64,000 nucleotides of DNA from a virus: positions 11,547 through 75,546 of IMG/VR virus record IMGVR_UViG_3300014720_000030. The stretch is one strand, 5' to 3'. Positions 1 through 64,000 of the stretch are shown here, one piece after another. The position numbers were made by a program, and so were the translations under genes. Numbering within the stretch: position 1 is the first letter of the stretch; each line of letters opens with the position of its first letter. The notes beneath the pieces were generated by a model. It had not been told where the DNA came from. It worked only from the letters and a program-made list of their open reading frames with translations, and did no database searches.

Positions 1-429
1 TGGTTTATGACCAATTTTATTTAAATCAACAATGCGACTTAAATCTTTTTTAGATTCTGGATCTTGTACTGTTACGGGATATTCTGATCCGTATGATGCA
101 ATTCTAGAATAAACAATCAATGCATCTCGATCTTGCGGTGATAAATCTTTTGATTTGATAGGCGTTAATAAGATTGCATCAATAAGTTTATCAAACAAGA
201 TTCCAGATTGCAAATAACTCGAATTGGTTAAAATATCCTCATCATATGCAGTCATATAACGTATTTCTACTTTGCCTTCTCGCAACAAACTAGATTTAGG
301 ATAAATCAATCCTTTACTTGGTAGATTGATTACGATGCTAGGTAATTTGCTTTTTTGTTGATTTTCATATTGCTGACGAGCAATATTTACGATGTCTTGA
401 TTTGCTAAACGTGTTGTCACTTTACTCAT
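1..429 (-). CDS. Baseplate hub assembly protein, T4 gp26-like (partial; 3' end runs off window)
   Basis: Not in ORF track. Manual translation MSKVTTRLANQD...INLPSKGLIYP...VEIRYMTAYDEDILT...DRDALIVYSRIASYG fits the LPSKG/MTAxDEDIL pattern; downstream of tail tube; AAGGA upstream. Confidence 0.7.
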   Translation of the reverse strand, partial: MSKVTTRLANQDIVNIARQQYENQQKSKLPSIVINLPSKGLIYPKSSLLREGKVEIRYMTAYDEDILTNSSYLQSGILFDKLIDAILLTPIKSKDLSPQDRDALIVYSRIASYGSEYPVTVQDPESKKDLSRIVDLNKIGHKP

Positions 430-450
430 TATTTCCTTTATAACTTAATT

Positions 451-470
451 AAAGGGGGCTTTCGCCCCCG
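451..470 (-). terminator. Intrinsic terminator after tail tube gene
   Basis: GGGGGC-GAAA-GCCCCC followed by TTT on minus strand. Confidence 0.75.
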
Positions 471-483
471 TGTTGTTTTTTTA

Positions 484-1005
484 TTAGAAGTTCAAGAACG
501 CATAATCATATCGGATAGTCAATTCAATTTCTTGAACTGCATCTGATGTCCAATCAAATGTTCCAAACGCTGCATCCGTGATGAATGCTCCACTTAATAC
601 CCATTCTTCAATAATCTCACCTAATGGTGAAAGTTGATGAAGTTTAATTTCTTTTTTATAAAATGTAGAATAACCATTACGTCCCGTTTTAGATTCATGA
701 TGCAAACGAACCCATTCCATTACTGATTGTGCTGCAGATGGAACAATTGCATCATACAATGTCATTGTAATGGTACTCCATTCTGATTTGCCTTTTACGT
801 AACGTTTAACGTTAATCATGTCCAATGCAACTTCGCCGTTTGTAATAGTCGGTTTTCCAGATGCTTTAACTAGGTGCGATGGAATATCATCAACTACCAA
901 TATAAATTGATGTTGCCGTTTTGGTTCCCAATTATATGCCAAGTTAAATAAATCAGCACCTTCGTAATTGTCTAATTGTCCGTTTAAATAATCTCCTAAT
1001 GCCAT
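484..1005 (-). CDS. gp19: Tail tube protein (T4 gp19-like)
   Basis: EPKRQHQF, YVKGKSEWSTITMTLYD, EEWVLSGAF, IELTIRYDYA; directly downstream of sheath. Confidence 0.9.
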   Translation of the reverse strand: MALGDYLNGQLDNYEGADLFNLAYNWEPKRQHQFILVVDDIPSHLVKASGKPTITNGEVALDMINVKRYVKGKSEWSTITMTLYDAIVPSAAQSVMEWVRLHHESKTGRNGYSTFYKKEIKLHQLSPLGEIIEEWVLSGAFITDAAFGTFDWTSDAVQEIELTIRYDYAFLNF

Positions 1006-1025
1006 TTTTGGTCCTTTTATTTATT

Positions 1026-1033
1026 ATAAATAT
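1026..1033 (-). promoter_or_regulatory. Putative late promoter ATATTTAT (tube)
   Basis: Recurring intergenic octamer 20 nt upstream of ATG. Confidence 0.7.
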
Positions 1034-1042
1034 CAGCAACAT

Positions 1043-1072
1043 AAAAAAAGGTAGAACTAAAGTCCTACCTTT
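1043..1072 (-). terminator. Intrinsic terminator after sheath gene
   Basis: AAAGGTAGGACT-TT-AGTTCTACCTTT followed by T run. Confidence 0.75.
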
Positions 1073-1091
1073 CTAAATTTTTATTTAACGA

Positions 1092-3566
1092 TTATGCTCC
1101 TCCCGGGAAAGCTGCACCTGTTGCTTGAATATTAAAATCCAACACAATAAATTCAGCCGTACGAGTTGGTTGCAAAAAGATTTGTCCGTAAAGGATATTT
1201 TGATCAATTAAATCCGGGGTATTATTTGTTTGATCCATAATAACTCGGAATGCATATAATCCTTGACGAGCTTTTACTCCTTCCATATACGGATTCACAA
1301 TGTTTAAGAATCTGCTTCTTGTAGCTGTGGTGTTTTGTTCAAATACCAAAAATCTAGTTGAAGATGCAATAAACTTTTTAAGTTCGATTAGCAAACGACG
1401 AACATTGATTCGATCTAATGCACTTGGACGAGCTTGCAATGTCTTTTGACCAAATACCACTTTTCCTTGCACTGAGAAGTTTGCAATCGGATTAACTCGT
1501 GCTGCATACAATGTATCGCGATCTGCTTGAGTCAATTGCTTATATGTATTGTTTACGCCAATTAATCCGCCCCTAGTTAAACCAGCCGGTGCATACCATG
1601 GAGCCGCAGTTCTATCATTTTGTGCTAATACTCCTGCAATTCTTACTGAAGGTGGTACATACCAATCTCCCCCTTCGTAATTTTTAGAAACGCCTAACCA
1701 TGGCCAATATGTTGCAGTATAATTGCTATCTAAACCAGTTACTTGATTAACAACTGTTGCTATATTATCTGTTATTGCATTTGAATCCATAATATAAAAA
1801 GTGTCTTGTCGATTACTTGCCAATGTTCTTGCAGCTGATGTTACATTGGAATGCAAACTGTCAATGATTCCTGGTGTAACTAACATGTTCATATCATAGT
1901 AGTCTGTATTACTTAGCAAAGAGAATGCTTTGTTGTATGCAACTGTACCAGTACTGGTTGAAGTTGAACAATCAAATCCAAAACTGTTTGTAGCAGTAAT
2001 GTATTCTCCTGAATATTTTTTCTGATTTGGTTTTGCTCCATCAAATCCGCCTTGGAATGGTACAACAAAATTTCTTGTATCTAATTTAACATTGCTAGCA
2101 ATTGATCCTGATACTAATGCTGCCTCAATTGATCCGGTATAATATGCACTTGCAAGTCCCGGAGGAAAAGCAGCTATCGTAGCTTGTGCAACATTTCCTA
2201 AATAAAAGTCTGCATTGCTACCTGTATTAGAACCAGATGTTGGAATTGGTGCTAAATAATTAATATTATCTGGATTTGCTGCGCTAAAATCAAAATTAAA
2301 TCCGAAACATGTTGTTAATGCAGTTTGCGTAGTTTGATATGATGCTGATGGAAACAAGAAGCTTCCAGATAATGTTGCAATTGGTGAATTCAATGCACGG
2401 AATCCGAATGGTACATATGTTTTTGAATATGTTTTATTTGAAACACCTTTATCAACTTCTACCCGTACAAATTTTGATAAGTTAGGATAATCACCTGTTA
2501 TTACCAATTCATTTGCATTGTTAATACTTTGATAACGATCACCAATTTTCTTTACAATATAATTTGGAGATGCTGGATTCAAATTACAGTTTTGAAATAT
2601 TTCTACAACATCACGTAAACTGTCAGTGTCATTAGAAGAATATGGAGAACCTAATGCAGCAAGTTGTGTTTGATTTACTCGTCGCAATTCTACCGTAAAT
2701 GAACCATAGCCATCGGGATCACCAGTTTCTGTAGAAGTTCGTATATCGCGAATACCAACCTTAATTTCATAATTTACAGATGTTCCATGAGACAATGTAT
2801 GGAATCTAAACAAATCGTTGGTTACGGATCCGGCTTTTTGTGAAGTAATCCATGGAGTTGATGCAATGTTATAATCTTGCAAATATTCATGATTACTAAT
2901 GATTTGCATTGACATTGTAACTTTAGTAATATCTGCAAATAATGATGTTACTGTTTTGTTTTCATACTGAACATATACTGGATATTGATTTGAATTTGGT
3001 GATTTTCCAAAAACGGTTGTAATGTAATCATTTGCCGATGTTACAATCGATGCTGAAATGTTTGCAGTTTTTGCAAATGCTCCAGAAAATCCAATAGCCG
3101 AATCGGCACCATATGCATATGAACCAGATAGTGTTAATGCAAATCTGCCGTTAGTATCAGCATTTAATATTGATGTTTGAAATACATTGGTTGCTCCGTC
3201 GGTTGTAACGGGACGTGTTGGATGTAATATATGTGTTGCATATTTTACAGATGCAGACTCAGCACAAATTGCTAATGCTCCATTTGTTAACTTATATCCA
3301 TCTTCATATAATAAACGTGTTACTGTAATTACATTTCCACCTTTACTTAAATAATCATCAACAACGTGTGGCACATATGAATTTGGAGTAAAACTTCCAA
3401 ATATTGCCGTAAAGTCGTTCATTGATGAAATTTGCGTAGGGACTAGTGCAGGGCCTTTTACTGTTGGTCCTATCACAGCGGCACCTATTTGTGCAATTGC
3501 ACCTGGTAAAAACGATTGATCAATCTCTTTTGTAAATACCCCAGGTGATACTATTCTTTCTGCCAT
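1092..3566 (-). CDS. gp18: Contractile tail sheath protein (T4 gp18-like)
   Basis: N-terminal SPGVFTKEID; C-terminal PWYAPAGLTRG, FGQKTLQ, ALDRINVRRL, FEQN, PTRTAEFIVLDF. Confidence 0.95.
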   Translation of the reverse strand: MAERIVSPGVFTKEIDQSFLPGAIAQIGAAVIGPTVKGPALVPTQISSMNDFTAIFGSFTPNSYVPHVVDDYLSKGGNVITVTRLLYEDGYKLTNGALAICAESASVKYATHILHPTRPVTTDGATNVFQTSILNADTNGRFALTLSGSYAYGADSAIGFSGAFAKTANISASIVTSANDYITTVFGKSPNSNQYPVYVQYENKTVTSLFADITKVTMSMQIISNHEYLQDYNIASTPWITSQKAGSVTNDLFRFHTLSHGTSVNYEIKVGIRDIRTSTETGDPDGYGSFTVELRRVNQTQLAALGSPYSSNDTDSLRDVVEIFQNCNLNPASPNYIVKKIGDRYQSINNANELVITGDYPNLSKFVRVEVDKGVSNKTYSKTYVPFGFRALNSPIATLSGSFLFPSASYQTTQTALTTCFGFNFDFSAANPDNINYLAPIPTSGSNTGSNADFYLGNVAQATIAAFPPGLASAYYTGSIEAALVSGSIASNVKLDTRNFVVPFQGGFDGAKPNQKKYSGEYITATNSFGFDCSTSTSTGTVAYNKAFSLLSNTDYYDMNMLVTPGIIDSLHSNVTSAARTLASNRQDTFYIMDSNAITDNIATVVNQVTGLDSNYTATYWPWLGVSKNYEGGDWYVPPSVRIAGVLAQNDRTAAPWYAPAGLTRGGLIGVNNTYKQLTQADRDTLYAARVNPIANFSVQGKVVFGQKTLQARPSALDRINVRRLLIELKKFIASSTRFLVFEQNTTATRSRFLNIVNPYMEGVKARQGLYAFRVIMDQTNNTPDLIDQNILYGQIFLQPTRTAEFIVLDFNIQATGAAFPGGA

Positions 3567-3587
3567 TTAAACTCCTATGATTTTCTT

Positions 3588-3595
3588 ATAAATAT
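3588..3595 (-). promoter_or_regulatory. Putative late promoter ATATTTAT (sheath)
   Basis: Octamer upstream of AGGAG and ATG. Confidence 0.7.
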
Positions 3596-3614
3596 AAACA
3601 TCATTTGCCAAACC

Positions 3615-3884
3615 TTAGGCAGTTGGAGTAAATGTTCCTTGAGCAATATTTATTTCGCCATCGCCGTAACGTTCTCGCATCTTTTCTAAAAGTGCTTGTT
3701 CTTGTTTTTGCAAGTCGCTAAACGTTTGTATGTATTTTGCACGTTCTGCCTCTAACAAATCAAATCGTTGTTTTAGTGCATGTTCTTCAAGATAAATATT
3801 ACCTAATGTTTGTGAATTTTTTGCAAATGCATCGCGAAGCTGCGTAATTTCATCTACATGTTCTTTATCTAATTTTCGAGTCAT
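3615..3884 (-). CDS. Small coiled-coil hypothetical protein
   Basis: 89 aa heptad-rich, ending ERYGDGEINIAQGTF; own promoter upstream. Confidence 0.7.
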   Translation of the reverse strand: MTRKLDKEHVDEITQLRDAFAKNSQTLGNIYLEEHALKQRFDLLEAERAKYIQTFSDLQKQEQALLEKMRERYGDGEINIAQGTFTPTA

Positions 3885-3901
3885 AATAACCTTTTCTTGA
3901 T

Positions 3902-3930
3902 ATTATAAAGAATTTATATCAATTATCCAA
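3902..3930 (-). promoter_or_regulatory. Sigma70-like promoter TTGGAT-N17-TATAAT
   Basis: Exact 17-nt spacing; same motif recurs elsewhere in the window. Confidence 0.7.
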
Positions 3931-4170
3931 GCATTTCGGTTTTACTCATATTAATAGAAATGCCGTCTACTGACAAAAGGTCTCCGTTTACTACAAAGTC
4001 TTCTCGAGTAGTTAGCGGTGTTCGTACGTCGTAAAACCGCCGCAAACGTATAGATAATCTGGTAATGGAGGGGTAATGGTTGTTCCCATATAACTCAATA
4101 TATTATTGATGGATATGCCATCAATATATGTTATAGATCCAAATGCTGCACCGTTTATTGTTGTAACCAT
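3923..4170 (-). pseudogene. Interrupted or internally deleted fibre/beta-propeller-like gene (52 aa ORF 4012..4170 plus out-of-frame tail to 3923)
   Basis: TAAGGA then MVTTINGAAFGSITYIDG...YLYVCGGFTTYEHR*; the -1 frame continues TPLTTREDFVVNGDLLSVDGISINMSKTEMLG*. Confidence 0.45.
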
Positions 4171-4179
4171 ATTACATCC

Positions 4180-5535
4180 TTATAATTCAATCCATTCATT
4201 GGATGGTCTAAATTTCATTATCCATTCATCTCCTCCTCCACCACCATTATTCCAATAGCAGTGTCCTACAATTCTAACATATCCTGATGCAGGTACGGTT
4301 GTGTCCATTGTGGTTCCAGAACCTGACTTGATATATATTGGAAGGCCATAATCTGCATTATCGACTATAGGATACGGTGATCCAACAGAAACTACTACAT
4401 CACCTTCTATTATAACAGAACCAGTTTGTGAAAATATGTTTTTAGCTATTCCTAGCATTTTTGTTGAAGAGTCTGTAGTCTGATCTACTTGATACCATTG
4501 ACCGTCTGTGTTTAAATAAACCAAATCATTATCAACAACATTTGCATCAAAATACGACTCCCCTAGAATTTGTCCAGCATTATTGTTGTTTGCAAACAAA
4601 TTGACTCGTGTAGCTTCCCCAACGTATTGTTGATTGTACAAAAATGTTTCATATGTTCCCGAAAAACCGTTCCAATCCAATGCAGTTACACCAGTTATGT
4701 CTAATAATCCTCTATTTCCGAAATCTATACTAGCGCTAGCACCCTGGAATGGTGATCCATATAATTTGCGTTCATAATTTATATCATCTACTTTGATAGC
4801 ATCATATGGACCCATGTCGGGAATAAATGGTGGAGAACCTGGAATTAAATCTCCTCGTACAATGAATGACCCAGATTCTATAATTACACCTGATTGCCAA
4901 TTAAGTACTGGGTATTCACTACTGTTTTTAAGTTGTCGGGTACCCCAATCTATAGAAGTTCTAATTCCAGTAGAATCGACAGTCCATCGATTCTGCCAAT
5001 CGATTGAGGTTTTAGCGCTAGTATCAATCGCAATTCGGTCTTGCCAATTAACAGAAAGACTAGAACCAGTGTCTCGCAATAGTCCTGCATTCCAATTGAC
5101 TGTAAAATCGCCTGGACCATTATCAAACTTAAGCAATCGATTATTCCAATCAACAGATTGTGATGCATTTGCATCATACATGCTTCGTAAAACGTCCCAA
5201 CGCACCGAAAAATTTCCATTGGAATCAAACAATGTTCTGCTATCCCAATTCACAGAATCTTCCGTGCTGCCTGGTATAGGACCAGATCCAATCAATATTT
5301 TATTGGTACCATCGATACTGTCTAACACACTGAATGATCCAGTTACTCCTAATGAACCTGTAATCTCTGCACTTCCGGTGTATGGAAATGCAGGTGTACT
5401 TGGAGCATACGAAGCAGATAATGCTTGTGTTGCGTATGAAGCAGTACCTAATAAACTTCCAGTTATGCTTGGAGCATACAATGAATTTAACGTGGCATCA
5501 GAGCCAGACGTTATGATCTTTTTCCATGATGGCAT
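4180..5535 (-). CDS. Tail fibre/virion appendage protein with S(V/I)(N/D)W repeats
   Basis: MPSWKK start, TGS/SAS-rich shaft, about 8 imperfect 15-17 aa repeats SVNWxxRxLxD. Confidence 0.65.
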   Translation of the reverse strand: MPSWKKIITSGSDATLNSLYAPSITGSLLGTASYATQALSASYAPSTPAFPYTGSAEITGSLGVTGSFSVLDSIDGTNKILIGSGPIPGSTEDSVNWDSRTLFDSNGNFSVRWDVLRSMYDANASQSVDWNNRLLKFDNGPGDFTVNWNAGLLRDTGSSLSVNWQDRIAIDTSAKTSIDWQNRWTVDSTGIRTSIDWGTRQLKNSSEYPVLNWQSGVIIESGSFIVRGDLIPGSPPFIPDMGPYDAIKVDDINYERKLYGSPFQGASASIDFGNRGLLDITGVTALDWNGFSGTYETFLYNQQYVGEATRVNLFANNNNAGQILGESYFDANVVDNDLVYLNTDGQWYQVDQTTDSSTKMLGIAKNIFSQTGSVIIEGDVVVSVGSPYPIVDNADYGLPIYIKSGSGTTMDTTVPASGYVRIVGHCYWNNGGGGGDEWIMKFRPSNEWIEL

Positions 5536-5550
5536 ATCATTTTCCTTTTG

Positions 5551-5612
5551 TGTTGTGGTTGGTTACAGACACTTATGCCGTGCGTGTGCCCACTTCCTTG
5601 CGGCCTACAACA
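5551..5612 (-). ncRNA. Candidate structured cis-regulatory leader RNA
   Basis: GC-rich island between late promoter and SD; TGTTGT/ACAACA closing stem, CC-GCAA-GG hairpin, GGCAC/GTGTC stem. Confidence 0.5.
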
Positions 5613-5618
5613 TTTATA

Positions 5619-5626
5619 ATAAATAT
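5619..5626 (-). promoter_or_regulatory. Putative late promoter ATATTTAT
   Basis: Octamer 6 nt upstream of the structured leader. Confidence 0.7.
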
Positions 5627-5802
5627 CATTGTTTTAGATATTGTTCTTGCAATTTCAATATGATATTGTAGAATGTTTCTACTTGTTCTCCACGAATAGA
5701 CACATCTTTAAGCAGCATCAACAAAAATTCAATTTCTTGTTTTGTTAATTGTGATGCTGTTTGTGTTTCTGCTTTTGATTTTAATTTGTCAATTATGCTC
5801 AT
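5626..5802 (-). CDS. Small hypothetical protein
   Basis: Likely start MSIIDKLK (AAAGTTATG context) rather than 5835. Confidence 0.7.
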   Translation of the reverse strand: MSIIDKLKSKAETQTASQLTKQEIEFLLMLLKDVSIRGEQVETFYNIILKLQEQYLKQ

Positions 5803-5809
5803 AACTTTT

Positions 5810-6640
5810 TTAAGAATAAATGTAAATATCTCCACTCAATGTATCAACATGAATTGTACCATGGCCATTGCCTGAGCCACCGTATATTGGTGCTGGAGAT
5901 GGTGCAGCTGTGCTTGTTTCTACTGCTCCTGCATATACCGACGGTACAAATGAATTGCCCGTGGCATCGAATGATGAAGTAAATCCCCATCGCGTAGTAC
6001 CAGAATCATATCCATACAATTCACCAATATTTTGAGTACCTTGTTGTACAACAATACCACCATCTCCTGCAGTATTAGATCCAGATGCAAACAATACAAA
6101 CCGATCTGCAACAAGCAAGTTTGCAGTGTTTTGAAATGATGCAGTACCTAATACAACCAAATCGCCTGTCAATGTTAATCCAACAAACGACGGTGAATCT
6201 GTTGTTTCTAATCCTAAATCGATTGTCGACCCAGCTACGCCATTTGTTGTTAATAAAGCCTGACCCTGTCCTGGGCTAGATAACACTGATGCAGATACTA
6301 CTGTACTACCTGCTAATATTTGTGTTTGAGTTACGCTACCACCTAATGATGTTGCATTACCTGCAATTGTTATAGATGAATTTGCTAAACTACCATTTGG
6401 AATGCTACCTAATGTAAATGTAATTGTATCTGAACCGGCATTTCCTGAAATATCTAATCCGGCGCCAGATGCAGATGCAAATGTTAATGTATCTACTGCA
6501 CTATCTGCTAATACATTCGTACCGTTAATGGACATCGTAACAAATGAATTTTGTGCAGTTACTGATGTTAAATATCCAGCATCATTATTTAATTGGGAAA
6601 TATTACTTCCCGATACTACTACTTTTTTCCAAGTTGCCAT
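5810..6640 (-). CDS. Tail fibre-like virion protein
   Basis: MATWKKVVVSGS start, Gly/Ser/Thr-rich beta-type sequence; late promoter at 6661-6668. Confidence 0.65.
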   Translation of the reverse strand: MATWKKVVVSGSNISQLNNDAGYLTSVTAQNSFVTMSINGTNVLADSAVDTLTFASASGAGLDISGNAGSDTITFTLGSIPNGSLANSSITIAGNATSLGGSVTQTQILAGSTVVSASVLSSPGQGQALLTTNGVAGSTIDLGLETTDSPSFVGLTLTGDLVVLGTASFQNTANLLVADRFVLFASGSNTAGDGGIVVQQGTQNIGELYGYDSGTTRWGFTSSFDATGNSFVPSVYAGAVETSTAAPSPAPIYGGSGNGHGTIHVDTLSGDIYIYS

Positions 6641-6673
6641 GTTTTATGTTCCTATTTTATATAAATATAAGCA

Positions 6674-7003
6674 TCAATCTAAACCTACAAAAAAAGATGC
6701 AGATGTAAAATATAATGCACCATTAGGTGCTGTTCCTGCAGGATCTAAACTTTGTGTTGCTACTACTATAGTGCCACTTTGTGATACTGTTAATACGGGT
6801 TGATTATTAAAGTTTTTAATTAAAAATATATCATTAACATCACTTTTAATTTCTAAAGAGCCTGTAATTACAGCACTACCTGAAAACGGAAACAACGATC
6901 CGCCGCCGCCGTTAAGTGCAAATGAAGCTGTCACTGCATAACTTGAAGATATATTATACAACGAACCGGTTTGTAATTGCCCGGGTCTAAACTGCCGTGC
7001 CAT
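6674..7003 (-). CDS. Short fibre-like virion protein
   Basis: Likely start MARQFRPGQLQTGS behind GGGAGGTG SD; TGS/SGS/SAS-rich. Confidence 0.6.
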   Translation of the reverse strand: MARQFRPGQLQTGSLYNISSSYAVTASFALNGGGGSLFPFSGSAVITGSLEIKSDVNDIFLIKNFNNQPVLTVSQSGTIVVATQSLDPAGTAPNGALYFTSASFFVGLD

Positions 7004-8226
7004 TAAGCCCACCTCCCTTTAACTACAACAACATCTTGTGCAGTTAATGTATATCCTAACGTTGCAGTATTGAATATGATTGTTTGTGCGGCAACGTCGC
7101 TAGGTGTCCACGTATATACTATTTTATCAATATATTGACCGTTAATAAATACATCAAATTCATTTTTGCTAGCAACTGTAGTCGTAACTGGATTAATTGC
7201 AGCAAATGCTGATATGCTTACGGTAGTTCCAGAAACATAGGTTGCAATTTGTTCTGTAATGTTTGTTAGGTAATTCATTGCTTGTGCATTGATGCTAACA
7301 TTAACACCTCCGCCGGATATAATTGCAGTGCCGCCACTCATTATATTAGTTTGCAGTTGTAACAACTGAGTTGGAATTTCTAATGTTTCAAATATGTTGT
7401 TATCAACATCAACAACTTGATCGAATGTTACTTTCTTTATAGAATACATTTTTTTAATAGTTGACATTCGAACTTCTTGTTCTGATAACAATGTTCCTAA
7501 AACAGACAATGGTATTGTTGCACGGACTAATCTATCCTCTCCAATCGTATTTACCGTTTCAAATGATATTGATCCAATAGTTGTAGGAAATTTATTTGCA
7601 TCATTTCCCCAAGAAAACCGACCATATGGTAAAATTTGATCAACTAATTCGTTCATTTGAGTGGTAAAATCACACCACAACATCATATCATATTCTACAG
7701 TAACATATTTTGGTATATCAATAATATAAAATTGTTCTGATGGTTGCGGATTATTTTTTGGAATTGGAAACAATTCATCTTCATATCTATTTCTAGAATT
7801 ATATTTACTTCGATGTACTATGTAGTTTGCTGCATTAGGTCTATTCACATCCAATGTTTTTTGTGCATCTCTTTCTCCTACGGAATTACGTTTTAGCATA
7901 ATTAATGGAGATTGCAACATGCCCTTTTCATCACGTAAATAGCCTAATCTGCGGACATTATCCCATTTTTCTCCGTTTGAAAATATTACTGGGACTGGTA
8001 TTAATTCTTTATTTGCAGTTACTTGTGGTTGAATTTCATTTTCAATATACCATTTAATTGCAAAATCAATATCGTAAATTGTACGTTGTTTTGTTCGTAC
8101 AACATCATCATCTCGACGAGTTTGCATTGCTCTATTTAACAATAGATCAGGAGTTATTCCTTCCGTTCTTTGCGGATTTGGGTTGTTTGTTTTTCTATCA
8201 ATATCCTGTCTATTTAATCTAGGCAT
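7003..8226 (-). CDS. Tail completion/sheath terminator protein (T4 gp15-like)
   Basis: DIDFAI, VPVIFSNGEKW, PLIMLKR motifs; follows neck genes as in T4 13-14-15. Confidence 0.6.
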   Translation of the reverse strand: MPRLNRQDIDRKTNNPNPQRTEGITPDLLLNRAMQTRRDDDVVRTKQRTIYDIDFAIKWYIENEIQPQVTANKELIPVPVIFSNGEKWDNVRRLGYLRDEKGMLQSPLIMLKRNSVGERDAQKTLDVNRPNAANYIVHRSKYNSRNRYEDELFPIPKNNPQPSEQFYIIDIPKYVTVEYDMMLWCDFTTQMNELVDQILPYGRFSWGNDANKFPTTIGSISFETVNTIGEDRLVRATIPLSVLGTLLSEQEVRMSTIKKMYSIKKVTFDQVVDVDNNIFETLEIPTQLLQLQTNIMSGGTAIISGGGVNVSINAQAMNYLTNITEQIATYVSGTTVSISAFAAINPVTTTVASKNEFDVFINGQYIDKIVYTWTPSDVAAQTIIFNTATLGYTLTAQDVVVVKGRWA

Positions 8227-8228
8227 TA

Positions 8229-8744
8229 TTATCCTTTAAATGAAAATGCATTATTTCCGCCACGTCTTAAATTTTTAATACCCAGTGGGGTCTGACGCGT
8301 TGCATGTGCATTACACATAACGGAAACGCTATAACCATGGGTATCACCATTTGGCCACGTTTCTGGATTTTTTCCTACAAAGTATTTGTTTGCATCAATG
8401 TTATCCAATTCATAATATTCGTTATCCCAAAATACAATATCTCCAGCTTCTGGATAAAATCCTGCTCGTTCTAATAAATCTCGCGAAATGCCAAATGTTA
8501 ATGTACGAGTATATGAATGGCCATAATCATCCATCGTAGCAGATTTATCATCTTTTGTAATCATGCATGGTAATAGTATAGAATCATAATATGATTTAGA
8601 ATCAGATTCTCCGTATATATTAGATTCCGTTGTATCTAAAATCAGTTTATAAAATTCAATTTCGGTATCAACAACTGCATTGATTATTTCTCTGTTAATT
8701 GATGCTAAAAATTTAGCATCTCGCATTGTTCCAAATAGTGCCAT
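8229..8744 (-). CDS. Head closure/neck protein (T4 gp14-like)
   Basis: NIYGESDSKSY, FYPEAGDIVFW..YYEL; synteny. Confidence 0.65.
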   Translation of the reverse strand: MALFGTMRDAKFLASINREIINAVVDTEIEFYKLILDTTESNIYGESDSKSYYDSILLPCMITKDDKSATMDDYGHSYTRTLTFGISRDLLERAGFYPEAGDIVFWDNEYYELDNIDANKYFVGKNPETWPNGDTHGYSVSVMCNAHATRQTPLGIKNLRRGGNNAFSFKG

Positions 8745-8753
8745 AATTTCTCC

Positions 8754-9980
8754 TTATGCAACATATATTTTTAATGGAATCTTTGCTTGCATTTCTAATA
8801 ACTGTGTTGCTTCTGCATTTTGACGCGTCATCATTTGTTCCCGAGTCATTTTTTCTAAAAATTCTCGAAGCTGTGTTATCAACGCCTCTTTTTCCGTTTG
8901 TCCTTGCGATGTTAAATCAGCACCATTCATTGTCACTTCGCCATTTGGAATAGGAATACTACTATATTTGTTTCGTACATAACCTAACATTTCTTTTGTC
9001 AAAGCCAATGCATATCTAAATATCCACGCACGCCCCATATCATTAATTCTGCTGTATGTTTGGTATTTATATGGTATATTTGATGCGTCCGTAATAACAC
9101 CTCGCATAAGTGCTGTATTGCCAAATAAGACGCCTTCATTTGTTTTTGCTTCTTCAAAAATAACATCAACCAATACTTTATCAAAAAATGGGGTTGCTGA
9201 TGAAGATCCGGTTGGTCGTACTGGCACTGGCCAAAATTTTATATCATCTCCATGTATTTCAAATGAATATTGCGACTTACGTATTTGATCATTAAATTCA
9301 ATTGATTGTAGTCTCATTAAATCTGCATGAATCGGCATCATCATAAATGATACGGATGGAGAAAATCCTCCAAAATCAAATGAATCAAGTAATTGTTGAG
9401 ACCCTAAACCAGTTCCAACAAATGGATCAAAATATCGTACGATTGCCGGAGGTGCATTATGTATCACTCGTTTAATTTCTACGGAACTAGTTGTTAGTAT
9501 AATACCTAATGATTTAGATACTGCAGTTTTTATACTATATGTTTGTTTGCCCGGTTCTATATCAAATGTTATTCTGGTCCATGGTTGATGCCCTCCGCTA
9601 TCTGCTTCAGTACCATATGTTTTTGATAATTTAGATATATATCCAAATGAATTTCCAACTAATGCATCAGTAAAACTATTATTAGTTAAAAAACTAGATC
9701 CAGTTTGAACGCCGAGAGTATTTAATAAATTGTTAGAAATATTTACTTGATTTACTTGATTTGAATATTCTACAACTGCCGCTTCAAATGCAGTATAAAA
9801 ATTTACTGCTACCAATTCGACATCTAATATAGGATAGCCTAATGTTTGTGCTGCCATTTTTGCAAATTTATCTGCATGTTGCGCAAACGTAGCATCTGTG
9901 TCAAAAAATCCAAATGGAGTACTACCAGTATTAAACGAAGAACTTCCAGGCCATATGGGCCTATTTTCTGAATAATCCAT
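8754..9980 (-). CDS. Neck/head-tail adaptor (T4 gp13-like)
   Basis: LGYPILDVEL, WIFRYALALTKEMLGYVRNKY, PNGEVTMNG; late promoter 9997-10004 and AAGGAG SD. Confidence 0.8.
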   Translation of the reverse strand: MDYSENRPIWPGSSSFNTGSTPFGFFDTDATFAQHADKFAKMAAQTLGYPILDVELVAVNFYTAFEAAVVEYSNQVNQVNISNNLLNTLGVQTGSSFLTNNSFTDALVGNSFGYISKLSKTYGTEADSGGHQPWTRITFDIEPGKQTYSIKTAVSKSLGIILTTSSVEIKRVIHNAPPAIVRYFDPFVGTGLGSQQLLDSFDFGGFSPSVSFMMMPIHADLMRLQSIEFNDQIRKSQYSFEIHGDDIKFWPVPVRPTGSSSATPFFDKVLVDVIFEEAKTNEGVLFGNTALMRGVITDASNIPYKYQTYSRINDMGRAWIFRYALALTKEMLGYVRNKYSSIPIPNGEVTMNGADLTSQGQTEKEALITQLREFLEKMTREQMMTRQNAEATQLLEMQAKIPLKIYVA

Positions 9981-10003
9981 TATACTCCTTTTTTATATAA
10001 ATA

Positions 10004-10669
10004 TCAATACGTTTCGTTTAGGAGTTTTAAAATTTCATTTAATGATTCATGTCTATGATTGTCTAATAATATGATTTCATTAACGTATTTTGATTTGGTT
10101 AATTTAGGTACTTCATGCACTGCAGAATCATTTCCAAATTTTAAGTCTATTTGATATCGATCGCCTGTAAGTATCATGATGCTTTCTTTTCCTAAACGAG
10201 ATACAACCATTTGAAGTTGTTGTTTAGTTAAGTTTTGAAATTCATCTACAATACAAATTGCATGATCAAACGTACGGCCTCGAAAGTGTGCTAAAGAAAC
10301 TAATTCAATTTGTTCTTCTCGTTCCATTTTATCTAAAATATCTGGTTTATTATATACTTTACGCATATTGCTACGCAAAGGAACTAACCATGGATCCATT
10401 TTTTCTGCTAATGACCCGGGAAGAAATCCGTTATCTTCATTTGATACAGTTGGCCTTGTTATAATAATTTTGTTGATTTGTCTTTTAAAAAACATATCTA
10501 ATGCAACTTGTACTGCTAACAAAGTTTTACCAGAACCCGCTTTACCTAAAATAAAATTAAAAGGCGTTTGCAATATTTTTGATTTTGCTTGTTTTTGTTC
10601 TTCTGACAATGTAATTGAAAATTTAACATCAGTTTTTGGTGGAGTTTTTTCTCGATTTTGTGTAGACAT
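10004..10669 (-). CDS. phoH: PhoH-family ATPase
   Basis: GKAGSGKT Walker A, ITRP, GFLPG, RGRTF, DEFQN, GDxxQIDL. Confidence 0.92.
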   Translation of the reverse strand: MSTQNREKTPPKTDVKFSITLSEEQKQAKSKILQTPFNFILGKAGSGKTLLAVQVALDMFFKRQINKIIITRPTVSNEDNGFLPGSLAEKMDPWLVPLRSNMRKVYNKPDILDKMEREEQIELVSLAHFRGRTFDHAICIVDEFQNLTKQQLQMVVSRLGKESIMILTGDRYQIDLKFGNDSAVHEVPKLTKSKYVNEIILLDNHRHESLNEILKLLNETY

Positions 10670-10678
10670 AAAATAACC

Positions 10679-10954
10679 TTAAAATAATTTTGTAAGCGTT
10701 GTTTGTAAAAGAGTCATATCTTTCAATGTTTCAATTTTTCCCAAACACATTTTTCGTATAGCAAAAAACGTTTGTTTTGGCGGATATGCGGTCATAACTT
10801 TTATTTTGATTAGTTCTTTATCTGGGCCTAGGTCTCGTTCTATATGAACCATCAAAACCATTCGTATAGCTCGAATTCGATCTAGTACATCGATAAGTCG
10901 ACCAGCATATCGTATTTCCGCAAACATCTCGTATTTATGTCTTTCTACTGCCAT
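10679..10954 (-). CDS. Hypothetical protein
   Basis: Likely start MAVERHK (AAGGA SD, late promoter 10967-10974). Confidence 0.65.
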   Translation of the reverse strand: MAVERHKYEMFAEIRYAGRLIDVLDRIRAIRMVLMVHIERDLGPDKELIKIKVMTAYPPKQTFFAIRKMCLGKIETLKDMTLLQTTLTKLF

Positions 10955-10983
10955 GTTTCCTTTAATATAAATATACAATCAGT

Positions 10984-11010
10984 AAAAAAGGGTGACCGAA
11001 GCCACCCTTT
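10984..11010 (-). terminator. Intrinsic terminator after capsid gene
   Basis: AAAGGGTGGC-TTCG-GTCACCCTTTTTT; a second AT-rich stem (11021-11060) lies between it and the stop codon. Confidence 0.85.
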
Positions 11011-11060
11011 CCGTTTTAATTAGTTAATTCGTTAAATTAAAAGCTAATCGAAGTTAACTA

Positions 11061-12707
11061 TTAAAGCGTGTTAAGACCGTGTACGTATACTTTTCCGTAG
11101 AATTCTGGACGAACTACTTGCTTCGCGTAACGTGTCATGACACCTTTACGCGGAGTGAAGTTCACCGGATCATATACAAGCGGAGTCATAATTAATGGAA
11201 TATAAGGAGCAAATACAGCACCTGTTTCAAGGAACTGAGAACCTCTGAAGCCCATCAAAATTACGTTCTCTAACATGTATGGATTTTTGTATACAGTATA
11301 ACGGTTATTGATTGAACCAATTTTTTGAACGCCAGCAGCAAATTCCATTTTAGTTCCATCAGTGTCGGCAGCAAATCCTGGGATAGACTCAAGGATAGTT
11401 GCAACTGCAGGAGATGTTACTAAGAAGTTAGCACCACCACGCAATGTTTTCTGATGAATTTTATTAGATACTTTTTGCAGTTTAGTACCCAAAGTTTGGA
11501 ACCAACCACCTTGAGTGCTATAGAATCCATCACCTAAATTTTGGTTAGCTGTACCAGCAGCAAGAGTTTGGAAAGCTGAACCGTCCCATATGGTGTTGTT
11601 TCGAGCTGACCAAAATTCAGTGGTTGGAGCTGCGGCAATCAACATATCAAGGATCTCAAGATCGATTTCCATTGATACATACTCAGAAAGCATTGAAGTC
11701 AATTCAGCTTCAGCATCAATTGAGTGGTATGCGTTCAAGTCTTGAGCAAATTCAGGTGTCCATACAGCCTTTAACTTACGTGTTTTAGCAACAATTGGGT
11801 TAGACTGCATTTCAAGATTGATTTCTGGAATATCGATATCAGTATTGTATCCGTTTCCGTAAGCACCTTTATTGTCTTCAAAATCACCTCTAGTAATATC
11901 GGTAGGCTGTTTGCTATAATTCAAACCAAAGTTACCCGCATTAATTGCTAATTGAAGTGCAGTTGCTTGAGTTGTTGTTACAACAAATGATGCAGTGTAA
12001 TTGCTGTTAATTGTTGAAAATGCTTGTACTGGGGCAATTTCTGTACTAGCTGATCCAGAACGAAATGTCCATGAACGAACTGCATATAAATCTGCATTCG
12101 TAGGAACGTTGATTGTCAACATTTTGTATGAAGCTGAACCAGAATAAGTTGAATCTCCATTTACTTGAGCAGTGGTTGGTGTTGAACCAGTAGCTGCAGT
12201 TACAAGTGAAGATGTTTCGTTAATTGAATAACCAAAACGTCCTGCACCATAAAGACCTCCGCTTGGATCACCAGTTGTAGTAGTAACACCAAACATTGAG
12301 TCATCTGCATTAGGAGAACCAAATGGATCACCTGTTCTGTTGTTGTTGTCGTCATCGAATCCTGGCTGAGCTGTACCATATTTAAAGTCTAGATAAAATA
12401 TAAGACCTGATGGCAAGTTCATTGGCTGAACTGAAACGAATTCTTTTGCAGCAAATTCAGCAAAGATACGTCGTACCAATGGAAGTGCTACACCTGCCCA
12501 CTCTTCAGATCCTTGTGCGGTACCTGTTTGTGAAGCTTCTTTTACTAATTGACGAGCTTGGTTCTCAAGTAACTGAGACATACCAGCACGTTCGGTCTCA
12601 CCACGAAGACCTTCTAATAGACCTGTTCTTTCCCACTTTGCAGCTAAAGCTTTTGCATTGTTTCGTTGAACAAAGTCATTTGTTTGAAGTAAGTTTGAAA
12701 TACTCAT
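11061..12707 (-). CDS. gp23: Major capsid protein (T4 gp23-like)
   Basis: KWERTGLLEGL, VSVQPMNLPSGLIFYL, AKTRKLKAVWTPEFAQDL, APYIPL, GVMTRY. Confidence 0.96.
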   Translation of the reverse strand: MSISNLLQTNDFVQRNNAKALAAKWERTGLLEGLRGETERAGMSQLLENQARQLVKEASQTGTAQGSEEWAGVALPLVRRIFAEFAAKEFVSVQPMNLPSGLIFYLDFKYGTAQPGFDDDNNNRTGDPFGSPNADDSMFGVTTTTGDPSGGLYGAGRFGYSINETSSLVTAATGSTPTTAQVNGDSTYSGSASYKMLTINVPTNADLYAVRSWTFRSGSASTEIAPVQAFSTINSNYTASFVVTTTQATALQLAINAGNFGLNYSKQPTDITRGDFEDNKGAYGNGYNTDIDIPEINLEMQSNPIVAKTRKLKAVWTPEFAQDLNAYHSIDAEAELTSMLSEYVSMEIDLEILDMLIAAAPTTEFWSARNNTIWDGSAFQTLAAGTANQNLGDGFYSTQGGWFQTLGTKLQKVSNKIHQKTLRGGANFLVTSPAVATILESIPGFAADTDGTKMEFAAGVQKIGSINNRYTVYKNPYMLENVILMGFRGSQFLETGAVFAPYIPLIMTPLVYDPVNFTPRKGVMTRYAKQVVRPEFYGKVYVHGLNTL

Positions 12708-12738
12708 GTTTTCCTTTGTTTTTTGTTTTTTTTTTGTT

Positions 12739-13779
12739 TTACAATAATCCTGCTAATTTTTTCCATCTGTTAGCTAATTCAAAGCCTTCAGACAAAACTT
12801 GCGTTGTTGCTACACTTGGTGCTGTAGTTGTAACTGGTTTAGAAGCTGCAGAATATGATTCTTTAACTATTCGCTTCTTAGTTGTTGGTCGTTTAAAACT
12901 TTCAGCTAATGTAGTAAATACTAATTTTGTTTCCCTTGTATTGCTTGCTCTATCAAAATTTTCAATTACTTTCATTTTTTGAGCTTCAGTCAATTCAAAG
13001 TTTCGGAACAATTTGTTAGTGTAAAGAAGTTTTGCATTAAGAAGATTTACTTCGTTGATAACTGATTGAAGACGTTTAACCGTACGATATGCTTCTTGAA
13101 GTTCTTTTTCTTGTTTTTCAATTTTGTCTTCCATTTCTTGCACTACATCGTCTTCTGGTCCGAATGCATCTGGATCTTGTTCGGCATCCATTTCGCGAAG
13201 AATTGACTCGATAATTTCATTAACATCATCTTCATCATCTTCATACATTTCGTTAGTCATATCCTCATCCTCATCTTCATAATACATCCCTTCGTTTGGC
13301 ATATCAACATCTAATTCATCTTCTTCTCCCATCATATCATCTTCTAATTCTCGGATGATTGATTCTAGATTTAGATCTTCAGGTGCATCTTCCATACCCA
13401 TACCTTCGTTGTACTCGGCAGACATTTCTTCTTCAGATGCTGGTTCTTCATCAGATACCATTTCTTCGCCTTCTTCACCTGCCATTCCTACTTGAAAAGA
13501 ATAATCATTGCCGCCAACTGATGCTGACAATGAATCATCTGTCCAAGTAAAATCATCACCACCCATCTCTTCTGTTCCTGCCTCTACACCTGTATCTACA
13601 GCTGCATCGGCCATTTCTTCATCTTCGCCTTCAATCTCAGTTGTTAGTTTAGTAGCTAACATTTCTTTGATTCTTGGCGAAAATGCTTCTTGTAAAGCAA
13701 TCTTTGCGTTTGCTAAAGCAGTTTCTTTAACAGCTTTTGCATCAGCAATTGCTTGTTTAAGCAAGTCTGATTTTGCCAT
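12739..13779 (-). CDS. Prohead core/scaffold protein (gp22-like position)
   Basis: Highly acidic, coiled-coil, many (L/I/V)xE sites; immediately upstream of capsid gene. Confidence 0.75.
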   Translation of the reverse strand: MAKSDLLKQAIADAKAVKETALANAKIALQEAFSPRIKEMLATKLTTEIEGEDEEMADAAVDTGVEAGTEEMGGDDFTWTDDSLSASVGGNDYSFQVGMAGEEGEEMVSDEEPASEEEMSAEYNEGMGMEDAPEDLNLESIIRELEDDMMGEEDELDVDMPNEGMYYEDEDEDMTNEMYEDDEDDVNEIIESILREMDAEQDPDAFGPEDDVVQEMEDKIEKQEKELQEAYRTVKRLQSVINEVNLLNAKLLYTNKLFRNFELTEAQKMKVIENFDRASNTRETKLVFTTLAESFKRPTTKKRIVKESYSAASKPVTTTAPSVATTQVLSEGFELANRWKKLAGLL

Positions 13780-13802
13780 TTTTCTCCTTAAATTTTGTTT
13801 TT

Positions 13803-13883
13803 TGGAAATAAGATTATTTGAAATCTTAATAGAATATAAATAATTAATATGACGCTATATAAAGAACAAATAGCGTATTCTTA
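13803..13883 (-). ncRNA. Candidate structured 5' leader of scaffold-capsid operon
   Basis: ACGCTAT/ATAGCGT and TAAGATT/AATCTTA stems between late promoter and TAAGGAG SD. Confidence 0.45.
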
Positions 13884-13885
13884 CA

Positions 13886-13893
13886 ATAAATAT
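13886..13893 (-). promoter_or_regulatory. Putative late promoter ATATTTAT (scaffold-capsid)
   Basis: Octamer just downstream of the bS21 terminator. Confidence 0.7.
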
Positions 13894-13914
13894 AAGCATG
13901 AATTACAAAACAGT

Positions 13915-13944
13915 AAAAAAGTCCTAACATTTCTGCTAGGACTT
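13915..13944 (-). terminator. Intrinsic terminator after bS21 gene
   Basis: AAGTCCTAGCA-GAAA-TGTTAGGACTT followed by TTTT. Confidence 0.85.
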
Positions 13945-13963
13945 AAAATAATTTTAAATTAAT

Positions 13964-14203
13964 TTACATTTTGTTATGCAAATCTTGCATTTTTTGTCGG
14001 TATTGTGCTTTAGAAATATCATCTCTGCGTTTAACACTTGGTTTAACAAATGTACGATTTTCTTTAACATATTCCAATACTCCTGAAGTTTTTACTCGTT
14101 GTTTCCAAGTTCTTAGTGCAAATCCTAAATCTTGATTTACTACGCTAACTGCTTGTGCATTTCCTGGTACAATGCTTTGGTGTTGTTTTTGTTTTTTATT
14201 CAT
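13964..14203 (-). CDS. rpsU: Phage-encoded ribosomal protein bS21
   Basis: V.V...DL..ALR.WK..V...GVL..VK....FVKPSVKRR...KA.Y pattern of bS21, with about 15 aa N-terminal extension. Confidence 0.85.
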   Translation of the reverse strand: MNKKQKQHQSIVPGNAQAVSVVNQDLGFALRTWKQRVKTSGVLEYVKENRTFVKPSVKRRDDISKAQYRQKMQDLHNKM

Positions 14204-14212
14204 ATATAACTA

Positions 14213-14692
14213 TTAAATTTTTCCTTGTGGTTTTGCTTGCCGTACATTAAATCTAAAATGTTTTAATTCTGGTTTTTGAGCTAAATACCCTTGAAGTTTT
14301 TGTGATTCTAATGCAGGATCTTGTCCCAATCTAAAATAAAAATATCCAATCTTACCAGATGACGATAATGTTTTTTTAATTACGGTAAATCCTTTCCTTT
14401 CGGACCAATCTTGAATTTCTTGTGCTACTGCTTCAGCCGTTGCCGGGTCTCGAAGTACGTATTCTATCCCACCTCGATAATCGGTTAAGTTGTTAACTAA
14501 TTGTGCTTCTTCTAAATCTGATTCTCCTAGTTGTTTTTGAACTTTTTCCATGGAATCGCTTACTGCATCAATCGATGGAGCTAATTCATCAAACGCACCT
14601 TTTACTTTAGAAACCATATCGGGATTCGGAAGATCAGACCGTTCGGTTAATCCAAAAAATTCTCGATATAATTTTTTAAATTTACTCATCAT
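14213..14692 (-). CDS. Hypothetical head-region protein
   Basis: ORF track; LTE/LGE/LEE sites. Confidence 0.7.
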   Translation of the reverse strand: MMSKFKKLYREFFGLTERSDLPNPDMVSKVKGAFDELAPSIDAVSDSMEKVQKQLGESDLEEAQLVNNLTDYRGGIEYVLRDPATAEAVAQEIQDWSERKGFTVIKKTLSSSGKIGYFYFRLGQDPALESQKLQGYLAQKPELKHFRFNVRQAKPQGKI

Positions 14693-14700
14693 GCACCTTT

Positions 14701-14729
14701 ATTATAAATAATTTTTTTTCAATATCCAA
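14701..14729 (-). promoter_or_regulatory. TTGGAT-N17-TATAAT promoter overlapping a near-late box (TTATTTAT); drives hypothetical + bS21
   Basis: Direct sequence match. Confidence 0.65.
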
Positions 14730-14730
14730 T

Positions 14731-15108
14731 TTATCCAACAGAAAAATATCTATTTAAATGTTGTCCAATATTTTCATATGCTAGAGCCATTCGGTCTTGT
14801 GCTTCTTTAAGATCTCGCGCAGCTTGTTCGAAATCACGATAATCTTCATGCATTCTTTTATTACCTTTTTTATGAGCAACATTGGCCATCCAATCATCAC
14901 TTTCAGTCATAATTCTATCTGCACGTTCAACTATATTTTTAACGCGTTGTGCAATTTCTTCTAAATCACCTTTTCCATAAACCGAATCTCCCATTGCAGA
15001 AAAATTTGCAATTTCTTGTACGAATTGTTGCTTTTCTTCGCGAGTTAATGGCTTAGGTTGATCTTGCATCATAGTTTCTAAAATAAACTTTAAATTTGGT
15101 GTTCTCAT
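14731..15108 (-). CDS. Hypothetical helical head-region protein
   Basis: ORF track; NLKFILE leader. Confidence 0.7.
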   Translation of the reverse strand: MRTPNLKFILETMMQDQPKPLTREEKQQFVQEIANFSAMGDSVYGKGDLEEIAQRVKNIVERADRIMTESDDWMANVAHKKGNKRMHEDYRDFEQAARDLKEAQDRMALAYENIGQHLNRYFSVG

Positions 15109-15743
15109 TATATTATCCTACATTTACCATCTTCACATAAAATCGAAGTGATTATTTCGTTTGTTTTTGCGTATCTATTTGTTTTTATATTATTTTTATT
15201 AACTGATTCATGCATGTGCGTAGGACGCATAAAAGCCCCGTGCGTTGATGGATTTGATACGAAGTCCCAACATATCAATTCAAAATCTTCTTGTACTTCT
15301 ACTACGCCTTCATTTCGTAATTCTTTTACTGATCCCAAACCCCGTGATGAAATACCTAATGTAATACCTGCTCTAAACAGTTCTTTAAGAATCTTACCAG
15401 ATGGAGTATCTAAAATTTGTACGGCGCCGTTCAAATCATCGCCATTCCACCATATTTTTAAAACATTGTGAGAAACGTTATTTAAGTTAACTACTGATGA
15501 TTCTGGGTGATCTAATTCTCCTAATGCTCTATGTTGATTTATATATTCTTTTTGATAACGTTGACATTCTCGTTGTAAAATATGTTTTGGATAAACACGG
15601 CCGTTTTGATTTTTAGCGCCTGCTCGTTGCAAAACACCTTGCACAACAAAACCACCAGGTAAACCATATGCAGCACCATTTGATTCAGTTAATGAACCAA
15701 TTGGCTTGAATGGCATATATTCTACTATTAGATGTTTTGACAT
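15108..15743 (-). CDS. gp21: Prohead protease (T4 gp21-like)
   Basis: KNQNGRVYP, GELDHP, VSH, TPSGKIL, GISSRGLGS, DFVSNPST. Confidence 0.93.
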   Translation of the reverse strand: MSKHLIVEYMPFKPIGSLTESNGAAYGLPGGFVVQGVLQRAGAKNQNGRVYPKHILQRECQRYQKEYINQHRALGELDHPESSVVNLNNVSHNVLKIWWNGDDLNGAVQILDTPSGKILKELFRAGITLGISSRGLGSVKELRNEGVVEVQEDFELICWDFVSNPSTHGAFMRPTHMHESVNKNNIKTNRYAKTNEIITSILCEDGKCRII

Positions 15744-15744
15744 T

Positions 15745-16266
15745 TTATTCTCCTAATGCTCTTACGCGTTCTGATATTTTAATTAATCGTTCTGATATTT
15801 TTGTTAATGCTGAATCTACTGCATTACCATAACCATTACGTGCAACACCCGATTCTGTTTTTAATCGAGTTGCATAATTTACTGTTTGTTCAATTAATTG
15901 AAGTTGTTTTGCTACTTCTTTAATTGTATGTTTTATTTTTTGTTCAGGAGTCGTTTTTGAATCACCTGTTGCATATGTTCGATATGATTCAATAAGTTTT
16001 TCATATTTTGAATCCATTGCTTCAGCAACCGTCATTTCGCCAGCTGTTATTGTTGATTGCTTTGCTTTTCCAACCCAATTAGGTGTTGATATTGGAGCCA
16101 CTGCAGCTGTAACATTTTGTTCTTCTAATTCTTTATCATCTTGAAGAATAGCATGCTTTTTTACTTTTCTTTCATTATCAATATCATCATCTTCATGATC
16201 AACTGCATCCAATGATTCTTCTAATTCAATGAACTTGCTTTCTATTTCTTTTAATAACGATTTCAT
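15745..16266 (-). CDS. Hypothetical prohead-associated protein
   Basis: Between portal and protease; LLKE/LEE/LIE sites. Confidence 0.7.
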   Translation of the reverse strand: MKSLLKEIESKFIELEESLDAVDHEDDDIDNERKVKKHAILQDDKELEEQNVTAAVAPISTPNWVGKAKQSTITAGEMTVAEAMDSKYEKLIESYRTYATGDSKTTPEQKIKHTIKEVAKQLQLIEQTVNYATRLKTESGVARNGYGNAVDSALTKISERLIKISERVRALGE

Positions 16267-17117
16267 CGATGCACTCCTTGTAATTCCGTAAGCAAATCAA
16301 AGTAACGTAACAAAGAAAGAATGTTTGATTCTTTAATTGTTTTCATATTTTCTACAGTGCATAACATTTCTGAAAGTTTTTGAACTTTTATTTTTGTAGC
16401 TCGATCTGTGATTAACTTTGCTTGTCCGGCAAGTTGTTTTTTAATACTTGGTATAATTTGCTCTATATATTCTTTTAGTGCAGTCGTATCATTTACATTT
16501 GTTATGTATTTATTTAACAATTGTTTTTGCGATTCATTTAAAACAGAATATTTTTCATTAAATTTATCTACAAGTATTTTATATGCTAAAAGTCGTACTT
16601 CTTTTGGTTGATTTTGATATGTTTCATATACTATATCTCTAGTTTCTTTTTTTATTGTAGAGACTAAAACGTTGTTTAATATCGCCGATTTACATTCCAT
16701 TATTTGATTTGGATTATCAGTTTCTGCATATTCAAATAACATGTATATTGATGCTAATGTTTTGTAATTTGGAATATGGATTTTTGCCATATCTTCAAAA
16801 ACAAATTTTTCTGAAATTTCTTTTACAAGACTATACTTTTGTCGCTTTAACGTTTGTTGATTTAATTTGTTATAAGAATCTTTAATTGTTCGAATATAAT
16901 CTAACGCACGAGCTTCGCTTTTAAATTGTTGTTCTTTTAACAACGAATTATAAAGTTGTAATTCTTTAGATAATTCAGTATTTCGTCCAAAATATTTTTT
17001 AATAATATCTACAGTTACTGTTTTATTCGAAGATAATGTTTCAGATGTTAGCTTTCTAACTAAAATTTCAAAAAGAATTCCAGTGTTTTTATATTTTGAA
17101 TGTTTTAATTTTTTCAT
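16263..17117 (-). CDS. Hypothetical prohead-associated protein
   Basis: KHSKYKNTGILFEIL start; late promoter 17147-17154. Confidence 0.7.
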   Translation of the reverse strand: MKKLKHSKYKNTGILFEILVRKLTSETLSSNKTVTVDIIKKYFGRNTELSKELQLYNSLLKEQQFKSEARALDYIRTIKDSYNKLNQQTLKRQKYSLVKEISEKFVFEDMAKIHIPNYKTLASIYMLFEYAETDNPNQIMECKSAILNNVLVSTIKKETRDIVYETYQNQPKEVRLLAYKILVDKFNEKYSVLNESQKQLLNKYITNVNDTTALKEYIEQIIPSIKKQLAGQAKLITDRATKIKVQKLSEMLCTVENMKTIKESNILSLLRYFDLLTELQGVHR

Positions 17118-17162
17118 CGCTTCCTTGTACAGTATCTCGATTTTAAATAAATATGTTTGAAT

Positions 17163-19007
17163 TTATAAAATATTGTTTTCATCTAACATTGTACCTGTAT
17201 CTAAATTTGCTATATCCGTTGGATTAGCTAATGATTCAGTTATTATATTAGCCGTTTTATGTGTACGTTGTTTTATATGTTTTAAAATTTCATGCGATTC
17301 TCGTTGATATGGTTTAATTGTATCTGCAGCTCGCGGATCGGGTTGAAATGTTGTTTTTTGATTTTCTGGGCGAAATTGTTGATTGATTGTTTTGTTGCCA
17401 ATCGGATCCCATCCAAATTCATTTTTATGTTGACCAAATTTAATTCCTTCTTTTGGACGACCTCCTACATCTTTTTTCTCAACTTCATCTGATGACATAT
17501 GCATCGATGCTAAATCGTGTGGAGTGCCAAATGATACGCCTGTTACAGCTGGATCATTTCCTTCTTGTTCAATTTGATTTTGACGGAATCGCAATTTGAG
17601 ATCTTCAACGACATCGGTACGTTGTTGCAACCATTGGTCTTCCGACATATTAAATATGTATTCATAAATAAATTTATCTGATACTAATTTTGAATCTTTC
17701 ATTGCTGTTGCTAACGTCATTTTTTCAGTCATTAACGCAACTTTTTGTTGATCATAGATAATTGATGGAGCTGTTAATTCTAACTCAAATCCGACTAAAT
17801 CTTCTCCTTCAAATCCTTGTGTATATAAATGTACAATTGCAATTTTGTATAATTCTGAAACAAGTATTTTTTGAATACGTTCGATGGTTCTTGCAAAACG
17901 CATATCCATTGCTGCTAAATTAGTTTTACCTTCTACTGCTTCTGCATATCCTAAAAATGCTTTAGGAATTTTTAAAGCTCCGACCATTTTGTCTTTAATA
18001 TAGTTAATATCATCCATACCAGTAAATGTCATTCCTGGTAATGTATCAATCGATGTAGTAGAATTGCCACCGCGAACTGGTAAATAATAATCTTCCAACA
18101 TGTTGTTAAGATTAAATTTTAAATTGTAATTACCCGTGTGCGGATCAACGTGTGGAATTTTTTTCATTTTATTGATAATTTGTTCCATGAATGAATCAAC
18201 TTCATTTGGCGGAATATTACCAATATCGATCTTAAAAATACGTTTTTCTGGTGCACGCATGATACGATGTATTAACATTGCATCTTCCATCATCATTAAT
18301 TTTTGAAATTCTTTACGTGCTCCTTCTAACATGGATCTACCATACGGCAAAAAGTTAGAATCTGATAACATTCGAAAATGTGCAATTTCGAAAACATCGT
18401 ATGTTAAATGTTGATTTCCTACATGTTTAAATTGAATTTTATACTCACCCGTGGCTTCGTCATATTCTTCCCAACGTTCAATTTCATAACTAGAAAATGG
18501 TCTTACGTTAATAACGCCAATTTCATTTGCAATATCTAATTTTAAAAAGAAATCGCCATATTTGGTCATGTTACGAATCCATGTCCACAAATTAAATTCT
18601 ATGTTTAAAATATCATAAAATAAATTATAAAGTATTTTTTGAATTCTAGTATTGTTAGTTTTAATAGTTAAAACATCTCCGAATTGATCTGCAAGTGTAG
18701 ATTCATCCGAATAAATATCTAATGCAGCACTAATTATCGGATCGCGGTCCATCATTTCGTAATCTGCATAAAGTTGCATACGATTTTGATGCATATAGTA
18801 ATTTGAATCATATCCCCCCATACCACCAACTCGATGCTTATTAGCACCATGTAATCGCGTATAACGGTCAGCAACTTTGGTTTGATTTAAATTTCCGCGG
18901 GCTTGCAATTGATTTGTATCTACAACTTTAAGTCGATCTTTACCATATGATCGCACAACGACGTTAGTAGCAAAAAGGTTTTGTAAGCGTTTTCTTAATG
19001 TAGGCAT
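17163..19007 (-). CDS. gp20: Portal vertex protein (T4 gp20-like)
   Basis: YEMMDRDP, MEDAMLIHRIMRAPEKRIFKIDIGN, EDYYLP, IDTLPG, ALKIP. Confidence 0.95.
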   Translation of the reverse strand: MPTLRKRLQNLFATNVVVRSYGKDRLKVVDTNQLQARGNLNQTKVADRYTRLHGANKHRVGGMGGYDSNYYMHQNRMQLYADYEMMDRDPIISAALDIYSDESTLADQFGDVLTIKTNNTRIQKILYNLFYDILNIEFNLWTWIRNMTKYGDFFLKLDIANEIGVINVRPFSSYEIERWEEYDEATGEYKIQFKHVGNQHLTYDVFEIAHFRMLSDSNFLPYGRSMLEGARKEFQKLMMMEDAMLIHRIMRAPEKRIFKIDIGNIPPNEVDSFMEQIINKMKKIPHVDPHTGNYNLKFNLNNMLEDYYLPVRGGNSTTSIDTLPGMTFTGMDDINYIKDKMVGALKIPKAFLGYAEAVEGKTNLAAMDMRFARTIERIQKILVSELYKIAIVHLYTQGFEGEDLVGFELELTAPSIIYDQQKVALMTEKMTLATAMKDSKLVSDKFIYEYIFNMSEDQWLQQRTDVVEDLKLRFRQNQIEQEGNDPAVTGVSFGTPHDLASMHMSSDEVEKKDVGGRPKEGIKFGQHKNEFGWDPIGNKTINQQFRPENQKTTFQPDPRAADTIKPYQRESHEILKHIKQRTHKTANIITESLANPTDIANLDTGTMLDENNIL

Positions 19008-19055
19008 ATTTTTAACTATTTTAATATAAATATAACTTGATTTAGAACTACACCG

Positions 19056-20633
19056 TTAACGTATCAACCATGTCAAATCTTCATCATTTCGGCCATTGTT
19101 CCATGTCCATCCATCTGTGTCGTTAGACGGCCGACCTGTATATATTTTTGTTTCAGATTTTTGAAACTGCGAAAGTGTGCGCTTATGAAGTTCTATTCCT
19201 TGTTGTCGCAATTTAAGCGATGTATCTCGTAACCATAATCCAATACAGAATGACATAACAAGGTCATCATTATAACCACTTTGTGATTGTGCTTTGCCAT
19301 TTAACCAAATAAACACAAACAATTCTTGTATCAATCTTTTTGAACGAATTACAGGTGTTCGTTCTCGCATATACATTTCAAGTGCTGATATCATTAATGG
19401 CCGCGTACGCGAGGTTGTTGATACTCCAGGAACCATCTGTGATTTATCCTTCATATCATAACCTTTTTTAAGTTGCACATCTACATCAATATATCCATCA
19501 TCTTTATATGTATAAAATAAATTTTCATAGCTTCGGTCTAATGCGGGTTGAATTGCTGCCCAACCAATATTGGCATTTTCTATTGCTAGCAATGCATTGT
19601 TCCATTCCGTTGCAACTGATACAAGCATATTACCAAAATCTTTAGGAGGCAATTTACCTTTATATTCTGCAACTTGCGCAACTGTTTCAACATCAATAAC
19701 ATGAAAAGTAGACCAGTCAGCACCGTCACCACGAGCAACGTCTGCTACTACTATGTAATTTTTTTCATAGTTAGGATATTCCCAAATCCAATATGCATTA
19801 TCAAATCCTCTACGTTCAATTGGCTCACTGCATTTATTTTCATAATCTAAAAGAATAGAACCATCTATGACAGTGTGCCCGGATGAAATAAAGTCACAGT
19901 CACATTCTTGTGCTGCACTTCGTTCTCCTAGCAATTGAGTTTGTTCATCGCGCCATTGTTGATCTCGATCCGGATGTACGGTCCAATGCAATTTAATTGT
20001 GTGAAATCCGTTGATGTTTGATTCAGCATCTGCCCAAGTTTGATGAAACCAATTACCTACCCCATTGGGTGTAGATAATACAACCGCACCGCCACCTGTT
20101 GATAATGTTGCTTGCGATGCTACCCATATTTCTTCAATGTTTCGAATAAATGCAGCCTCATCAATAATTAACAACGACAATGCTTCTGAACGTGCACCGG
20201 TGGTTGCAGATGAAACTGCTTTAATTTGCGAGCCATTTTTAAACTTCAACGAAAGTTTGTTGTCTGCTTCAATAGTTCCCTTCAACCAACTTGGTAAATT
20301 GTCATGCATTACGCGCACTTTAGTTACCAAATTTTTTGCTACTTCTTGAGTTGTTGCAATAACAAGAACATTGAAATCTTCTTTAAATAACATGCTCCAT
20401 AAAGCAAATCCGGCTGCTAATGTTGATATACCTAACTGACGTGATTTCAAAATTACATTGTATCGATTATCTCGCAATTCGGTTAATGTATGTTCCTGAA
20501 AATTGTAAAGATTGAATTTGATCTTGCCGCGTTTTGGATGTTGAATATAACAATATTGCCGCATAAAAAAAACAGGATCTTTAGCACACATTGTGTACTG
20601 TTGTTGAATGATCTGTTTTATGTTTTGTGACAT
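19056..20633 (-). CDS. gp17: Terminase large subunit (T4 gp17-like)
   Basis: KSRQLGIST, IIDEAAF, STPNG, ADVARGDGAD, NDDLVMS. Confidence 0.95.
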   Translation of the reverse strand: MSQNIKQIIQQQYTMCAKDPVFFMRQYCYIQHPKRGKIKFNLYNFQEHTLTELRDNRYNVILKSRQLGISTLAAGFALWSMLFKEDFNVLVIATTQEVAKNLVTKVRVMHDNLPSWLKGTIEADNKLSLKFKNGSQIKAVSSATTGARSEALSLLIIDEAAFIRNIEEIWVASQATLSTGGGAVVLSTPNGVGNWFHQTWADAESNINGFHTIKLHWTVHPDRDQQWRDEQTQLLGERSAAQECDCDFISSGHTVIDGSILLDYENKCSEPIERRGFDNAYWIWEYPNYEKNYIVVADVARGDGADWSTFHVIDVETVAQVAEYKGKLPPKDFGNMLVSVATEWNNALLAIENANIGWAAIQPALDRSYENLFYTYKDDGYIDVDVQLKKGYDMKDKSQMVPGVSTTSRTRPLMISALEMYMRERTPVIRSKRLIQELFVFIWLNGKAQSQSGYNDDLVMSFCIGLWLRDTSLKLRQQGIELHKRTLSQFQKSETKIYTGRPSNDTDGWTWNNGRNDEDLTWLIR

Positions 20634-20634
20634 A

Positions 20635-21015
20635 TTATTTTAATATTTCGTTAATTAATATTCCAGAACCCAATGTTGTGAATATACCCGCAGCAAACCA
20701 TAATCCTTTTGAATCATACCATTTTGGTTTAAGATATCGTTCTCTGCGTATGTATAGATCTACGTTTTCTTGAAGCAATTTGATTTGTTGATTTTTATAT
20801 ACAAGCTGTATAGAATCTAGTTTAATCAATGCAGATTGTTGCGTTGTTAATGTTTTAAATGTTTCAATCATTGCATTGTTAATTGAATCTGCCGCATACA
20901 ATGAATCTAATGTATACGAAATATCAACAATTTCTTGTTGAGTAAAACATGTATCTGGTGTAGTTTGTGCAACAGCAAATACCGGAAATAATAATGCTAC
21001 TAATAATCGTTTCAT
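20635..21015 (-). CDS. Secreted coiled-coil protein with C-terminal hydrophobic anchor (spanin-like?)
   Basis: Signal peptide MKRLLVALLFPVFAVAQ; C-terminal KPKWY..GLWFAAGIFTTLGSGILI. Confidence 0.55.
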   Translation of the reverse strand: MKRLLVALLFPVFAVAQTTPDTCFTQQEIVDISYTLDSLYAADSINNAMIETFKTLTTQQSALIKLDSIQLVYKNQQIKLLQENVDLYIRRERYLKPKWYDSKGLWFAAGIFTTLGSGILINEILK

Positions 21016-21016
21016 G

Positions 21017-21352
21017 TTATTTTTTTGTTTTTCGTCCACGACGTGTTTTATTTAAAATGTTTTGTTTTGCTTGATCAACCGGTAATTCTGCAGGTTGAAT
21101 ATTTTCTTTCGCATTTTGTAATGTTGCAATGTCTTGTTGAGTTTCTTGAATGTCTTGTTTAACTGCATTGCGTTGATCGTCAATTACTTCAGTTTTGCCT
21201 TGAAGTACATCTATTTGTTGATTGTTAGCATCAATTTTTTTATCAATTTTTGATACTTTCTTTTTGTCTATTTTATCTTTTGCAAATAAAATAGCAACAA
21301 CTGCTAAAATTGCTCCTACAATAACAGCCCAATATTTTTTAATTGTTTTCAT
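21017..21352 (-). CDS. N-terminal TM coiled-coil protein (i-spanin-like?)
   Basis: WAVIVGAILAVVAILFA then heptad repeats. Confidence 0.55.
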   Translation of the reverse strand: MKTIKKYWAVIVGAILAVVAILFAKDKIDKKKVSKIDKKIDANNQQIDVLQGKTEVIDDQRNAVKQDIQETQQDIATLQNAKENIQPAELPVDQAKQNILNKTRRGRKTKK

Positions 21353-21989
21353 CTTGTTTTTCTTTTCTGTCTAAATTAGCTAAAAATTTTATTTTAAATT
21401 GTTCAAATTGTTGTTGTATGGTATTTTCAAATTCTTCTACAGTCATTTTTGCCGACCAATGTTCTACATGACCATCTGAATTTGATACGAATTGTTGTGT
21501 TTGTGTATATGTTTGTTTTAGTAATTCAACATCGCGTTCGGCATCTCGTAACCAAGCTAATGCATTTTCTCGAATTTTATGTTGTTCATATTCTTCGTAC
21601 GTGCCTGCCTTTTTCATTTCGTGTTCCATTTCGATTACGCAGTCAAAACACATTCCATGAATTTTTCTCATTTTTTGATCTAAATGATGAGTGCCGATAC
21701 AAGTACATACATTTTTTCTACAATTTGGAAATGAATGTAATTCGTCTCGCACGGACTGAAATATTTCAGAATTTTTTGTTTTTCGAATTCGAAAACCATC
21801 TCGTTGTTCTACAATGTACGCGTTTCCGTGAGCATCAGTTTCTTCCCACACGTCTCCGATTTCGCGATGTTCAGATTGTTTTCCTTTGGATTCTGCATCA
21901 GAAAATCCAACTATTTTTTTGGTTTGAAACTTGTGAGTGCCATCCAACATTTGTTGAACAGCTTTGATGTTTTGTAACTTTTTTGACAT
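21339..21989 (-). CDS. Hypothetical protein with Cys/His cluster
   Basis: CRKNVCTC...HGMCFDC. Confidence 0.7.
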   Translation of the reverse strand: MSKKLQNIKAVQQMLDGTHKFQTKKIVGFSDAESKGKQSEHREIGDVWEETDAHGNAYIVEQRDGFRIRKTKNSEIFQSVRDELHSFPNCRKNVCTCIGTHHLDQKMRKIHGMCFDCVIEMEHEMKKAGTYEEYEQHKIRENALAWLRDAERDVELLKQTYTQTQQFVSNSDGHVEHWSAKMTVEEFENTIQQQFEQFKIKFLANLDRKEKQDENN

Positions 21990-22004
21990 ATAACTTTATT
22001 AATT

Positions 22005-22883
22005 TTAAGATTCTTCATCCTCTGATGGAGTTTCTATTGTTATGTTTTTAATTTGACGAATTGCTAATTTTTTAGCACGTGCTGCATCTTCTGGACTTAA
22101 CTTTTTAATCATTGCAGATAATGGAGCAACTGCTGTTTGTGTTAATGTAGACGGGCCTTTTTCTTGTTTAGTTTTTAAAAATTCTAACCATTTTTTTACA
22201 ATAATAATTTTTTCTGCTTCTTTTTGTTCAGGCGTTTTTTCAGCATCTGGTGTTGGTGCCGTTGTTGCATCTGGTGTTGGTGCCGTTGTTGCATCTGGTG
22301 TAGGTGCTGTTGTTGTAGCTGTTGTTGCATCTGGTGTTGGTGCTGTTGTTGCATCCGGCGTTGGTGCCGTTGTTGCATCTGGTGTAGGTGCTGTTGTTGT
22401 AGCTGTTGGGTCTTCTTCCGGTGGTGGTGCCGTTGGGTCTTGTTGCTCTCGCAATACTTTAGCAATTTTTTTACGTAAGTATTCTCTAACCAATTGTTCT
22501 CGTTGTTTTGGCGATAATCGTTTAATTCGTTCATCTAATTCCGATGTTGTTACACCATGGTCGATTTTTTCGCGAGTATCAAAATATTCATCGGTATCTG
22601 TTTCTTGACGTTTACGTAAAACATTCATTGCATGTTTTGGATCGTAATCACCATCTTCAATTTTTTTATATAGTCGATCTTTTTCGGTATATTTAGGAAA
22701 CATTTTTCCATCATCTTGAATTGGTTTATCTGTTTTTCTAGCAACTTTTTCTTGACGTTTTCCTGTAGAATACGGATTCAATGCTCCAGCCTTATCATCG
22801 TGCGTATAATCTTTAATATCTTTGCGACGAGTTGGTTTTGCATTTTCTGGTTTTTTATATTTGCTTTTGTGTCGTTCAGCCAT
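22005..22883 (-). CDS. Hypothetical late protein with Pro/Thr repeat linker
   Basis: KVLREQ then (TTAPTPDA)x6; late promoter 22904-22911. Confidence 0.75.
   Translation of the reverse strand: MAERHKSKYKKPENAKPTRRKDIKDYTHDDKAGALNPYSTGKRQEKVARKTDKPIQDDGKMFPKYTEKDRLYKKIEDGDYDPKHAMNVLRKRQETDTDEYFDTREKIDHGVTTSELDERIKRLSPKQREQLVREYLRKKIAKVLREQQDPTAPPPEEDPTATTTAPTPDATTAPTPDATTAPTPDATTATTTAPTPDATTAPTPDATTAPTPDAEKTPEQKEAEKIIIVKKWLEFLKTKQEKGPSTLTQTAVAPLSAMIKKLSPEDAARAKKLAIRQIKNITIETPSEDEES
22243..22407. repeat. Coding tandem repeat, 24-nt unit x6 arranged as two larger blocks
   Basis: gcatctggtgttggtgccgttgtt and variants. Confidence 0.9.
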
Positions 22884-22912
22884 GATTAAATTCCAATTTT
22901 AATATAAATATA

Positions 22913-24916
22913 TCAACGTGCATATTTCAATACTCCTAGTATCTGATTAACAGGTGCGAATGCTCCGGTTAATTTGTATGTATTACCGCCATACGTAAAA
23001 ACTACTCCTTCAGATGGAACAATTGCATCAAATCCTCCCAATCGTTCAATGCGTTTAAGTTCTAATTCTAATTTTGCAACTGTCTGCGGATTTGGATTAT
23101 TTTGAAGTTCTTGAATAAGTTGTGCCAGCTCTTGTTTAATTTCTTGTACCGTTTTTGACGGATTAGCTGCTAAGAAATTTTCTGCATTTTTTAATGCCAC
23201 TGCACCTAAACGTAAAAACAATGTTTCAAATGGTTCCATGTTTTGTTTGTAGTAACGTTTAAATTCATTTTTATCAAATTCTTGCACCCAATTTAAAAAT
23301 TCTGCATTATCTATTTGTTTTTTAAGTGTGGTCATGCTTTCTGATTTATCGAAAAATGCCCAACGATATATCAATGCATTTAATACAGTTTCCGGAATAT
23401 CATATCCCATTTTATTTGCTTGTGTTTTAATAACATCTGACCACCAAGCTCGATGATACTCAGTTAATCGATCAGTATCTTTAAGACCGTAACGATTTTG
23501 TAATTGTGCAACTTCATTAAAAAATGCTGCTTGTTGATCTTCAAAATCAGAAATTTTACCTATCTTGATTCGCTGCGGAGGAATAAATGAAAATGTTTTT
23601 TGAAGATGTGCATTGGCATCTTGAATAATACCTTGCAAAGTGCCGCCGCCTGATAGATCTGTTTCTACTTGATTACCTTGTTCATCATATTCTATTAAAT
23701 TGTGAAATTGTAACACTGCAACTTCATATGAAATAACATTTTTTGTAGCCGGATAAATAATTTCCATGTTTGCAAATACTCGACCATTCTTAAAAATTTG
23801 ATTGAGTTTATCTTGCGGTACGCGACTAAATGCTTCAGCTAAATCTTCTGCCGCATTTCCAAATGCATCTGATATTGGGCCACGACCTCCAAATTTATCT
23901 TGTATTTCTTGTACCGTCATTGGATTAATAACAGTACCTTTATTTCGTGCAAATCCAATTTGTCCGTTTTTCCAAGTTACTTGAATGTTTTGCCCGTCGG
24001 TTTTTTCTGTTACTGCTTGTTCAATATCTAACCGGCCTTCTAATGCACGAGATATAATTTCTTTGACATCGCTAAACGTTAAACCATGATCATCCCATGG
24101 ATGTGCCATATGACCTGCAGCACCACCTTCGGTTAAAATTGCTCCGTATACTGTTTTTGGAAATTTATTAAAATCATATACAAAAGAACGTTCTTGATGT
24201 GAATCTAAGTATGATCTTAGTTTGTTTATTTTTTTGTTATGTAGATTACGTTCTGAAGTATTCATTACTGCTTCAATTACTTCATCTACATCTTCTTGCA
24301 ATTGTTTAGTCCACCAAGTCGACGTAAATAATGCTTCTTGCAAACCGGTTACAACTTGCCACGCATTTTTTACTAGAGCATCTTTGAATTGCGGATATGA
24401 TGCACGAAATGTTTCATAATCTCGATCCGTAATAGCTTTGCGTACGACGGTTGCTGATATAGGTGTTCCATCAGCATATGTTTCTGGATCTACATCGATA
24501 CTTAATTCGGTTGCATCAACGCCCATAGGTATTTTGCGTCCTTTTTTATCACCAATGGTTGCATATTTGTCTACATTAGGAATAAATGCTTTTGCTCTAA
24601 CATAATCATCGCCTTTTGTAGATGCAGCCATGGCATATCGTCCTTTTGCATCTGATGATAATGCAAACAAATATTCGTACGCTGCCATTATCGGTGAATT
24701 GAATTCGGTAGGTTGAATTCGTATGTCCGGATTATCATTGAGCAGATTAAACATTTCAATGCTTTGTTCTCGCGTAATTCCTTCTCTAGGTTGAGGTCCA
24801 ATCAATAATATTACTTGGCCTACTTGTGGCGATTCGGCATATCGTTGTGCTAATGCTAAATGTGCTCCTGTTAATGGTTTAAATCCACCTGGAAATAAAA
24901 CTGTTATTTTATCCAT
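22913..24916 (-). CDS. HxGH nucleotidyltransferase fused to ATP-dependent ligase-like (KxDG) domain
   Basis: Likely start MDKITV; FPGGFKPLTGAH and ISATVVR; then GGAAGHMAHP, TEKTDGQN, SEGVVF, YKLTG. Confidence 0.7.
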   Translation of the reverse strand: MDKITVLFPGGFKPLTGAHLALAQRYAESPQVGQVILLIGPQPREGITREQSIEMFNLLNDNPDIRIQPTEFNSPIMAAYEYLFALSSDAKGRYAMAASTKGDDYVRAKAFIPNVDKYATIGDKKGRKIPMGVDATELSIDVDPETYADGTPISATVVRKAITDRDYETFRASYPQFKDALVKNAWQVVTGLQEALFTSTWWTKQLQEDVDEVIEAVMNTSERNLHNKKINKLRSYLDSHQERSFVYDFNKFPKTVYGAILTEGGAAGHMAHPWDDHGLTFSDVKEIISRALEGRLDIEQAVTEKTDGQNIQVTWKNGQIGFARNKGTVINPMTVQEIQDKFGGRGPISDAFGNAAEDLAEAFSRVPQDKLNQIFKNGRVFANMEIIYPATKNVISYEVAVLQFHNLIEYDEQGNQVETDLSGGGTLQGIIQDANAHLQKTFSFIPPQRIKIGKISDFEDQQAAFFNEVAQLQNRYGLKDTDRLTEYHRAWWSDVIKTQANKMGYDIPETVLNALIYRWAFFDKSESMTTLKKQIDNAEFLNWVQEFDKNEFKRYYKQNMEPFETLFLRLGAVALKNAENFLAANPSKTVQEIKQELAQLIQELQNNPNPQTVAKLELELKRIERLGGFDAIVPSEGVVFTYGGNTYKLTGAFAPVNQILGVLKYAR

Positions 24917-24938
24917 TATGTTCCGTTTTATATAAATA

Positions 24939-27647
24939 TTATGACACTGGATTCGTCGGTGCAAGAACGCTACCGCCGACGGTTCTACTAGTTCTAAAAA
25001 CAAAATTCTTTAATTTTAATGTACCTGTCAAGCTTGTTGCATTTGACACTTCAATTTGAGTATGAATTAATACGTAATGTCCTTGTCGGTTTGTTATGCC
25101 ATTAGCACTACCTTTAATTTCAATAGTATCTGCTCCAGATCTTTGACTTGATGTGGGTACGGTAACGATAGAAGCTTGTTGTAATAATTGAGCTTGATTA
25201 TTAAATGTTCCGTATGATCCTAATCCAGTATTAGAACCAGTTATCGCACTCGCAATGAATGATGATATTTGAAATGTTTTATTACCACCGACTGCATCAG
25301 TACGATCTGCGTAATATGTATATGATAATTGCATATTAGTTTCGCCAGGTAATATAAATGTTTGAAATGATGGGCCTGCTACATGAGAGCCTGTAATTCC
25401 AGACGCAGTAGTAGGCAATGTAGACATATCATATGTATATTCAGATTGATCAAAATAAACAATGCGACCTACATTCAAACCATCGACAAATTCATTATTT
25501 GAATCAAATAATACTTGTCCTCCTTGTATTGCAATAAAAGCTGATGCTGTTACGTTACCTTGTGCGGTTAAATGAAATCCGCTTGCAGATATTTCAATAT
25601 TACCGTTAGCCCCACTAATAAACGTTGTTGCAGGATTTCCAAAAAAGAATTTATCCGTCCGAACATCAATTTCTGAATCTGTAGTTGAATATCTAAAGTA
25701 GCTTGATGTATTTGCATAAAGTTCTAATCCAACGCCACTATATGCTCCACCCCCCTTGGTTCCAGCACTGCCTGGTAATGCTGAACCAGACCAAAGCAAG
25801 AAACCAGGAAATCCTGCTGCAAATCCTTCATATCCTAGCGATCTAACGAAACCCGAATTTGGATATCCACTGATTGCTACGCCACTATTTAATGAATCGG
25901 CTACATACAAAGATCCAGTAAGCATTGAATAATCGCCATCAATGTATCGGTTACCGCCTTCCCAATCTTTATTGTAAACATATGATATTTGTTTGCTTCG
26001 CTCTCCCGTTACATTGTAAAATTCTGCTTTAAATGAAATTTGGTTGTCAATTTTATGCGTAGTTTGTATAGGCGTTTTTATGCGAGCGTAATTAGGAGTA
26101 TATCCTGCATCATTGTCTGTAGTTACTCGAATGTCTGCAACTTGCCAGACGCCTGACTCTGCTACTAAGAGCAACGTGCCTGTTCCGCGATACTCTGATT
26201 CAAAGTTTAAAACAACATCATCAAATCGCTGATTATCGCCCGTAGCACGTAACTCGCCAATGCGTTTACCAAATTTTACAGAAAATTCTTGATTGAAATA
26301 ATCAGTGGGGTCTGCATAAAATGAACTACCAGATACGTATACTGATAATACTGGATCCTCTGTTATGCGTGTTGCTAATGCATCAATCGTAACTTTATAT
26401 GCAGAGTTTTCAATGAATACGCCATTAGTTGTTGTTTTTGCAACAAGTACAGAATTTTTTGCAGACAAATCAATTGAACTAGAAATTTTCATTGCATTGT
26501 TCAATGAAGCCGTTGTATACACTAATGCAGGAGCTGTGGTTTGAACACCTTGCAAATAAGCTGATGCTGACCAATATGTATCGATCGTGTTTTGCGATGT
26601 AAATGACCCGACTGCTAAATCAGGAAACAATGATGCAGTGTTTGCAACAAAAATTTCTGTTTCTTCTAATTCTACATCATTAACCAAATCCCATGTACCA
26701 ACGGTACCGTTATTGTTTGTAAATACTTTGATTCTAGAAACATCACCGGTTGCTGGGTCTAATCCTTTAATTTGTATGTAAGCAAATGATTGAGAATTTT
26801 CAGTTGCAACATAGGTAGGTGTTGCTTCATATGTTAATGAAAATGTAGAATTTGCAAATGCTGAATATGTATGTGCAGATATACTTTGACTGCTATAAAC
26901 TGTATATTCTGTATCTAACAATGCCGTTGTTGGAGATAGTATCTTTTTAATTGTTGATACATATGGCGTAGTTGCAACAGCATACGCCGGGGTAGGACTA
27001 GGCGTCGTTGGAGTAGAAACTGTTATAGTTCCGGTTTGCATATCCGCAGTAAATTGTCCTCCGGTGATTTCAATCGCTGGTTGATTGTTATATGAATAAT
27101 ATCGTACTTGACCCGTTGTGTACACAGGAAACTGCGTACTACCTGAATATATTCTATTTAGTTGTACTCCTATTATTTCTTCAACTGTTATCTCAGGAAC
27201 AGTTTCAAAAATTATTTCTGATACGTTTGATACATTTGGATTAACTGGCACAGTTCTTGACCATCGTACGTTAGGTTTTCCTTGCCATTCTGTAGGTACA
27301 GCCCGTTGATTAACAATACTAGCTTCTGCTAAAAGTGTTACGGTGCAATCTCCCGGAGATGTTTCTTCATAAATGTAAATTGCAATAACGCGCGATTTAT
27401 CTTCATCAATATAATCCACAACTTCATGATAAATTGGATCGCCGTTATAATCTAATATTTCAATGCCTAACGAACCACCTACTTTGAGATTAAATGGATT
27501 ACCGCGAAGTTTAAATAGATTTTTACCTGCAGTTAGGCGCGTTGGAAATTCAGATATTTGAAAATAGTCAGGAGATGTAAGTGAAGCATCTTCAAAATAA
27601 ACTGGCGTAAATTGTAGTCCTTTATATACAGCTTCTTTGCGTTTCAT
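24939..27647 (-). CDS. Large tail/baseplate-associated structural protein
   Basis: Likely start MKRKEAV after late promoter 27667-27674; beta-rich, SGS/TAS-rich. Confidence 0.6.
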   Translation of the reverse strand: MKRKEAVYKGLQFTPVYFEDASLTSPDYFQISEFPTRLTAGKNLFKLRGNPFNLKVGGSLGIEILDYNGDPIYHEVVDYIDEDKSRVIAIYIYEETSPGDCTVTLLAEASIVNQRAVPTEWQGKPNVRWSRTVPVNPNVSNVSEIIFETVPEITVEEIIGVQLNRIYSGSTQFPVYTTGQVRYYSYNNQPAIEITGGQFTADMQTGTITVSTPTTPSPTPAYAVATTPYVSTIKKILSPTTALLDTEYTVYSSQSISAHTYSAFANSTFSLTYEATPTYVATENSQSFAYIQIKGLDPATGDVSRIKVFTNNNGTVGTWDLVNDVELEETEIFVANTASLFPDLAVGSFTSQNTIDTYWSASAYLQGVQTTAPALVYTTASLNNAMKISSSIDLSAKNSVLVAKTTTNGVFIENSAYKVTIDALATRITEDPVLSVYVSGSSFYADPTDYFNQEFSVKFGKRIGELRATGDNQRFDDVVLNFESEYRGTGTLLLVAESGVWQVADIRVTTDNDAGYTPNYARIKTPIQTTHKIDNQISFKAEFYNVTGERSKQISYVYNKDWEGGNRYIDGDYSMLTGSLYVADSLNSGVAISGYPNSGFVRSLGYEGFAAGFPGFLLWSGSALPGSAGTKGGGAYSGVGLELYANTSSYFRYSTTDSEIDVRTDKFFFGNPATTFISGANGNIEISASGFHLTAQGNVTASAFIAIQGGQVLFDSNNEFVDGLNVGRIVYFDQSEYTYDMSTLPTTASGITGSHVAGPSFQTFILPGETNMQLSYTYYADRTDAVGGNKTFQISSFIASAITGSNTGLGSYGTFNNQAQLLQQASIVTVPTSSQRSGADTIEIKGSANGITNRQGHYVLIHTQIEVSNATSLTGTLKLKNFVFRTSRTVGGSVLAPTNPVS

Positions 27648-27673
27648 TGTGCAAAATATCTTTAATATAAATA

Positions 27674-30600
27674 TTACATACAATTAATATTGCTAAATCC
27701 GTTTTGTTTGTTAACTTCAATTAAATTATCAACCATGTCTCGCATAGAATCAACGTGTGATATGATGATTGAAAAATCAAATTTAGTACGAAAATATTCA
27801 AATAAATTTACTACTGACGAAATATGTTCTGCATCTAATGAACCCCACCCTTCATCAATTGCAATGAAATTGGGACGTGGTAATGCTGAAACATTGATAA
27901 GTGCAATGCGAATTGCTAATGACGAAATAAAACGTTCCATACCGGATGTTAATTCCAATGGCCAAAAATTATCTTCATCGTAAATAATATATCCGTTGAT
28001 GTTTTTGCCATCAGTGTTTAATACCATGTTAAATTCAACAATTTGATTGAGTACGTTATTGATTTCAGCTTCAATTTTCGGAATAGCTTTTGCAACTAAT
28101 TCATATGGAATGCCGTTACGTTTAACTGATTCTAAATAATATTCATATGCTTTGTATTCCGTTTCAAGTTGTCGATAACGTTCCAATTGTTCCATTGCAG
28201 TGCCTTTATTTGTACGTGCAACTTCAATAGCACCAAACAATGATTTAATTTGATCTTGAATTAGTTTGATTTGTTGAGAACAAGTTGCAATTTTAGTTTT
28301 ACATTCTTCAATTTCAGCGTCAACTAGTTGATTGTGTGTAATTGCGGTTTCATTTTTACGGAATGATTCTTGACGTTCAATTGCGGTTTCTAATTCTGAT
28401 TCTCGTGTTTGCAAATCACTTTCTAGGATTTGAAGTTGCAATTCGTTGCGTTCCAATGTAATTTTTTTAGTTGCAATATCGGATTTTAATTTGTTGTATT
28501 GGTCTGCTATTTCAAATACAGGTTGTAATTCATTTAATTCTACGGTTGCAGCTTCAATATGTTGTTGCAATTCCTCTAATATCGCTCTATCCGAATCAAT
28601 TGTATTTTGAGCTTCGATTGCATTTTGCACGAAAACGTTAGATGTACAGTATTTGCAGTTTGGATCATATTCATGAGATTCGAGATGTTTAATTTTTTCT
28701 TGTTTTGCATTTACTTGTTCCTGTTGTTGTCTAAATTTTTGAGTTTGTTTGTTTATGTTAGATTCTAATTTTTGATATTGTTCAATTTGTGCGTTTATTA
28801 AATCTGCATCAATATTAACTAATTCAGATTGTAATGAATCAATGTTTTCTGATAATGTTTCTAATTCTTGTTCTGCTGTTTCTATTTCCGTTTGAATTGA
28901 TTCAATCTTACTAATTAGTACGCGTTCTTGTGATTGCAATTCTTTGATGTTTGGACCATCGTATGTTGTTGGCAATTTAGTTTCAATTAACTGTACAATT
29001 TGTTCTTGTAATCCATTTCGTTGATCTTGTTGTTGATCTTCAAGTTGTTCTAACGAAATAATAGTATCTTGATTTTCTATTATTACTGCATCAGCATGCA
29101 CGATTATCTCGGCAAAGTCAGTTTTTTTATAATCTTTTAATCGGCCTGCAGTTTCTTTGATTTCATCTGCTGCAAGTTGATAAAGTTGTTCAAACACCGT
29201 AATATCTAAAAACTGCGACAATAAATCTTTGCGTTCTTTTTGCGACTTTTCAATAAAATTGTTGTTGTCTGCTTGCAGAGAAAATGCCGTTAAAATAAAA
29301 TCATCATATGTGCCTAAATAGCGACGAATGTTTTTATTTGTTTCACTGCGTTCTTCACCATTTAGATTTTCTGAATCAGTGTAAAAATCTACATCAACTT
29401 TGACGTGCGTATCTTTCTTTTTGTTTTGAGTGCCACGTCGTTCAATAGTATATGTTATGCCATTCATTTCAAAACGAAATACACCACGAAACCATGTTTT
29501 TTTATTGTTTAATACTTCATTTGCTTTGCTTGTTTTGCTGCATTTATCAAATATAGTATATGTAATTGCATCAAGTAAACTTGATTTGCCGGATGCATTT
29601 GCAGCAAAAAGTCCGCACACATCAGAAAGTTTGTCAAAGTTTAATGTGTTGCCTTCTCCATATGAAAACATGTTATCAAATTCAAATGATATAGGATGCC
29701 ATGTAGTATGTCGTATTGATTCTACTGCTGGCAATTTTGAATTTATTGTGCGATTAATGTGTCTGATAGCATCAACTTCTTGCGGAGTAGCTTGTGGATA
29801 ATTTGCGTCAATATATTCCGTTAACAAGGTGTTTTGATATTCAACATCGCGCACATTTCCAATTGCCAAGCTAGAAGATGCATTGGTTGCTGCAGCTCCT
29901 ATAGTTCGTTGAATTGTAATGTCTTCTACTTGATATTTTTTTCGAATCGTTGCAATCAACCGTTTCATATCTGCCGCGCTTGTTTCATTAAACTTGATGC
30001 GAATGCGTGGACGTTTTGGCATACGATGCGGCGAAGATATAATTGCAGAGCCTTGAGTTTCTATAGTTACATAACCATAGTCATTTTCAATTTGCACAAA
30101 GTCTGCAGTACGTCGTTCCATATCCCAAACCAAAATGCCATGATCTAATGCTTCACCATGATTTTGTTGAATAAGTGAACCTGGATATGCAACGGTGCGT
30201 GCATCATCTAAAAACTGTGCTGGTTTATGAATATCTCCTAGCAACGTAATGTCATGTCCTTCAAACAAATCAACGCCTACATGTTCATTTGATATTTGAT
30301 AACCAATATCAGTACGAGCTGTATTTACTGCACCATGGTGTAACGCAATTTTATATGATGCCGAAAAATCTTTTGCACGAATGTATTCTGCAGGTGTTTT
30401 ATCAACAGCCATATGATTCCAAGTTACTCCACCTAATTCAAACAATCCATTTTCTTTAATGAAATGAATATTAGGATTTTTAATCACATCGAGAACTGGA
30501 CTAACTGCATCTACGCGATGCATATTGTTCAAATTCATATCATGATTGCCTAAAATAACAATTGTAGGAATTGTGAATTCATTGAAGAAATCAACAAGCA

Positions 30601-30820
30601 TTTGAACTAATTCCGGTGACATATCCAATTTACTATGCACAATATCTCCGGTCACAACCGCAATGCTGTTTGCAGTACAATTTGTTTTGATATAATCAAA
30701 TAAATTTTTAAACACTTGACGATATTCAGTATGTCGTTTCAATGTACGAATATGTACATCGGATATATGAAAGATTTTGTCAATCCGTTCAATTCCAGTT
30801 TCAATTTTTTTTATGTCCAT
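27674..30820 (-). CDS. Fused Mre11/SbcD nuclease and Rad50/SbcC ATPase (gp47-gp46-like)
   Basis: SDVH, GD, GNHD, GDIH phosphoesterase motifs; NASGKSS Walker A; coiled coil with CKYC hook; TSGMERF, IAIDEGWGSLD, IISH. Confidence 0.92.
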   Translation of the reverse strand: MDIKKIETGIERIDKIFHISDVHIRTLKRHTEYRQVFKNLFDYIKTNCTANSIAVVTGDIVHSKLDMSPELVQMLVDFFNEFTIPTIVILGNHDMNLNNMHRVDAVSPVLDVIKNPNIHFIKENGLFELGGVTWNHMAVDKTPAEYIRAKDFSASYKIALHHGAVNTARTDIGYQISNEHVGVDLFEGHDITLLGDIHKPAQFLDDARTVAYPGSLIQQNHGEALDHGILVWDMERRTADFVQIENDYGYVTIETQGSAIISSPHRMPKRPRIRIKFNETSAADMKRLIATIRKKYQVEDITIQRTIGAAATNASSSLAIGNVRDVEYQNTLLTEYIDANYPQATPQEVDAIRHINRTINSKLPAVESIRHTTWHPISFEFDNMFSYGEGNTLNFDKLSDVCGLFAANASGKSSLLDAITYTIFDKCSKTSKANEVLNNKKTWFRGVFRFEMNGITYTIERRGTQNKKKDTHVKVDVDFYTDSENLNGEERSETNKNIRRYLGTYDDFILTAFSLQADNNNFIEKSQKERKDLLSQFLDITVFEQLYQLAADEIKETAGRLKDYKKTDFAEIIVHADAVIIENQDTIISLEQLEDQQQDQRNGLQEQIVQLIETKLPTTYDGPNIKELQSQERVLISKIESIQTEIETAEQELETLSENIDSLQSELVNIDADLINAQIEQYQKLESNINKQTQKFRQQQEQVNAKQEKIKHLESHEYDPNCKYCTSNVFVQNAIEAQNTIDSDRAILEELQQHIEAATVELNELQPVFEIADQYNKLKSDIATKKITLERNELQLQILESDLQTRESELETAIERQESFRKNETAITHNQLVDAEIEECKTKIATCSQQIKLIQDQIKSLFGAIEVARTNKGTAMEQLERYRQLETEYKAYEYYLESVKRNGIPYELVAKAIPKIEAEINNVLNQIVEFNMVLNTDGKNINGYIIYDEDNFWPLELTSGMERFISSLAIRIALINVSALPRPNFIAIDEGWGSLDAEHISSVVNLFEYFRTKFDFSIIISHVDSMRDMVDNLIEVNKQNGFSNINCM

Positions 30821-31752
30821 AACATGTCCATTTTGAGTGCCATTATGCCTTCAAATGTTAATATATCAGTATCGTTAATAATTCGTGTAATTTGTTCAAA
30901 ACCTAATTCTGATGCATCTGCATCTTGCAATCGTACAAAATAAACATTTAAACCTTCTGCCATGAATCGTTCTGCAATTTGCACTGCATTGCGAAGTGCA
31001 TCAGCATCCAAGCAAATATAGATATCTCGAACTCGTTTTTCAATAATTTTCTTTTGCAATGCCGGTTGAATGATTTTACCAAATAACGGTATTGCATTGC
31101 GTTTAATTGCAATTGCATCAAACGCCCCTTCACAAAGAACGATAGGTTGTGACCAATTTATAGTTAAATCGAATCCAATGATATCTTTTGATATTTTAGG
31201 ATTTTTATGTTTTTGTTTGTCTGCTCGATAAAATGCTCGAGATACAAAATAATTTAGTTGTCCCGCTTCATCATAACTAGGAATGATTATTTTCCCAGAA
31301 TATTCACCTTGTTCGCAATATCCAATTCGATACTTTAAAATATCCAACATTCCAACATCTCGTTGTTGCAAATAATGAATTGCATTGCGATAATCAGGTG
31401 TATTTTTTTTATTCCATAATGGAACATAATGTTCCGGCAAAGCCAATGTTACCGTTGATTTTGTTTCTGCAGTATTTCGATATCTAGCAGATTCAATTAT
31501 TTTTGAAAGTTGTTCAAACCATTCTTTTGACAAGCCCATTTGCTTAAACAAGCTGTTAATAGTTCGACCTTTCTTATCTGATATCCAACAATGCCATGGA
31601 TTTTCTCCTGCATGATTAGTATTAACGTCAATTTCTAATTTCGGTTTGTAATGTGAAGTAAATGGCGAAAAGAATGCAATGTTATTGCCGGAAGTAGATT
31701 TGCCTTTACCTAAAACTGATTCTAATAATTGTAGCAGTTTAAGATTCTTCAC
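30811..31752 (-). CDS. DNA primase (TOPRIM)
   Basis: EGAFDA and LDADA motifs, IIIPSYD; GTG start. Confidence 0.85.
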   Translation of the reverse strand: MKNLKLLQLLESVLGKGKSTSGNNIAFFSPFTSHYKPKLEIDVNTNHAGENPWHCWISDKKGRTINSLFKQMGLSKEWFEQLSKIIESARYRNTAETKSTVTLALPEHYVPLWNKKNTPDYRNAIHYLQQRDVGMLDILKYRIGYCEQGEYSGKIIIPSYDEAGQLNYFVSRAFYRADKQKHKNPKISKDIIGFDLTINWSQPIVLCEGAFDAIAIKRNAIPLFGKIIQPALQKKIIEKRVRDIYICLDADALRNAVQIAERFMAEGLNVYFVRLQDADASELGFEQITRIINDTDILTFEGIMALKMDMLWT

Positions 31753-31758
31753 AATTAT

Positions 31759-31787
31759 ATTATAATGAAAAACTGTAAGGAATCCAA
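31759..31787 (-). promoter_or_regulatory. TTGGAT-N17-TATAAT promoter of primase-SbcCD
   Basis: Exact match; -10 box 6 nt from GTG. Confidence 0.7.
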
Positions 31788-31933
31788 TTAAATATAATTA
31801 ATATATAATATATGTTAAGCACATACATTTCATTACTAGCTTAACGATTGAATCAATAAATTCTTCAATCTATTAATAAAATAAATTTCATTAACTTTCA
31901 TGAATATATTAAAAATAATTCACAAAACAAACC

Positions 31934-32416
31934 TTAACTAAAAAAACGTTTTGGGTCTGCTGATACTTCGCCTGTTTTTACGCATTCTGTAAACCATTCT
32001 GCTGGAATATCTTTTTTTGCAATATGTTGAATACCTAGCTTGCGAGCAAATGCTTCATATGTAGTTGGCGATGTTTTTGACAATTTTTGATTAGGATTTT
32101 GAAATACTATGCGAATGTCGATGCCTGGATTAGACTGTAAAACATGTTTCATTTTAGTACGATCTGCAGTAGTCCAACGTCCTTTAGTTTCAATGTACAT
32201 GGTACCGCCATTGCGTTTTGTAAATACAAAATCTGGAGTATATTTTGCTTTGCGTTCTGGTACTACGTAATGCAATGTTTCTGTTTCATATCGAAGTTCG
32301 TAGTCTGTTTGTTTGATTTGATCAGAAACTGTAAGTTCTAGTCCAGATTTATAACCATGTTTAAGTGCATTAGCTCGTTTTGAATTACCCGAACTATGAA
32401 AATGATTTCGTCTCAT
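31934..32416 (-). CDS. T7 endonuclease I-like Holliday junction resolvase
   Basis: GYKSGLE, YTPDF, IETKGRW, DIRIVF. Confidence 0.88.
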   Translation of the reverse strand: MRRNHFHSSGNSKRANALKHGYKSGLELTVSDQIKQTDYELRYETETLHYVVPERKAKYTPDFVFTKRNGGTMYIETKGRWTTADRTKMKHVLQSNPGIDIRIVFQNPNQKLSKTSPTTYEAFARKLGIQHIAKKDIPAEWFTECVKTGEVSADPKRFFS

Positions 32417-32419
32417 AAC

Positions 32420-34201
32420 TTATTCTAAAATAGATGATTCAACCCAACATATTAATTCTATGTCTTCTTCGCCTCGTTTACCTAATATTTTAACTTTTGT
32501 ATATTTATCTTTAACCTCAAATTTTTCTAATTGTTTAGTTGTTTCATCATTAACAGTCATGGTACCTTTATTTTTAAATACAAATTTACCTTTGTCTTTT
32601 TCATATTGATAAACAGCAAACGATTTAATATCAGATCTAACTGTACCGTATTTTTTACTTACATCAATATTAAATAGTTTAATTAATTTGTCCACATCGC
32701 CTGGAGCATCAACTGTTGTCATTTTAGATATAAATTCCTGAGATGACATAGTTTTGTTTACAAGTTTTGCATGATCTGCTTTGTCAGCAACATACCATTT
32801 ATTTTCTTCAATTGAATATGTATATACACGCGTATCGTCTGCCGATTGTGTGTAAACTATTTTGTTGGTTGTAGGGTCTGTATATGGATATGTAACGGGT
32901 TTTTCATATGCAATAAACTTTCCATTTTTTAGTTCTCCTGTTGCAGTATACTCGCTACTTGCATCGTTACGTTCATAATAAACTCCGTTTTTAGGTGTAT
33001 CATGTCCCATAAATGTACCAGTGTATTTAAACGCATATAAGTCTGATTGATCTCGATAATAATACATAGAGCCTTTGTCGAATTCGAATTCGAATTCTGT
33101 TTCTACACGGCCGTTGGTTTTATTATACGCTGATTGTATATATATGATAGTCGTGCCTATAAATTTTGATTTATCATATTTGTTAAAATTTTTATCTATA
33201 TCAAACGTAAATGTACCATCATAATATGCACCACGTTGAAATTCTCCTTCAAATGTACCATACTTACAATTTTGTTCACAATCTTTAGGAATCCTAAATC
33301 TTCCTTTACCCTTCAGTGGAGTTAGTGAATAATACCCAGTAATTGGATCAATACCAATGTCAGCTATTCCAGTAAAAGAAGTGTCAATATTAAAATTATC
33401 CGCCGCTGACCCCGGAGTTACGTGTTGTGATCCTAAAGTGACTTGATTTGGTTGTTTAGTTTGAAATGTAGATACATTAATTCGATTCATGAATCTAAAA
33501 TCCGGCACGGAATTTAGCATTGACGTTGATTGTTTAGTTGCTGGAAAATTTTGCTCCCACCAATTCGGTGCATCTTTTTCTATAGTTTTCATTGTATCTT
33601 TTAATGCAGCTGTCCATTTAATAGCTTGTGGCTGTGTTATAACTAAAGTACTATATTCATCATCTGAACTAGTAAAAGATAATATATTTTTCATATACAA
33701 GCTTAGTTCACGGCTAACTGTTTTATTTAAATATCGTTTTATTAATTCTAATAATCGACCCAACGGAGTTTCAGTCGATGTATCTACAATCCAAACTGCA
33801 AAAACCTTTCTACGATCAGTTCCTTTAGGTACACTAACAACAATTCGATAACTATAACTATAATATTCATTTAATGTTTTATCCATTCTCATTCTATCAA
33901 CAATTGCAGAAATCATTTGCTCATATGTTGGATTTTTAGATTTATCTTTTCGAATTGCAACAACTAAAAATCCTCGAGTAGCACCATTTTCTTTAGCAGC
34001 GTTATCAATAAAATGAACACGAAGTTTTTGTAAATTGCTGTCACCATATGTTGTTTTTGGTATTTTATACACATATCCAGTTGTTGGATCAAACTCTAGA
34101 TCTTTTTTCTTTTTTTTCGAATCATCATCTTCGATTAAGTGCTGTTCTAACAATCGTTTTTGAATTAAAACTGACCGTATATATTGTTCTACTCGATTCA
34201 T
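32420..34201 (-). CDS. Hypothetical late protein with MORN-like motifs
   Basis: Likely start MNRVEQ after late promoter 34216-34223; FEGEFQRG, YTGTF..KNGVY, TGELKNGK. Confidence 0.65.
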   Translation of the reverse strand: MNRVEQYIRSVLIQKRLLEQHLIEDDDSKKKKKDLEFDPTTGYVYKIPKTTYGDSNLQKLRVHFIDNAAKENGATRGFLVVAIRKDKSKNPTYEQMISAIVDRMRMDKTLNEYYSYSYRIVVSVPKGTDRRKVFAVWIVDTSTETPLGRLLELIKRYLNKTVSRELSLYMKNILSFTSSDDEYSTLVITQPQAIKWTAALKDTMKTIEKDAPNWWEQNFPATKQSTSMLNSVPDFRFMNRINVSTFQTKQPNQVTLGSQHVTPGSAADNFNIDTSFTGIADIGIDPITGYYSLTPLKGKGRFRIPKDCEQNCKYGTFEGEFQRGAYYDGTFTFDIDKNFNKYDKSKFIGTTIIYIQSAYNKTNGRVETEFEFEFDKGSMYYYRDQSDLYAFKYTGTFMGHDTPKNGVYYERNDASSEYTATGELKNGKFIAYEKPVTYPYTDPTTNKIVYTQSADDTRVYTYSIEENKWYVADKADHAKLVNKTMSSQEFISKMTTVDAPGDVDKLIKLFNIDVSKKYGTVRSDIKSFAVYQYEKDKGKFVFKNKGTMTVNDETTKQLEKFEVKDKYTKVKILGKRGEEDIELICWVESSILE

Positions 34202-34226
34202 AATACTTTTCTTTAATAAATATATG

Positions 34227-34769
34227 TTACCAATCAATCATTACAAATTTGTTGTTCCAAATCATAACGTTGTCAGGTTTAAAATCTAAATCCAAATCTA
34301 AATCTTCAATACCAATTGATTGTATATCTTTTTGTAACGCCCGTAAAAAATTTATCAATTTAATATCAAAATCACGTCCGCCATCTGCATCTAAATAATC
34401 AAAAATAGAAACTTCTCCGCCTTGCTTACGTGCGTATATTTTGTAAGATGAAATAAATTGATCGATCGATTGTTTTTGATCATTTGATAAATTGTCAGCT
34501 TTTGCCATGATATACATGTTACGACCATCCACATAATATACCGGTATAAAAGTTGTATATTGTGAATAACGATCAACAATTATTTCTGCAACACGATATT
34601 CTTCAGATTCAGTTGTTATTTTAAACAATTTATCTTCGTCATCGATTTCATAAACACGTCCATTATCTCCACTTCCAAATAATTTAAATTGTTTGTTTTG
34701 TATTTTTTGTAAAATTCGTTTTAAATCAACATCAACAATTTCATTTAATAATTTTTTAAGTCGTATCAT
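34227..34769 (-). CDS. Minimal protein-kinase-fold protein
   Basis: GSGDNGRVY glycine loop, LFK, DFKPDNVM catalytic loop, terminal IDW. Confidence 0.75.
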   Translation of the reverse strand: MIRLKKLLNEIVDVDLKRILQKIQNKQFKLFGSGDNGRVYEIDDEDKLFKITTESEEYRVAEIIVDRYSQYTTFIPVYYVDGRNMYIMAKADNLSNDQKQSIDQFISSYKIYARKQGGEVSIFDYLDADGGRDFDIKLINFLRALQKDIQSIGIEDLDLDLDFKPDNVMIWNNKFVMIDW

Positions 34770-34771
34770 TA

Positions 34772-36352
34772 TTATCCTTTAACCGTTATGTTTTTATCTA
34801 AATCTAAACGAATTAAAAAATTCATATCAACATCACTACGTTTACGTACTGGCTGAGCTAATTTACCAATAGCTAACAATTCGCCAGAGCCATTATATAA
34901 ACCTATAGTTGTTATATATGGTGCAAACGTTTCCGTTGAAACAAATGATTGGTATGTTGCATCATCATCAGCTGTTAATGTAACATTGGTTGACATATTA
35001 AAATCGTCAGCATCTAATCTAGTTATAACACCCAATTCATGAATTGTTACGGTGCTACGATATGATGCAGTATATGGTGTATTAATTATATTGTTAATGC
35101 GATAATCTGCAGAAGAAAAAACAATAATTCCATGTTTAGAAAATACATTACCTACATACGGAGTTTGTAATGCAGTTCCACCTTCCGTACGGTTAGATAA
35201 CGCACTTATCTGCGAAGCGGTAAGTGACTTGTTAAAGATTCTTATTTCATCTAAATAACCTTGTAGATTCAAACTATTGGGGCTAAATCCGCCGATTTTT
35301 AACGTATCTCGATTATCAATTCTAGCAGATGCAGATAATGGGGATGTAGGAATCGTAAATAATGGAGTAGTAGTAGATGATTGCAAAGTACCATTTACAT
35401 ACATTTGCATACTGCTACCTGATTTTTGACAAACTACATGGGTCCAACTCGATGTTACAACGGTTGACGATGTAATAAAAGCTTTAAACCTATCACTACC
35501 TGCAGTTGTAAAAATCAATTGATTGCTACCACTTAATTCTATTCGAAACGGATATGTAGGTGTAGTGCTTCGAGATGCTTTTGTTGCAATCAATTGATTG
35601 GCAGATGTTGAATTTGTACCACTAATAAAAAACGAAACTGCATAATCATGATCTCGGTCATATAAACCTGTTAATGTAGATTCAATATAACCAGAACCAG
35701 AAAAATATGCTGCTAACCCTAAAGCACGTTGTTGCCCGGTTGTTGTTGTAATACCAGGTACATACGTTACGCCTGCAGATGTATATGTAATTCTAGATGT
35801 ATCAAAATATTCATTAAATCCTTCATACCACATTACATTTGTTACGATTGATGCAGTATTAAATGCCGAATCTATAATATTGCCATACCGATCACTAGAA
35901 AATGAACCAGATACAGAAGATGTAAATGAAAATGATGTAGGTTTTATGCCTTCGCCTATTCGCACTTGAGGAATAGACAGTATTGATGCAGTTTGATATA
36001 ATGCTTTTTTAGTTCGAGTTAAATCAGTAGGACCATATGTTTTTGCAGGTTCTGATTTATTTTTATAATATAAATGATTTACAGAAAAATACGTAACGCT
36101 TTGCAAACTGCCGTCAATGTTTGCAGCATCATTGTATGTTAATTCACTTCCTAATGCAGGTAAAACATTAACATCAGAATATATTCCTTGCAAAGGCAAT
36201 GCACTTGAAGTTACACTACCCGAATAAAACGTCCAAGATTTATATGATTGAAATGCATTGATTGTAACATCGGAGCTATCAATTTTTTTAAAAACTGATG
36301 GATATACGCCTACGTATGAATCTTCTGTTTGACTTGTTTTTAATTGTGCCAT
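34772..36352 (-). CDS. LamG/ConA-domain baseplate or fibre protein
   Basis: WTHVV, MYVNG, GYLDEIRIFNKSLT; C-terminal YITTIGLYN..ELLAIGKL. Confidence 0.75.
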   Translation of the reverse strand: MAQLKTSQTEDSYVGVYPSVFKKIDSSDVTINAFQSYKSWTFYSGSVTSSALPLQGIYSDVNVLPALGSELTYNDAANIDGSLQSVTYFSVNHLYYKNKSEPAKTYGPTDLTRTKKALYQTASILSIPQVRIGEGIKPTSFSFTSSVSGSFSSDRYGNIIDSAFNTASIVTNVMWYEGFNEYFDTSRITYTSAGVTYVPGITTTTGQQRALGLAAYFSGSGYIESTLTGLYDRDHDYAVSFFISGTNSTSANQLIATKASRSTTPTYPFRIELSGSNQLIFTTAGSDRFKAFITSSTVVTSSWTHVVCQKSGSSMQMYVNGTLQSSTTTPLFTIPTSPLSASARIDNRDTLKIGGFSPNSLNLQGYLDEIRIFNKSLTASQISALSNRTEGGTALQTPYVGNVFSKHGIIVFSSADYRINNIINTPYTASYRSTVTIHELGVITRLDADDFNMSTNVTLTADDDATYQSFVSTETFAPYITTIGLYNGSGELLAIGKLAQPVRKRSDVDMNFLIRLDLDKNITVKG

Positions 36353-36357
36353 TATAG

Positions 36358-36395
36358 TAAAAACCCTGCTACATTTAATATAAATATAACAGGGC
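36358..36395 (-). terminator. Terminator-like hairpin with late promoter in its loop
   Basis: CCCTGTTA...TAGCAGGG-TTTTT; ATATTTAT at 36380-36387. Confidence 0.55.
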
Positions 36396-36412
36396 TTAAA
36401 TCAGTGTCGATT

Positions 36413-37723
36413 TTAGAAATCTAGTTTAACTCGTATAAGAGCTTCTCGCTGAAATGATTTCAATAGTGGTTTAGACAGTTTTGCTACCGCTAATAATTCT
36501 TGACTATCATTATATAATCCAACCGTTGTAATATATGTTTTAGGATCGCCTATAAAAGTTGATTGTGCAATTTGACCAACACTGCCAGATACATATGACG
36601 GATTATTTGAAAAATTATATTCTGCATTTTTAATTCTTACAAAATAATGCGTACTTGTTACTTTTTCAGAATTACGTGCAATAAATCCATATGGATCGGC
36701 TGTTGCAGGATCTGTAAATACCGCAGACCCGGAAATGGAATGATATAATACGAAATGATTATTTCCTTCCGAACTAGAACCAGTATTAGTTGCAAAACCT
36801 AATTTTTGATCAAGCATTTTACCATCTAAAATCAAAGTACCATAATCTGGATATGCTAACCCGTAATATACCGGAGCGGTTGAATTATAAACTCCCGAAT
36901 TAATTGAACCAGAAACAATGTTATAAACTTTACCCGATTGACCAATAGCAGCAGATGCAATCGAAGAATCATCAATAAGTTGAATTACACTCGATGTTGC
37001 ATGCATAGTTACAGAACCGGTTGCATTTGTTGCTCGTGTTGCAACTGACTGTAATGGAATTTCCCAATTTCCTGGATCTAAACGTTCTTTCATTCGATTA
37101 CGTTTAAAGTTAACAACATATATATAGTCTGTACTTCCGGATCCGGCCGTTGTAAAACGTGTATCAGTTGGAGCAAGTAAAAGTTGTCGATATTGTGAGT
37201 AAACTGCTTTACTTGGAGAATCGTTAAGTTGTCCTTGAGAATCAGATCCACTACCTAATGCATGGCCAAATGCTAAAGCAAACTGTACAGCAGCACCGTC
37301 TGCACTAGGAGTTGATTGATATACATCAGCATAATACCGTCGTTGCGTTGTAGTTTGACCCGATGCAGTAAAATATGTAGTTAAATTAGCTAAATTATCA
37401 CTCCATAAACCTGCAGTAACCGTTTCAATTTGATTTGCAACAACATCATTTATCGGATCAAACTTTGTATAGGTTCTACCATTACGAGCTAAAATTTGTG
37501 CTTGATCGCGTTCTGCTACAATTTGATTTGCCAACTGTTGTGCTAATTGTCGTACTTGATCATTAATTATAGAATCCGTACCAGCAGTAGTTGCATTAGC
37601 TGTCATCGATTCTTGCGCCGGCGAAAACGATTGTTGCTCCCTTGATATAATAGGTACTCCGCCTATTCTAGGTTGTTGTTTTAATCGTGTAATGAATTCA
37701 TTCATTTTCATAATATTTTCCAT
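36413..37723 (-). CDS. Baseplate/tail structural protein
   Basis: C-terminal YITTVGLYND..ELLAVAKLSKP shared with 34772..36352. Confidence 0.7.
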   Translation of the reverse strand: MENIMKMNEFITRLKQQPRIGGVPIISREQQSFSPAQESMTANATTAGTDSIINDQVRQLAQQLANQIVAERDQAQILARNGRTYTKFDPINDVVANQIETVTAGLWSDNLANLTTYFTASGQTTTQRRYYADVYQSTPSADGAAVQFALAFGHALGSGSDSQGQLNDSPSKAVYSQYRQLLLAPTDTRFTTAGSGSTDYIYVVNFKRNRMKERLDPGNWEIPLQSVATRATNATGSVTMHATSSVIQLIDDSSIASAAIGQSGKVYNIVSGSINSGVYNSTAPVYYGLAYPDYGTLILDGKMLDQKLGFATNTGSSSEGNNHFVLYHSISGSAVFTDPATADPYGFIARNSEKVTSTHYFVRIKNAEYNFSNNPSYVSGSVGQIAQSTFIGDPKTYITTVGLYNDSQELLAVAKLSKPLLKSFQREALIRVKLDF

Positions 37724-38374
37724 TTATATTGTTGCAGTAGTTGCTCGGTTAACAGTTAAATTAATAGTTACACTACCACCAGTTTCATTTGCAATCACTG
37801 TTATAGTTGCAGTTTTAGTTTCAATTAATTGTGTTTTAGCAACAACTCGGAATTCAAATCCTGCAACTGCAATGCTTTGTGCATCTTCATTATCTCCAAT
37901 AAAACGAGGAGTAGTTGGAAGTACTGAATTTTGCAATGCTCTAGTTACTTGAATATTAGCTACACTTGAATCTGATAAAATTGCCGTATAACCTAAAGTT
38001 GCATTGCCTCCTCTAAAGTTGCTTGTATTAGGAGCAATAATTGTAGAATCGCCTGGCGCTGCTAATGTAATTGCGGTATTTCCTACTGTAACAACTGGTA
38101 TATTAGTTGTTTGTTTTGGCAATGTAATTAGTTTGTATTTAAGCGCTTGAGTTTCGTCAGCAACTGCTTCTACGATTGGCATATTTTCAATAATAGTTCC
38201 GTAATAAGCAGTTCCAAGCGGATGATCTGGATTCCATAATGAATAATCAATTTCATCATCTCCTACTGCAAATTGTGTAATACTAAATGCATTACCACCT
38301 CGAGCTAAAAGTTCTCGGCCTTTCAACGTTAAAATTGCGTCGACCGTAACGCTTGAATTATCTAAATATCCCAT
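37724..38374 (-). CDS. Baseplate/tail-collar protein
   Basis: DAILTLKGRELLA, ITQFAVGDDEIDY; late promoter 38395-38402. Confidence 0.65.
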   Translation of the reverse strand: MGYLDNSSVTVDAILTLKGRELLARGGNAFSITQFAVGDDEIDYSLWNPDHPLGTAYYGTIIENMPIVEAVADETQALKYKLITLPKQTTNIPVVTVGNTAITLAAPGDSTIIAPNTSNFRGGNATLGYTAILSDSSVANIQVTRALQNSVLPTTPRFIGDNEDAQSIAVAGFEFRVVAKTQLIETKTATITVIANETGGSVTINLTVNRATTATI

Positions 38375-38417
38375 ATGTTTTTACCTTATTTAATATAAAT
38401 ATACAATCTATAAATTT

Positions 38418-41400
38418 CTATACTAAAACAAAACTACCTTGTTCACCATTGTTTTGATAAATTAATTGATTTGGATTTGCCGTTCTCCACTCTACAACAG
38501 GTCCGCCATCTACGGTTTGAGTTGAATTGATATTAAAATCAGGCGAAGTAAGTTTTGCACCAGCATACCGTTGATTTTCAATACCTTGTGGTAAATAATC
38601 TTGAAACTCGGCAAAACTTCCGGTAAACTTTTTACTTAATGTTAAAGCATATGAACTAGAGCCATATGTACCAGTACCGTAAAACCCAATTACGCCCGAA
38701 GATGTTATTGCAGTTGCATCAATCAATTTAAATTCTGAATATGTGCTTGTAATATAAATTGGAGCCGTTCCTTCGCTGAGCCAATATGGTGTTGATGCTG
38801 TAATATAAGTACTACCAGACCGTACTAAATATTGATGCGAATACGTAACACCATCATATTTATCAGCAGTTGATGCAGTCAAATATATTTGCCATTGATC
38901 ATCATCTTCGGCTGTAAGTGATAATATTGCTCCATCAATTGCACCTAAATATTGTAAATAATCTCCCGATGTTGTTGGCGCTGTGTCTACAATTGTAGTT
39001 GTAAATGAACTATCATATCGTTCTATTTTTGGAAGAATTGAATCTTTGCTACGTTCAAAAATGTTTGGCTGAATCATGATGCCTGTTAATTTATCAGTTC
39101 GCGCCGGTAACAATTGTTCTAATTGCCGGAAAAATGATAAATCAAACATTGTAAACATGGAAATATATGCATTGATATCATTTTTATTTTGATATTTTTT
39201 CCAATATGATTGTGCTGCTTGAATTAATTTAGGATATGATTTTGAATCAGTTTCGCCCGGATCACCAATGTATTGATCTAATTCTGCAAATCCTAGTTGT
39301 GCAATTATATCTTCATCAATCATGGTCTGCGGAGAAAAATAAACACCTAATTTTTTGCTATCTAACGGTGCAGTATCAAACTGACTACGTTCTGCTCTAG
39401 TTTTTATATCTAATGAGCCAACTAATCGATTTGATTCAATTCTAATTTTATTATCATCAAGTGTACCAACTCCTATCGATGGCGCATCATAATAATACGT
39501 TTCTTCATATGAATCATATGGGGTGTTTATAGACCAACCCGCAAATGATGCAGATATTGTAGATGACTTAGGTTGCACTCCAGTTAAGCTACCCGTTAAT
39601 GCATGATTGATTTTTTGTGTTAATGGCAATCTAAATACCAATTCATCATATGCATCTATATTTGCATTATATGCTCCCGGAGCTTTAACGTGATTATTAA
39701 ATGCATTATCATTTAATGATGATGACCAAAATCTTAATTCTTGTAATTGACCAACAAATCTACTAGCACCTGCAGAAGTTCCGCCTAATGTAAGTGTACT
39801 CGATCCAGCAAATGATGCAGTAGCTGAAGCTGATACTGCAGCTACAACTTTGCCATATTTAGATTTTTTTGTAATTAAATCTAAATTAGTACCATTTGTT
39901 CGCAATACGGTAGAAACCCATTCGTCATTGTATAATTCAATTAATCCCGAAGATGTGCCATTAATTTTCATGACACCCTTGTTACCACTATTAAACTCCA
40001 TTGTAACCGCATTAGCACCTATGTTAAACAGGTTCATAGTAGTTGGTATCAAAGGATTAGTTGCAATATTATCTGGTCTAAAACGAAGTTCAACCGCGTT
40101 AATTGACTGCGAATAATTTACAGTAACCGTTCCTGCTGCATTGCCACTTAAATCTAATGCATAATCAAAATTGTATTTTTCATATACAGGAGCTCGATCT
40201 AATCTTGGTCCACCATATTCGTTGATACTTATAAATGATTGTGGAATTCCGTAACATGCAAGTAGTGCTTGTACGCTGCGTTTAGTTCCTTTTGATTTTA
40301 ATAATAATGGCAAGTTATTAACAATCCTACGCCATATAGCATATGTTATATTTTGTCCAGAAACTGACGGATCTCCAACGGTATTTGATCCAGTTAACGG
40401 AACTCCAGCTTCTGATGTTCCCAGTACATACTGCCATAATTCTTGCGATTGATTTCCATTAGTTAAATTCCATCCGAATTGTTTTGCAACTGAATATAAT
40501 AATTCATTAGGCATACCCAATTTAGGATTCTCTTCTCGTTTATTAACTAATGATATATTACGGATATATGTATGCAATATATCAAAATGTTGACCTAACA
40601 TATGAGTAAATGTAATCAAATCAACATTTGCCGAATCATTTCGTATAAATTCTGGTATAACATAGTATAAAGAATTTATATTTTCAACATCATAAAATGA
40701 AGCTGAATCGTATAGTCCGTTATACCAATTATTGAATATACTACTAGTAGTTGAAACTAATGCGTATGGTTTTGTTGCATTTAATTTTGGTACTGGACTA
40801 ACATAGCTACCAGTTAATCTACTAACATTAGCTAATTCTAATGGCAATGTATACGTAGTTAATTTTGATGATGATTCATAGTATAGAAATTTTTCAAAAT
40901 CATCAAATCCACTAATTAATGAAGTTTTTAAATTAAAAAAGTCTTGTGAATTAGTAGTAGCAACACTGCCAGATAATGATGCTACTGCTGAACTTTGACT
41001 AGTATATTGTTCTAATAGTTGTAATTTATATTTAAAGTTTTCTAAACGTTCTGTTGCAGAACTATAAAAAACAAAGTTATTGAAGTCCGAATAATCAATA
41101 TTTAATTTAACTCCAGATAAACTTCCTGAAAAATATGCATCTACAATTTGTTGCGATGTTTGAACCGATGAACCTAATATATCTGTCCAAGTTCTATAAT
41201 CAGTTCCTGCTGAAGTTTGTTGTGGAGAAAATGCTTGCCAATTTGGTCCAGCTAAAGAATTAAATTGTTTTTTATTAACCTTAGGTTGAATTGCAACTCG
41301 GTCAATATATGTAGGTTTTTGTTCTTCTACAACCCAACACTTAAAATCTACTGCAATATCTTGCGATAATGGGTCATGAAGTTTAACGTATAGATATTCC

Positions 41401-41990
41401 CCAATTACTACACTATTAACAAATAATGCGCAGTTATTTCTACTAAAATTTAATAGATATGGTTTATAATACTGTTGTGTTGTTTGATTTACAGTTTGAA
41501 TATAATTGGTAATCTGCTGTAAAAATTCTAGGTCGGTATCATCAATTGCACGAAGCCGTATCTCGGTACGATCTGGAGATATTTCATCTATTCGTAGATG
41601 CTGTCGCTCATAACTACCAATTAAATTTTTAAAGAAATTAAATGCAATACGGAAATTGCCTGCCGTTAATTTTAATTTTTCAAACTCAGAATATAAATCA
41701 ATACCAATTGCAGTATTAATTGGTATTATTGCATTAGTAGCTTTGTCTTTAAATTCAGGTATTTTTGTTTGAAATTGAATTTTATGATTTCCTGTTAACC
41801 AAGTATCATTAGAATATACATGAAATTCAATTCGATTATCATCGGACACATTAATAATATCCGTATTTAGATATACTGGCTCTACAAGATCATATGCTGC
41901 AAATTCAGATTTAGTTCGAACAATACGTTCACCAGAAACGGATTGTATTGCCGATTTAATTTGTTCTATATTTTTATACTGGGTTAACAT
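38418..41990 (-). CDS. Large baseplate wedge-like protein with LamG-like domain
   Basis: LLKSKGTKRSV (gp7/P2 gpI-like motif), FVGQLQELRFW; in baseplate cluster. Confidence 0.65.
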   Translation of the reverse strand: MLTQYKNIEQIKSAIQSVSGERIVRTKSEFAAYDLVEPVYLNTDIINVSDDNRIEFHVYSNDTWLTGNHKIQFQTKIPEFKDKATNAIIPINTAIGIDLYSEFEKLKLTAGNFRIAFNFFKNLIGSYERQHLRIDEISPDRTEIRLRAIDDTDLEFLQQITNYIQTVNQTTQQYYKPYLLNFSRNNCALFVNSVVIGEYLYVKLHDPLSQDIAVDFKCWVVEEQKPTYIDRVAIQPKVNKKQFNSLAGPNWQAFSPQQTSAGTDYRTWTDILGSSVQTSQQIVDAYFSGSLSGVKLNIDYSDFNNFVFYSSATERLENFKYKLQLLEQYTSQSSAVASLSGSVATTNSQDFFNLKTSLISGFDDFEKFLYYESSSKLTTYTLPLELANVSRLTGSYVSPVPKLNATKPYALVSTTSSIFNNWYNGLYDSASFYDVENINSLYYVIPEFIRNDSANVDLITFTHMLGQHFDILHTYIRNISLVNKREENPKLGMPNELLYSVAKQFGWNLTNGNQSQELWQYVLGTSEAGVPLTGSNTVGDPSVSGQNITYAIWRRIVNNLPLLLKSKGTKRSVQALLACYGIPQSFISINEYGGPRLDRAPVYEKYNFDYALDLSGNAAGTVTVNYSQSINAVELRFRPDNIATNPLIPTTMNLFNIGANAVTMEFNSGNKGVMKINGTSSGLIELYNDEWVSTVLRTNGTNLDLITKKSKYGKVVAAVSASATASFAGSSTLTLGGTSAGASRFVGQLQELRFWSSSLNDNAFNNHVKAPGAYNANIDAYDELVFRLPLTQKINHALTGSLTGVQPKSSTISASFAGWSINTPYDSYEETYYYDAPSIGVGTLDDNKIRIESNRLVGSLDIKTRAERSQFDTAPLDSKKLGVYFSPQTMIDEDIIAQLGFAELDQYIGDPGETDSKSYPKLIQAAQSYWKKYQNKNDINAYISMFTMFDLSFFRQLEQLLPARTDKLTGIMIQPNIFERSKDSILPKIERYDSSFTTTIVDTAPTTSGDYLQYLGAIDGAILSLTAEDDDQWQIYLTASTADKYDGVTYSHQYLVRSGSTYITASTPYWLSEGTAPIYITSTYSEFKLIDATAITSSGVIGFYGTGTYGSSSYALTLSKKFTGSFAEFQDYLPQGIENQRYAGAKLTSPDFNINSTQTVDGGPVVEWRTANPNQLIYQNNGEQGSFVLV

Positions 41991-42828
41991 TTAACTCCTG
42001 ATTCCAAAGATCTACATTTTTATTTGCATCTGTAATAACCCAATATGACTGTAATGCATTTATTGTGTGAAATTGCGTATCATTATTTTGTCCGGCTTTC
42101 GCTCCGATGCTAAAGCTATCTCCAATTTCAAATTCTGAATTAGGAATAACGATGTCAACTTCTAAATCTTGAACTTCATATTGATTTATAGATCCTGGCG
42201 TATTAGGTACAAATGTTGAAGTATTTTCAAATGTACGATATTCCCTATCTAAGCCTTGTTCGCTTGCTTTAATTATAGAAAAATACGCAGTACCATGGCC
42301 AGACGGTGCATCATATCGATGTTGCAATTTGATTCTAAATCGAAGATCGACGTCTAAATTTTTAATTTCTTTTGAAATTGTATATCTGTTTGTATATTGT
42401 TGCGATAATCCATCTTGTACATCATCCATTAAAATACCAGAATAATCTGTACCTTCTAAAATTAGTCTGTTTTCACTTGGACGATATCTTGCAAACACCG
42501 GATCTGGTAATGCTAGATCTACATTTAAATCTAAATCAAGTGACGCATTATCAAATTTAATACTAACAGGGAAACTATAGTAAGTAAACTGAGTATCTAT
42601 TACTTTAAGTATAGATGCATTAGTAATTCTTTGTGTAGTTGGTTCTATAATCAATAATTGGTTTTTTTCTATACCCTCCTGTAAATTTATATTACCATTT
42701 TCATCTCGAATTACAACAGAATTATTATTAGAAAGTTTAGTTAAACCATCACGTTGATATTCCGTTTGACGTTTAGCCGCAAAATCGTCTAATTTTGATA
42801 ACGCAGATGTATTTAATTGTATATTCAT
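41974..42828 (-). CDS. Hypothetical baseplate-region protein
   Basis: ORF track, overlapping operon context. Confidence 0.65.
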   Translation of the reverse strand: MNIQLNTSALSKLDDFAAKRQTEYQRDGLTKLSNNNSVVIRDENGNINLQEGIEKNQLLIIEPTTQRITNASILKVIDTQFTYYSFPVSIKFDNASLDLDLNVDLALPDPVFARYRPSENRLILEGTDYSGILMDDVQDGLSQQYTNRYTISKEIKNLDVDLRFRIKLQHRYDAPSGHGTAYFSIIKASEQGLDREYRTFENTSTFVPNTPGSINQYEVQDLEVDIVIPNSEFEIGDSFSIGAKAGQNNDTQFHTINALQSYWVITDANKNVDLWNQELNVNPV

Positions 42829-43943
42829 TATCTAGTTACTTTGAAATATATTTGATCATCTATATATTGTTCTGTAAATCCATCTACTAATTTTAAATTT
42901 ATTCGATAATAACGCTCTGGCATTAAACCGTTCATATCCATGTAAATAAAATTACTAGTACTATCACAACTTACTTTAGTATAAATATTATCGTAAGGAA
43001 TTATGACTTCATCTGTAGCTGCATCAGAAACTGAATAATATGATGATGTTGGCAGAAATTTTACGGTTTGAATTGGAAATAAATTTGTTGCAGATTTTTG
43101 CGGATATTTATCTCGTGCGTAAATTCGTATTTTTGAAATTTCTGTGTCTTTATAAGTTGGTTTAATCTTTGTATATACCTCATACGAATCTAAATTAACG
43201 GATGTTAATGATCCGGTTGTAAACGTAGTATTATTAAAATACATTGTTAGTTTAGGCACATAAATTGTATGAGTTTCTCTACTAAAAAATCTTACATAGC
43301 CAGCAACATTATTATTTGTTTCATCTGCATCCGAAAATTGAAGCAAAAATCCGTAATTCGGAATTGATATTCCGTTGCTGCCACTTAACCAAATTTTAAC
43401 TGCATCAGTTACATCGAGATTTAAATCACTTGTACGATAAGAAAATGATTCAGATGCAATTAATGATAATGTATTTCCTGAACCAGAATAATACAAATAA
43501 TTTCCTCCTGCCCCTGACCCAGAAATATACAAACTACTAGAATTAATATTGACGTATTGACTACCCGATATCCATGTAGATCCAGATGCCGATCCAGACC
43601 ACGTTGCACCATCAATATTTAATGCAGCTAAATATCCTGTACCATTAACCCAATCTTGACCCAACATCTTTGCGTTAATGATATAATCAGACGGCAAATT
43701 TTTTGCATGAGATGTATATAAATTTAATATGAATTTACAATCATTAACCGTTTTAGAATATTTTGATAATGATGCTGAAATTTCAGTCATATCAAATTTG
43801 ACAATACTTCTAGATTTTAATAACGTATCACCTTGTGCATCTAAACGTTTTCCTACTTCTAGTATTTCATCTAGTCCTGTATTATAATCAGGGTACCGTT
43901 CATACAACGTTGTGTCTTTTGATGCATAAAATATTCTAAACAT
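42828..43943 (-). CDS. Baseplate-region beta-sandwich protein (DNRLRE-like)
   Basis: KDTTLY, SRSIVKFD, NYGFLL, FFSRET, PKL motifs. Confidence 0.55.
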   Translation of the reverse strand: MFRIFYASKDTTLYERYPDYNTGLDEILEVGKRLDAQGDTLLKSRSIVKFDMTEISASLSKYSKTVNDCKFILNLYTSHAKNLPSDYIINAKMLGQDWVNGTGYLAALNIDGATWSGSASGSTWISGSQYVNINSSSLYISGSGAGGNYLYYSGSGNTLSLIASESFSYRTSDLNLDVTDAVKIWLSGSNGISIPNYGFLLQFSDADETNNNVAGYVRFFSRETHTIYVPKLTMYFNNTTFTTGSLTSVNLDSYEVYTKIKPTYKDTEISKIRIYARDKYPQKSATNLFPIQTVKFLPTSSYYSVSDAATDEVIIPYDNIYTKVSCDSTSNFIYMDMNGLMPERYYRINLKLVDGFTEQYIDDQIYFKVTR

Positions 43944-43951
43944 TTTAATCC

Positions 43952-45832
43952 TTAATAATTAACTACTCGGCCACGTATATCTTGATTAGGAAACTTAACT
44001 TCAAACATACTAGGATCCAATGACGGATAAATTATTCCATTTTTTGTAGCCGATGCTAAATCATATGCATTGCCAGAATAATTTAAATCAGAATCATATA
44101 AATTTTTAAATGAAACATTAACTACTGACTGAACTCCTTTTACGTTTGCTATTAAATTTGCAACATCTGATTTTATAATAGGTTGATTTATTTGCCAACG
44201 ATCAACGTTAAAATACGCTCTAAGATCACTAATACATTTCAACAATACTTCATTGCTATTATAATTTGTTAATACTGATATTTCAAAATCAATACCAACG
44301 TTAATAATAAATGCATCTTTAATATTTACCGCATCTGTTAAAATTCGATAATAATTTAAATATGTTTTTAAATTTTGCTTGATTGCATCATTAACTGCAG
44401 TAAGTTGTTTATTTTTATTATAGCCCAAAATATACATATTCATTGCATACGGATTTAAAATTCTGTTTTTTTCTAAATCCTGTTGAGAAATTTGATCATC
44501 GGGAACTATATATGCCTTAGCAACGCTTCCAAACTTTGCCGGCATTGAATATGTTCGAATTATATAATCGTCTCGGGTTACTAAACGATTTTGTGTAGCA
44601 AAATTAGCCAATGCGTTATTCTTAATATCATCTAACGTGTCTGCCGTTTTTGCACCAACAGCTGGATTCACGTTTGTTACAGCTAATGATGATTTTATAA
44701 GATTTACAATGTTTATGTTGTTTGTAGAATTAATATCCTCAACATACTCTATTCCGATAATATTAGTCAATGTATTTGCATCTACATTATCTTCAATTCC
44801 ATTACCAACTGTATATGTAATTGTTAGCGTTGTGTTAGATGGCGCTTGTCCGTATGTTCGAGTATATAAAAAATTAGATGGATCAATATCTATATTAACA
44901 TTTCTTCGAAGCGTAGATAATCCATTTCCTACGTTAGACGGATTTGGAACAATTTCTTCATCGTTATTATCAGAAACACCTGCACCAAATTGAATTTCTA
45001 ATTTATTATCTGCACGTAATCTACTAACAAATCGTTTTGCAGTTTTACGTAATTTTAATAAACTAGGAGCAGATGAACGATATGATGCAAAGTCTGGATC
45101 ATTTTCTAGTAAATTTGGTACTTCTTCAAATATCGTATCTTGTGCTAAATATGAAACTTCATACCAATTATCTCCGTCTGATTCAGTAACCGAAACTATT
45201 TCAATAACATTTAAATCTGACAATACTACCTTGTCATAAGGTATAGGAGCGCCAAATGTAAAAGTAGCTGTTTTAATTTCACCCGAAACAGCAGGTACTT
45301 GTTTTTTTAACAAATAATACGTTGGTAATTTTGTAGCATTATTACTTTCATATATGGTTATTTCAGTTGGATCATATGATGATGAAAATCCAAATTCTAC
45401 TGATTCTAAGGTTCTAAATACTGAATTTGATGTTGTATGTTTAACTCGCATTCCTGGTTTAATTGATAATGCATAATTAAAATCGGGTCGTACGGAAGTA
45501 CCTGTTCCTATTGCAGGAACCAATTGATATACATCTAATACTACATGTGCAGGAATTGAATTTTTTGGTTGATACCCCAATGTTTTTGCAATATCATATA
45601 TATTACCTCGTTCTGTCGCATATTGCAACATCGATTCTTTTAAATTGTTATCAGTATAATATGAAAGAACATCGCCTACATATGATGCCATATTAATAAA
45701 CAATGTTCCTGGCGACGATTCATTGAAGTTAGTATATGTAGTAGGAAAGTATTGTTTAGCAAAATCAATTAAATTTTGCCGAAATTGTCCAAAATCTTTT
45801 CCTAAATATGAAACATCTTTATTATTTTCCAT
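43952..45832 (-). CDS. Baseplate wedge subunit (T4 gp6-like)
   Basis: KDFGQFRQNL, NFNESSPG, SYVGDVLSYY, LGYQP, QNRLVTRDDY. Confidence 0.88.
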   Translation of the reverse strand: MENNKDVSYLGKDFGQFRQNLIDFAKQYFPTTYTNFNESSPGTLFINMASYVGDVLSYYTDNNLKESMLQYATERGNIYDIAKTLGYQPKNSIPAHVVLDVYQLVPAIGTGTSVRPDFNYALSIKPGMRVKHTTSNSVFRTLESVEFGFSSSYDPTEITIYESNNATKLPTYYLLKKQVPAVSGEIKTATFTFGAPIPYDKVVLSDLNVIEIVSVTESDGDNWYEVSYLAQDTIFEEVPNLLENDPDFASYRSSAPSLLKLRKTAKRFVSRLRADNKLEIQFGAGVSDNNDEEIVPNPSNVGNGLSTLRRNVNIDIDPSNFLYTRTYGQAPSNTTLTITYTVGNGIEDNVDANTLTNIIGIEYVEDINSTNNINIVNLIKSSLAVTNVNPAVGAKTADTLDDIKNNALANFATQNRLVTRDDYIIRTYSMPAKFGSVAKAYIVPDDQISQQDLEKNRILNPYAMNMYILGYNKNKQLTAVNDAIKQNLKTYLNYYRILTDAVNIKDAFIINVGIDFEISVLTNYNSNEVLLKCISDLRAYFNVDRWQINQPIIKSDVANLIANVKGVQSVVNVSFKNLYDSDLNYSGNAYDLASATKNGIIYPSLDPSMFEVKFPNQDIRGRVVNY

Positions 45833-45854
45833 TTATTGTCCTACTTAATATACG

Positions 45855-46316
45855 TTAGTTGCCACCAACTATTTGATTATTTTGAATAATTACAGTACCA
45901 GTATTAGTTGCTGATATAACTAGTTCTGCAGCAACTTCTACAACATTAACATTGAATTGAATTTTTACTACAACATCATATGTTAATTGCGGATTATCTT
46001 CAGGTGTAGTGACATCAATTGATGTAATTTCTATTAATCCAACTACAAAATACGTACTTACTGCACTACGTATTTCTTCATCAATATCTTGTTTAATGAA
46101 CGAATTATTTGGTTCAAACAATATACGTAACAAATTGGTACCGAAACTAGGATTACCAACAATTTCACCCGGCATTGTTAACAATAAAAATTTTAAATCG
46201 TTGATTGTTTGATCTAAAGTTTTATTTGTAGAAGTAAATATATTTTGTGTAGAAATGCCTAAACCATACGGTGTATTTTTAGTAATAGTTGCAGGATTAA
46301 CTACTAAATATGGCAC
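45855..46316 (-). CDS. Baseplate protein (gp25/GPW-like)
   Basis: LLLTMPGE..GNPSFGTNL..LFEP. Confidence 0.85.
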   Translation of the reverse strand: MPYLVVNPATITKNTPYGLGISTQNIFTSTNKTLDQTINDLKFLLLTMPGEIVGNPSFGTNLLRILFEPNNSFIKQDIDEEIRSAVSTYFVVGLIEITSIDVTTPEDNPQLTYDVVVKIQFNVNVVEVAAELVISATNTGTVIIQNNQIVGGN

Positions 46317-46317
46317 G

Positions 46318-46821
46318 TTATTTTCCTTTTTTATTGTTAATGGCTTTCATTAAAGCCGAATAATCTCGAGTCATTGCTTGTTGAACTTCTTGCGGTACTT
46401 CAAATACCTTACCCGTTTCAGGATCTTCCATTACTTTAGGTGCAGCAGGGGCAACACCTATTGCCTCTTTCATGTTTTGTCGCATTGCACCAAAATTAAC
46501 TGCATCGCGTGATGTCATTCGAATTTCTTCCATTCCTTCATTCATTATATCTCGAAAACTATTTAATGCTAATGGTTGATCTTCCGTTAATGCATCAGTT
46601 TCATTAAGTACGTTAGCCCATTTATTATCATTAAACTGAACTGTTTTACGTTTCGGCGATGGTGGTAGATTTTTATGACTAGGCATATTAGTTGTTTTTG
46701 CTGGTTGTTTCATCTCCGTAATTGTAGATTGTAAACCCTCACGAAGAATTTCAGTTAATTCTTCTTTTATAACTTCTCGTACGGCAGTTTTAAGTGCTTT
46801 TACTAATGTTTTTGAATCCAT
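46318..46821 (-). CDS. Hypothetical late protein
   Basis: AVREVIKEELTEILRE leader; late promoter 46836-46843. Confidence 0.7.
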   Translation of the reverse strand: MDSKTLVKALKTAVREVIKEELTEILREGLQSTITEMKQPAKTTNMPSHKNLPPSPKRKTVQFNDNKWANVLNETDALTEDQPLALNSFRDIMNEGMEEIRMTSRDAVNFGAMRQNMKEAIGVAPAAPKVMEDPETGKVFEVPQEVQQAMTRDYSALMKAINNKKGK

Positions 46822-46848
46822 ATGACTTCTTTTATATAAATATTAGGT

Positions 46849-47694
46849 TTAGTAATTTATGCCTAACGGCCATTCTGTATCAGATAATTTCGGTCCGTAA
46901 AATATTAAATTTTCTGTATCAATATAATAATCACCCAATTTACCAATATCTGCTGTTGGTCTTCCGGTTTGTTGAAATACTGTACTCGGAGCTTCTTGTA
47001 AATTACTTAATACATTTAATTGTCTAGTAATTAAAGTTTGAATTGTATTAGCTCTATCAAGTAAATCTTGTTCCGACACATTAATGTCTCGATAAAAATC
47101 TGATGGAAATAAATCGTTGTATGTATTTATGTCGACTGGGGCTGAGGTATCAATTGTAGGCATTGTAATATCAGGTACATCCCCATTACATGCACTGCTT
47201 AATTTTTTCAATGCTTCTTGAATTGGCGGCATTACTACCGGCGGCAATTTATTAATTAATGTTGGAGGATATTCTGCTAATTGATTAATACATGTTAATG
47301 CATTCGAAATAGTTGCATTTTGAATTTCTTGTAATTGTTGTGCAATAAACAATGGAGCCGTAACTGGATTTGACAATTGTGCAGCTGTAATTGCAGTCTT
47401 TATACCTTGCGCAACGTTAACCACAGTTTTTACCGTATTAACTACTTGTTGAACTTTAGGTATAGTTTGCTGTACTTGTTGAATTTGTTGTTGAATTGCT
47501 TCTAAATCTCGTTTAAGTTTTTTGATTTTAGGATCATCACACTTACATTTTATTGGGATCTGAATCGAATCTTGTACTACTTTTAAGGATTGATCAATCA
47601 ACTTATCCGCCTCCTTTAAACCTAATTCAACTAGTTGATTAGTTAATTTACCAGCTAATTTAGGTATTTCATCTAATGGTGGTACTATTGCCAT
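46849..47694 (-). CDS. Hypothetical baseplate-region protein
   Basis: Coiled coil plus C-terminal GxPxxxxGxxGDYYIDT..YGPK..W module. Confidence 0.6.
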   Translation of the reverse strand: MAIVPPLDEIPKLAGKLTNQLVELGLKEADKLIDQSLKVVQDSIQIPIKCKCDDPKIKKLKRDLEAIQQQIQQVQQTIPKVQQVVNTVKTVVNVAQGIKTAITAAQLSNPVTAPLFIAQQLQEIQNATISNALTCINQLAEYPPTLINKLPPVVMPPIQEALKKLSSACNGDVPDITMPTIDTSAPVDINTYNDLFPSDFYRDINVSEQDLLDRANTIQTLITRQLNVLSNLQEAPSTVFQQTGRPTADIGKLGDYYIDTENLIFYGPKLSDTEWPLGINY

Positions 47695-47721
47695 ATTTTA
47701 CTTTTATTTTCTAGGATTAAA

Positions 47722-48759
47722 CTACACTGTTATTTTTCTAGGATTAAATTCCATTCGGTATTTTGAACTTACTAAATCATCTAATTTTTTACGGGCAGAG
47801 CTTAACTGAGTTTGTGATATAAATCCTCCAGTTAATTCACCGCATTGTATAGAAACAAATTGTAAATGATCTAATATTTTTCCTAATACATCTAACAATA
47901 CATCTCCATGAACCAATGGTTGACTTGCCTTTTCTCCACCAATATGTATTTCTCCTGGCGTATTTAATATGATACCCATTTCAGAATCAATAACGGCAAC
48001 ATCGCGTTTAGCTCGAAGTATGATTCGATCTGCAATGCCTACAAATTGCGAACCTGCAAATGAATTATGTACTGTCAAATCTCGAGATAATTTTAATGTA
48101 CTTAAGTTTTGTGTGCTAGTTAAATACAATGATGATGCATCTCGTTCTGCGTCTTCTACAACAAATTCTTTTTTCGATAAGTTTTCACTCCCATTAGATA
48201 AAACAATAATTGGATCGCCTGAGTTATTGCTTGACCATGGCGCTTGTTTATGATAATGTCCGGCAGGCGATGATGCAATGCTACTACCCAATCGAATACT
48301 ATTACTCCAACGACCTTCTAGCAACGTATCACCCTCATATGGTTGTAATGGAGATATTACACGTTGTTCAAACGTCTTCCCGGGTTTAATATTTTGAATT
48401 TCTTGTTGAGAACTGTTTGATGATATTCCTGGCAACATGTTTTCATTGATAGATGAATGAACCGATAATGTAGTTAGATAATACCAAGTTTCTCGCCATT
48501 GTGTATTAGTAGTTAATTCATTGAATGTTTTATATATTAATACAAATTCGCCAATTAATGGAATTTGTTTGTTAGTAATATTAGCTGGTTTTGCTGTTAT
48601 TATGCGGGAATTAAAATAATCGCCGCACGTTCTAATTTTAATAGCAAACAATGAGTTTGTATTTCCTACGGATGTTGTATCCGGAGCTTTGTAGTTATAA
48701 GTATATTCATAATCAATTACTTCACCTACATCCCATTCTAATTTACGTTCTTCAGACAT
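47722..48759 (-). CDS. Baseplate hub/central spike protein (gp5-like, no lysozyme seen)
   Basis: PLIGEFV OB-like N-terminus, EGDTLLEGRWSNSIRLG, ADRIILRAK, QPLVHGD. Confidence 0.6.
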   Translation of the reverse strand: MSEERKLEWDVGEVIDYEYTYNYKAPDTTSVGNTNSLFAIKIRTCGDYFNSRIITAKPANITNKQIPLIGEFVLIYKTFNELTTNTQWRETWYYLTTLSVHSSINENMLPGISSNSSQQEIQNIKPGKTFEQRVISPLQPYEGDTLLEGRWSNSIRLGSSIASSPAGHYHKQAPWSSNNSGDPIIVLSNGSENLSKKEFVVEDAERDASSLYLTSTQNLSTLKLSRDLTVHNSFAGSQFVGIADRIILRAKRDVAVIDSEMGIILNTPGEIHIGGEKASQPLVHGDVLLDVLGKILDHLQFVSIQCGELTGGFISQTQLSSARKKLDDLVSSKYRMEFNPRKITV

Positions 48760-49190
48760 TATATGGTACCACCTTGAATTTTATTTTTTGTTGCATCAAT
48801 AGTTTGTTTTAACGCAGCAGTTTCTTGTTCAATGTTATCCAATTCATCAGATAATTCGGATGATAACGTTTGTTCAGCAACGCGTAATAATTGTTGTTTT
48901 TCTTCGTCACTAAGTAAACCATCAGCACCAGATATCGTTTGTTTGGTTGAAATATATCGTTGAACTATTGCAGTTAATTTTACAAGATGATCATCATTTT
49001 TAACTGCAACATCTAGATATTCTTTAATTAAAGGAACAATAATAGTAGCATCAGATGCATTTTTTATTAGCGGCTGAAGTTGTGCAATAAGCTGATTAAT
49101 TTGACGATCTTTTTTTTTAGAATTGTGATATACGTCGGACATTAAATCAGCAAAAGTAGTTCCTTTAAATAGTTCATCATTCTTGTCCAT
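48759..49190 (-). CDS. Hypothetical helical protein
   Basis: ORF track; late promoter 49208-49215. Confidence 0.7.
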   Translation of the reverse strand: MDKNDELFKGTTFADLMSDVYHNSKKKDRQINQLIAQLQPLIKNASDATIIVPLIKEYLDVAVKNDDHLVKLTAIVQRYISTKQTISGADGLLSDEEKQQLLRVAEQTLSSELSDELDNIEQETAALKQTIDATKNKIQGGTI

Positions 49191-49214
49191 ACGTAAAACC
49201 TTTTAAAATAAATA

Positions 49215-49913
49215 TTAAAAAGGCAATTTTATAAAATCTGTTTGTTCATATTCTTTAAATTTTTCATCATATATTTGTTTAAGCGTTTTAACTACCCGCG
49301 TAATATTAGTTGTTTCTAAACCGGTTCGTTCTCGTATGTAGATGTACAATGCTTTTTTATTGAAATTTTCAATATTTTCTCGTGTTTCAAATATATGTAA
49401 TACTGAATCTGCCACATGAATATCTGCAGAAGTTGAAAAAATATAATTTAAATTATCATAACAATATGTAACATATGCATCCATAAATTCTTGCAGAGTC
49501 TCTAGCATATCTGCATTAGAAATTTCTATAATTACGTTGCGTTGTTCATCAACATCGAGTTCAAGTGCATCGGATTTTAATTTTGTATAAGCTTTTTGAT
49601 TTTCTGCAATCAAATAATTAAATGACGTGCGCGTATAATATGAATATGCTTTGCCCGCTGCTGGATTAAATTTGTCTAATCGGGCAGTTAAATATGTAAC
49701 CAAATCGGTTTGCAAATCTTGAAATGAAGAATCAATATAATCAGGTTTGACTTTATTGATAATATTTTCGGTAAGTTTCATGAATGCAGGATATATAAAT
49801 CTGCGATATATTTTTTCACGAACAGCACCATCTGGACTTTTATTATATCCTGCAATTGCTAGGTCTGTTATTTTAGTAAAATATGTTTTACTTGTTTTCT
49901 TGGCTCTCGGCAT
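49215..49913 (-). CDS. Sigma factor for late transcription (T4 gp55-like)
   Basis: Likely start MPRAKK; YF, KLTENII, DLQ..LDKFNP..GKAYSYYTRTSFNYLI region-2 pattern. Confidence 0.7.
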   Translation of the reverse strand: MPRAKKTSKTYFTKITDLAIAGYNKSPDGAVREKIYRRFIYPAFMKLTENIINKVKPDYIDSSFQDLQTDLVTYLTARLDKFNPAAGKAYSYYTRTSFNYLIAENQKAYTKLKSDALELDVDEQRNVIIEISNADMLETLQEFMDAYVTYCYDNLNYIFSTSADIHVADSVLHIFETRENIENFNKKALYIYIRERTGLETTNITRVVKTLKQIYDEKFKEYEQTDFIKLPF

Positions 49914-50205
49914 TGAATTCGTCCTTAAGTGTTTCAACTATTTCTTTTAACATATCAAATGTAGTTCCCACTTCATCTTCTGCAGCAAATGCTCCACGCA
50001 AATCAACACGTTTCATGTTTTCATATGCATTAACAACTTTTGTGTACATGAATTGATTGGTTACTTCTAATGATTCAATATACTTGGTTACATCATCATC
50101 TTGTTCCTGTATATCTGCAACTGCTCCGGCTAGATACCATACCCGATATGCTAAATATGCTGCTACCCCTAGTAGCATTATGTTTGTTATGATTAAAAAT
50201 AACAT
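49888..50205 (-). CDS. Membrane-anchored hypothetical protein
   Basis: N-terminal TM; GAFAAEDEVG. Confidence 0.7.
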   Translation of the reverse strand: MLFLIITNIMLLGVAAYLAYRVWYLAGAVADIQEQDDDVTKYIESLEVTNQFMYTKVVNAYENMKRVDLRGAFAAEDEVGTTFDMLKEIVETLKDEFNAESQENK

Positions 50206-50206
50206 G

Positions 50207-50983
50207 TTATTCCTCGTTAAATGCTTTGAATATATCCGTTAATGACTGTTCAACATCCGGATTATTCTCAGCTAGATTTTTTAAGCCCATTGATTTTTGA
50301 ACACGACTTTTTTCTGCAACTGGTTTAGGAGATTCTTTGTCTTTATTTCTCCAACGTTCAAATTCAATTTGTGCTGCCATATGATCTGCATGATGCAAAA
50401 TGATAGGAAGATTTGTTTTCAATTTGGCTTGTGCTGAGCGAGCAACAAAATATGGTTTATTTGCCTCATCATACATTCCATCGTGAATCTTAATTGCTTG
50501 ATATTCCGTCCAAGACATTTTAACATCATATTCTTGTAGCAACCAAATTGAAAGATCCGGCACCATGGTAAACGGAATGTTTTCATTGTGACGATACATT
50601 TTGTTTTGATTTTTTCGATGCCAATCTGAAGTTTCTATTTGATATACTTCATTACCTTCGCCCGGAAATCCTACTTTGCCCAAATCATGATGCATTGCAG
50701 CAAAGCGAAGTTCTTCAATAGTATAACCAGACATATCCGCACCCATCTCACGCCAAGATTCATAAAGTTTCTCAGCACAAGCAATAACTCGAAGTACATG
50801 ATCTACATATCCTCCGGCAAATGCATTATGAAAATGCGCTATTGATGATGCTGGCATCATTGCCATGCGATCTTCAAATTCATCATACATTTTATTTAAT
50901 TGATCTTTACGGGTAGGAAAATAAGTATTCACTAATTCGCGATACCGTTCCCAGTTTGATTTGATTTTTTCTGCTTGTAACAT
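50207..50983 (-). CDS. HD-domain phosphohydrolase
   Basis: PAS..FHNAFAGGYVDH, HHDLGK, IHDG, LHHAD. Confidence 0.88.
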   Translation of the reverse strand: MLQAEKIKSNWERYRELVNTYFPTRKDQLNKMYDEFEDRMAMMPASSIAHFHNAFAGGYVDHVLRVIACAEKLYESWREMGADMSGYTIEELRFAAMHHDLGKVGFPGEGNEVYQIETSDWHRKNQNKMYRHNENIPFTMVPDLSIWLLQEYDVKMSWTEYQAIKIHDGMYDEANKPYFVARSAQAKLKTNLPIILHHADHMAAQIEFERWRNKDKESPKPVAEKSRVQKSMGLKNLAENNPDVEQSLTDIFKAFNEE

Positions 50984-50988
50984 AACTT

Positions 50989-51017
50989 ATTATATTGATT
51001 TATTTTCGTATTTCCAA
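50989..51017 (-). promoter_or_regulatory. TTGGAA-N17-TATAAT promoter
   Basis: Exact spacing; -10 box 5 nt from ATG. Confidence 0.65.
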
Positions 51018-51167
51018 TTGTTGTCCATTGACAAGTTTTGATACACACTTATAACATGTAATTGCTGTTGCATTTACATCGACTCGTTCGCAAATATCAT
51101 CGCAATATTTGCATTGTAACTTTTTAAATCCTCTTGAAGTAGGACTACTTTTTGTATTTTTTTTCAC
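51000..51167 (-). CDS. Small zinc-ribbon protein (55 aa)
   Basis: Not in ORF track; GTG start, MKKNTKSSPTSRGFKKLQCKYCDDICERVDVNATAITCYKCVSKLVNGQQLEIRK. Confidence 0.7.
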   Translation of the reverse strand: MKKNTKSSPTSRGFKKLQCKYCDDICERVDVNATAITCYKCVSKLVNGQQLEIRK

Positions 51168-52152
51168 GTTCAATTTTAAATTTATTTCGGTATGACAATA
51201 TTTCTGGATTAGGACTCGTTATTTTGGTATTGCTACTTTTGAGTGGCAATACAATTTCATTGTCAGAAGCTTGAGTTGGGGCTTTAACCCTCTCGGCTTG
51301 ACTCTCCTCAGTTGCTTCCGACTGCTCCGCCTGCAGAGATGATTCATCTTGTAGTTGGATGATTTTTTTATTATGTAAAATTTTATTTGCTGAAATGAGC
51401 AATATGATTGCTAAAGGATCAAATACCATTATAAGCATTAAAATCAGCCAATTAACTACGGTATCCATGCTCTTGTTAGTAATCTTTGCAATGTATTTTA
51501 ATGGACCTACTTCTGCTGCAACGGTAGATGTTGTTTGCAAATTAGTAATTTTAAGATCCATTGCTGATACCGAATCGGTCATTGCTAATTCTCGTTGCAT
51601 TAGTTGTTGATTTCGTTGAACGGCTACATCCAGTTGTTTTTCATAAGCCTTTCTGTTACCAGCATCTGTTTTTATAATTTGATTGCCATTTCGATCTGTA
51701 TATTGAATACGATTATTAGATAATGCAGTTGTTAGATTTTCTATGTTTGCATTAACCGTTTGTTTTTCTTTGGTTATTTGATCCAATTGAATTTGAAATC
51801 GATCGCGCTTAGTTTTAACATTATCAATTATCAATTCAGAATTTTGTAAACGATATGATGTATCTTGATATGATGATGCTAAAAATCCATAGATGCCCAA
51901 TGACGTAATTGCCATCAATATAACAACTGCTGTAGTTAAATAAATTTTCATTAATCCGGAAATTGTATTCCAATAACGATGCAAGTATGATGCTGTTATA
52001 AGTTTTGAAATTTCTAAAGTCGATGCTAAAATAATTACGGCCGTTGCTTGTGATGCAAATAATTTACTCAATCCGAATACGCTGTAATATGCAGCACTTG
52101 CAGCTAAACTAAATGCAGCTGCTAATACAATGTACGGAAATCGTTTTGCCAT
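51145..52152 (-). CDS. Membrane protein with long coiled coil
   Basis: Three N-terminal TM segments, coiled coil, EVGPLKYIA, C-terminal TM VFDPLA. Confidence 0.75.
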   Translation of the reverse strand: MAKRFPYIVLAAAFSLAASAAYYSVFGLSKLFASQATAVIILASTLEISKLITASYLHRYWNTISGLMKIYLTTAVVILMAITSLGIYGFLASSYQDTSYRLQNSELIIDNVKTKRDRFQIQLDQITKEKQTVNANIENLTTALSNNRIQYTDRNGNQIIKTDAGNRKAYEKQLDVAVQRNQQLMQRELAMTDSVSAMDLKITNLQTTSTVAAEVGPLKYIAKITNKSMDTVVNWLILMLIMVFDPLAIILLISANKILHNKKIIQLQDESSLQAEQSEATEESQAERVKAPTQASDNEIVLPLKSSNTKITSPNPEILSYRNKFKIEREKKYKK

Positions 52153-52334
52153 TACCCTCGGTCAATATAGTATTTTGCTGATTCTAATTTTTTTAATGCA
52201 CGAGCCAAATTGTCAAGTGCAGAAGCTTTGTCAGTTTTGCCTTCGGTTAATGCTTTGCCTACTGCACGGATAATGTCATGTGCATCAGCAATATCATCAG
52301 TAATTTTAACTTTGTAGCGATAATCTGCTTTCAT
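52152..52334 (-). CDS. Small hypothetical protein
   Basis: 60 aa; late promoter 52368-52375. Confidence 0.65.
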   Translation of the reverse strand: MKADYRYKVKITDDIADAHDIIRAVGKALTEGKTDKASALDNLARALKKLESAKYYIDRG

Positions 52335-52376
52335 AATAACCTTTATAATAAATTAATAATATTATATATAAATATC

Positions 52377-53402
52377 TTATTCTAAAATTAATTGAGTGTT
52401 TTGACAACATTCTACATTCAACGCAATCAATGATTGTTCTTTAGCCTTAGCCTCAACCATAACATCGAGATCAGCTACACCATATGTATCCGGAAGCCGT
52501 GTAATGTAGTCAGCATGAGCCTGCTCCTTGATCTTGGTAAACTCCTTGTATTGTTTGTGAAATGTAGGCCATTTGGGCAAGTCGGCAATGTCAATGTTGT
52601 GATGTGCAAACATACGCTCAATAAGAATCTGTGCTTCGCGTCTGCGAGACTCACTGTAATGAGTACATTGAGTAACACCATGACGTTGCCATGTTTCGCG
52701 AGCCATGAAGAATGCTTCTTGTTCGGATATGTCACCAGTATTGAATGTGTGATGCCAATAATCAAACGTAATAGGTATAGCAATTTCTGCATGCAACATG
52801 GAATACAATTCGCGCACGGAATACATGGAGGCCTTGTCATCATTCTCAATAACTAAACGTGCCTTGCAAGAATCTGAAAGACGATCATAGTTATGCAACC
52901 ACCGTGCAATGGTGCCGGGCTTGTCGTTGTAAGTAGCACCAACATGAATATTGATCTTGTTCTCAAAGCTAGGAGCAAAGCCCATCATATCAAAGAGCTC
53001 AGAATGTCGTTCAAGACCAATGATGCTATTATCTACAACTACGGCATCGGGACTACCTAGGATATGAAACGGACCAGGATGCGTTGTAATGCGATGGCCA
53101 TGCGCACGAGCAAAGTCACCTGCGGCACGAAGATGCTGTGCAATAAGATCGATATTGGGCAAATCGGCAAGCTCGTAATGATTCCAACGAGGAAAGAGCT
53201 CAGAGCCTAAACGAAACAAACGAATGCCGCGCGTCTCATTCCATTGCAGAATAGTTAACAAATCGCGGGCATTGGCAAGTGCAATGTCGGATGCTAACTG
53301 CAAACCACCCAATTTAAATTTGCGATCAATCATGGCACGACCGGTACGAATACCTTGGGCGGATAATTCCATGTTGATACAGGCATAACCATAACGTATC
53401 AT
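52377..53402 (-). CDS. uvsE: UV damage endonuclease UvsE/UVDE
   Basis: GYACIN, FRLGS, HPGPF, IHVG, IENDD, FDYWHH, HYSES, AHADY, MVEAKAKE. Confidence 0.93.
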   Translation of the reverse strand: MIRYGYACINMELSAQGIRTGRAMIDRKFKLGGLQLASDIALANARDLLTILQWNETRGIRLFRLGSELFPRWNHYELADLPNIDLIAQHLRAAGDFARAHGHRITTHPGPFHILGSPDAVVVDNSIIGLERHSELFDMMGFAPSFENKINIHVGATYNDKPGTIARWLHNYDRLSDSCKARLVIENDDKASMYSVRELYSMLHAEIAIPITFDYWHHTFNTGDISEQEAFFMARETWQRHGVTQCTHYSESRRREAQILIERMFAHHNIDIADLPKWPTFHKQYKEFTKIKEQAHADYITRLPDTYGVADLDVMVEAKAKEQSLIALNVECCQNTQLILE

Positions 53403-53493
53403 ATATGTTTTATTTTATATTATGTAAAAAAAATAAAAAATCCAAATTTCATTATTTTTTTTTTGTATGATATTTATTATTGTTAACAAGAAC

Positions 53494-53501
53494 ATATTTA
53501 T
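53494..53501 (+). promoter_or_regulatory. Putative late promoter ATATTTAT on plus strand (second copy at 53470-53477)
   Basis: Motif orientation flips with gene strand. Confidence 0.7.
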
Positions 53502-53529
53502 TAGAAATCCATAAAAGAAACAAAAACAA

Positions 53530-54117
53530 ATGAAAAATATTTTATCAGAAAACATGTTGCGTTTCGGAACCAAGAATTTATCCGAAGCTGCACAACAAGA
53601 ATTGGTTGTCAAATCAATCATGGAAACCATTGATCATCATGGATTGCATGGCGCCGTTAGACGAAGGCTGATGGAACAGACTGTTCCTGGGGATGTAACA
53701 ACGTACGTTGAAAACTACCGTAAGGCCGTTATAGCAGCTTTTCCGAATACGTTTCAAGATGTACCGGGAAAAACCGATAACAACGGATACATACCGTTTC
53801 CCGGAAATAACCCTCAAGAATACATATATGTTTATACAAATGGAGCAGTAACATTGCCTAACGATAAATTAAAATTATTGAAACAGCTACAGACTGTGCA
53901 CGATAATGTTGTATTAAATGGCGTTAGCGATAACAACCCAAAATTACGTACGGCTATTGCTAATCTTACGAAAACCGCTTACGCACCCGAAACGGCGCAA
54001 GGAATAGCATTAAAATCATTTGATCAAAACAAGATTATAGATATGAACCAAGCATTTTTGACTTATAAAGCATTTTTGGAAAAGCAAAACCCATCAGGTG
54101 CACCAACAAAAAATTAA
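53530..54117 (+). CDS. Putative internal head protein with conserved ~50 aa leader
   Basis: MKNILSENMLRFGTKNLSE...RRLME leader shared with next gene. Confidence 0.7.
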   Translation: MKNILSENMLRFGTKNLSEAAQQELVVKSIMETIDHHGLHGAVRRRLMEQTVPGDVTTYVENYRKAVIAAFPNTFQDVPGKTDNNGYIPFPGNNPQEYIYVYTNGAVTLPNDKLKLLKQLQTVHDNVVLNGVSDNNPKLRTAIANLTKTAYAPETAQGIALKSFDQNKIIDMNQAFLTYKAFLEKQNPSGAPTKN

Positions 54118-54155
54118 TTTATAAATTTAATACAACCATAAAGGAATATACCCAA

Positions 54156-54770
54156 ATGAAAAATTTACTTTCAGAAAACATGCTGCGGTTTGGAACCAAA
54201 AATTTATCCGAAGCTGCACAAAGAGAATTAGTTCTCAAATCAATCATAGAAACTATCAATGAGCATGGTTTACACAACGAAATTCGCAGTCGATTAACGG
54301 AAGCACAATCAACATACGAAGGTAGTATGGATTCGTTATATCAAGGTCTCGTAAATGCACTTAATAAACCGCTAAAGACACATCAAACAGCAGACCCAAA
54401 AGATACTAAATATCTAAGCGTAGATAGAAAAAGTTTCAAAGTATGGGCTTGGGGCAAAAAAGGTATCGGAAAACCTGCGGACCCTAATATGCAAGGCATA
54501 ACTGATGCAGAATATTATCTTATATTAGGGCCTCAAGGTTCAAAATCTCCACTAGACGAGTCGATAACATATTTAAGTACATTAATGAGTAACTACATGG
54601 GCGGGGTGACGGGTCCACAAAGGGTAGGGCAGAAATTAACCGAATTTTTAAAGAATTTTGGTTTAAAACACCCAAAAATTACTCCATCGGTTGGTTTGCC
54701 TGTTATTACTGCTTGGGTAAAAACTTATGAAACGGTGCCACCACCAAGTAAAGCAGGAAAAAAACCTTAA
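54156..54770 (+). CDS. Putative internal head protein with conserved ~50 aa leader
   Basis: MKNLLSENMLRFGTKNLSE...SRLTE leader, unrelated C-terminus. Confidence 0.7.
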   Translation: MKNLLSENMLRFGTKNLSEAAQRELVLKSIIETINEHGLHNEIRSRLTEAQSTYEGSMDSLYQGLVNALNKPLKTHQTADPKDTKYLSVDRKSFKVWAWGKKGIGKPADPNMQGITDAEYYLILGPQGSKSPLDESITYLSTLMSNYMGGVTGPQRVGQKLTEFLKNFGLKHPKITPSVGLPVITAWVKTYETVPPPSKAGKKP

Positions 54771-54798
54771 TTTTTTTTAAGTTTTAGAATATACGCAG

Positions 54799-54825
54799 AA
54801 AAAGCTCCAACTCGGAGCTTTTTTT
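54799..54825. terminator. Bidirectional intrinsic terminator
   Basis: AAAAAGCTCC-AACTC-GGAGCTTTTTTT between convergent genes. Confidence 0.85.
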
Positions 54826-54839
54826 GTGTTCAATTAATT

Positions 54840-55253
54840 TCAATATGTTTTAATTATATCAAAATCAATCCATTTTTGGTATTCCGCTAAATCATCAATA
54901 AACCAATACCAAGTAACTGATTGATGCCCTGTCATTTCAATCAATAAACCATTATCCCATGCATCTAAGAATTTAACCTGCAACGTGTTGTTGTTTTTCG
55001 AAACTGAAATGGGTGTTTTATACGCGACTTCATTGTCTTCAAATTTTGTTAAATGATTGTTGTTTAAATCTAAAACATACAAAGTATTAACTTTTTGAGG
55101 AGATATTTCGCTTAGCAAAGGATCCTTAAAAACTTCAGAAACGGTTTGTGTACTATATCCGTAAAATGATTGAACTTTATTGACTTGAATTTTTATTATT
55201 TGTGACTGAATATTTGTAACAAATAAAATAGCAATGATTAATAAACGTTTCAT
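54840..55253 (-). CDS. Secreted hypothetical protein
   Basis: Signal peptide MKRLLIIAILFVTNIQSQ. Confidence 0.7.
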   Translation of the reverse strand: MKRLLIIAILFVTNIQSQIIKIQVNKVQSFYGYSTQTVSEVFKDPLLSEISPQKVNTLYVLDLNNNHLTKFEDNEVAYKTPISVSKNNNTLQVKFLDAWDNGLLIEMTGHQSVTWYWFIDDLAEYQKWIDFDIIKTY

Positions 55254-55338
55254 AACTTTAATTTTTTAATTGGTTAATTATATTACAATAATATAAAATA
55301 TATATTATATTTCCAACCATATTATTTACATTTACGAC

Positions 55339-55346
55339 ATATTTAT
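55339..55346 (+). promoter_or_regulatory. Putative late promoter ATATTTAT
   Basis: 4 nt upstream of ATG at 55351. Confidence 0.65.
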
Positions 55347-55350
55347 TTAT

Positions 55351-57636
55351 ATGATACAAACGATAACATATAACGAAGTATTACGAGAAGCTGTTTTAGA
55401 AAAAATTATCGAACAAAAGAAAAATTCTAAAAAACCAATACGTCCCGGAAAATACGTTTTACCAGATCAGCCACCGCGTACAAATTATGCATTTACAAAC
55501 AATAATTGGTACTATATATATTACGAACGAATTAAAAACCCAGGGGAGGCGTATACTACGTGGACGCAAATTGTCAAACAAGTTGACGACAAACGCCTAA
55601 TAAAAAAATTAAATCGTCAAGCAAAACATGTAGATTCATTTATAGGCATGGAAGATGAAGAAATTGTACAAAAATCAAAAGCACCTTCAGGTACATATAT
55701 TGATCCCAAAACCGGCGAAGAAACATTTGTAGCAACATTCAACGCACCGGAGGTGACGGTAACACGAATGGATCCATTGAAAGCAGCCAAAGCTATTTAC
55801 AGATCCAAAGGTCGCATTTGGGATGATGAACAAGCAGCAATTGCATGGATGTCTAACGTTGCAAATAGTCAAGAATATTGGAGAATTAACAAAGCATTCA
55901 TGGATAAAGTTGATCCAAAGTCCCGTACGTTAGTTGAATATTTTAGATCATATATGTCAATAGCCGATCGATGTAGACTTGCATGGCATTTATTTCATAG
56001 TTTACAAAAATCAGATCACCCTACCGTATTAAAAAAATTGGTTACATATGGTGAAATAAAAAAAGTTGCATTTTGGGTATATAACAATTATCCAAATTCG
56101 GTTAGCGATCAACATGGCCGGGGAGATGACTACATAAAAGATTTTAAAAATATTGATATATCAAATCTATCAACCGAAACCGAAAAAAAGATAATGAATT
56201 TAACTTGGCCTGGAGGAAGTGGTGTTGGCAACATTGGCGGCGGCATTGGCGGTCCGGGATTTCCAACGGGTGCAGTAAACTTAAAACCAGATATATACAC
56301 AACACGTATAAATCAAAGCTTAAAAAGATGGACGCCAGAAGCTGCCAAAATGGTTTGGTTGTATTTGCATGATCCAGCTTTGTATCTAAATGAATTTAAA
56401 GACGATTTCGAATCATATGATTTTCGAGATTTTATGTCGCAAGCGGGAGCTGTAGTTGGGGCATCAACGTATTGGACGTGGGACGAGACAATACAATATT
56501 TTAGAGAACTTGCATATTCTCCTGCAGGTATAACTGCCACCGTTGTGTTAGAAGTATTTCCAGCAACGGTCTGGATACCTAAGATAGTTTTTGGATTATT
56601 ATTAGCAGATGATTTGTGGAAATTTTATTCGGGTACCAATGACGAAGAAACCGTAATGAATTTAATATTTGATGTATTAGGTTTATTTCATGCACCAATA
56701 ATTGCGGGCTTACGTAAATATCTAAAACCTTTATTGAGTGGACTTATTGGCATCGTTGGCCGTGGATTTAAAATGACAGCTGCCGGTGTTAAGTATTTAG
56801 TGCAATTTATGCAACGTGCAGCAAAACCTGTAATTCAAGCTTTAGAAAAGCTAGGAGGCGGTAAATTATTATCAAAAATTGTCCAAACGTTTAAATCAGC
56901 ATTGCGGTTAATTAAAGACACAATAAAAGATATTCCGTTCCTAAAATCTGCGGCCGCATACATAGACAAAGCACTTGCAACTATTGAATTATATTGGGTA
57001 GCTATGATTAAACCATTTTTAGAAACATTGAGCAACGTAATAAAAATGGTATTGCGATTTCCCGGTCAGGCTGTTGAATTTATCATGTCAAAATTAGGAT
57101 TTTCTTCTGAATCATTAGCAACAAAAGGTGCTAAAGCTGGGGTTAAAACTTTACCTGTTGCAGCAGGCTTAGCTTGGACATTAGAGCATTATGCTGAATG
57201 GAAAGCTGAATATGATTTTGAAAAACACACCGAAGCTCAACAGGAAGCTTATTTGTCAGCTCATACCAAATTATTATCAGAACATGTTGTTGGAATTCCA
57301 AATGTTGATAGTTTACAATCATGGACATATGATGCCAACGTTGGAGAATTAAAAGAATTCGGTTTTTGGAATAATTATGAAGCACAAATGTCAGATATTA
57401 ATGGCATGATGATACCAATGGAAATGGTGCTATATGATACAATACAAGCCCAAGATGATAAAGGCCAATGGGGAACATATGTAAAAGTTAGGATGCCACT
57501 GGATAAAGATGCAATCGAAATAGCAGACGTATACGTCTTAAGATCAGAAATGCATCAATTTAATAAAAACCCATTAACAAAATTAAAAAAAGGAAATATA
57601 AATGAATTCTCAAAAAAAATTAGATTTGCTAATTGA
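55351..57636 (+). CDS. Large hypothetical protein with annexin-like segment and hydrophobic/amphipathic helices
   Basis: VLRE..IIEQ leader; AAKAIY..G.WDDE..A; hydrophobic stretch GITATVVLEVFPATVWIPKIVFGLLLA. Confidence 0.7.
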   Translation: MIQTITYNEVLREAVLEKIIEQKKNSKKPIRPGKYVLPDQPPRTNYAFTNNNWYYIYYERIKNPGEAYTTWTQIVKQVDDKRLIKKLNRQAKHVDSFIGMEDEEIVQKSKAPSGTYIDPKTGEETFVATFNAPEVTVTRMDPLKAAKAIYRSKGRIWDDEQAAIAWMSNVANSQEYWRINKAFMDKVDPKSRTLVEYFRSYMSIADRCRLAWHLFHSLQKSDHPTVLKKLVTYGEIKKVAFWVYNNYPNSVSDQHGRGDDYIKDFKNIDISNLSTETEKKIMNLTWPGGSGVGNIGGGIGGPGFPTGAVNLKPDIYTTRINQSLKRWTPEAAKMVWLYLHDPALYLNEFKDDFESYDFRDFMSQAGAVVGASTYWTWDETIQYFRELAYSPAGITATVVLEVFPATVWIPKIVFGLLLADDLWKFYSGTNDEETVMNLIFDVLGLFHAPIIAGLRKYLKPLLSGLIGIVGRGFKMTAAGVKYLVQFMQRAAKPVIQALEKLGGGKLLSKIVQTFKSALRLIKDTIKDIPFLKSAAAYIDKALATIELYWVAMIKPFLETLSNVIKMVLRFPGQAVEFIMSKLGFSSESLATKGAKAGVKTLPVAAGLAWTLEHYAEWKAEYDFEKHTEAQQEAYLSAHTKLLSEHVVGIPNVDSLQSWTYDANVGELKEFGFWNNYEAQMSDINGMMIPMEMVLYDTIQAQDDKGQWGTYVKVRMPLDKDAIEIADVYVLRSEMHQFNKNPLTKLKKGNINEFSKKIRFAN

Positions 57637-59107
57637 ACAGGCATTATTAAAGCTAAATCCTAATAAAAAATTTATAATTAGCGAACAAGATCCTACTTCA
57701 TATGGAGGTTTTACATTTACGCCTAGCACGGAAACAAATACTGGTAAAACTAACAAACCAAAAAAATTAAAAGTTAAACAACCAAAAAAAGAACCTGTTG
57801 ATTCATCAAAAACAAAATCTTCATCAACGGAATGGACGCCGCCAACCAAAGATTCAACGGTTGCAGAAAAAGCTTTTGCAGAAAAAGTTAAAAAATATTA
57901 TGATGCCAACGATCCGGAACATGACGATGCATGGAATGGTACCATGGTGTATATAGCATTAGCCGGTGGTGCTGCATTGTTACTTCGTAAAGGATATGTA
58001 AGATATAAATCAAGAATAGATCCAAACTACCTAAGATCTGGAGAACGGTGGAATAGAAGCTTCGGAAAACCGTTTTGGCCCGGGTGGGCTCGATGGTTTG
58101 TTGGACAAAGCCGACGAAACATTGAAGAATTAAGAGAATTTATAGTGATAGAACGAGAACGCGGCAACATAACAGTAGCAGAAGCAGAAATGCTTTTACG
58201 GGAGTTACGAAATGCCGAAGATTTTATAGGTGCTTCTGAAACATTTAATGCAAATCTCAATAAAGTAAAATCCGGCAAGATGACGATGAAAGACTTAATA
58301 GCAGAGCTACCAAAAGCATATAAACGTAATCCCGTTTTTACGAATGCTTTAAAAGCATATGATAATGAAGTTTTATCAATGTATAGACCAGGCGGAATGC
58401 GAGTCATGCGAAATCCACGTGGCGAATTAGCAAAAAAAGCCATGGGATATTCGCAAACATATCGAGAGTTACAGGAATTTAATGTAGACTGGCCAGCATT
58501 TCAAGAAATGCATGGAACTAAATATGAATTACCTTCGGGCCCGAAGGAAAGCTTGAAATCCAAGGTGCAGCGGAGTAACGTACTGCGATCAGCAATAAAC
58601 AATGGAGATTTAATACCATTAACTGACAACGCTTTAAGTAAAATACCCGGAGAAGGTAAAATACTTGCACCCGATGGGAAATTAGTCTCTAGAGGTGTTG
58701 AAATGCCAGCAGTAACAGTTTCGCCAACCATTCGAAATGCATCAACATTGACAACGACGGAACTTACAATCAACAATCAACTGGCAGTTAAATTTCATCT
58801 GAATATTGAAGGTGGTACTTATAGTGTAGGAAAGGCTGCCATAAGAACGTTTTTATCAAGTGAAAGAATGACTACTCTTGCTGGAGAGGCATATACACCT
58901 AGAGAAATAAATACTATTATAAAAAACATACAAGATGCTAAAAACGGTATCACATTACCGAAAAGTTATACTACTGGCACAGTACCTAGTATGGGAGAAT
59001 GGTCAACAGACATGAAAAATATGCAGCTTAAAAATAGATATATTAATGCCGATTTAAGAAAACGACAAATTGCATACGCAGAACTATATAAAGCAGCAAG
59101 ACGTTGA
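57602..59107 (+). CDS. Hypothetical protein with single TM segment
   Basis: LLIEQ/IISEQ leader; MVYIALAGGAALLL. Confidence 0.7.
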   Translation: MNSQKKLDLLIEQALLKLNPNKKFIISEQDPTSYGGFTFTPSTETNTGKTNKPKKLKVKQPKKEPVDSSKTKSSSTEWTPPTKDSTVAEKAFAEKVKKYYDANDPEHDDAWNGTMVYIALAGGAALLLRKGYVRYKSRIDPNYLRSGERWNRSFGKPFWPGWARWFVGQSRRNIEELREFIVIERERGNITVAEAEMLLRELRNAEDFIGASETFNANLNKVKSGKMTMKDLIAELPKAYKRNPVFTNALKAYDNEVLSMYRPGGMRVMRNPRGELAKKAMGYSQTYRELQEFNVDWPAFQEMHGTKYELPSGPKESLKSKVQRSNVLRSAINNGDLIPLTDNALSKIPGEGKILAPDGKLVSRGVEMPAVTVSPTIRNASTLTTTELTINNQLAVKFHLNIEGGTYSVGKAAIRTFLSSERMTTLAGEAYTPREINTIIKNIQDAKNGITLPKSYTTGTVPSMGEWSTDMKNMQLKNRYINADLRKRQIAYAELYKAARR

Positions 59108-59112
59108 TTTAT

Positions 59113-59670
59113 TTATTTTTTAATAAATCCGTTTAAGAAATTTCGTTGCCGTTGAATTGCCGTATCGAGTTCAGAACAGTTTCGTTTTTTTGCATCTCTC
59201 GTAATATTTCCATTAGCGCTAGATTTAGCAACATGCTTTGTCGCATTGTTAACTCGGGTTGTTTTAGTTGATTTAGAATCTGCAGAAGATATTCGTTTGC
59301 TAGTTGCAAGCTTGCTTCCGCTTTCAATTTCTGTCCTTCGGGTGTCTGTAAAAAGCTCTGTATATGTGCTTGTATGTCCGGTTTGAATGCGTCTCTTGAT
59401 TTCATCTTGTCCAATGGACCTTGTTTCGTCGACATCAATGCATCCCGTTGTATACGCTGTTTTATGCCCTCTGATCGAAACGCCGCACGGATAGCGCGTA
59501 TTATGCGATTCAACCATGTACTGAATGCCCCAATTGGTTTCTTTAGTTGTTTTAACATAACCATATTTTTTTGCACCTAACCAAGTAAAAAATACTGCAT
59601 CTGCAGATTTGAATTGTGGTCGTGAAAACTGTTTGATGATAGCATCTGGTGCTTGTTGTTTTTTTGCCAT
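59113..59670 (-). CDS. Hypothetical protein (SH3-like N-terminus, basic tail)
   Basis: ORF track. Confidence 0.65.
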   Translation of the reverse strand: MAKKQQAPDAIIKQFSRPQFKSADAVFFTWLGAKKYGYVKTTKETNWGIQYMVESHNTRYPCGVSIRGHKTAYTTGCIDVDETRSIGQDEIKRRIQTGHTSTYTELFTDTRRTEIESGSKLATSKRISSADSKSTKTTRVNNATKHVAKSSANGNITRDAKKRNCSELDTAIQRQRNFLNGFIKK

Positions 59671-60128
59671 TAATTAAGACACATTGAATTTACGTAACTG
59701 ATAATGCGAAAAATGCGAATATAACGTGTTGTTTTGTCTTTGCGAAATATTTTTTCTGTTGCCAAATCTCGTTGCAATATGTAACCTGATTCTACAAATT
59801 TATAAGTTACGTGTCGAACGGCGCGCAAACTATTTGATTCAATCATGATGTTGCGATCATCAATCATTACGTCAACAAACTCTGAATTTTCAGATGCCGG
59901 CATTGGTGATACAATCTCAGGCGTGTTAACATGTATAGTTTCTTGATATTGTTCCAGAGTTTGTTGAACATCGAAAAAAAATGCAGACAAGTCCATGCTT
60001 CTAGTTTGCTTAGATGTTGAATCAAACATATCAAACATGTTTTTTACGCGTTCTGATACGTGCATTGTCATGACAGCTAGATACTCAGCTTTGCCTATGA
60101 AAATTCTATCAAATATTGTTTGCATCAT
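59670..60128 (-). CDS. Hypothetical protein
   Basis: ORF track; AAGGA upstream. Confidence 0.65.
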   Translation of the reverse strand: MMQTIFDRIFIGKAEYLAVMTMHVSERVKNMFDMFDSTSKQTRSMDLSAFFFDVQQTLEQYQETIHVNTPEIVSPMPASENSEFVDVMIDDRNIMIESNSLRAVRHVTYKFVESGYILQRDLATEKIFRKDKTTRYIRIFRIISYVNSMCLN

Positions 60129-60292
60129 GTTCCTTTTTTTTGTTTGACGGTAAATAAATGCTCAATTTCGCGAATCGGTAGTTGTTTGATTATGCATATT
60201 TTATCACGAGCTTCTGCTACGGTATGTGCTGTTACAATACCAATTGGTTCTTGCTTTGAATCTGATTTAAAATAATATACATAAGTTTTCAT
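60125..60292 (-). CDS. Small hypothetical protein (55 aa)
   Basis: Not in ORF track; MKTYVYYFKSDSKQEPIGIVTAHTVAEARDKICIIKQLPIREIEHLFTVKQKKGT; fills gap, ATGA overlap with next gene, ATATTTAT at 60301-60308. Confidence 0.7.
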   Translation of the reverse strand: MKTYVYYFKSDSKQEPIGIVTAHTVAEARDKICIIKQLPIREIEHLFTVKQKKGT

Positions 60293-60298
60293 CTACAC

Positions 60299-60691
60299 TT
60301 ATAAATATAAACCTAATTCATATCCACGCATTGCACAATGCAATGCATCAGCAAGAGTTTGATTTAATTTTCCAATTTCATGTTTACGCAAATTAAATGA
60401 TCTGCCTTTAATATCAATAGTAAATGCATCATGTTTGTTAACTTTATTAGCATAAACTGTATCTGATGTTGTGTTAACAGCTTTTGAATATGCAATTAGA
60501 TCTTTATAACGCATTGCAATTTTTTGATTGCAAACAATTAAATGCCCAATCAAACATTCCATTGGTTCTGATTTAAAGTTTTTTTCGGATATTTTTGATT
60601 CAATTTCAAAATCTATGTTAGCCCACGTTTCGCCATAACGGGCAATAAATTTGTCGGAAATAGCCCATGGCTGATTAATACTGTTTGTCAT
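60299..60691 (-). CDS. Hypothetical protein
   Basis: ORF track. Confidence 0.65.
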   Translation of the reverse strand: MTNSINQPWAISDKFIARYGETWANIDFEIESKISEKNFKSEPMECLIGHLIVCNQKIAMRYKDLIAYSKAVNTTSDTVYANKVNKHDAFTIDIKGRSFNLRKHEIGKLNQTLADALHCAMRGYELGLYL

Positions 60692-60696
60692 ATGTT

Positions 60697-61362
60697 TTAT
60701 TGTAATTTAAAAATTAGTACTGTATATACGTCTCGAGAATAATTGCATCTCACGTTAACAAATTGATAGCGTTCAATCAACATGTCCATCACCAATCCGG
60801 GATGTACGTAAAAAAAACCATCATGATGATGTGTATTGATTGGATTCATTAAATTGAATGAAACTACCTGTGTTGATAAATTATATAATGTATCAATGTC
60901 ATCAAACAATTTACGCAAATCATCATCTTCAGTTTCACAACGACGTTGCGTAAATACCCCAGATGCAACCACCCATTCGTGTTTATTTAATTTAGCAGTT
61001 TCAAATGCACCCACATTAACTGTGTCTAAGCCCCATTTTTGTTCGCCTAACTGCGTCATTATGGGATTATGGTCTATGGCACTATACAATACCACGTCAT
61101 TGTTTAACGCAGCCAAATCGCGGGCTATGCCATATAAATCACATCGGCCACAACCTATGTCTAGCAAAGAACCGCCTGCAAATCCTACTAACAAATTTTG
61201 CATTAAAAATCGTTGTTCTGCAGTTGTATTATATCCTACTGGTATTGGACTATACATCATGTAATCTGCATCCGTTGGTTGTAATGCATCCCATCGCAAC
61301 ATATCTGAATCAGTGCCAGTTAAGTTGTTCAGAATAGTTTCATTTAATTGTTTAGCGTCCAT
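60697..61362 (-). CDS. Class I SAM-dependent methyltransferase
   Basis: SLLDIGCGRCD motif I, VVASGVF, VSFNL; likely start MDAKQ. Confidence 0.8.
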   Translation of the reverse strand: MDAKQLNETILNNLTGTDSDMLRWDALQPTDADYMMYSPIPVGYNTTAEQRFLMQNLLVGFAGGSLLDIGCGRCDLYGIARDLAALNNDVVLYSAIDHNPIMTQLGEQKWGLDTVNVGAFETAKLNKHEWVVASGVFTQRRCETEDDDLRKLFDDIDTLYNLSTQVVSFNLMNPINTHHHDGFFYVHPGLVMDMLIERYQFVNVRCNYSRDVYTVLIFKLQ

Positions 61363-61636
61363 GTATTCTGTTTGCAATTCGTTCTTGATTTTGTTGTTTC
61401 TTTTGATCTGAAATCATTTGTTTTAATGGATGAGTTCGGTTAATGCTTTGTTCTACTTGCACAAATTGCGATATCATATGCCAGGCTGCAATTTCCGTAT
61501 CACAGCCTGGTACCATAAACGTTTCATTTAAACTAATATCATCATGAACAATATAATATTCACCATCATTATCCATCATAGCAACACTACCAGGATATCG
61601 TTTTTGAACTCGTTTTTTTAAACTTTCTAAATTCAT
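61352..61636 (-). CDS. Hypothetical protein
   Basis: ORF track. Confidence 0.65.
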   Translation of the reverse strand: MNLESLKKRVQKRYPGSVAMMDNDGEYYIVHDDISLNETFMVPGCDTEIAAWHMISQFVQVEQSINRTHPLKQMISDQKKQQNQERIANRIHGR

Positions 61637-61639
61637 TCA

Positions 61640-61918
61640 TTATGATTTAGTGATTGGTAATGCTTCATCTGCTAGCAATTGTTTATATGGAATGGTAGTT
61701 TTAATCATTCCAGTATCACAAAGCATTGCAGTTAAATGTTTATTGAGATATGTATCATGTTTTGAGTTTGTGGTAATCATACACATTGCTGATCTAGTTT
61801 CTAATAACACGTCAAATACAACGGCCTTATTAACTACATATCGATCTAAAACTACTCCTACTCGATTTACCCCATCTTGAGTAACAACTACAGTGTCTCC
61901 TGCTTTATATGTTGCCAT
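61640..61918 (-). CDS. Hypothetical protein (SH3/KOW-like)
   Basis: YKAGDTVVV..GVV pattern. Confidence 0.6.
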   Translation of the reverse strand: MATYKAGDTVVVTQDGVNRVGVVLDRYVVNKAVVFDVLLETRSAMCMITTNSKHDTYLNKHLTAMLCDTGMIKTTIPYKQLLADEALPITKS

Positions 61919-62127
61919 TAGTCGATAATTTTAATGATTTTACTTGCTGAAACTGATTTAACTTCAAAGTCAAATGTATATCCTTTAAAATCGTCAACAA
62001 CTTTAGCTTCTGCTTCTGTTACTGAAAGTGCTTCTATTAGATACGTTTCGGTGCTTCGCTTTTCTTTTGGTCCTTTTGGGGTGTCAACTGTGTCAATCAA
62101 TTGAACTTTTGCTGTGTAATACGACAT
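61918..62127 (-). CDS. DUF4494-like protein
   Basis: K..TETYLIEALSVTEAEAKV matches the Bacteroidota DUF4494 pattern. Confidence 0.7.
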   Translation of the reverse strand: MSYYTAKVQLIDTVDTPKGPKEKRSTETYLIEALSVTEAEAKVVDDFKGYTFDFEVKSVSASKIIKIID

Positions 62128-62160
62128 TTTTTTGTTTTTAATGGTTTATAACTTATTAAT

Positions 62161-62189
62161 AATATAATAAAATAGATTTAATTATCCAA
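62161..62189 (-). promoter_or_regulatory. TTGGAT-N17-TATATT promoter
   Basis: Same class as 3902, 14701, 31759, 50989. Confidence 0.6.
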
Positions 62190-62191
62190 AT

Positions 62192-63013
62192 TTATTGTTT
62201 ATCTAAAAATTTTTGAAAACGTTTTTGTTTTTTGTGCATTTCAAAAGATTTAGCAATTTGTTTGTCAGTTAGTTTGAAATTTACATGCAAATTATCTAAA
62301 ATATCTGCAATCAAACGTTGTTTTTCGCTTGAAGTTTGTTGTTTTTTTGATATCGCATCAATTAATTGTTCTAAATGTGCAACATATTGCTTAGGTAAGT
62401 GTTTAAGCATCCTAGAATCTTTTACATGTACGGAAGATTTTGTAGTTTTGCGTTTAGATTCTGCAATAGTTTGTGTTGTTAACAAACGTTTTGTAATTGT
62501 TGCAGATTCTTTTAATAAATCGCCATAACGTACAACCCAAGCAACTTCCGGTGCTGGCGGTGTAGCCCCTCCTGCTGCAGGAGTTCCAGACGCTTCCGAG
62601 CCTTTTTCCACAGTTTTTTTATCTTCTGCACCAAATCCTTTAATATCTTCTAATGATAATTGCAATTCGATTGTATATGAATTATCACGGCCCCAACCGG
62701 TATAAGGAACAATTTTAATAAATTCATCTCGTAATAATCGAAGTAATATTTGCGTCGTTAAATTCAAATCTTTCCCACTGCGCATAATAAATTCTCGAAT
62801 TCCAATATCTGAAATTGAATAAATAATACCCATAGTTTTAGAACCATATGCATCAAATTTACCTAAGAATTTTTTTTCTGCTGGGGTAAATGGGGAATCT
62901 CCCGCGTCTGTTTTTGCATTATCTGTTTCTAAAGGTACTGCTTTAGGAGAAGCTTGTTCTTGAATAATATTCGATAAAAATTGTATTGCAATATGTTGAA
63001 GAATTTCACTCAT
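62192..63013 (-). CDS. Hypothetical protein with (L/I)xE sites
   Basis: IIQEQ, LLKES, IAES. Confidence 0.7.
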   Translation of the reverse strand: MSEILQHIAIQFLSNIIQEQASPKAVPLETDNAKTDAGDSPFTPAEKKFLGKFDAYGSKTMGIIYSISDIGIREFIMRSGKDLNLTTQILLRLLRDEFIKIVPYTGWGRDNSYTIELQLSLEDIKGFGAEDKKTVEKGSEASGTPAAGGATPPAPEVAWVVRYGDLLKESATITKRLLTTQTIAESKRKTTKSSVHVKDSRMLKHLPKQYVAHLEQLIDAISKKQQTSSEKQRLIADILDNLHVNFKLTDKQIAKSFEMHKKQKRFQKFLDKQ

Positions 63014-63022
63014 TGTAATATA

Positions 63023-63208
63023 TTATTCACCTTTAGATTCGGATAATTGAGTTGATCGATATTTACTTGCAAGCTTTTTAACTTCGTTAATTGCTTTACG
63101 TGCTCTAACTCCTGCTGCTTTTACTCCTTTGTCAGAAAAACGCTCATGATTTTCTTTGAATGCAATCCAGTGTTGCTCAATCTGATCAAAAATTTCTTGT
63201 GATGTCAT
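63023..63208 (-). CDS. Histone H1-like (Hc1-family) small basic protein
   Basis: KGVKAAGVRARKA..E.KKL...YR; late promoter 63230-63237. Confidence 0.75.
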   Translation of the reverse strand: MTSQEIFDQIEQHWIAFKENHERFSDKGVKAAGVRARKAINEVKKLASKYRSTQLSESKGE

Positions 63209-63241
63209 GTTAACCTTTTTTATTTTATTATAAATATCATT

Positions 63242-63451
63242 TCAAACAAAACGATCCATTAATGTATGTATATTTTCGTTTTGTACTTTTAATTTTTCAT
63301 AGTCTGATAACAATATCATTATATCATCACCATCTTGCCAAATTTGCATGATGTGATTGCGATTAATAAATCGTAACCTAGGTTCAATGTTATCTTGTTT
63401 GCGATGTACCTCTATTACCGTTATAGCTATGAACTCCGTACGTTGTTGCAT
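63242..63451 (-). CDS. Small hypothetical protein
   Basis: ORF track. Confidence 0.6.
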   Translation of the reverse strand: MQQRTEFIAITVIEVHRKQDNIEPRLRFINRNHIMQIWQDGDDIMILLSDYEKLKVQNENIHTLMDRFV

Positions 63452-63999
63452 TAGTCACCAGTCCATTCTGCACCACCCATATATCCTGGATTTCTGCTTG
63501 GTTTTGTTTCGCCACCAATTCCACCTACATATGGTGTTGTAGAAATGGCCATTCGTTGCGTTTCAACGTTTAATTTCATCATATTTGCGGCATTATCTCG
63601 TGCATACTGCATAAGTGCCATTTTTAATGCTTCTGGTTCTGAAGATGATGCACCTATTTTTTTAACAATAAAGTCTTGAAGTTGTTTAGTATTTTTAAAA
63701 CGAACCTCATCAAATATAATATCAAAAATACCGCGCGCATACATTAAAGCACTTTTATCAACTGACCGTGCATAATCGGCTGTATATCTACTTATATCAA
63801 TGCGATTAGTAATTGCATCTGGTATCTGCATCCAATCTGTTTCTGCATATTCATCTGCAAAATCCGGACCCATATCATCATCTACAGTAGATAATAATTC
63901 TTCGCGTTGTTGTATGGTTAAACGTTTCCAAATTTCAGCTTCGTTATATTCGCGAAGAATAAGCCGTGCTCTATATAATTCTTCTTTAAGAATTTGTAT
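63451..63999 (-). CDS. Hypothetical protein (5' end beyond window)
   Basis: Frame stays open upstream of 63873: IQILKEELYRARLILREYNEAEIWKR... Confidence 0.7.
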   Translation of the reverse strand: MQILKEELYRARLILREYNEAEIWKRLTIQQREELLSTVDDDMGPDFADEYAETDWMQIPDAITNRIDISRYTADYARSVDKSALMYARGIFDIIFDEVRFKNTKQLQDFIVKKIGASSSEPEALKMALMQYARDNAANMMKLNVETQRMAISTTPYVGGIGGETKPSRNPGYMGGAEWTGD

Positions 64000-64000
64000 G

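Follow-up and report, generated by a model that had tools for sequence, protein, structure and literature searches.

In this work we asked why one short tripeptide ending in serine recurs in the head, sheath, neck, baseplate and fibre proteins of a single uncultured phage. One answer is that it may mark the attachment sites of a sugar coat made by the phage itself. The window, i.e. the whole stretch of 64,000 nucleotides analysed (positions 11,547 to 75,546 of IMG/VR record IMGVR_UViG_3300014720_000030), is, judging by its genes, the virion module of an aquatic T4-like (gp23-type) myovirus of the immuto / Mel-JY01 / RM378 clade. Its capsid protein matches the Pfam Gp23 family at 4.5e-76 and is 57% identical to that of immuto, 55% to that of Mel-JY01 and 39% to that of RM378; sheath domains and a PHROG baseplate wedge (gp6-like) were also found. 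The source contig is a 75.5-kb fragment, about 45% complete. A complete syntenic relative, G001, contains collinear orthologues of nearly all window genes, and two further genomes, G006 and G007, are more distant relatives.

This clade of T4-like aquatic phages is globally abundant. Three members have been cultured (immuto, RM378 and Mel-JY01), and its phages infect hosts from three phyla (Bacteroidota, Cyanobacteria and that of Rhodothermus). The window phage itself presumably infects Bacteroidota.

Occurrence, specificity and context of the motif

In its strict form, [ST]-[GA]-S, the motif occurs 92 times in 11 virion genes, all on the minus strand between positions 1092 and 43943. These genes are listed below with their numbers of sites, observed versus expected, for the looser form [ST][GAS]S used in all per-gene counts.

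1092..3566, minus strand, tail sheath, 824 aa: 9 sites versus 3.4, p = 0.007
4180..5535, minus strand, fibre-like protein, 451 aa: 12 sites versus 2.7, p = 0.001
5810..6640, minus strand, fibre-like protein, 276 aa: 6 sites versus 3.6, p = 0.14 (not significant alone)
6674..7012, minus strand, small fibre-associated protein, 112 aa: 6 sites versus 1.0, p = 0.001
8754..9980, minus strand, neck protein (gp13 / Ad2-like), 408 aa: 6 sites versus 1.3, p = 0.005
11061..12707, minus strand, gp23-type major capsid protein, 548 aa: 7 sites
24939..27683, minus strand, large virion protein of unassigned fold, 914 aa: 15 sites versus 4.9, p = 0.001
34772..36352, minus strand, LamG / concanavalin-like domain protein, 526 aa: 14 sites versus 4.8, p = 0.002
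36413..37723, minus strand, tail or baseplate protein of unassigned fold, 436 aa: 10 sites versus 2.2, p = 0.001
38418..41990, minus strand, large baseplate or fibre protein, 1190 aa: 19 sites versus 4.7, p = 0.001
42828..43943, minus strand, baseplate-proximal protein of unassigned fold, 371 aa: 11 sites versus 2.0, p = 0.001

Within the capsid and sheath proteins the motif is limited to non-core regions. The seven capsid copies (TSS, TGS, SGS, SAS, SGS, SAS and TAS) all lie in the insertion domain, at residues 165-240 (nt ~11990-12215), and the conserved core has none, as the original prediction had described; its by-eye counts of [ST][GAS]S were reproduced exactly. All 9 sheath sites fall at residues 104-486, clear of the conserved sheath domains at the C-terminus (Pfam, 550-813). 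The loose form is found 0 times in the portal, the terminase and the tube, once in the gp6-like wedge and twice in SbcC. The fibre-like protein encoded by 4180..5535 (N-terminus MPSWKKIITSGS) carries a TGS/TAS/SAS repeat run at residues 10-65; its N-terminal WKK..SGS box also occurs in 5810..6640, and a 41-residue module is common to it and 6674..7012. The G001 orthologue of 24939..27683 has 10 sites versus 3.1 expected, and orthologues of 38418..41990 were found only in immuto, Mel-JY01 and LR756508.

Whole-protein shuffles of the 11 carriers gave 18.9 ± 4.2 strict copies, so that the 92 observed represent an approximately five-fold excess that is not due to S/T/G content, the first point on which the original prediction could have failed. 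Shuffles confined to 10-residue blocks gave 24 ± 5, and those within 10-, 20- and 40-residue blocks 22-24. Each of the four tripeptides is in excess (SGS 34 vs 4.9, TGS 24 vs 4.6, SAS 18 vs 4.8, TAS 16 vs 4.5), whereas the Thr-ending controls are flat (SGT 5 vs 4.6, TGT 6 vs 4.2, SAT 4 vs 4.5, TAT 3 vs 4.2; 18 vs 18.3 for [ST]-[GA]-T as a whole), as are the permuted motifs. The motif had been proposed as [ST]-[GAS]-S; Gly and Ala in the middle position are strongly enriched, but Ser barely (TSS 14 vs 6.0, SSS 9 vs 6.4), and the true motif is [ST]-[GA]-S, without the middle Ser. The other 51 window proteins contain 4 strict copies versus 12.4 expected; this depletion is uninformative, because T4 is equally depleted (9 vs 23.8).

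Tandem fibre repeats are not the main cause of the excess, since 62 of the 92 sites are isolated, with 16.9 expected. A DNA-level word was ruled out, because the codons of the motif Ser mirror bulk Ser codon usage. No homologous domain was detected that the carriers share: they have two 41-residue matches in all, one of them without the motif, in agreement with the earlier statement that their folds are unrelated. The Bacteroidota sequon D-(S/T)-hydrophobic, from which the motif had rightly been set apart, is not enriched when searched as D-(S/T)-(A/I/L/V/M/T) (27 vs 24.7 in carriers, 37 vs 44.5 in the others), nor is N-x-S/T in the carriers (73 vs 72.9). The motif is an ordered one, under selection at the protein level and in virion proteins only.

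The flanks of the sites are hydrophobic or aromatic: position -1 is hydrophobic at 58% of sites versus a background of 33%, and +1 at 47%, the preference extending to -2, and charged residues are depleted. Motif Ser are conserved at 82% and other Ser of the same orthologue pairs at 65% (odds ratio 2.5, p = 4e-6); those motif Ser that are lost are replaced by Thr as frequently as other Ser. In the capsid alignment G and A interchange inside the motif, and sites are retained in 71-73 (SGS217), 56 (TAS238) and 58 (TGS173) of 76 relatives. The structure model of the capsid is poor overall (pLDDT 41), its insertion domain alone being usable; there, the sites are placed at strand starts or in hairpins. 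From their domain positions and this one partial model we infer that the sites face outward on head, sheath, neck, baseplate and fibres. Some of them form short fibre repeats (ITGSLGVTGSF, SASY runs).

Distribution among phages and a conserved glycosyltransferase pair

The excess is also found in G001 (154 observed vs 68), the Flavobacterium phage immuto (177 vs 85), the Rhodothermus phage RM378 (81 vs 36), the baseplate region of the Microcystis phage Mel-JY01 (75 vs 18), and G006 and G007, with flat controls in all of them. T4, Syn30, CPX, pv27 and LR756511 have no excess, and that of LR756508 is weak and non-specific (43 vs 30; control 29 vs 19). No sign of stop-codon recoding was seen that might lie behind the weak or absent signal in LR756508 and LR756511, the TGA 'inside' the LR756508 glycosyltransferase match being its natural stop codon.

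The original prediction had found no glycosyltransferase in the window, and indeed neither the window nor its contig encodes one, as may be expected of a fragment that is about 45% complete; glycosyltransferases are present in all complete relatives checked. One conserved GT4 family, GT499, is co-distributed with the motif. All six of these other genomes with the excess contain it, whereas T4, Syn30, CPX, pv27 and LR756511 lack both (profile searches of T4 and LR756511 returned none). An exception to the co-occurrence, which the original prediction had named as a check, is LR756508, with an intact GT499 homologue beside its weak excess; in Mel-JY01 the homologue is split over two ORFs, and the motif is strong nonetheless. 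Since all motif-positive genomes belong to one clade, one event in evolution may account for the co-occurrence of motif and enzyme. Among 50,697 phage records, full-length matches to the family were found only in immuto, Mel-JY01, LR756508 and RM378, and weak, C-terminal-only matches in S-CBS4 and S-EIVl. A search for an independent phage lineage with GT499 ended, for the distant representative P0211, in the same capsid clade again (G006 and G007, with 58-63% capsid identity), and yielded nothing for P0236.

In G001, GT499 lies next to a second GT4 gene, GT417, in a genome with a 13-kb glycosylation island. The pair is kept throughout the lineage: a GT4-like neighbour of 417 aa is found in G001, immuto and Mel-JY01, and probably also in RM378 (N-terminal similarity, E = 0.001). 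The adjoining sugar-synthesis genes vary, with NeuB, a CMP-transferase and GT2 genes in G001 and WecE-type aminotransferases in immuto. GT499 sequences are 77-98% identical among the best 120 of at least 8,000 homologues, and this conservation, together with hosts in three phyla, favours a phage-intrinsic substrate. GT4 enzymes can act on DNA or lipid-linked glycans too. Evidence for late expression of the operon is mixed: a late-promoter-like box, common to virion genes, precedes GT499 by 20 nt in G001 and also occurs in the G007 subclade, another subclade has a sigma70-like promoter instead, and the upstream region in immuto has no late-like box.

Possible roles of the motif

The reading we consider most likely, although we hold it tentatively, is that hydrophobic-[ST]-[GA]-S-hydrophobic is the acceptor sequon of a phage-encoded cytoplasmic O-glycosylation. 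Selection retains many copies of it in the outer parts of virion proteins; the soluble GT4 pair GT499 and GT417 would add the first sugar to the motif Ser of the late-made proteins, the variable genes beside the pair would supply the rest of the glycan, and a sugar coat over the particle surface would result. With more reserve, we propose this as a clade-wide system, in which the core pair primes exposed Ser of head, sheath, neck, baseplate and fibres and exchangeable sugar islands diversify the glycan. If correct, this would define an O-glycosylation sequon for a bacterial virus for the first time, with a particle-wide coat, and would extend virion glycosylation from a few actinobacteriophages to very abundant aquatic T4-like phages, their modification sites being readable straight from sequence. 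The role of the coat (shielding against host defences or grazers, adhesion to mucus or particles, stability), the evolution of the variable sugar islands and the use of the pair as a site-directed O-glycosylation tool for recombinant proteins would then become testable.

A serious competitor, though one that we regard as doubtful, is an unmodified structural element at strand edges or hairpins, serving the folding, packing or hydration of beta-rich surface domains and fibres, with two hydroxyls on one face, the small residue on the opposite face and hydrophobic flanks; the glycosyltransferase pair would then have another purpose, such as DNA or host-surface glycans. The hydrophobic residues at -2, -1 and +1, the scarcity of charge and the predicted strand-edge positions in the insertion domain would suit such an element equally well, and the short fibre repeats, as well as the little excess in LR756508 despite its retained enzyme, point the same way. 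Higher conservation of the motif residues is expected of any structural element. However, the strict requirement for Ser at position 3 is not readily explained in this manner, as Thr, the better strand former, stays at expectation. The absence of detectable homology between carriers and the isolation of most sites also argue against it, and T4, a cyanophage, a Campylobacter phage, a Vibrio phage and LR756511 lack such an excess in their fibres and surface domains. Even as a structural element, the motif would amount to a rule on the sequence of surface beta domains, specific to this clade and missed by current annotation.

We consider it unlikely that the motif is a signal for a reader other than a sugar transferase, be it an enzyme that modifies Ser in a different way (phosphorylation, acylation) or a chaperone or assembly factor, particular to the clade, that binds extended motif strands. 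The clade-wide, virion-specific occurrence in many folds that speaks for a trans-acting reader speaks equally for this one, nothing ties the motif chemically to sugars, and the genomes of the clade include GroEL/GroES along with many core genes that lack annotation. Against it, neither a kinase nor an acyltransferase candidate was found in the window or contig, and of the recognisable candidates for protein modification the glycosyltransferase pair alone follows the motif. It is barely conceivable that the excess is an artefact of a composition rich in Ser, Thr, Gly and Ala or of low-complexity fibre repeats: the carriers have a higher S, T and G content than other proteins and contain a few tandem runs, but this explanation is refuted by the shuffles (19-24 vs 92), the flat permuted and Thr-ending controls and the number of isolated sites.

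Comparison with known glycosylation systems

A literature search found no paper on an [ST]-[GA]-S motif or on glycosylation in the immuto / Mel-JY01 / RM378 clade. A close parallel to the sequon reading is in mycobacteriophages, for which Freeman et al., in Cell Host Microbe in 2023, reportedly described virion O-glycosylation by phage-encoded glycosyltransferases. Such enzymes are proposed to modify Ser/Thr in capsid and tail proteins of the very phage that encodes them, so that the particle is coated. According to two papers that cite this work, the glycans are on C-terminal extensions of capsid and tail-tube subunits (PMC12619734, PMC11256854). Compared with that account, the candidate sites here are an internal tripeptide in at least 11 proteins, at residues 165-240 in the capsid and at none in the tube; the enzymes would be a different GT4 pair, and the system is predicted from sequence.

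Among solved structures, the chlorovirus glycosyltransferase B736L matches GT499 best in sequence (E = 7e-9, 19% identity), and B736L (E = 4.6e-20, TM 0.77 on target) and generic GT4 enzymes lead the Foldseek matches listed. Both are virus-encoded GT-B/GT4 enzymes. B736L of PBCV NY-2A (PDB 3oy2), a putative glycosyltransferase, is a structurally solved member of the set of transferases of this virus, and we know of no established acceptor for it. Chloroviruses glycosylate their capsid at non-canonical sites with virus-encoded cytoplasmic glycosyltransferases. Their glycans are N-linked, whereas the motif here centres on Ser and N-x-S/T is flat.

GtfA/GtfB, the O-GlcNAc transferase of the serine-rich-repeat adhesins of Gram-positive cocci, is also an adjacent GT4-type pair (~500 and 420-450 aa), and some immuto fibre stretches resemble the S-A-S-type repeats in which its acceptors are rich. 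Here, however, the acceptors would be mainly isolated tripeptides in folded domains, with no long Ser repeats. Membership in this system is not supported, GtfA (4pqg) matching GT499 with E = 0.04 over 42 residues and being absent from the best 50 Foldseek matches listed.

Like the proposed system, the general O-glycosylation of Bacteroidota, the presumed host phylum, is O-linked and modifies many proteins at a sequon. It takes place outside the cytoplasm, the compartment in which virions assemble. Its sequon is flat in the carriers, and [ST]-[GA]-S also occurs in phages of Cyanobacteria and Rhodothermus.

Motif-rich virion proteins of the window

The window of 64 kb covers positions 11547-75546 of a viral contig of 75.5 kb (IMG/VR) that is approximately 45% complete, and nearly all window genes are on the minus strand, including those of the two proteins treated in most detail below:

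1092..3566, minus strand, contractile sheath
11061..12707, minus strand, major capsid protein of gp23 type (Pfam Gp23, 4.5e-76)

Other recognisable genes encode a neck protein, a gp6-like baseplate wedge and a LamG-domain protein; the portal, terminase and SbcCD are named as in the original prediction. A PhoH-like ATPase is encoded within the head/neck module (10004-10669) and a UvdE-type UV endonuclease at 52377-53402. On the contig to the left of the window (1653-3181), the gene of a GIY-YIG homing endonuclease directly adjoins a short family-A DNA polymerase fragment, which suggests that the polymerase gene was split or invaded. By capsid identity, Flavobacterium phage immuto (57%; host Flavobacterium sp. 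LMO8) comes nearest among cultured phages, followed by Microcystis phage Mel-JY01 (55%) and Rhodothermus phage RM378 (39%; host Rhodothermus marinus). The whole window is collinear with G001, a complete relative of 159.6 kb with terminal repeats.

The original prediction, based on counts made by eye, proposed [ST][GAS]S as a modification signal of virion proteins. These counts were matched exactly by translating the 62 main ORFs, and 115 of the 126 copies were found in eleven minus-strand virion proteins (1092-43943; among them sheath, fibre-like, neck, capsid and baseplate proteins), hereafter called carriers. The proposed motif held only for its forms with Gly or Ala in the middle, which are strongly enriched, forms with a middle Ser being increased by only 1.4-2.3x. 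Observed versus expected numbers in the carriers were 34 versus 4.9 for SGS, 24 versus 4.6 for TGS, 18 versus 4.8 for SAS and 16 versus 4.5 for TAS; the Thr-ending SGT, TGT, SAT and TAT were all at expectation. The strict motif [ST][GA]S occurs 92 times in the carriers versus 18.9 +/- 4.2 expected, and 4 times versus 12.4 expected in the other 51 window proteins. Local composition was ruled out as the cause of this excess, because only 22-24 copies were obtained when the carriers were shuffled within 10-, 20- or 40-residue blocks. Codon usage at the motif Ser is the same as for bulk Ser, so that selection is at the protein level. Position 1 is encoded almost exclusively by TCN and ACN, the pattern expected of a position at which Ser and Thr replace each other. 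Most sites are isolated: 62 of the 92 have no other site within 12 residues (16.9 expected). The motif flanks consist of hydrophobic or aromatic residues and carry little charge. Apart from two 41-residue pieces, no domain common to the carriers was detectable by BLASTP.

Position and conservation of the sites

As the original prediction stated, all seven capsid sites (7/7) fall within the insertion domain (residues 165-240), and the conserved core has none. In an alignment of 76 relatives with capsids 73-95% identical, the motif columns map to residues 144-256, barring three rare columns represented by 1-2 sequences each. SGS217 is retained in 71 of these relatives, or 73 when the SAS and TGS variants are counted, TGS173 in 58 and TAS238 in 56; the remaining sites appear and vanish, and SAS and SGS swap freely. 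In the sheath, all sites are N-terminal to the conserved C-terminal domains. The structure model of the capsid protein was poor overall (pLDDT 41) and moderate for the insertion domain (pLDDT 53-78), where the motif sites are located at strand starts or in a hairpin. From these domain positions we infer that the sites are exposed at the surface.

The 11 carriers were compared with their G001 orthologues. In these pairs the motif Ser was conserved in 82% of cases and other Ser in 65% (odds ratio 2.5, p = 4e-6), and position 1 stayed Ser or Thr in 90%. Where a motif Ser was lost in these pairs, its change to Thr was no rarer than for other Ser.

Motif excess in other phages and a candidate glycosyltransferase

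The [ST][GA]S excess is clade-wide (see table), and the enriched proteins of G001 are the orthologues of the window carriers. The motif flanks in RM378 resemble those in the window. The highest densities were seen in two small G001 proteins, at 17843-18562 (13 sites in 239 aa) and 117447-117863 (11 sites in 138 aa), the latter without counterpart between window positions 43943 and 43952.

Table. Observed versus expected [ST][GA]S and, where measured, the control [ST][GA]T. GT499, the 499-aa GT4 glycosyltransferase of G001; G006 and G007, more distant relatives.
Genome, region; GT499 family; [ST][GA]S; [ST][GA]T
G001, whole genome; present; 154 vs 68; 89 vs 71
immuto, whole genome; present; 177 vs 85
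RM378, whole genome; present; 81 vs 36; 33 vs 30
Mel-JY01, baseplate region; present, split in 2 ORFs; 75 vs 18; 16 vs 12
G007, virion regions; present; 105 vs 47 and 46 vs 19; 32 vs 42 and 19 vs 15
G006, virion region; present; 67 vs 30; 32 vs 31
LR756508, 93 kb; present, intact, 438 aa; 43 vs 30; 29 vs 19
T4, structural regions; absent; 21 vs 35; 37 vs 34
Cyanophage Syn30; no full-length match; 26 vs 19; 34 vs 27
Campylobacter phage CPX; no full-length match; 12 vs 7; 7 vs 6
Vibrio phage pv27; no full-length match; 12 vs 12; 22 vs 10
LR756511, 100 kb; absent; 23 vs 22; 24 vs 23

G001 carries a 13-kb island of sugar genes (23.5-36.4 kb) encoding three GT2, a TOD1-like transferase, NeuB, a CMP-sugar cytidylyltransferase, epimerases and two adjacent GT4 enzymes of 417 and 499 aa. 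The same GT4 pair is found in immuto beside other sugar genes, namely WecE-type aminotransferases, a methyltransferase and an acetyltransferase (G001, L089 3584-16377; immuto, NC_055915 49172-59988), so that the arrangement looks like an exchangeable glycan island next to a fixed GT4 core. No transferase gene was found in the partial contig of the window, which corresponds to G001 from approximately 60 to 136 kb; the sugar island would therefore fall past its left end.

A search of 50,697 phage records gave full-length relatives of GT499 only in immuto, Mel-JY01, LR756508 and RM378, the same set as the phages with the closest capsids. A profile of the family matched RM378, Mel-JY01 (two ORFs) and LR756508, and gave no match in T4 or in LR756511, whose capsid is 39% identical over 67% of its length. 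In Mel-JY01 (PP395634 83441-84929) the homologue consists of ORFs of approximately 198 and 313 aa, with the break roughly between the GT-B halves; the motif excess is strong despite this split. Metagenomes contain at least 8,000 homologues, the best 120 of which are 77-98% identical. The structure model of GT499 is confident (pLDDT 94.8). Among solved structures it is matched best by B736L, a transferase of chlorovirus NY-2A, which ranks above generic GT4 enzymes; GtfA does not match it closely.

An ordered, Ser-specific tripeptide that many unrelated virion proteins have retained throughout a deep clade is most simply explained by a reader acting in trans, and the clade-core GT4 pair is the sole recognisable candidate for this role. 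On these grounds an O-glycosylation signal is the leading reading, to which we give a little less than an even chance, the case being circumstantial. It is limited by the origin of all positive genomes from one clade, and LR756508, which keeps the enzyme and has little motif excess, counts against it. That the motif is a purely structural element, as the hydrophobic flanks and strand-edge positions of the sites would fit, is a serious alternative of somewhat lower probability.

A late-promoter-like octamer and an N-terminal box

The octamer TATTTATA, given here in sense orientation, is the T4 late box TATAAATA in reverse complement. It occurs in the window in 18 copies of minus-strand sense versus 2 of plus-strand sense, with a bias of 42 to 4 in G001. 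It precedes the tube, sheath, fibre, neck, portal and other virion genes by 10-55 nt and is probably the late promoter of the clade. Copies of minus-strand sense are located at:

1025, 3587, 6660, 9996, 13835, 14703, 19025, 22903, 36379, 38394 and 46835

This box, common to virion genes, also lies 20 nt upstream of GT499 in G001 and approximately 34 nt upstream in the G007 subclade; upstream of the immuto transferase it is missing, and in one subclade a sigma70-like promoter takes its place. The evidence on the timing of the transferase operon is thus mixed, which further limits the case for glycosylation.

Two different fibre-like proteins (window 4180-5535 and 5810-6640) share the N-terminal box M-(P/A)-(S/T)-W-K-K-(I/V)-(I/V)-(T/V)-S-G-S, which is probably a common attachment module.

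Follow-up and report, generated by a model that had tools for sequence, protein, structure and literature searches.

The closest described counterparts of the RNA reported here are structured leaders that act in cis at the start codon of a single gene. The leader of phage T4 gene 32 contains a pseudoknot, and in E. coli the rpsO/S15 pseudoknot traps the 30S subunit. To our knowledge, hardly any phage structural gene has been found to be controlled by a structured leader, and for tail-fibre genes there is no described case; a literature search for an RNA motif of phage fibre genes returned nothing specific. The T4 gene 32 leader is discussed by Fremin et al. (2023; PMC10690425), who reported 8,495 anonymous candidate structured RNAs from IMG/VR. 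In the glutamine-I riboswitch, which is compared with the element below, the terminal pairs of the P1 helix contact glutamine (PMC6698751).

Here we analysed a 64,000-nt stretch of viral DNA (the window), which is part of a 75.5-kb IMG/VR contig with an estimated completeness of 45% and a G+C content of 0.34. Its minus strand carries a 62-nt element just upstream of a fibre-like gene. As detailed below, relatives of this element precede the same class of gene in well over 100 viral contigs, fold alike, and probably bear on how translation of that gene starts.

Locus organization

Every gene in the region around the element lies on the minus strand, and an 824-aa tail sheath is encoded beside it. 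Read along this strand, the order is a 58-aa ORF, a promoter-like ATATTTATT box, five bases, the element, a 15-nt spacer and the ATG of the fibre-like gene (Table 1). A sequence-only reading of the same DNA had picked out a GC-rich transcript amid A/T-rich intergenic DNA, placing it between a late promoter and an AAGGA motif. The transcript it quoted is indeed the minus strand of 5551-5612, and both flanking signals are where it put them, ATATTTATT upstream at 5626-5618 and AAGGA downstream at 5547-5543. The compositional claim is likewise borne out: the G+C content of the element is 0.52 against 0.34 for the window, and the 90-nt gap at 5536-5625 has, at 0.41, the highest value among intergenic gaps of at least 30 nt, the others ranging from 0.07 to 0.33.

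Table 1. Features of the leader and the adjoining genes, in window coordinates
Feature	Position	Strand	Basis
Small ORF, 58 aa, three predicted helices	5626..5802 (stop 5628-5626)	-	ORF family upstream of the RNA
Promoter-like box ATATTTATT	5618..5626	-	matches ATATTTATW; overlaps the final base of the small-ORF stop codon
Three-way-junction leader RNA (P1-P2-P3), 62 nt	5551..5612	-	CM and MFE fold
P1 5' strand: UGUUGU (5612-5607), bulged A (5606), GG (5605-5604)	5604..5612	-	covariation
P2 hairpin CC-GCAA-GG, minimal form, GNRA loop	5596..5603	-	comparison with relatives
Joiner J2/3, AAG	5593..5595	-	constant among inspected copies
P3 arm	5560..5592	-	covariation
P3-loop GGCAUA, complementary to the start-codon region	5574..5579	-	complementarity
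Joiner J3/1, A (5559), and P1 3' strand CC (5558-5557), ACAACA (5556-5551)	5551..5559	-	covariation
Spacer with Shine-Dalgarno-like AAGGA (5547-5543)	5536..5550	-	sequence
UAUGCC (base -1, AUG, first two bases of the Pro codon), proposed pseudoknot partner	5531..5536	-	complementarity
Start codon ATG of the fibre-like gene	5535-5533	-	
Fibre-like virion protein gene, 451 aa, starts MPSWKKIITSGS (MPSWKK)	4180..5535	-	shared N-terminus; annotation of the immuto homologue

The earlier reading had also implied a T4-type TATAAATA promoter. What stands before the element is instead the phage's own box, ATATTTATW, of which the window holds 26 copies (12.0 expected), 22 of them on the minus, gene-bearing strand. 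Its distance to the ATG is usually 14-27 nt; before the fibre-like gene, with the element in between, it is 83 nt, so that the element is an insertion into an otherwise short leader. By its position, the ATATTTATT box is a candidate promoter. More broadly, the gene orientation of ATATTTATW and its placement 14-27 nt before many structural-gene starts mark it as a candidate late-promoter element in this lineage of phages.

Other occurrences of these signals are recorded here for completeness. Sites of ATATTTATW include 1025, 3587, 6660, 9996, 19025, 22903, 36379, 38394, 46835 and 63229, and elsewhere the box likewise precedes most leader RNAs of the short-arm and long-P3 classes (defined below). 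Two tandem paralogous ORFs of 195 and 204 aa (53530-54117 and 54156-54770, plus strand) run opposite to the structural genes; they share near-identical N-termini (MKN[IL]LSENMLRFGTKNLSEAAQ), and each is preceded by a ATATTTATT box or an AT-rich leader. Shine-Dalgarno-like AGGAG or AAGGA strings stand before many late genes of the window, for instance upstream of 9980, 10978 and 3566, and a strong UAAGGAG is found in all related long-P2 contigs. The nearest cultured relative infects Flavobacterium, a group that mostly makes no use of Shine-Dalgarno-like boxes.

A three-way junction maintained by compensatory changes

The minimum-free-energy fold of the window copy coincides with the family consensus. 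It contains the UGUUGU/ACAACA stem, the CC-GCAA-GG GNRA hairpin, the third arm and the AAG joiner, all of which had been recognized from the letters alone. At -17.5 kcal/mol, however, its energy does not beat that of shuffled sequences (z = -0.43, and -0.19 in a second run). Single-sequence folding energy was accordingly dropped as evidence, and the support for the fold is comparative.

In the consensus, P1 consists of five to six AU-rich pairs, a one-base bulge and two G-C pairs, and P2 follows directly. P3 opens with U-A, G-C and G-C pairs, continues past a 1-2-nt bulge on the 3' side with G.U and C-G, and ends in a variable stem-loop. The joiners of the junction thus measure 0, 3 and 1 nt, and its invariant unpaired nucleotides number four in all, AAG and the single A. 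P1 is weak and AU-rich and ends 8-12 nt before the AUG. In the window copy, UGG at the base of P3 (5592-5590) pairs with CCA (5562-5560) next to an AA bulge (5564-5563), positions 5589-5582 pair with 5572-5565 with one C.C mismatch, and the loop ACGGCAUAA occupies 5581-5573; the Shine-Dalgarno-like box is unpaired.

Pairing exceeded that of shuffles in each of three alignments. In the hand-picked set of 43 copies, 96.2% of cells were paired compared with 84.4% in shuffles; in the CM-aligned set A2 (86 copies) the values were 97.2% and 83.7%, with slid controls at 22-52%, and in the protein-ascertained set A3 they were 94.8% and 81.1%. Double changes occurred in 13 of the 18 pairs in set A2, and compensatory changes in 12-13 of 18 across the sets. 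The core pair 49-99 illustrates the pattern: in set A3 it is G-C in 31 sequences, A-U in 27 and broken in none, giving UGG/CCA in some copies and UAG/CUA in others. Elsewhere in P3, the G.U pair has become A-U in nine sequences, C-G has been replaced by U-A, and the distal pairs are fully covarying.

The other two helices behave similarly. Seven P1 pairs are formed in 94-99% of copies; compensatory swaps there include GG/CC to GA/UC and A-U to G-C, alongside the one-sided change of U-A to U-G, and one position samples AU, GC, UG, CG and UA. P2 ranges in relatives from 2 to 9 bp with wholly different sequences, such as CCCGAAAGGG and CUUCCGAAAUGGAAG. AAG and the single A were invariant among the inspected copies, and the bulge bases of P3 vary. 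The element therefore has a conserved secondary structure backed by covariation. The earlier reading had proposed leaders of homologues as the place to look for covariation; those leaders are conserved and carry compensatory changes in well over 100 viral contigs. The match of CM R1 to positions 5549-5614 (51.8 bits, E = 2.8e-14) was confined to the minus strand, which, together with the conserved G.U pairs, places the constraint on the RNA strand and not on the DNA.

One copy per genome beside one class of gene

We found 134 distinct copies of the element in viral contigs. Among loci gathered through the fibre protein alone, the same architecture recurred upstream of ATG-CCN-(AGY/TCN/AAY)-TGG-AAA-AAA. 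A pattern scan for the core returned more than 119 stretches, about 90 of them real copies before MP[S/N]WKK genes. Since such a scan starts from the RNA, we also employed a coding-start scan, which is independent of the RNA and avoids ascertainment through it. Among its 131 distinct MP?WKK starts, 65 had the strict core, nearly all others had variant cores, and about 12 lacked the motif. Overall, about 90% of these starts carry the element 12-24 nt upstream. The motif-less ones are mostly MPTWKK or MPQWKK paralogues, often sharing a contig with a motif-bearing gene. In 132 of the 134 copies, 12-24 nt separate the junction from the ATG, and there is one copy per genome, as in the window and its contig.

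Copies of the family are plentiful in contigs of marine and freshwater phages. A tblastn search of 50,697 cultured phage records with the fibre N-terminus identified Immutovirus as the sole carrier, and blastn of the element region against the same records gave no match. Flavobacterium phage vB_FspM_immuto (NC_055915.1, a complete 160-kb genome) has one copy at 137890-137947, flanked by a 74-aa ORF and by gp052, annotated as ‘putative tail fiber-like protein’, in the same three-gene arrangement. In a pattern scan of 185,579 prokaryote species genomes, true copies appeared on three short MAG contigs, and the other matches were almost all due to chance. The three contigs are probably mis-binned phage, so no host was inferred from them. 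Taken together, comparative sequence data strongly support the assignment of the element to a large, uncatalogued family of three-way-junction RNAs of about 55-70 nt.

The leader RNA is better conserved than the protein encoded downstream. The N-terminus shared by the fibre family reads MP[S/N]WKK..SGS; the proteins can be aligned over their first 20-80 residues at most, and family-wide conservation covers 20-30 residues. The 451-aa protein of the window had no sequence match in Pfam, PHROG or PDB, and an Atlas search with it retrieved anonymous viral clusters only. Upstream of the RNA, an ORF of 40-110 aa is present on the same strand in about 120 of the 134 copies. The core of 69 aligned small ORFs is helix-G-helix, with L-[TS]-x-x-E-[IL]-x-F-x-L ... 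[IF]-x-G ... K-L-Q. AF2 modelled the 58-aa protein of the window as three helices (pLDDT 78); the protein belongs to no PHROG family, and the model has no significant fold match in PDB.

Several neighbouring loci show further arrangements. Directly upstream of the small ORF, the window encodes a paralogous fibre-like protein at 5810-6640 on the minus strand (MATWKKVVVSGS, MATWKK start). This gene has an ordinary short leader, in which a ATATTTATA box precedes the ATG by 20 nt and the RNA element is absent. In two other contigs, L105 and L045, free-standing homing-endonuclease genes occupy the expected fibre start site. The first is a 241-aa GIY-YIG-like ORF directly behind the leader RNA (L105:10300-11316, minus strand), and the fibre ORF that follows it lacks an MPSWKK start. 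The second, an 81-aa HNH ORF (L045:1500-1862, minus strand), starts MPN, as if it had taken over the first codons of the fibre gene, which lies 245 nt downstream (MPSWRK). Three further loci (L131:11542-11651, L284:3955-4064 and L324:2386-2503) contain a conserved insert of about 110 nt between the leader RNA and the ATG. Its hairpin stem shows compensating changes (AUGG..CCAU versus GGG..CCC), and the insert may be a second structured element in tandem.

Arm loops complementary to the start codon

The 134 copies could be parsed into three subclasses, 75 with two short arms, 27 with a long P3, the window included, and about 28-30 with a long P2. In the long-P3 class, P3 is about 11 bp and the loop is ACGGCAUAA. 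In the window, the GGCAUA segment of this loop (5579-5574) could form a duplex of -8.9 kcal/mol with the complementary UAUGCC around the start codon (5536-5531). Complementarity of 5-8 nt anchored on AUGCC at the start codon is seen in 24 of the 27 members, and complementarity of at least 6 nt was observed 24 times against about 6 in shuffles. Two features of the coding start go with this loop: position -1 is U in 25/27 long-P3 copies and in 53/107 others, and the rare Pro codon CCG, which extends the helix to 7-8 bp, is used in 5/27 and 7/107, respectively. In one member (L308) a C-to-U change in the loop faces a CCA codon. In two others (L036 and L057), the loop ACUCACU is complementary to AGUGAGU in the spacer, a purine-rich stretch at the expected ribosome-binding site.

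The long-P2 class has a constant apical loop, UGGC(A), on covarying stems, with 5-7 nt of complementarity to UGCCA(AA) in 23 of 30 copies. The layout around the element also differs between classes. In long-P2 copies only 0-2 nt separate P1 from the stop codon of the small ORF, with no promoter-like box in between, making the RNA intercistronic, and the AAGGAG box runs partly into P1. In the class of the window, the gap between the small ORF and the RNA is 14-30 nt and contains a ATATTTAT box. The spacer after the final CC is about 21 nt in the long-P3 subclass compared with 15-17 nt in the short-arm class.

Judged by complementarity, three arm-loop solutions appear to aim at the initiation region, and in two-fifths of the family the loops would be able to cover the start site. 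In contrast, the short-arm class, which is the largest (75/134), has no general complementarity between loop and start codon, so that a pseudoknot cannot be the family-wide mechanism; the excess of GGCA/GCAU in this class (19/75 versus about 6) is modest and explicable by relatedness. Within the subclasses the loops and their AUGCC target barely vary, and covariation of the pseudoknot therefore rests on very few events; AUG-CC is, moreover, also fixed by the conserved Met-Pro. An alternative pairing, between CCAAC of the motif and GUUGG in codons 3-4, was rejected because it does not survive a change of the Ser/Asn codon and is for the most part imposed by the Trp codon.

A putative gate on fibre-gene initiation

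We think it rather likely that the element is a cis-acting gate on initiation of fibre-gene translation. Its position and orientation are constant beside the start of one gene class, and a conserved junction, a weak P1 near the AUG, a start site that could be masked and the link to one gene fit a gate of this kind. In the proposed model, the folded junction would hold P1 inside the ribosome landing zone and, in the long-arm subclasses, the loop/start-codon pseudoknot would lie there too, so that the folded leader would keep initiation on the fibre message down. A factor recognizing the invariant junction, whether a small ligand or a protein of phage or host origin, could then open or lock the gate. 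Where the stop codon of the small ORF abuts P1, ribosomes terminating on that ORF might open it instead; in the long-P2 class a terminating ribosome would have to unwind P1. Alternatively, the leader might receive no input and serve as a fixed attenuator that sets fibre stoichiometry. The sequence-only reading had proposed an undescribed cis-regulatory RNA, sensing a ligand or a protein, that controls one appendage gene. Its regulatory part is well supported, the element being conserved and covarying before MP(S/N)WKK genes, strand-specific, present once per genome and without an Rfam match. As to the sensing part, the data equally allow ligand or protein sensing, a gate opened by ribosomes finishing the small ORF, and a fixed attenuator. 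Conservation of the junction beyond what a plain attenuator would need nevertheless implies a partner.

Four other explanations of the element were weighed against this gate. Improbable in our judgement is a metabolite or ion riboswitch, in which the invariant junction would form the ligand pocket, P1 and the loop/start-codon pairing would form the expression platform, and fibre output would follow a host metabolite. In its size, its three-way junction, its combination of an invariant junction with variable arms and its position at the start site, the element resembles a typical translational riboswitch, and the segment made of P2 and the following GGAAGU resembles glutamine-I riboswitch sequence (PMC5393176). 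Yet the unpaired invariant nucleotides number only four, four copies matched no Rfam riboswitch at E <= 10, neither the E-loop of glutamine-I nor its ligand-contacting P1 pairs are present, and a structural gene offers no obvious metabolite logic. We give still less credence to a passive 5'-terminal or intercistronic fold that would stabilize the fibre mRNA or mark a processing site without gating initiation. A 5' stem could protect the message, and the RNA begins a few nucleotides after a promoter-like box in the window and in most short-arm copies; however, long-P2 copies directly follow the upstream stop codon and hence are not 5'-terminal. Stabilization, moreover, would require neither invariant joiners nor loops aimed at the start codon, and the fixed distance to the ATG points to initiation.

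That the element is a small self-cleaving ribozyme, cutting the late transcript before the fibre gene, would agree with its compact junction and conserved joiners and with the many small ribozymes found in phages, but we regard it as very improbable: Rfam ribozymes gave no match, joiners of 0, 3 and 1 nt are incompatible with the hammerhead core (CUGAUGA...GAAA), and very few unpaired bases are invariant. Hardly credible is a DNA-level recombination or homing site for swapping fibre modules. The leader and the first 20 codons do form a conserved block before highly variable fibre bodies, and L105 and L045 have homing-endonuclease genes at exactly this place. Endonuclease insertion would nonetheless be expected at any conserved DNA and leaves the pairing unexplained, whereas compensatory changes preserve the helices, as do G.U pairs, which would be A.C on the opposite strand, and the CM matches one strand only.

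A bolder reading, which we consider unlikely, is that the junction is a sensor. By binding a second messenger, a metabolite of the host or a protein of phage or host, it would tune the amount of one receptor-binding fibre per virion to the condition of the infected cell. If it held, it would represent RNA-level control of host-recognition hardware, for which there is no described precedent, and a response to a cellular signal would tie the composition of the virion's host-recognition apparatus to host physiology. For the gate itself, three ways of aiming a loop at its own start site would amount to a clear and testable mechanism, and Flavobacterium phage immuto provides a cultured model. The element also offers an interpretation of the oddly invariant Met-Pro start of these fibres, in which AUG-CC would be constrained by RNA pairing as well as by the protein.

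Relation to described RNAs

The earlier reading could not assign the element to a known riboswitch or ribozyme, and the Infernal search it called for agrees: an Rfam 15 cmscan at E <= 10 with four copies (the window, immuto, a long-P2 copy and a GUAGG-type copy) matched no family beyond chance. The only row returned, a hairpin-ribozyme hit at chance level, scored 10.4 bits where the gathering score is 65. Membership among the small self-cleaving ribozymes (hammerhead, twister, pistol, hatchet and HDV-like) was rejected, as neither an Rfam match nor a catalytic core was found. Kink-turn, k-junction and sarcin-ricin readings of the core were likewise discarded, the required G.A pairs or AGUA/GAA strings being absent.

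Two riboswitches bear a partial resemblance to the element. Glutamine-I (RF01739; 5DDO/5DDP) is, like the element, about 60 nt long and a three-helix junction with a hairpin followed by GGAAGU; it too occurs in aquatic microbes and is likely to control translation beside a start codon. It was rejected because there was no CM match and both its E-loop and its conserved P1 are absent. In place of the E-loop AGUA/GAA, the U(G/A)G that follows AAG in the element pairs with C(C/U)A, and the 3' joiner is a single A. The P1 of the element is AU-rich and variable, whereas in glutamine-I the P1 sequence CGUUC/GAACG is conserved and holds the ligand. The two also differ in gene context, a fibre in one case and nitrogen metabolism in the other. 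The c-di-GMP-II riboswitch (RF01786), also a leader RNA, resembles the element locally in the GAAGUGGG and AACCA strings. It too was set aside, as its CM matched none of four copies at E <= 10; the element is much smaller, and neither a kink-turn nor a long-range pseudoknot of the c-di-GMP-II type was found in it.

The candidates of Fremin et al. (PMC10690425) share the data source of this family and, like the element, are covarying motifs within 25 nt upstream of a phage gene. The family may be among those 8,495 unnamed candidates, and the main text of that paper nowhere mentions tail or fibre genes. The family is apparently undescribed, and its status as a real structured RNA is strongly supported by the comparative sequence evidence.

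By function, the nearest analogues would be the leaders of T4 gene 32 and E. coli rpsO, in which, as proposed for the element, a structured RNA lies in cis at the start codon of a single gene and the initiation region is paired. The element differs from both in its three-way junction, has no sequence relation to them and no known cognate protein. Products of the gene 32/rpsO type are nucleic-acid-binding proteins able to autoregulate; the gene that the element would control, in contrast, encodes a virion fibre.
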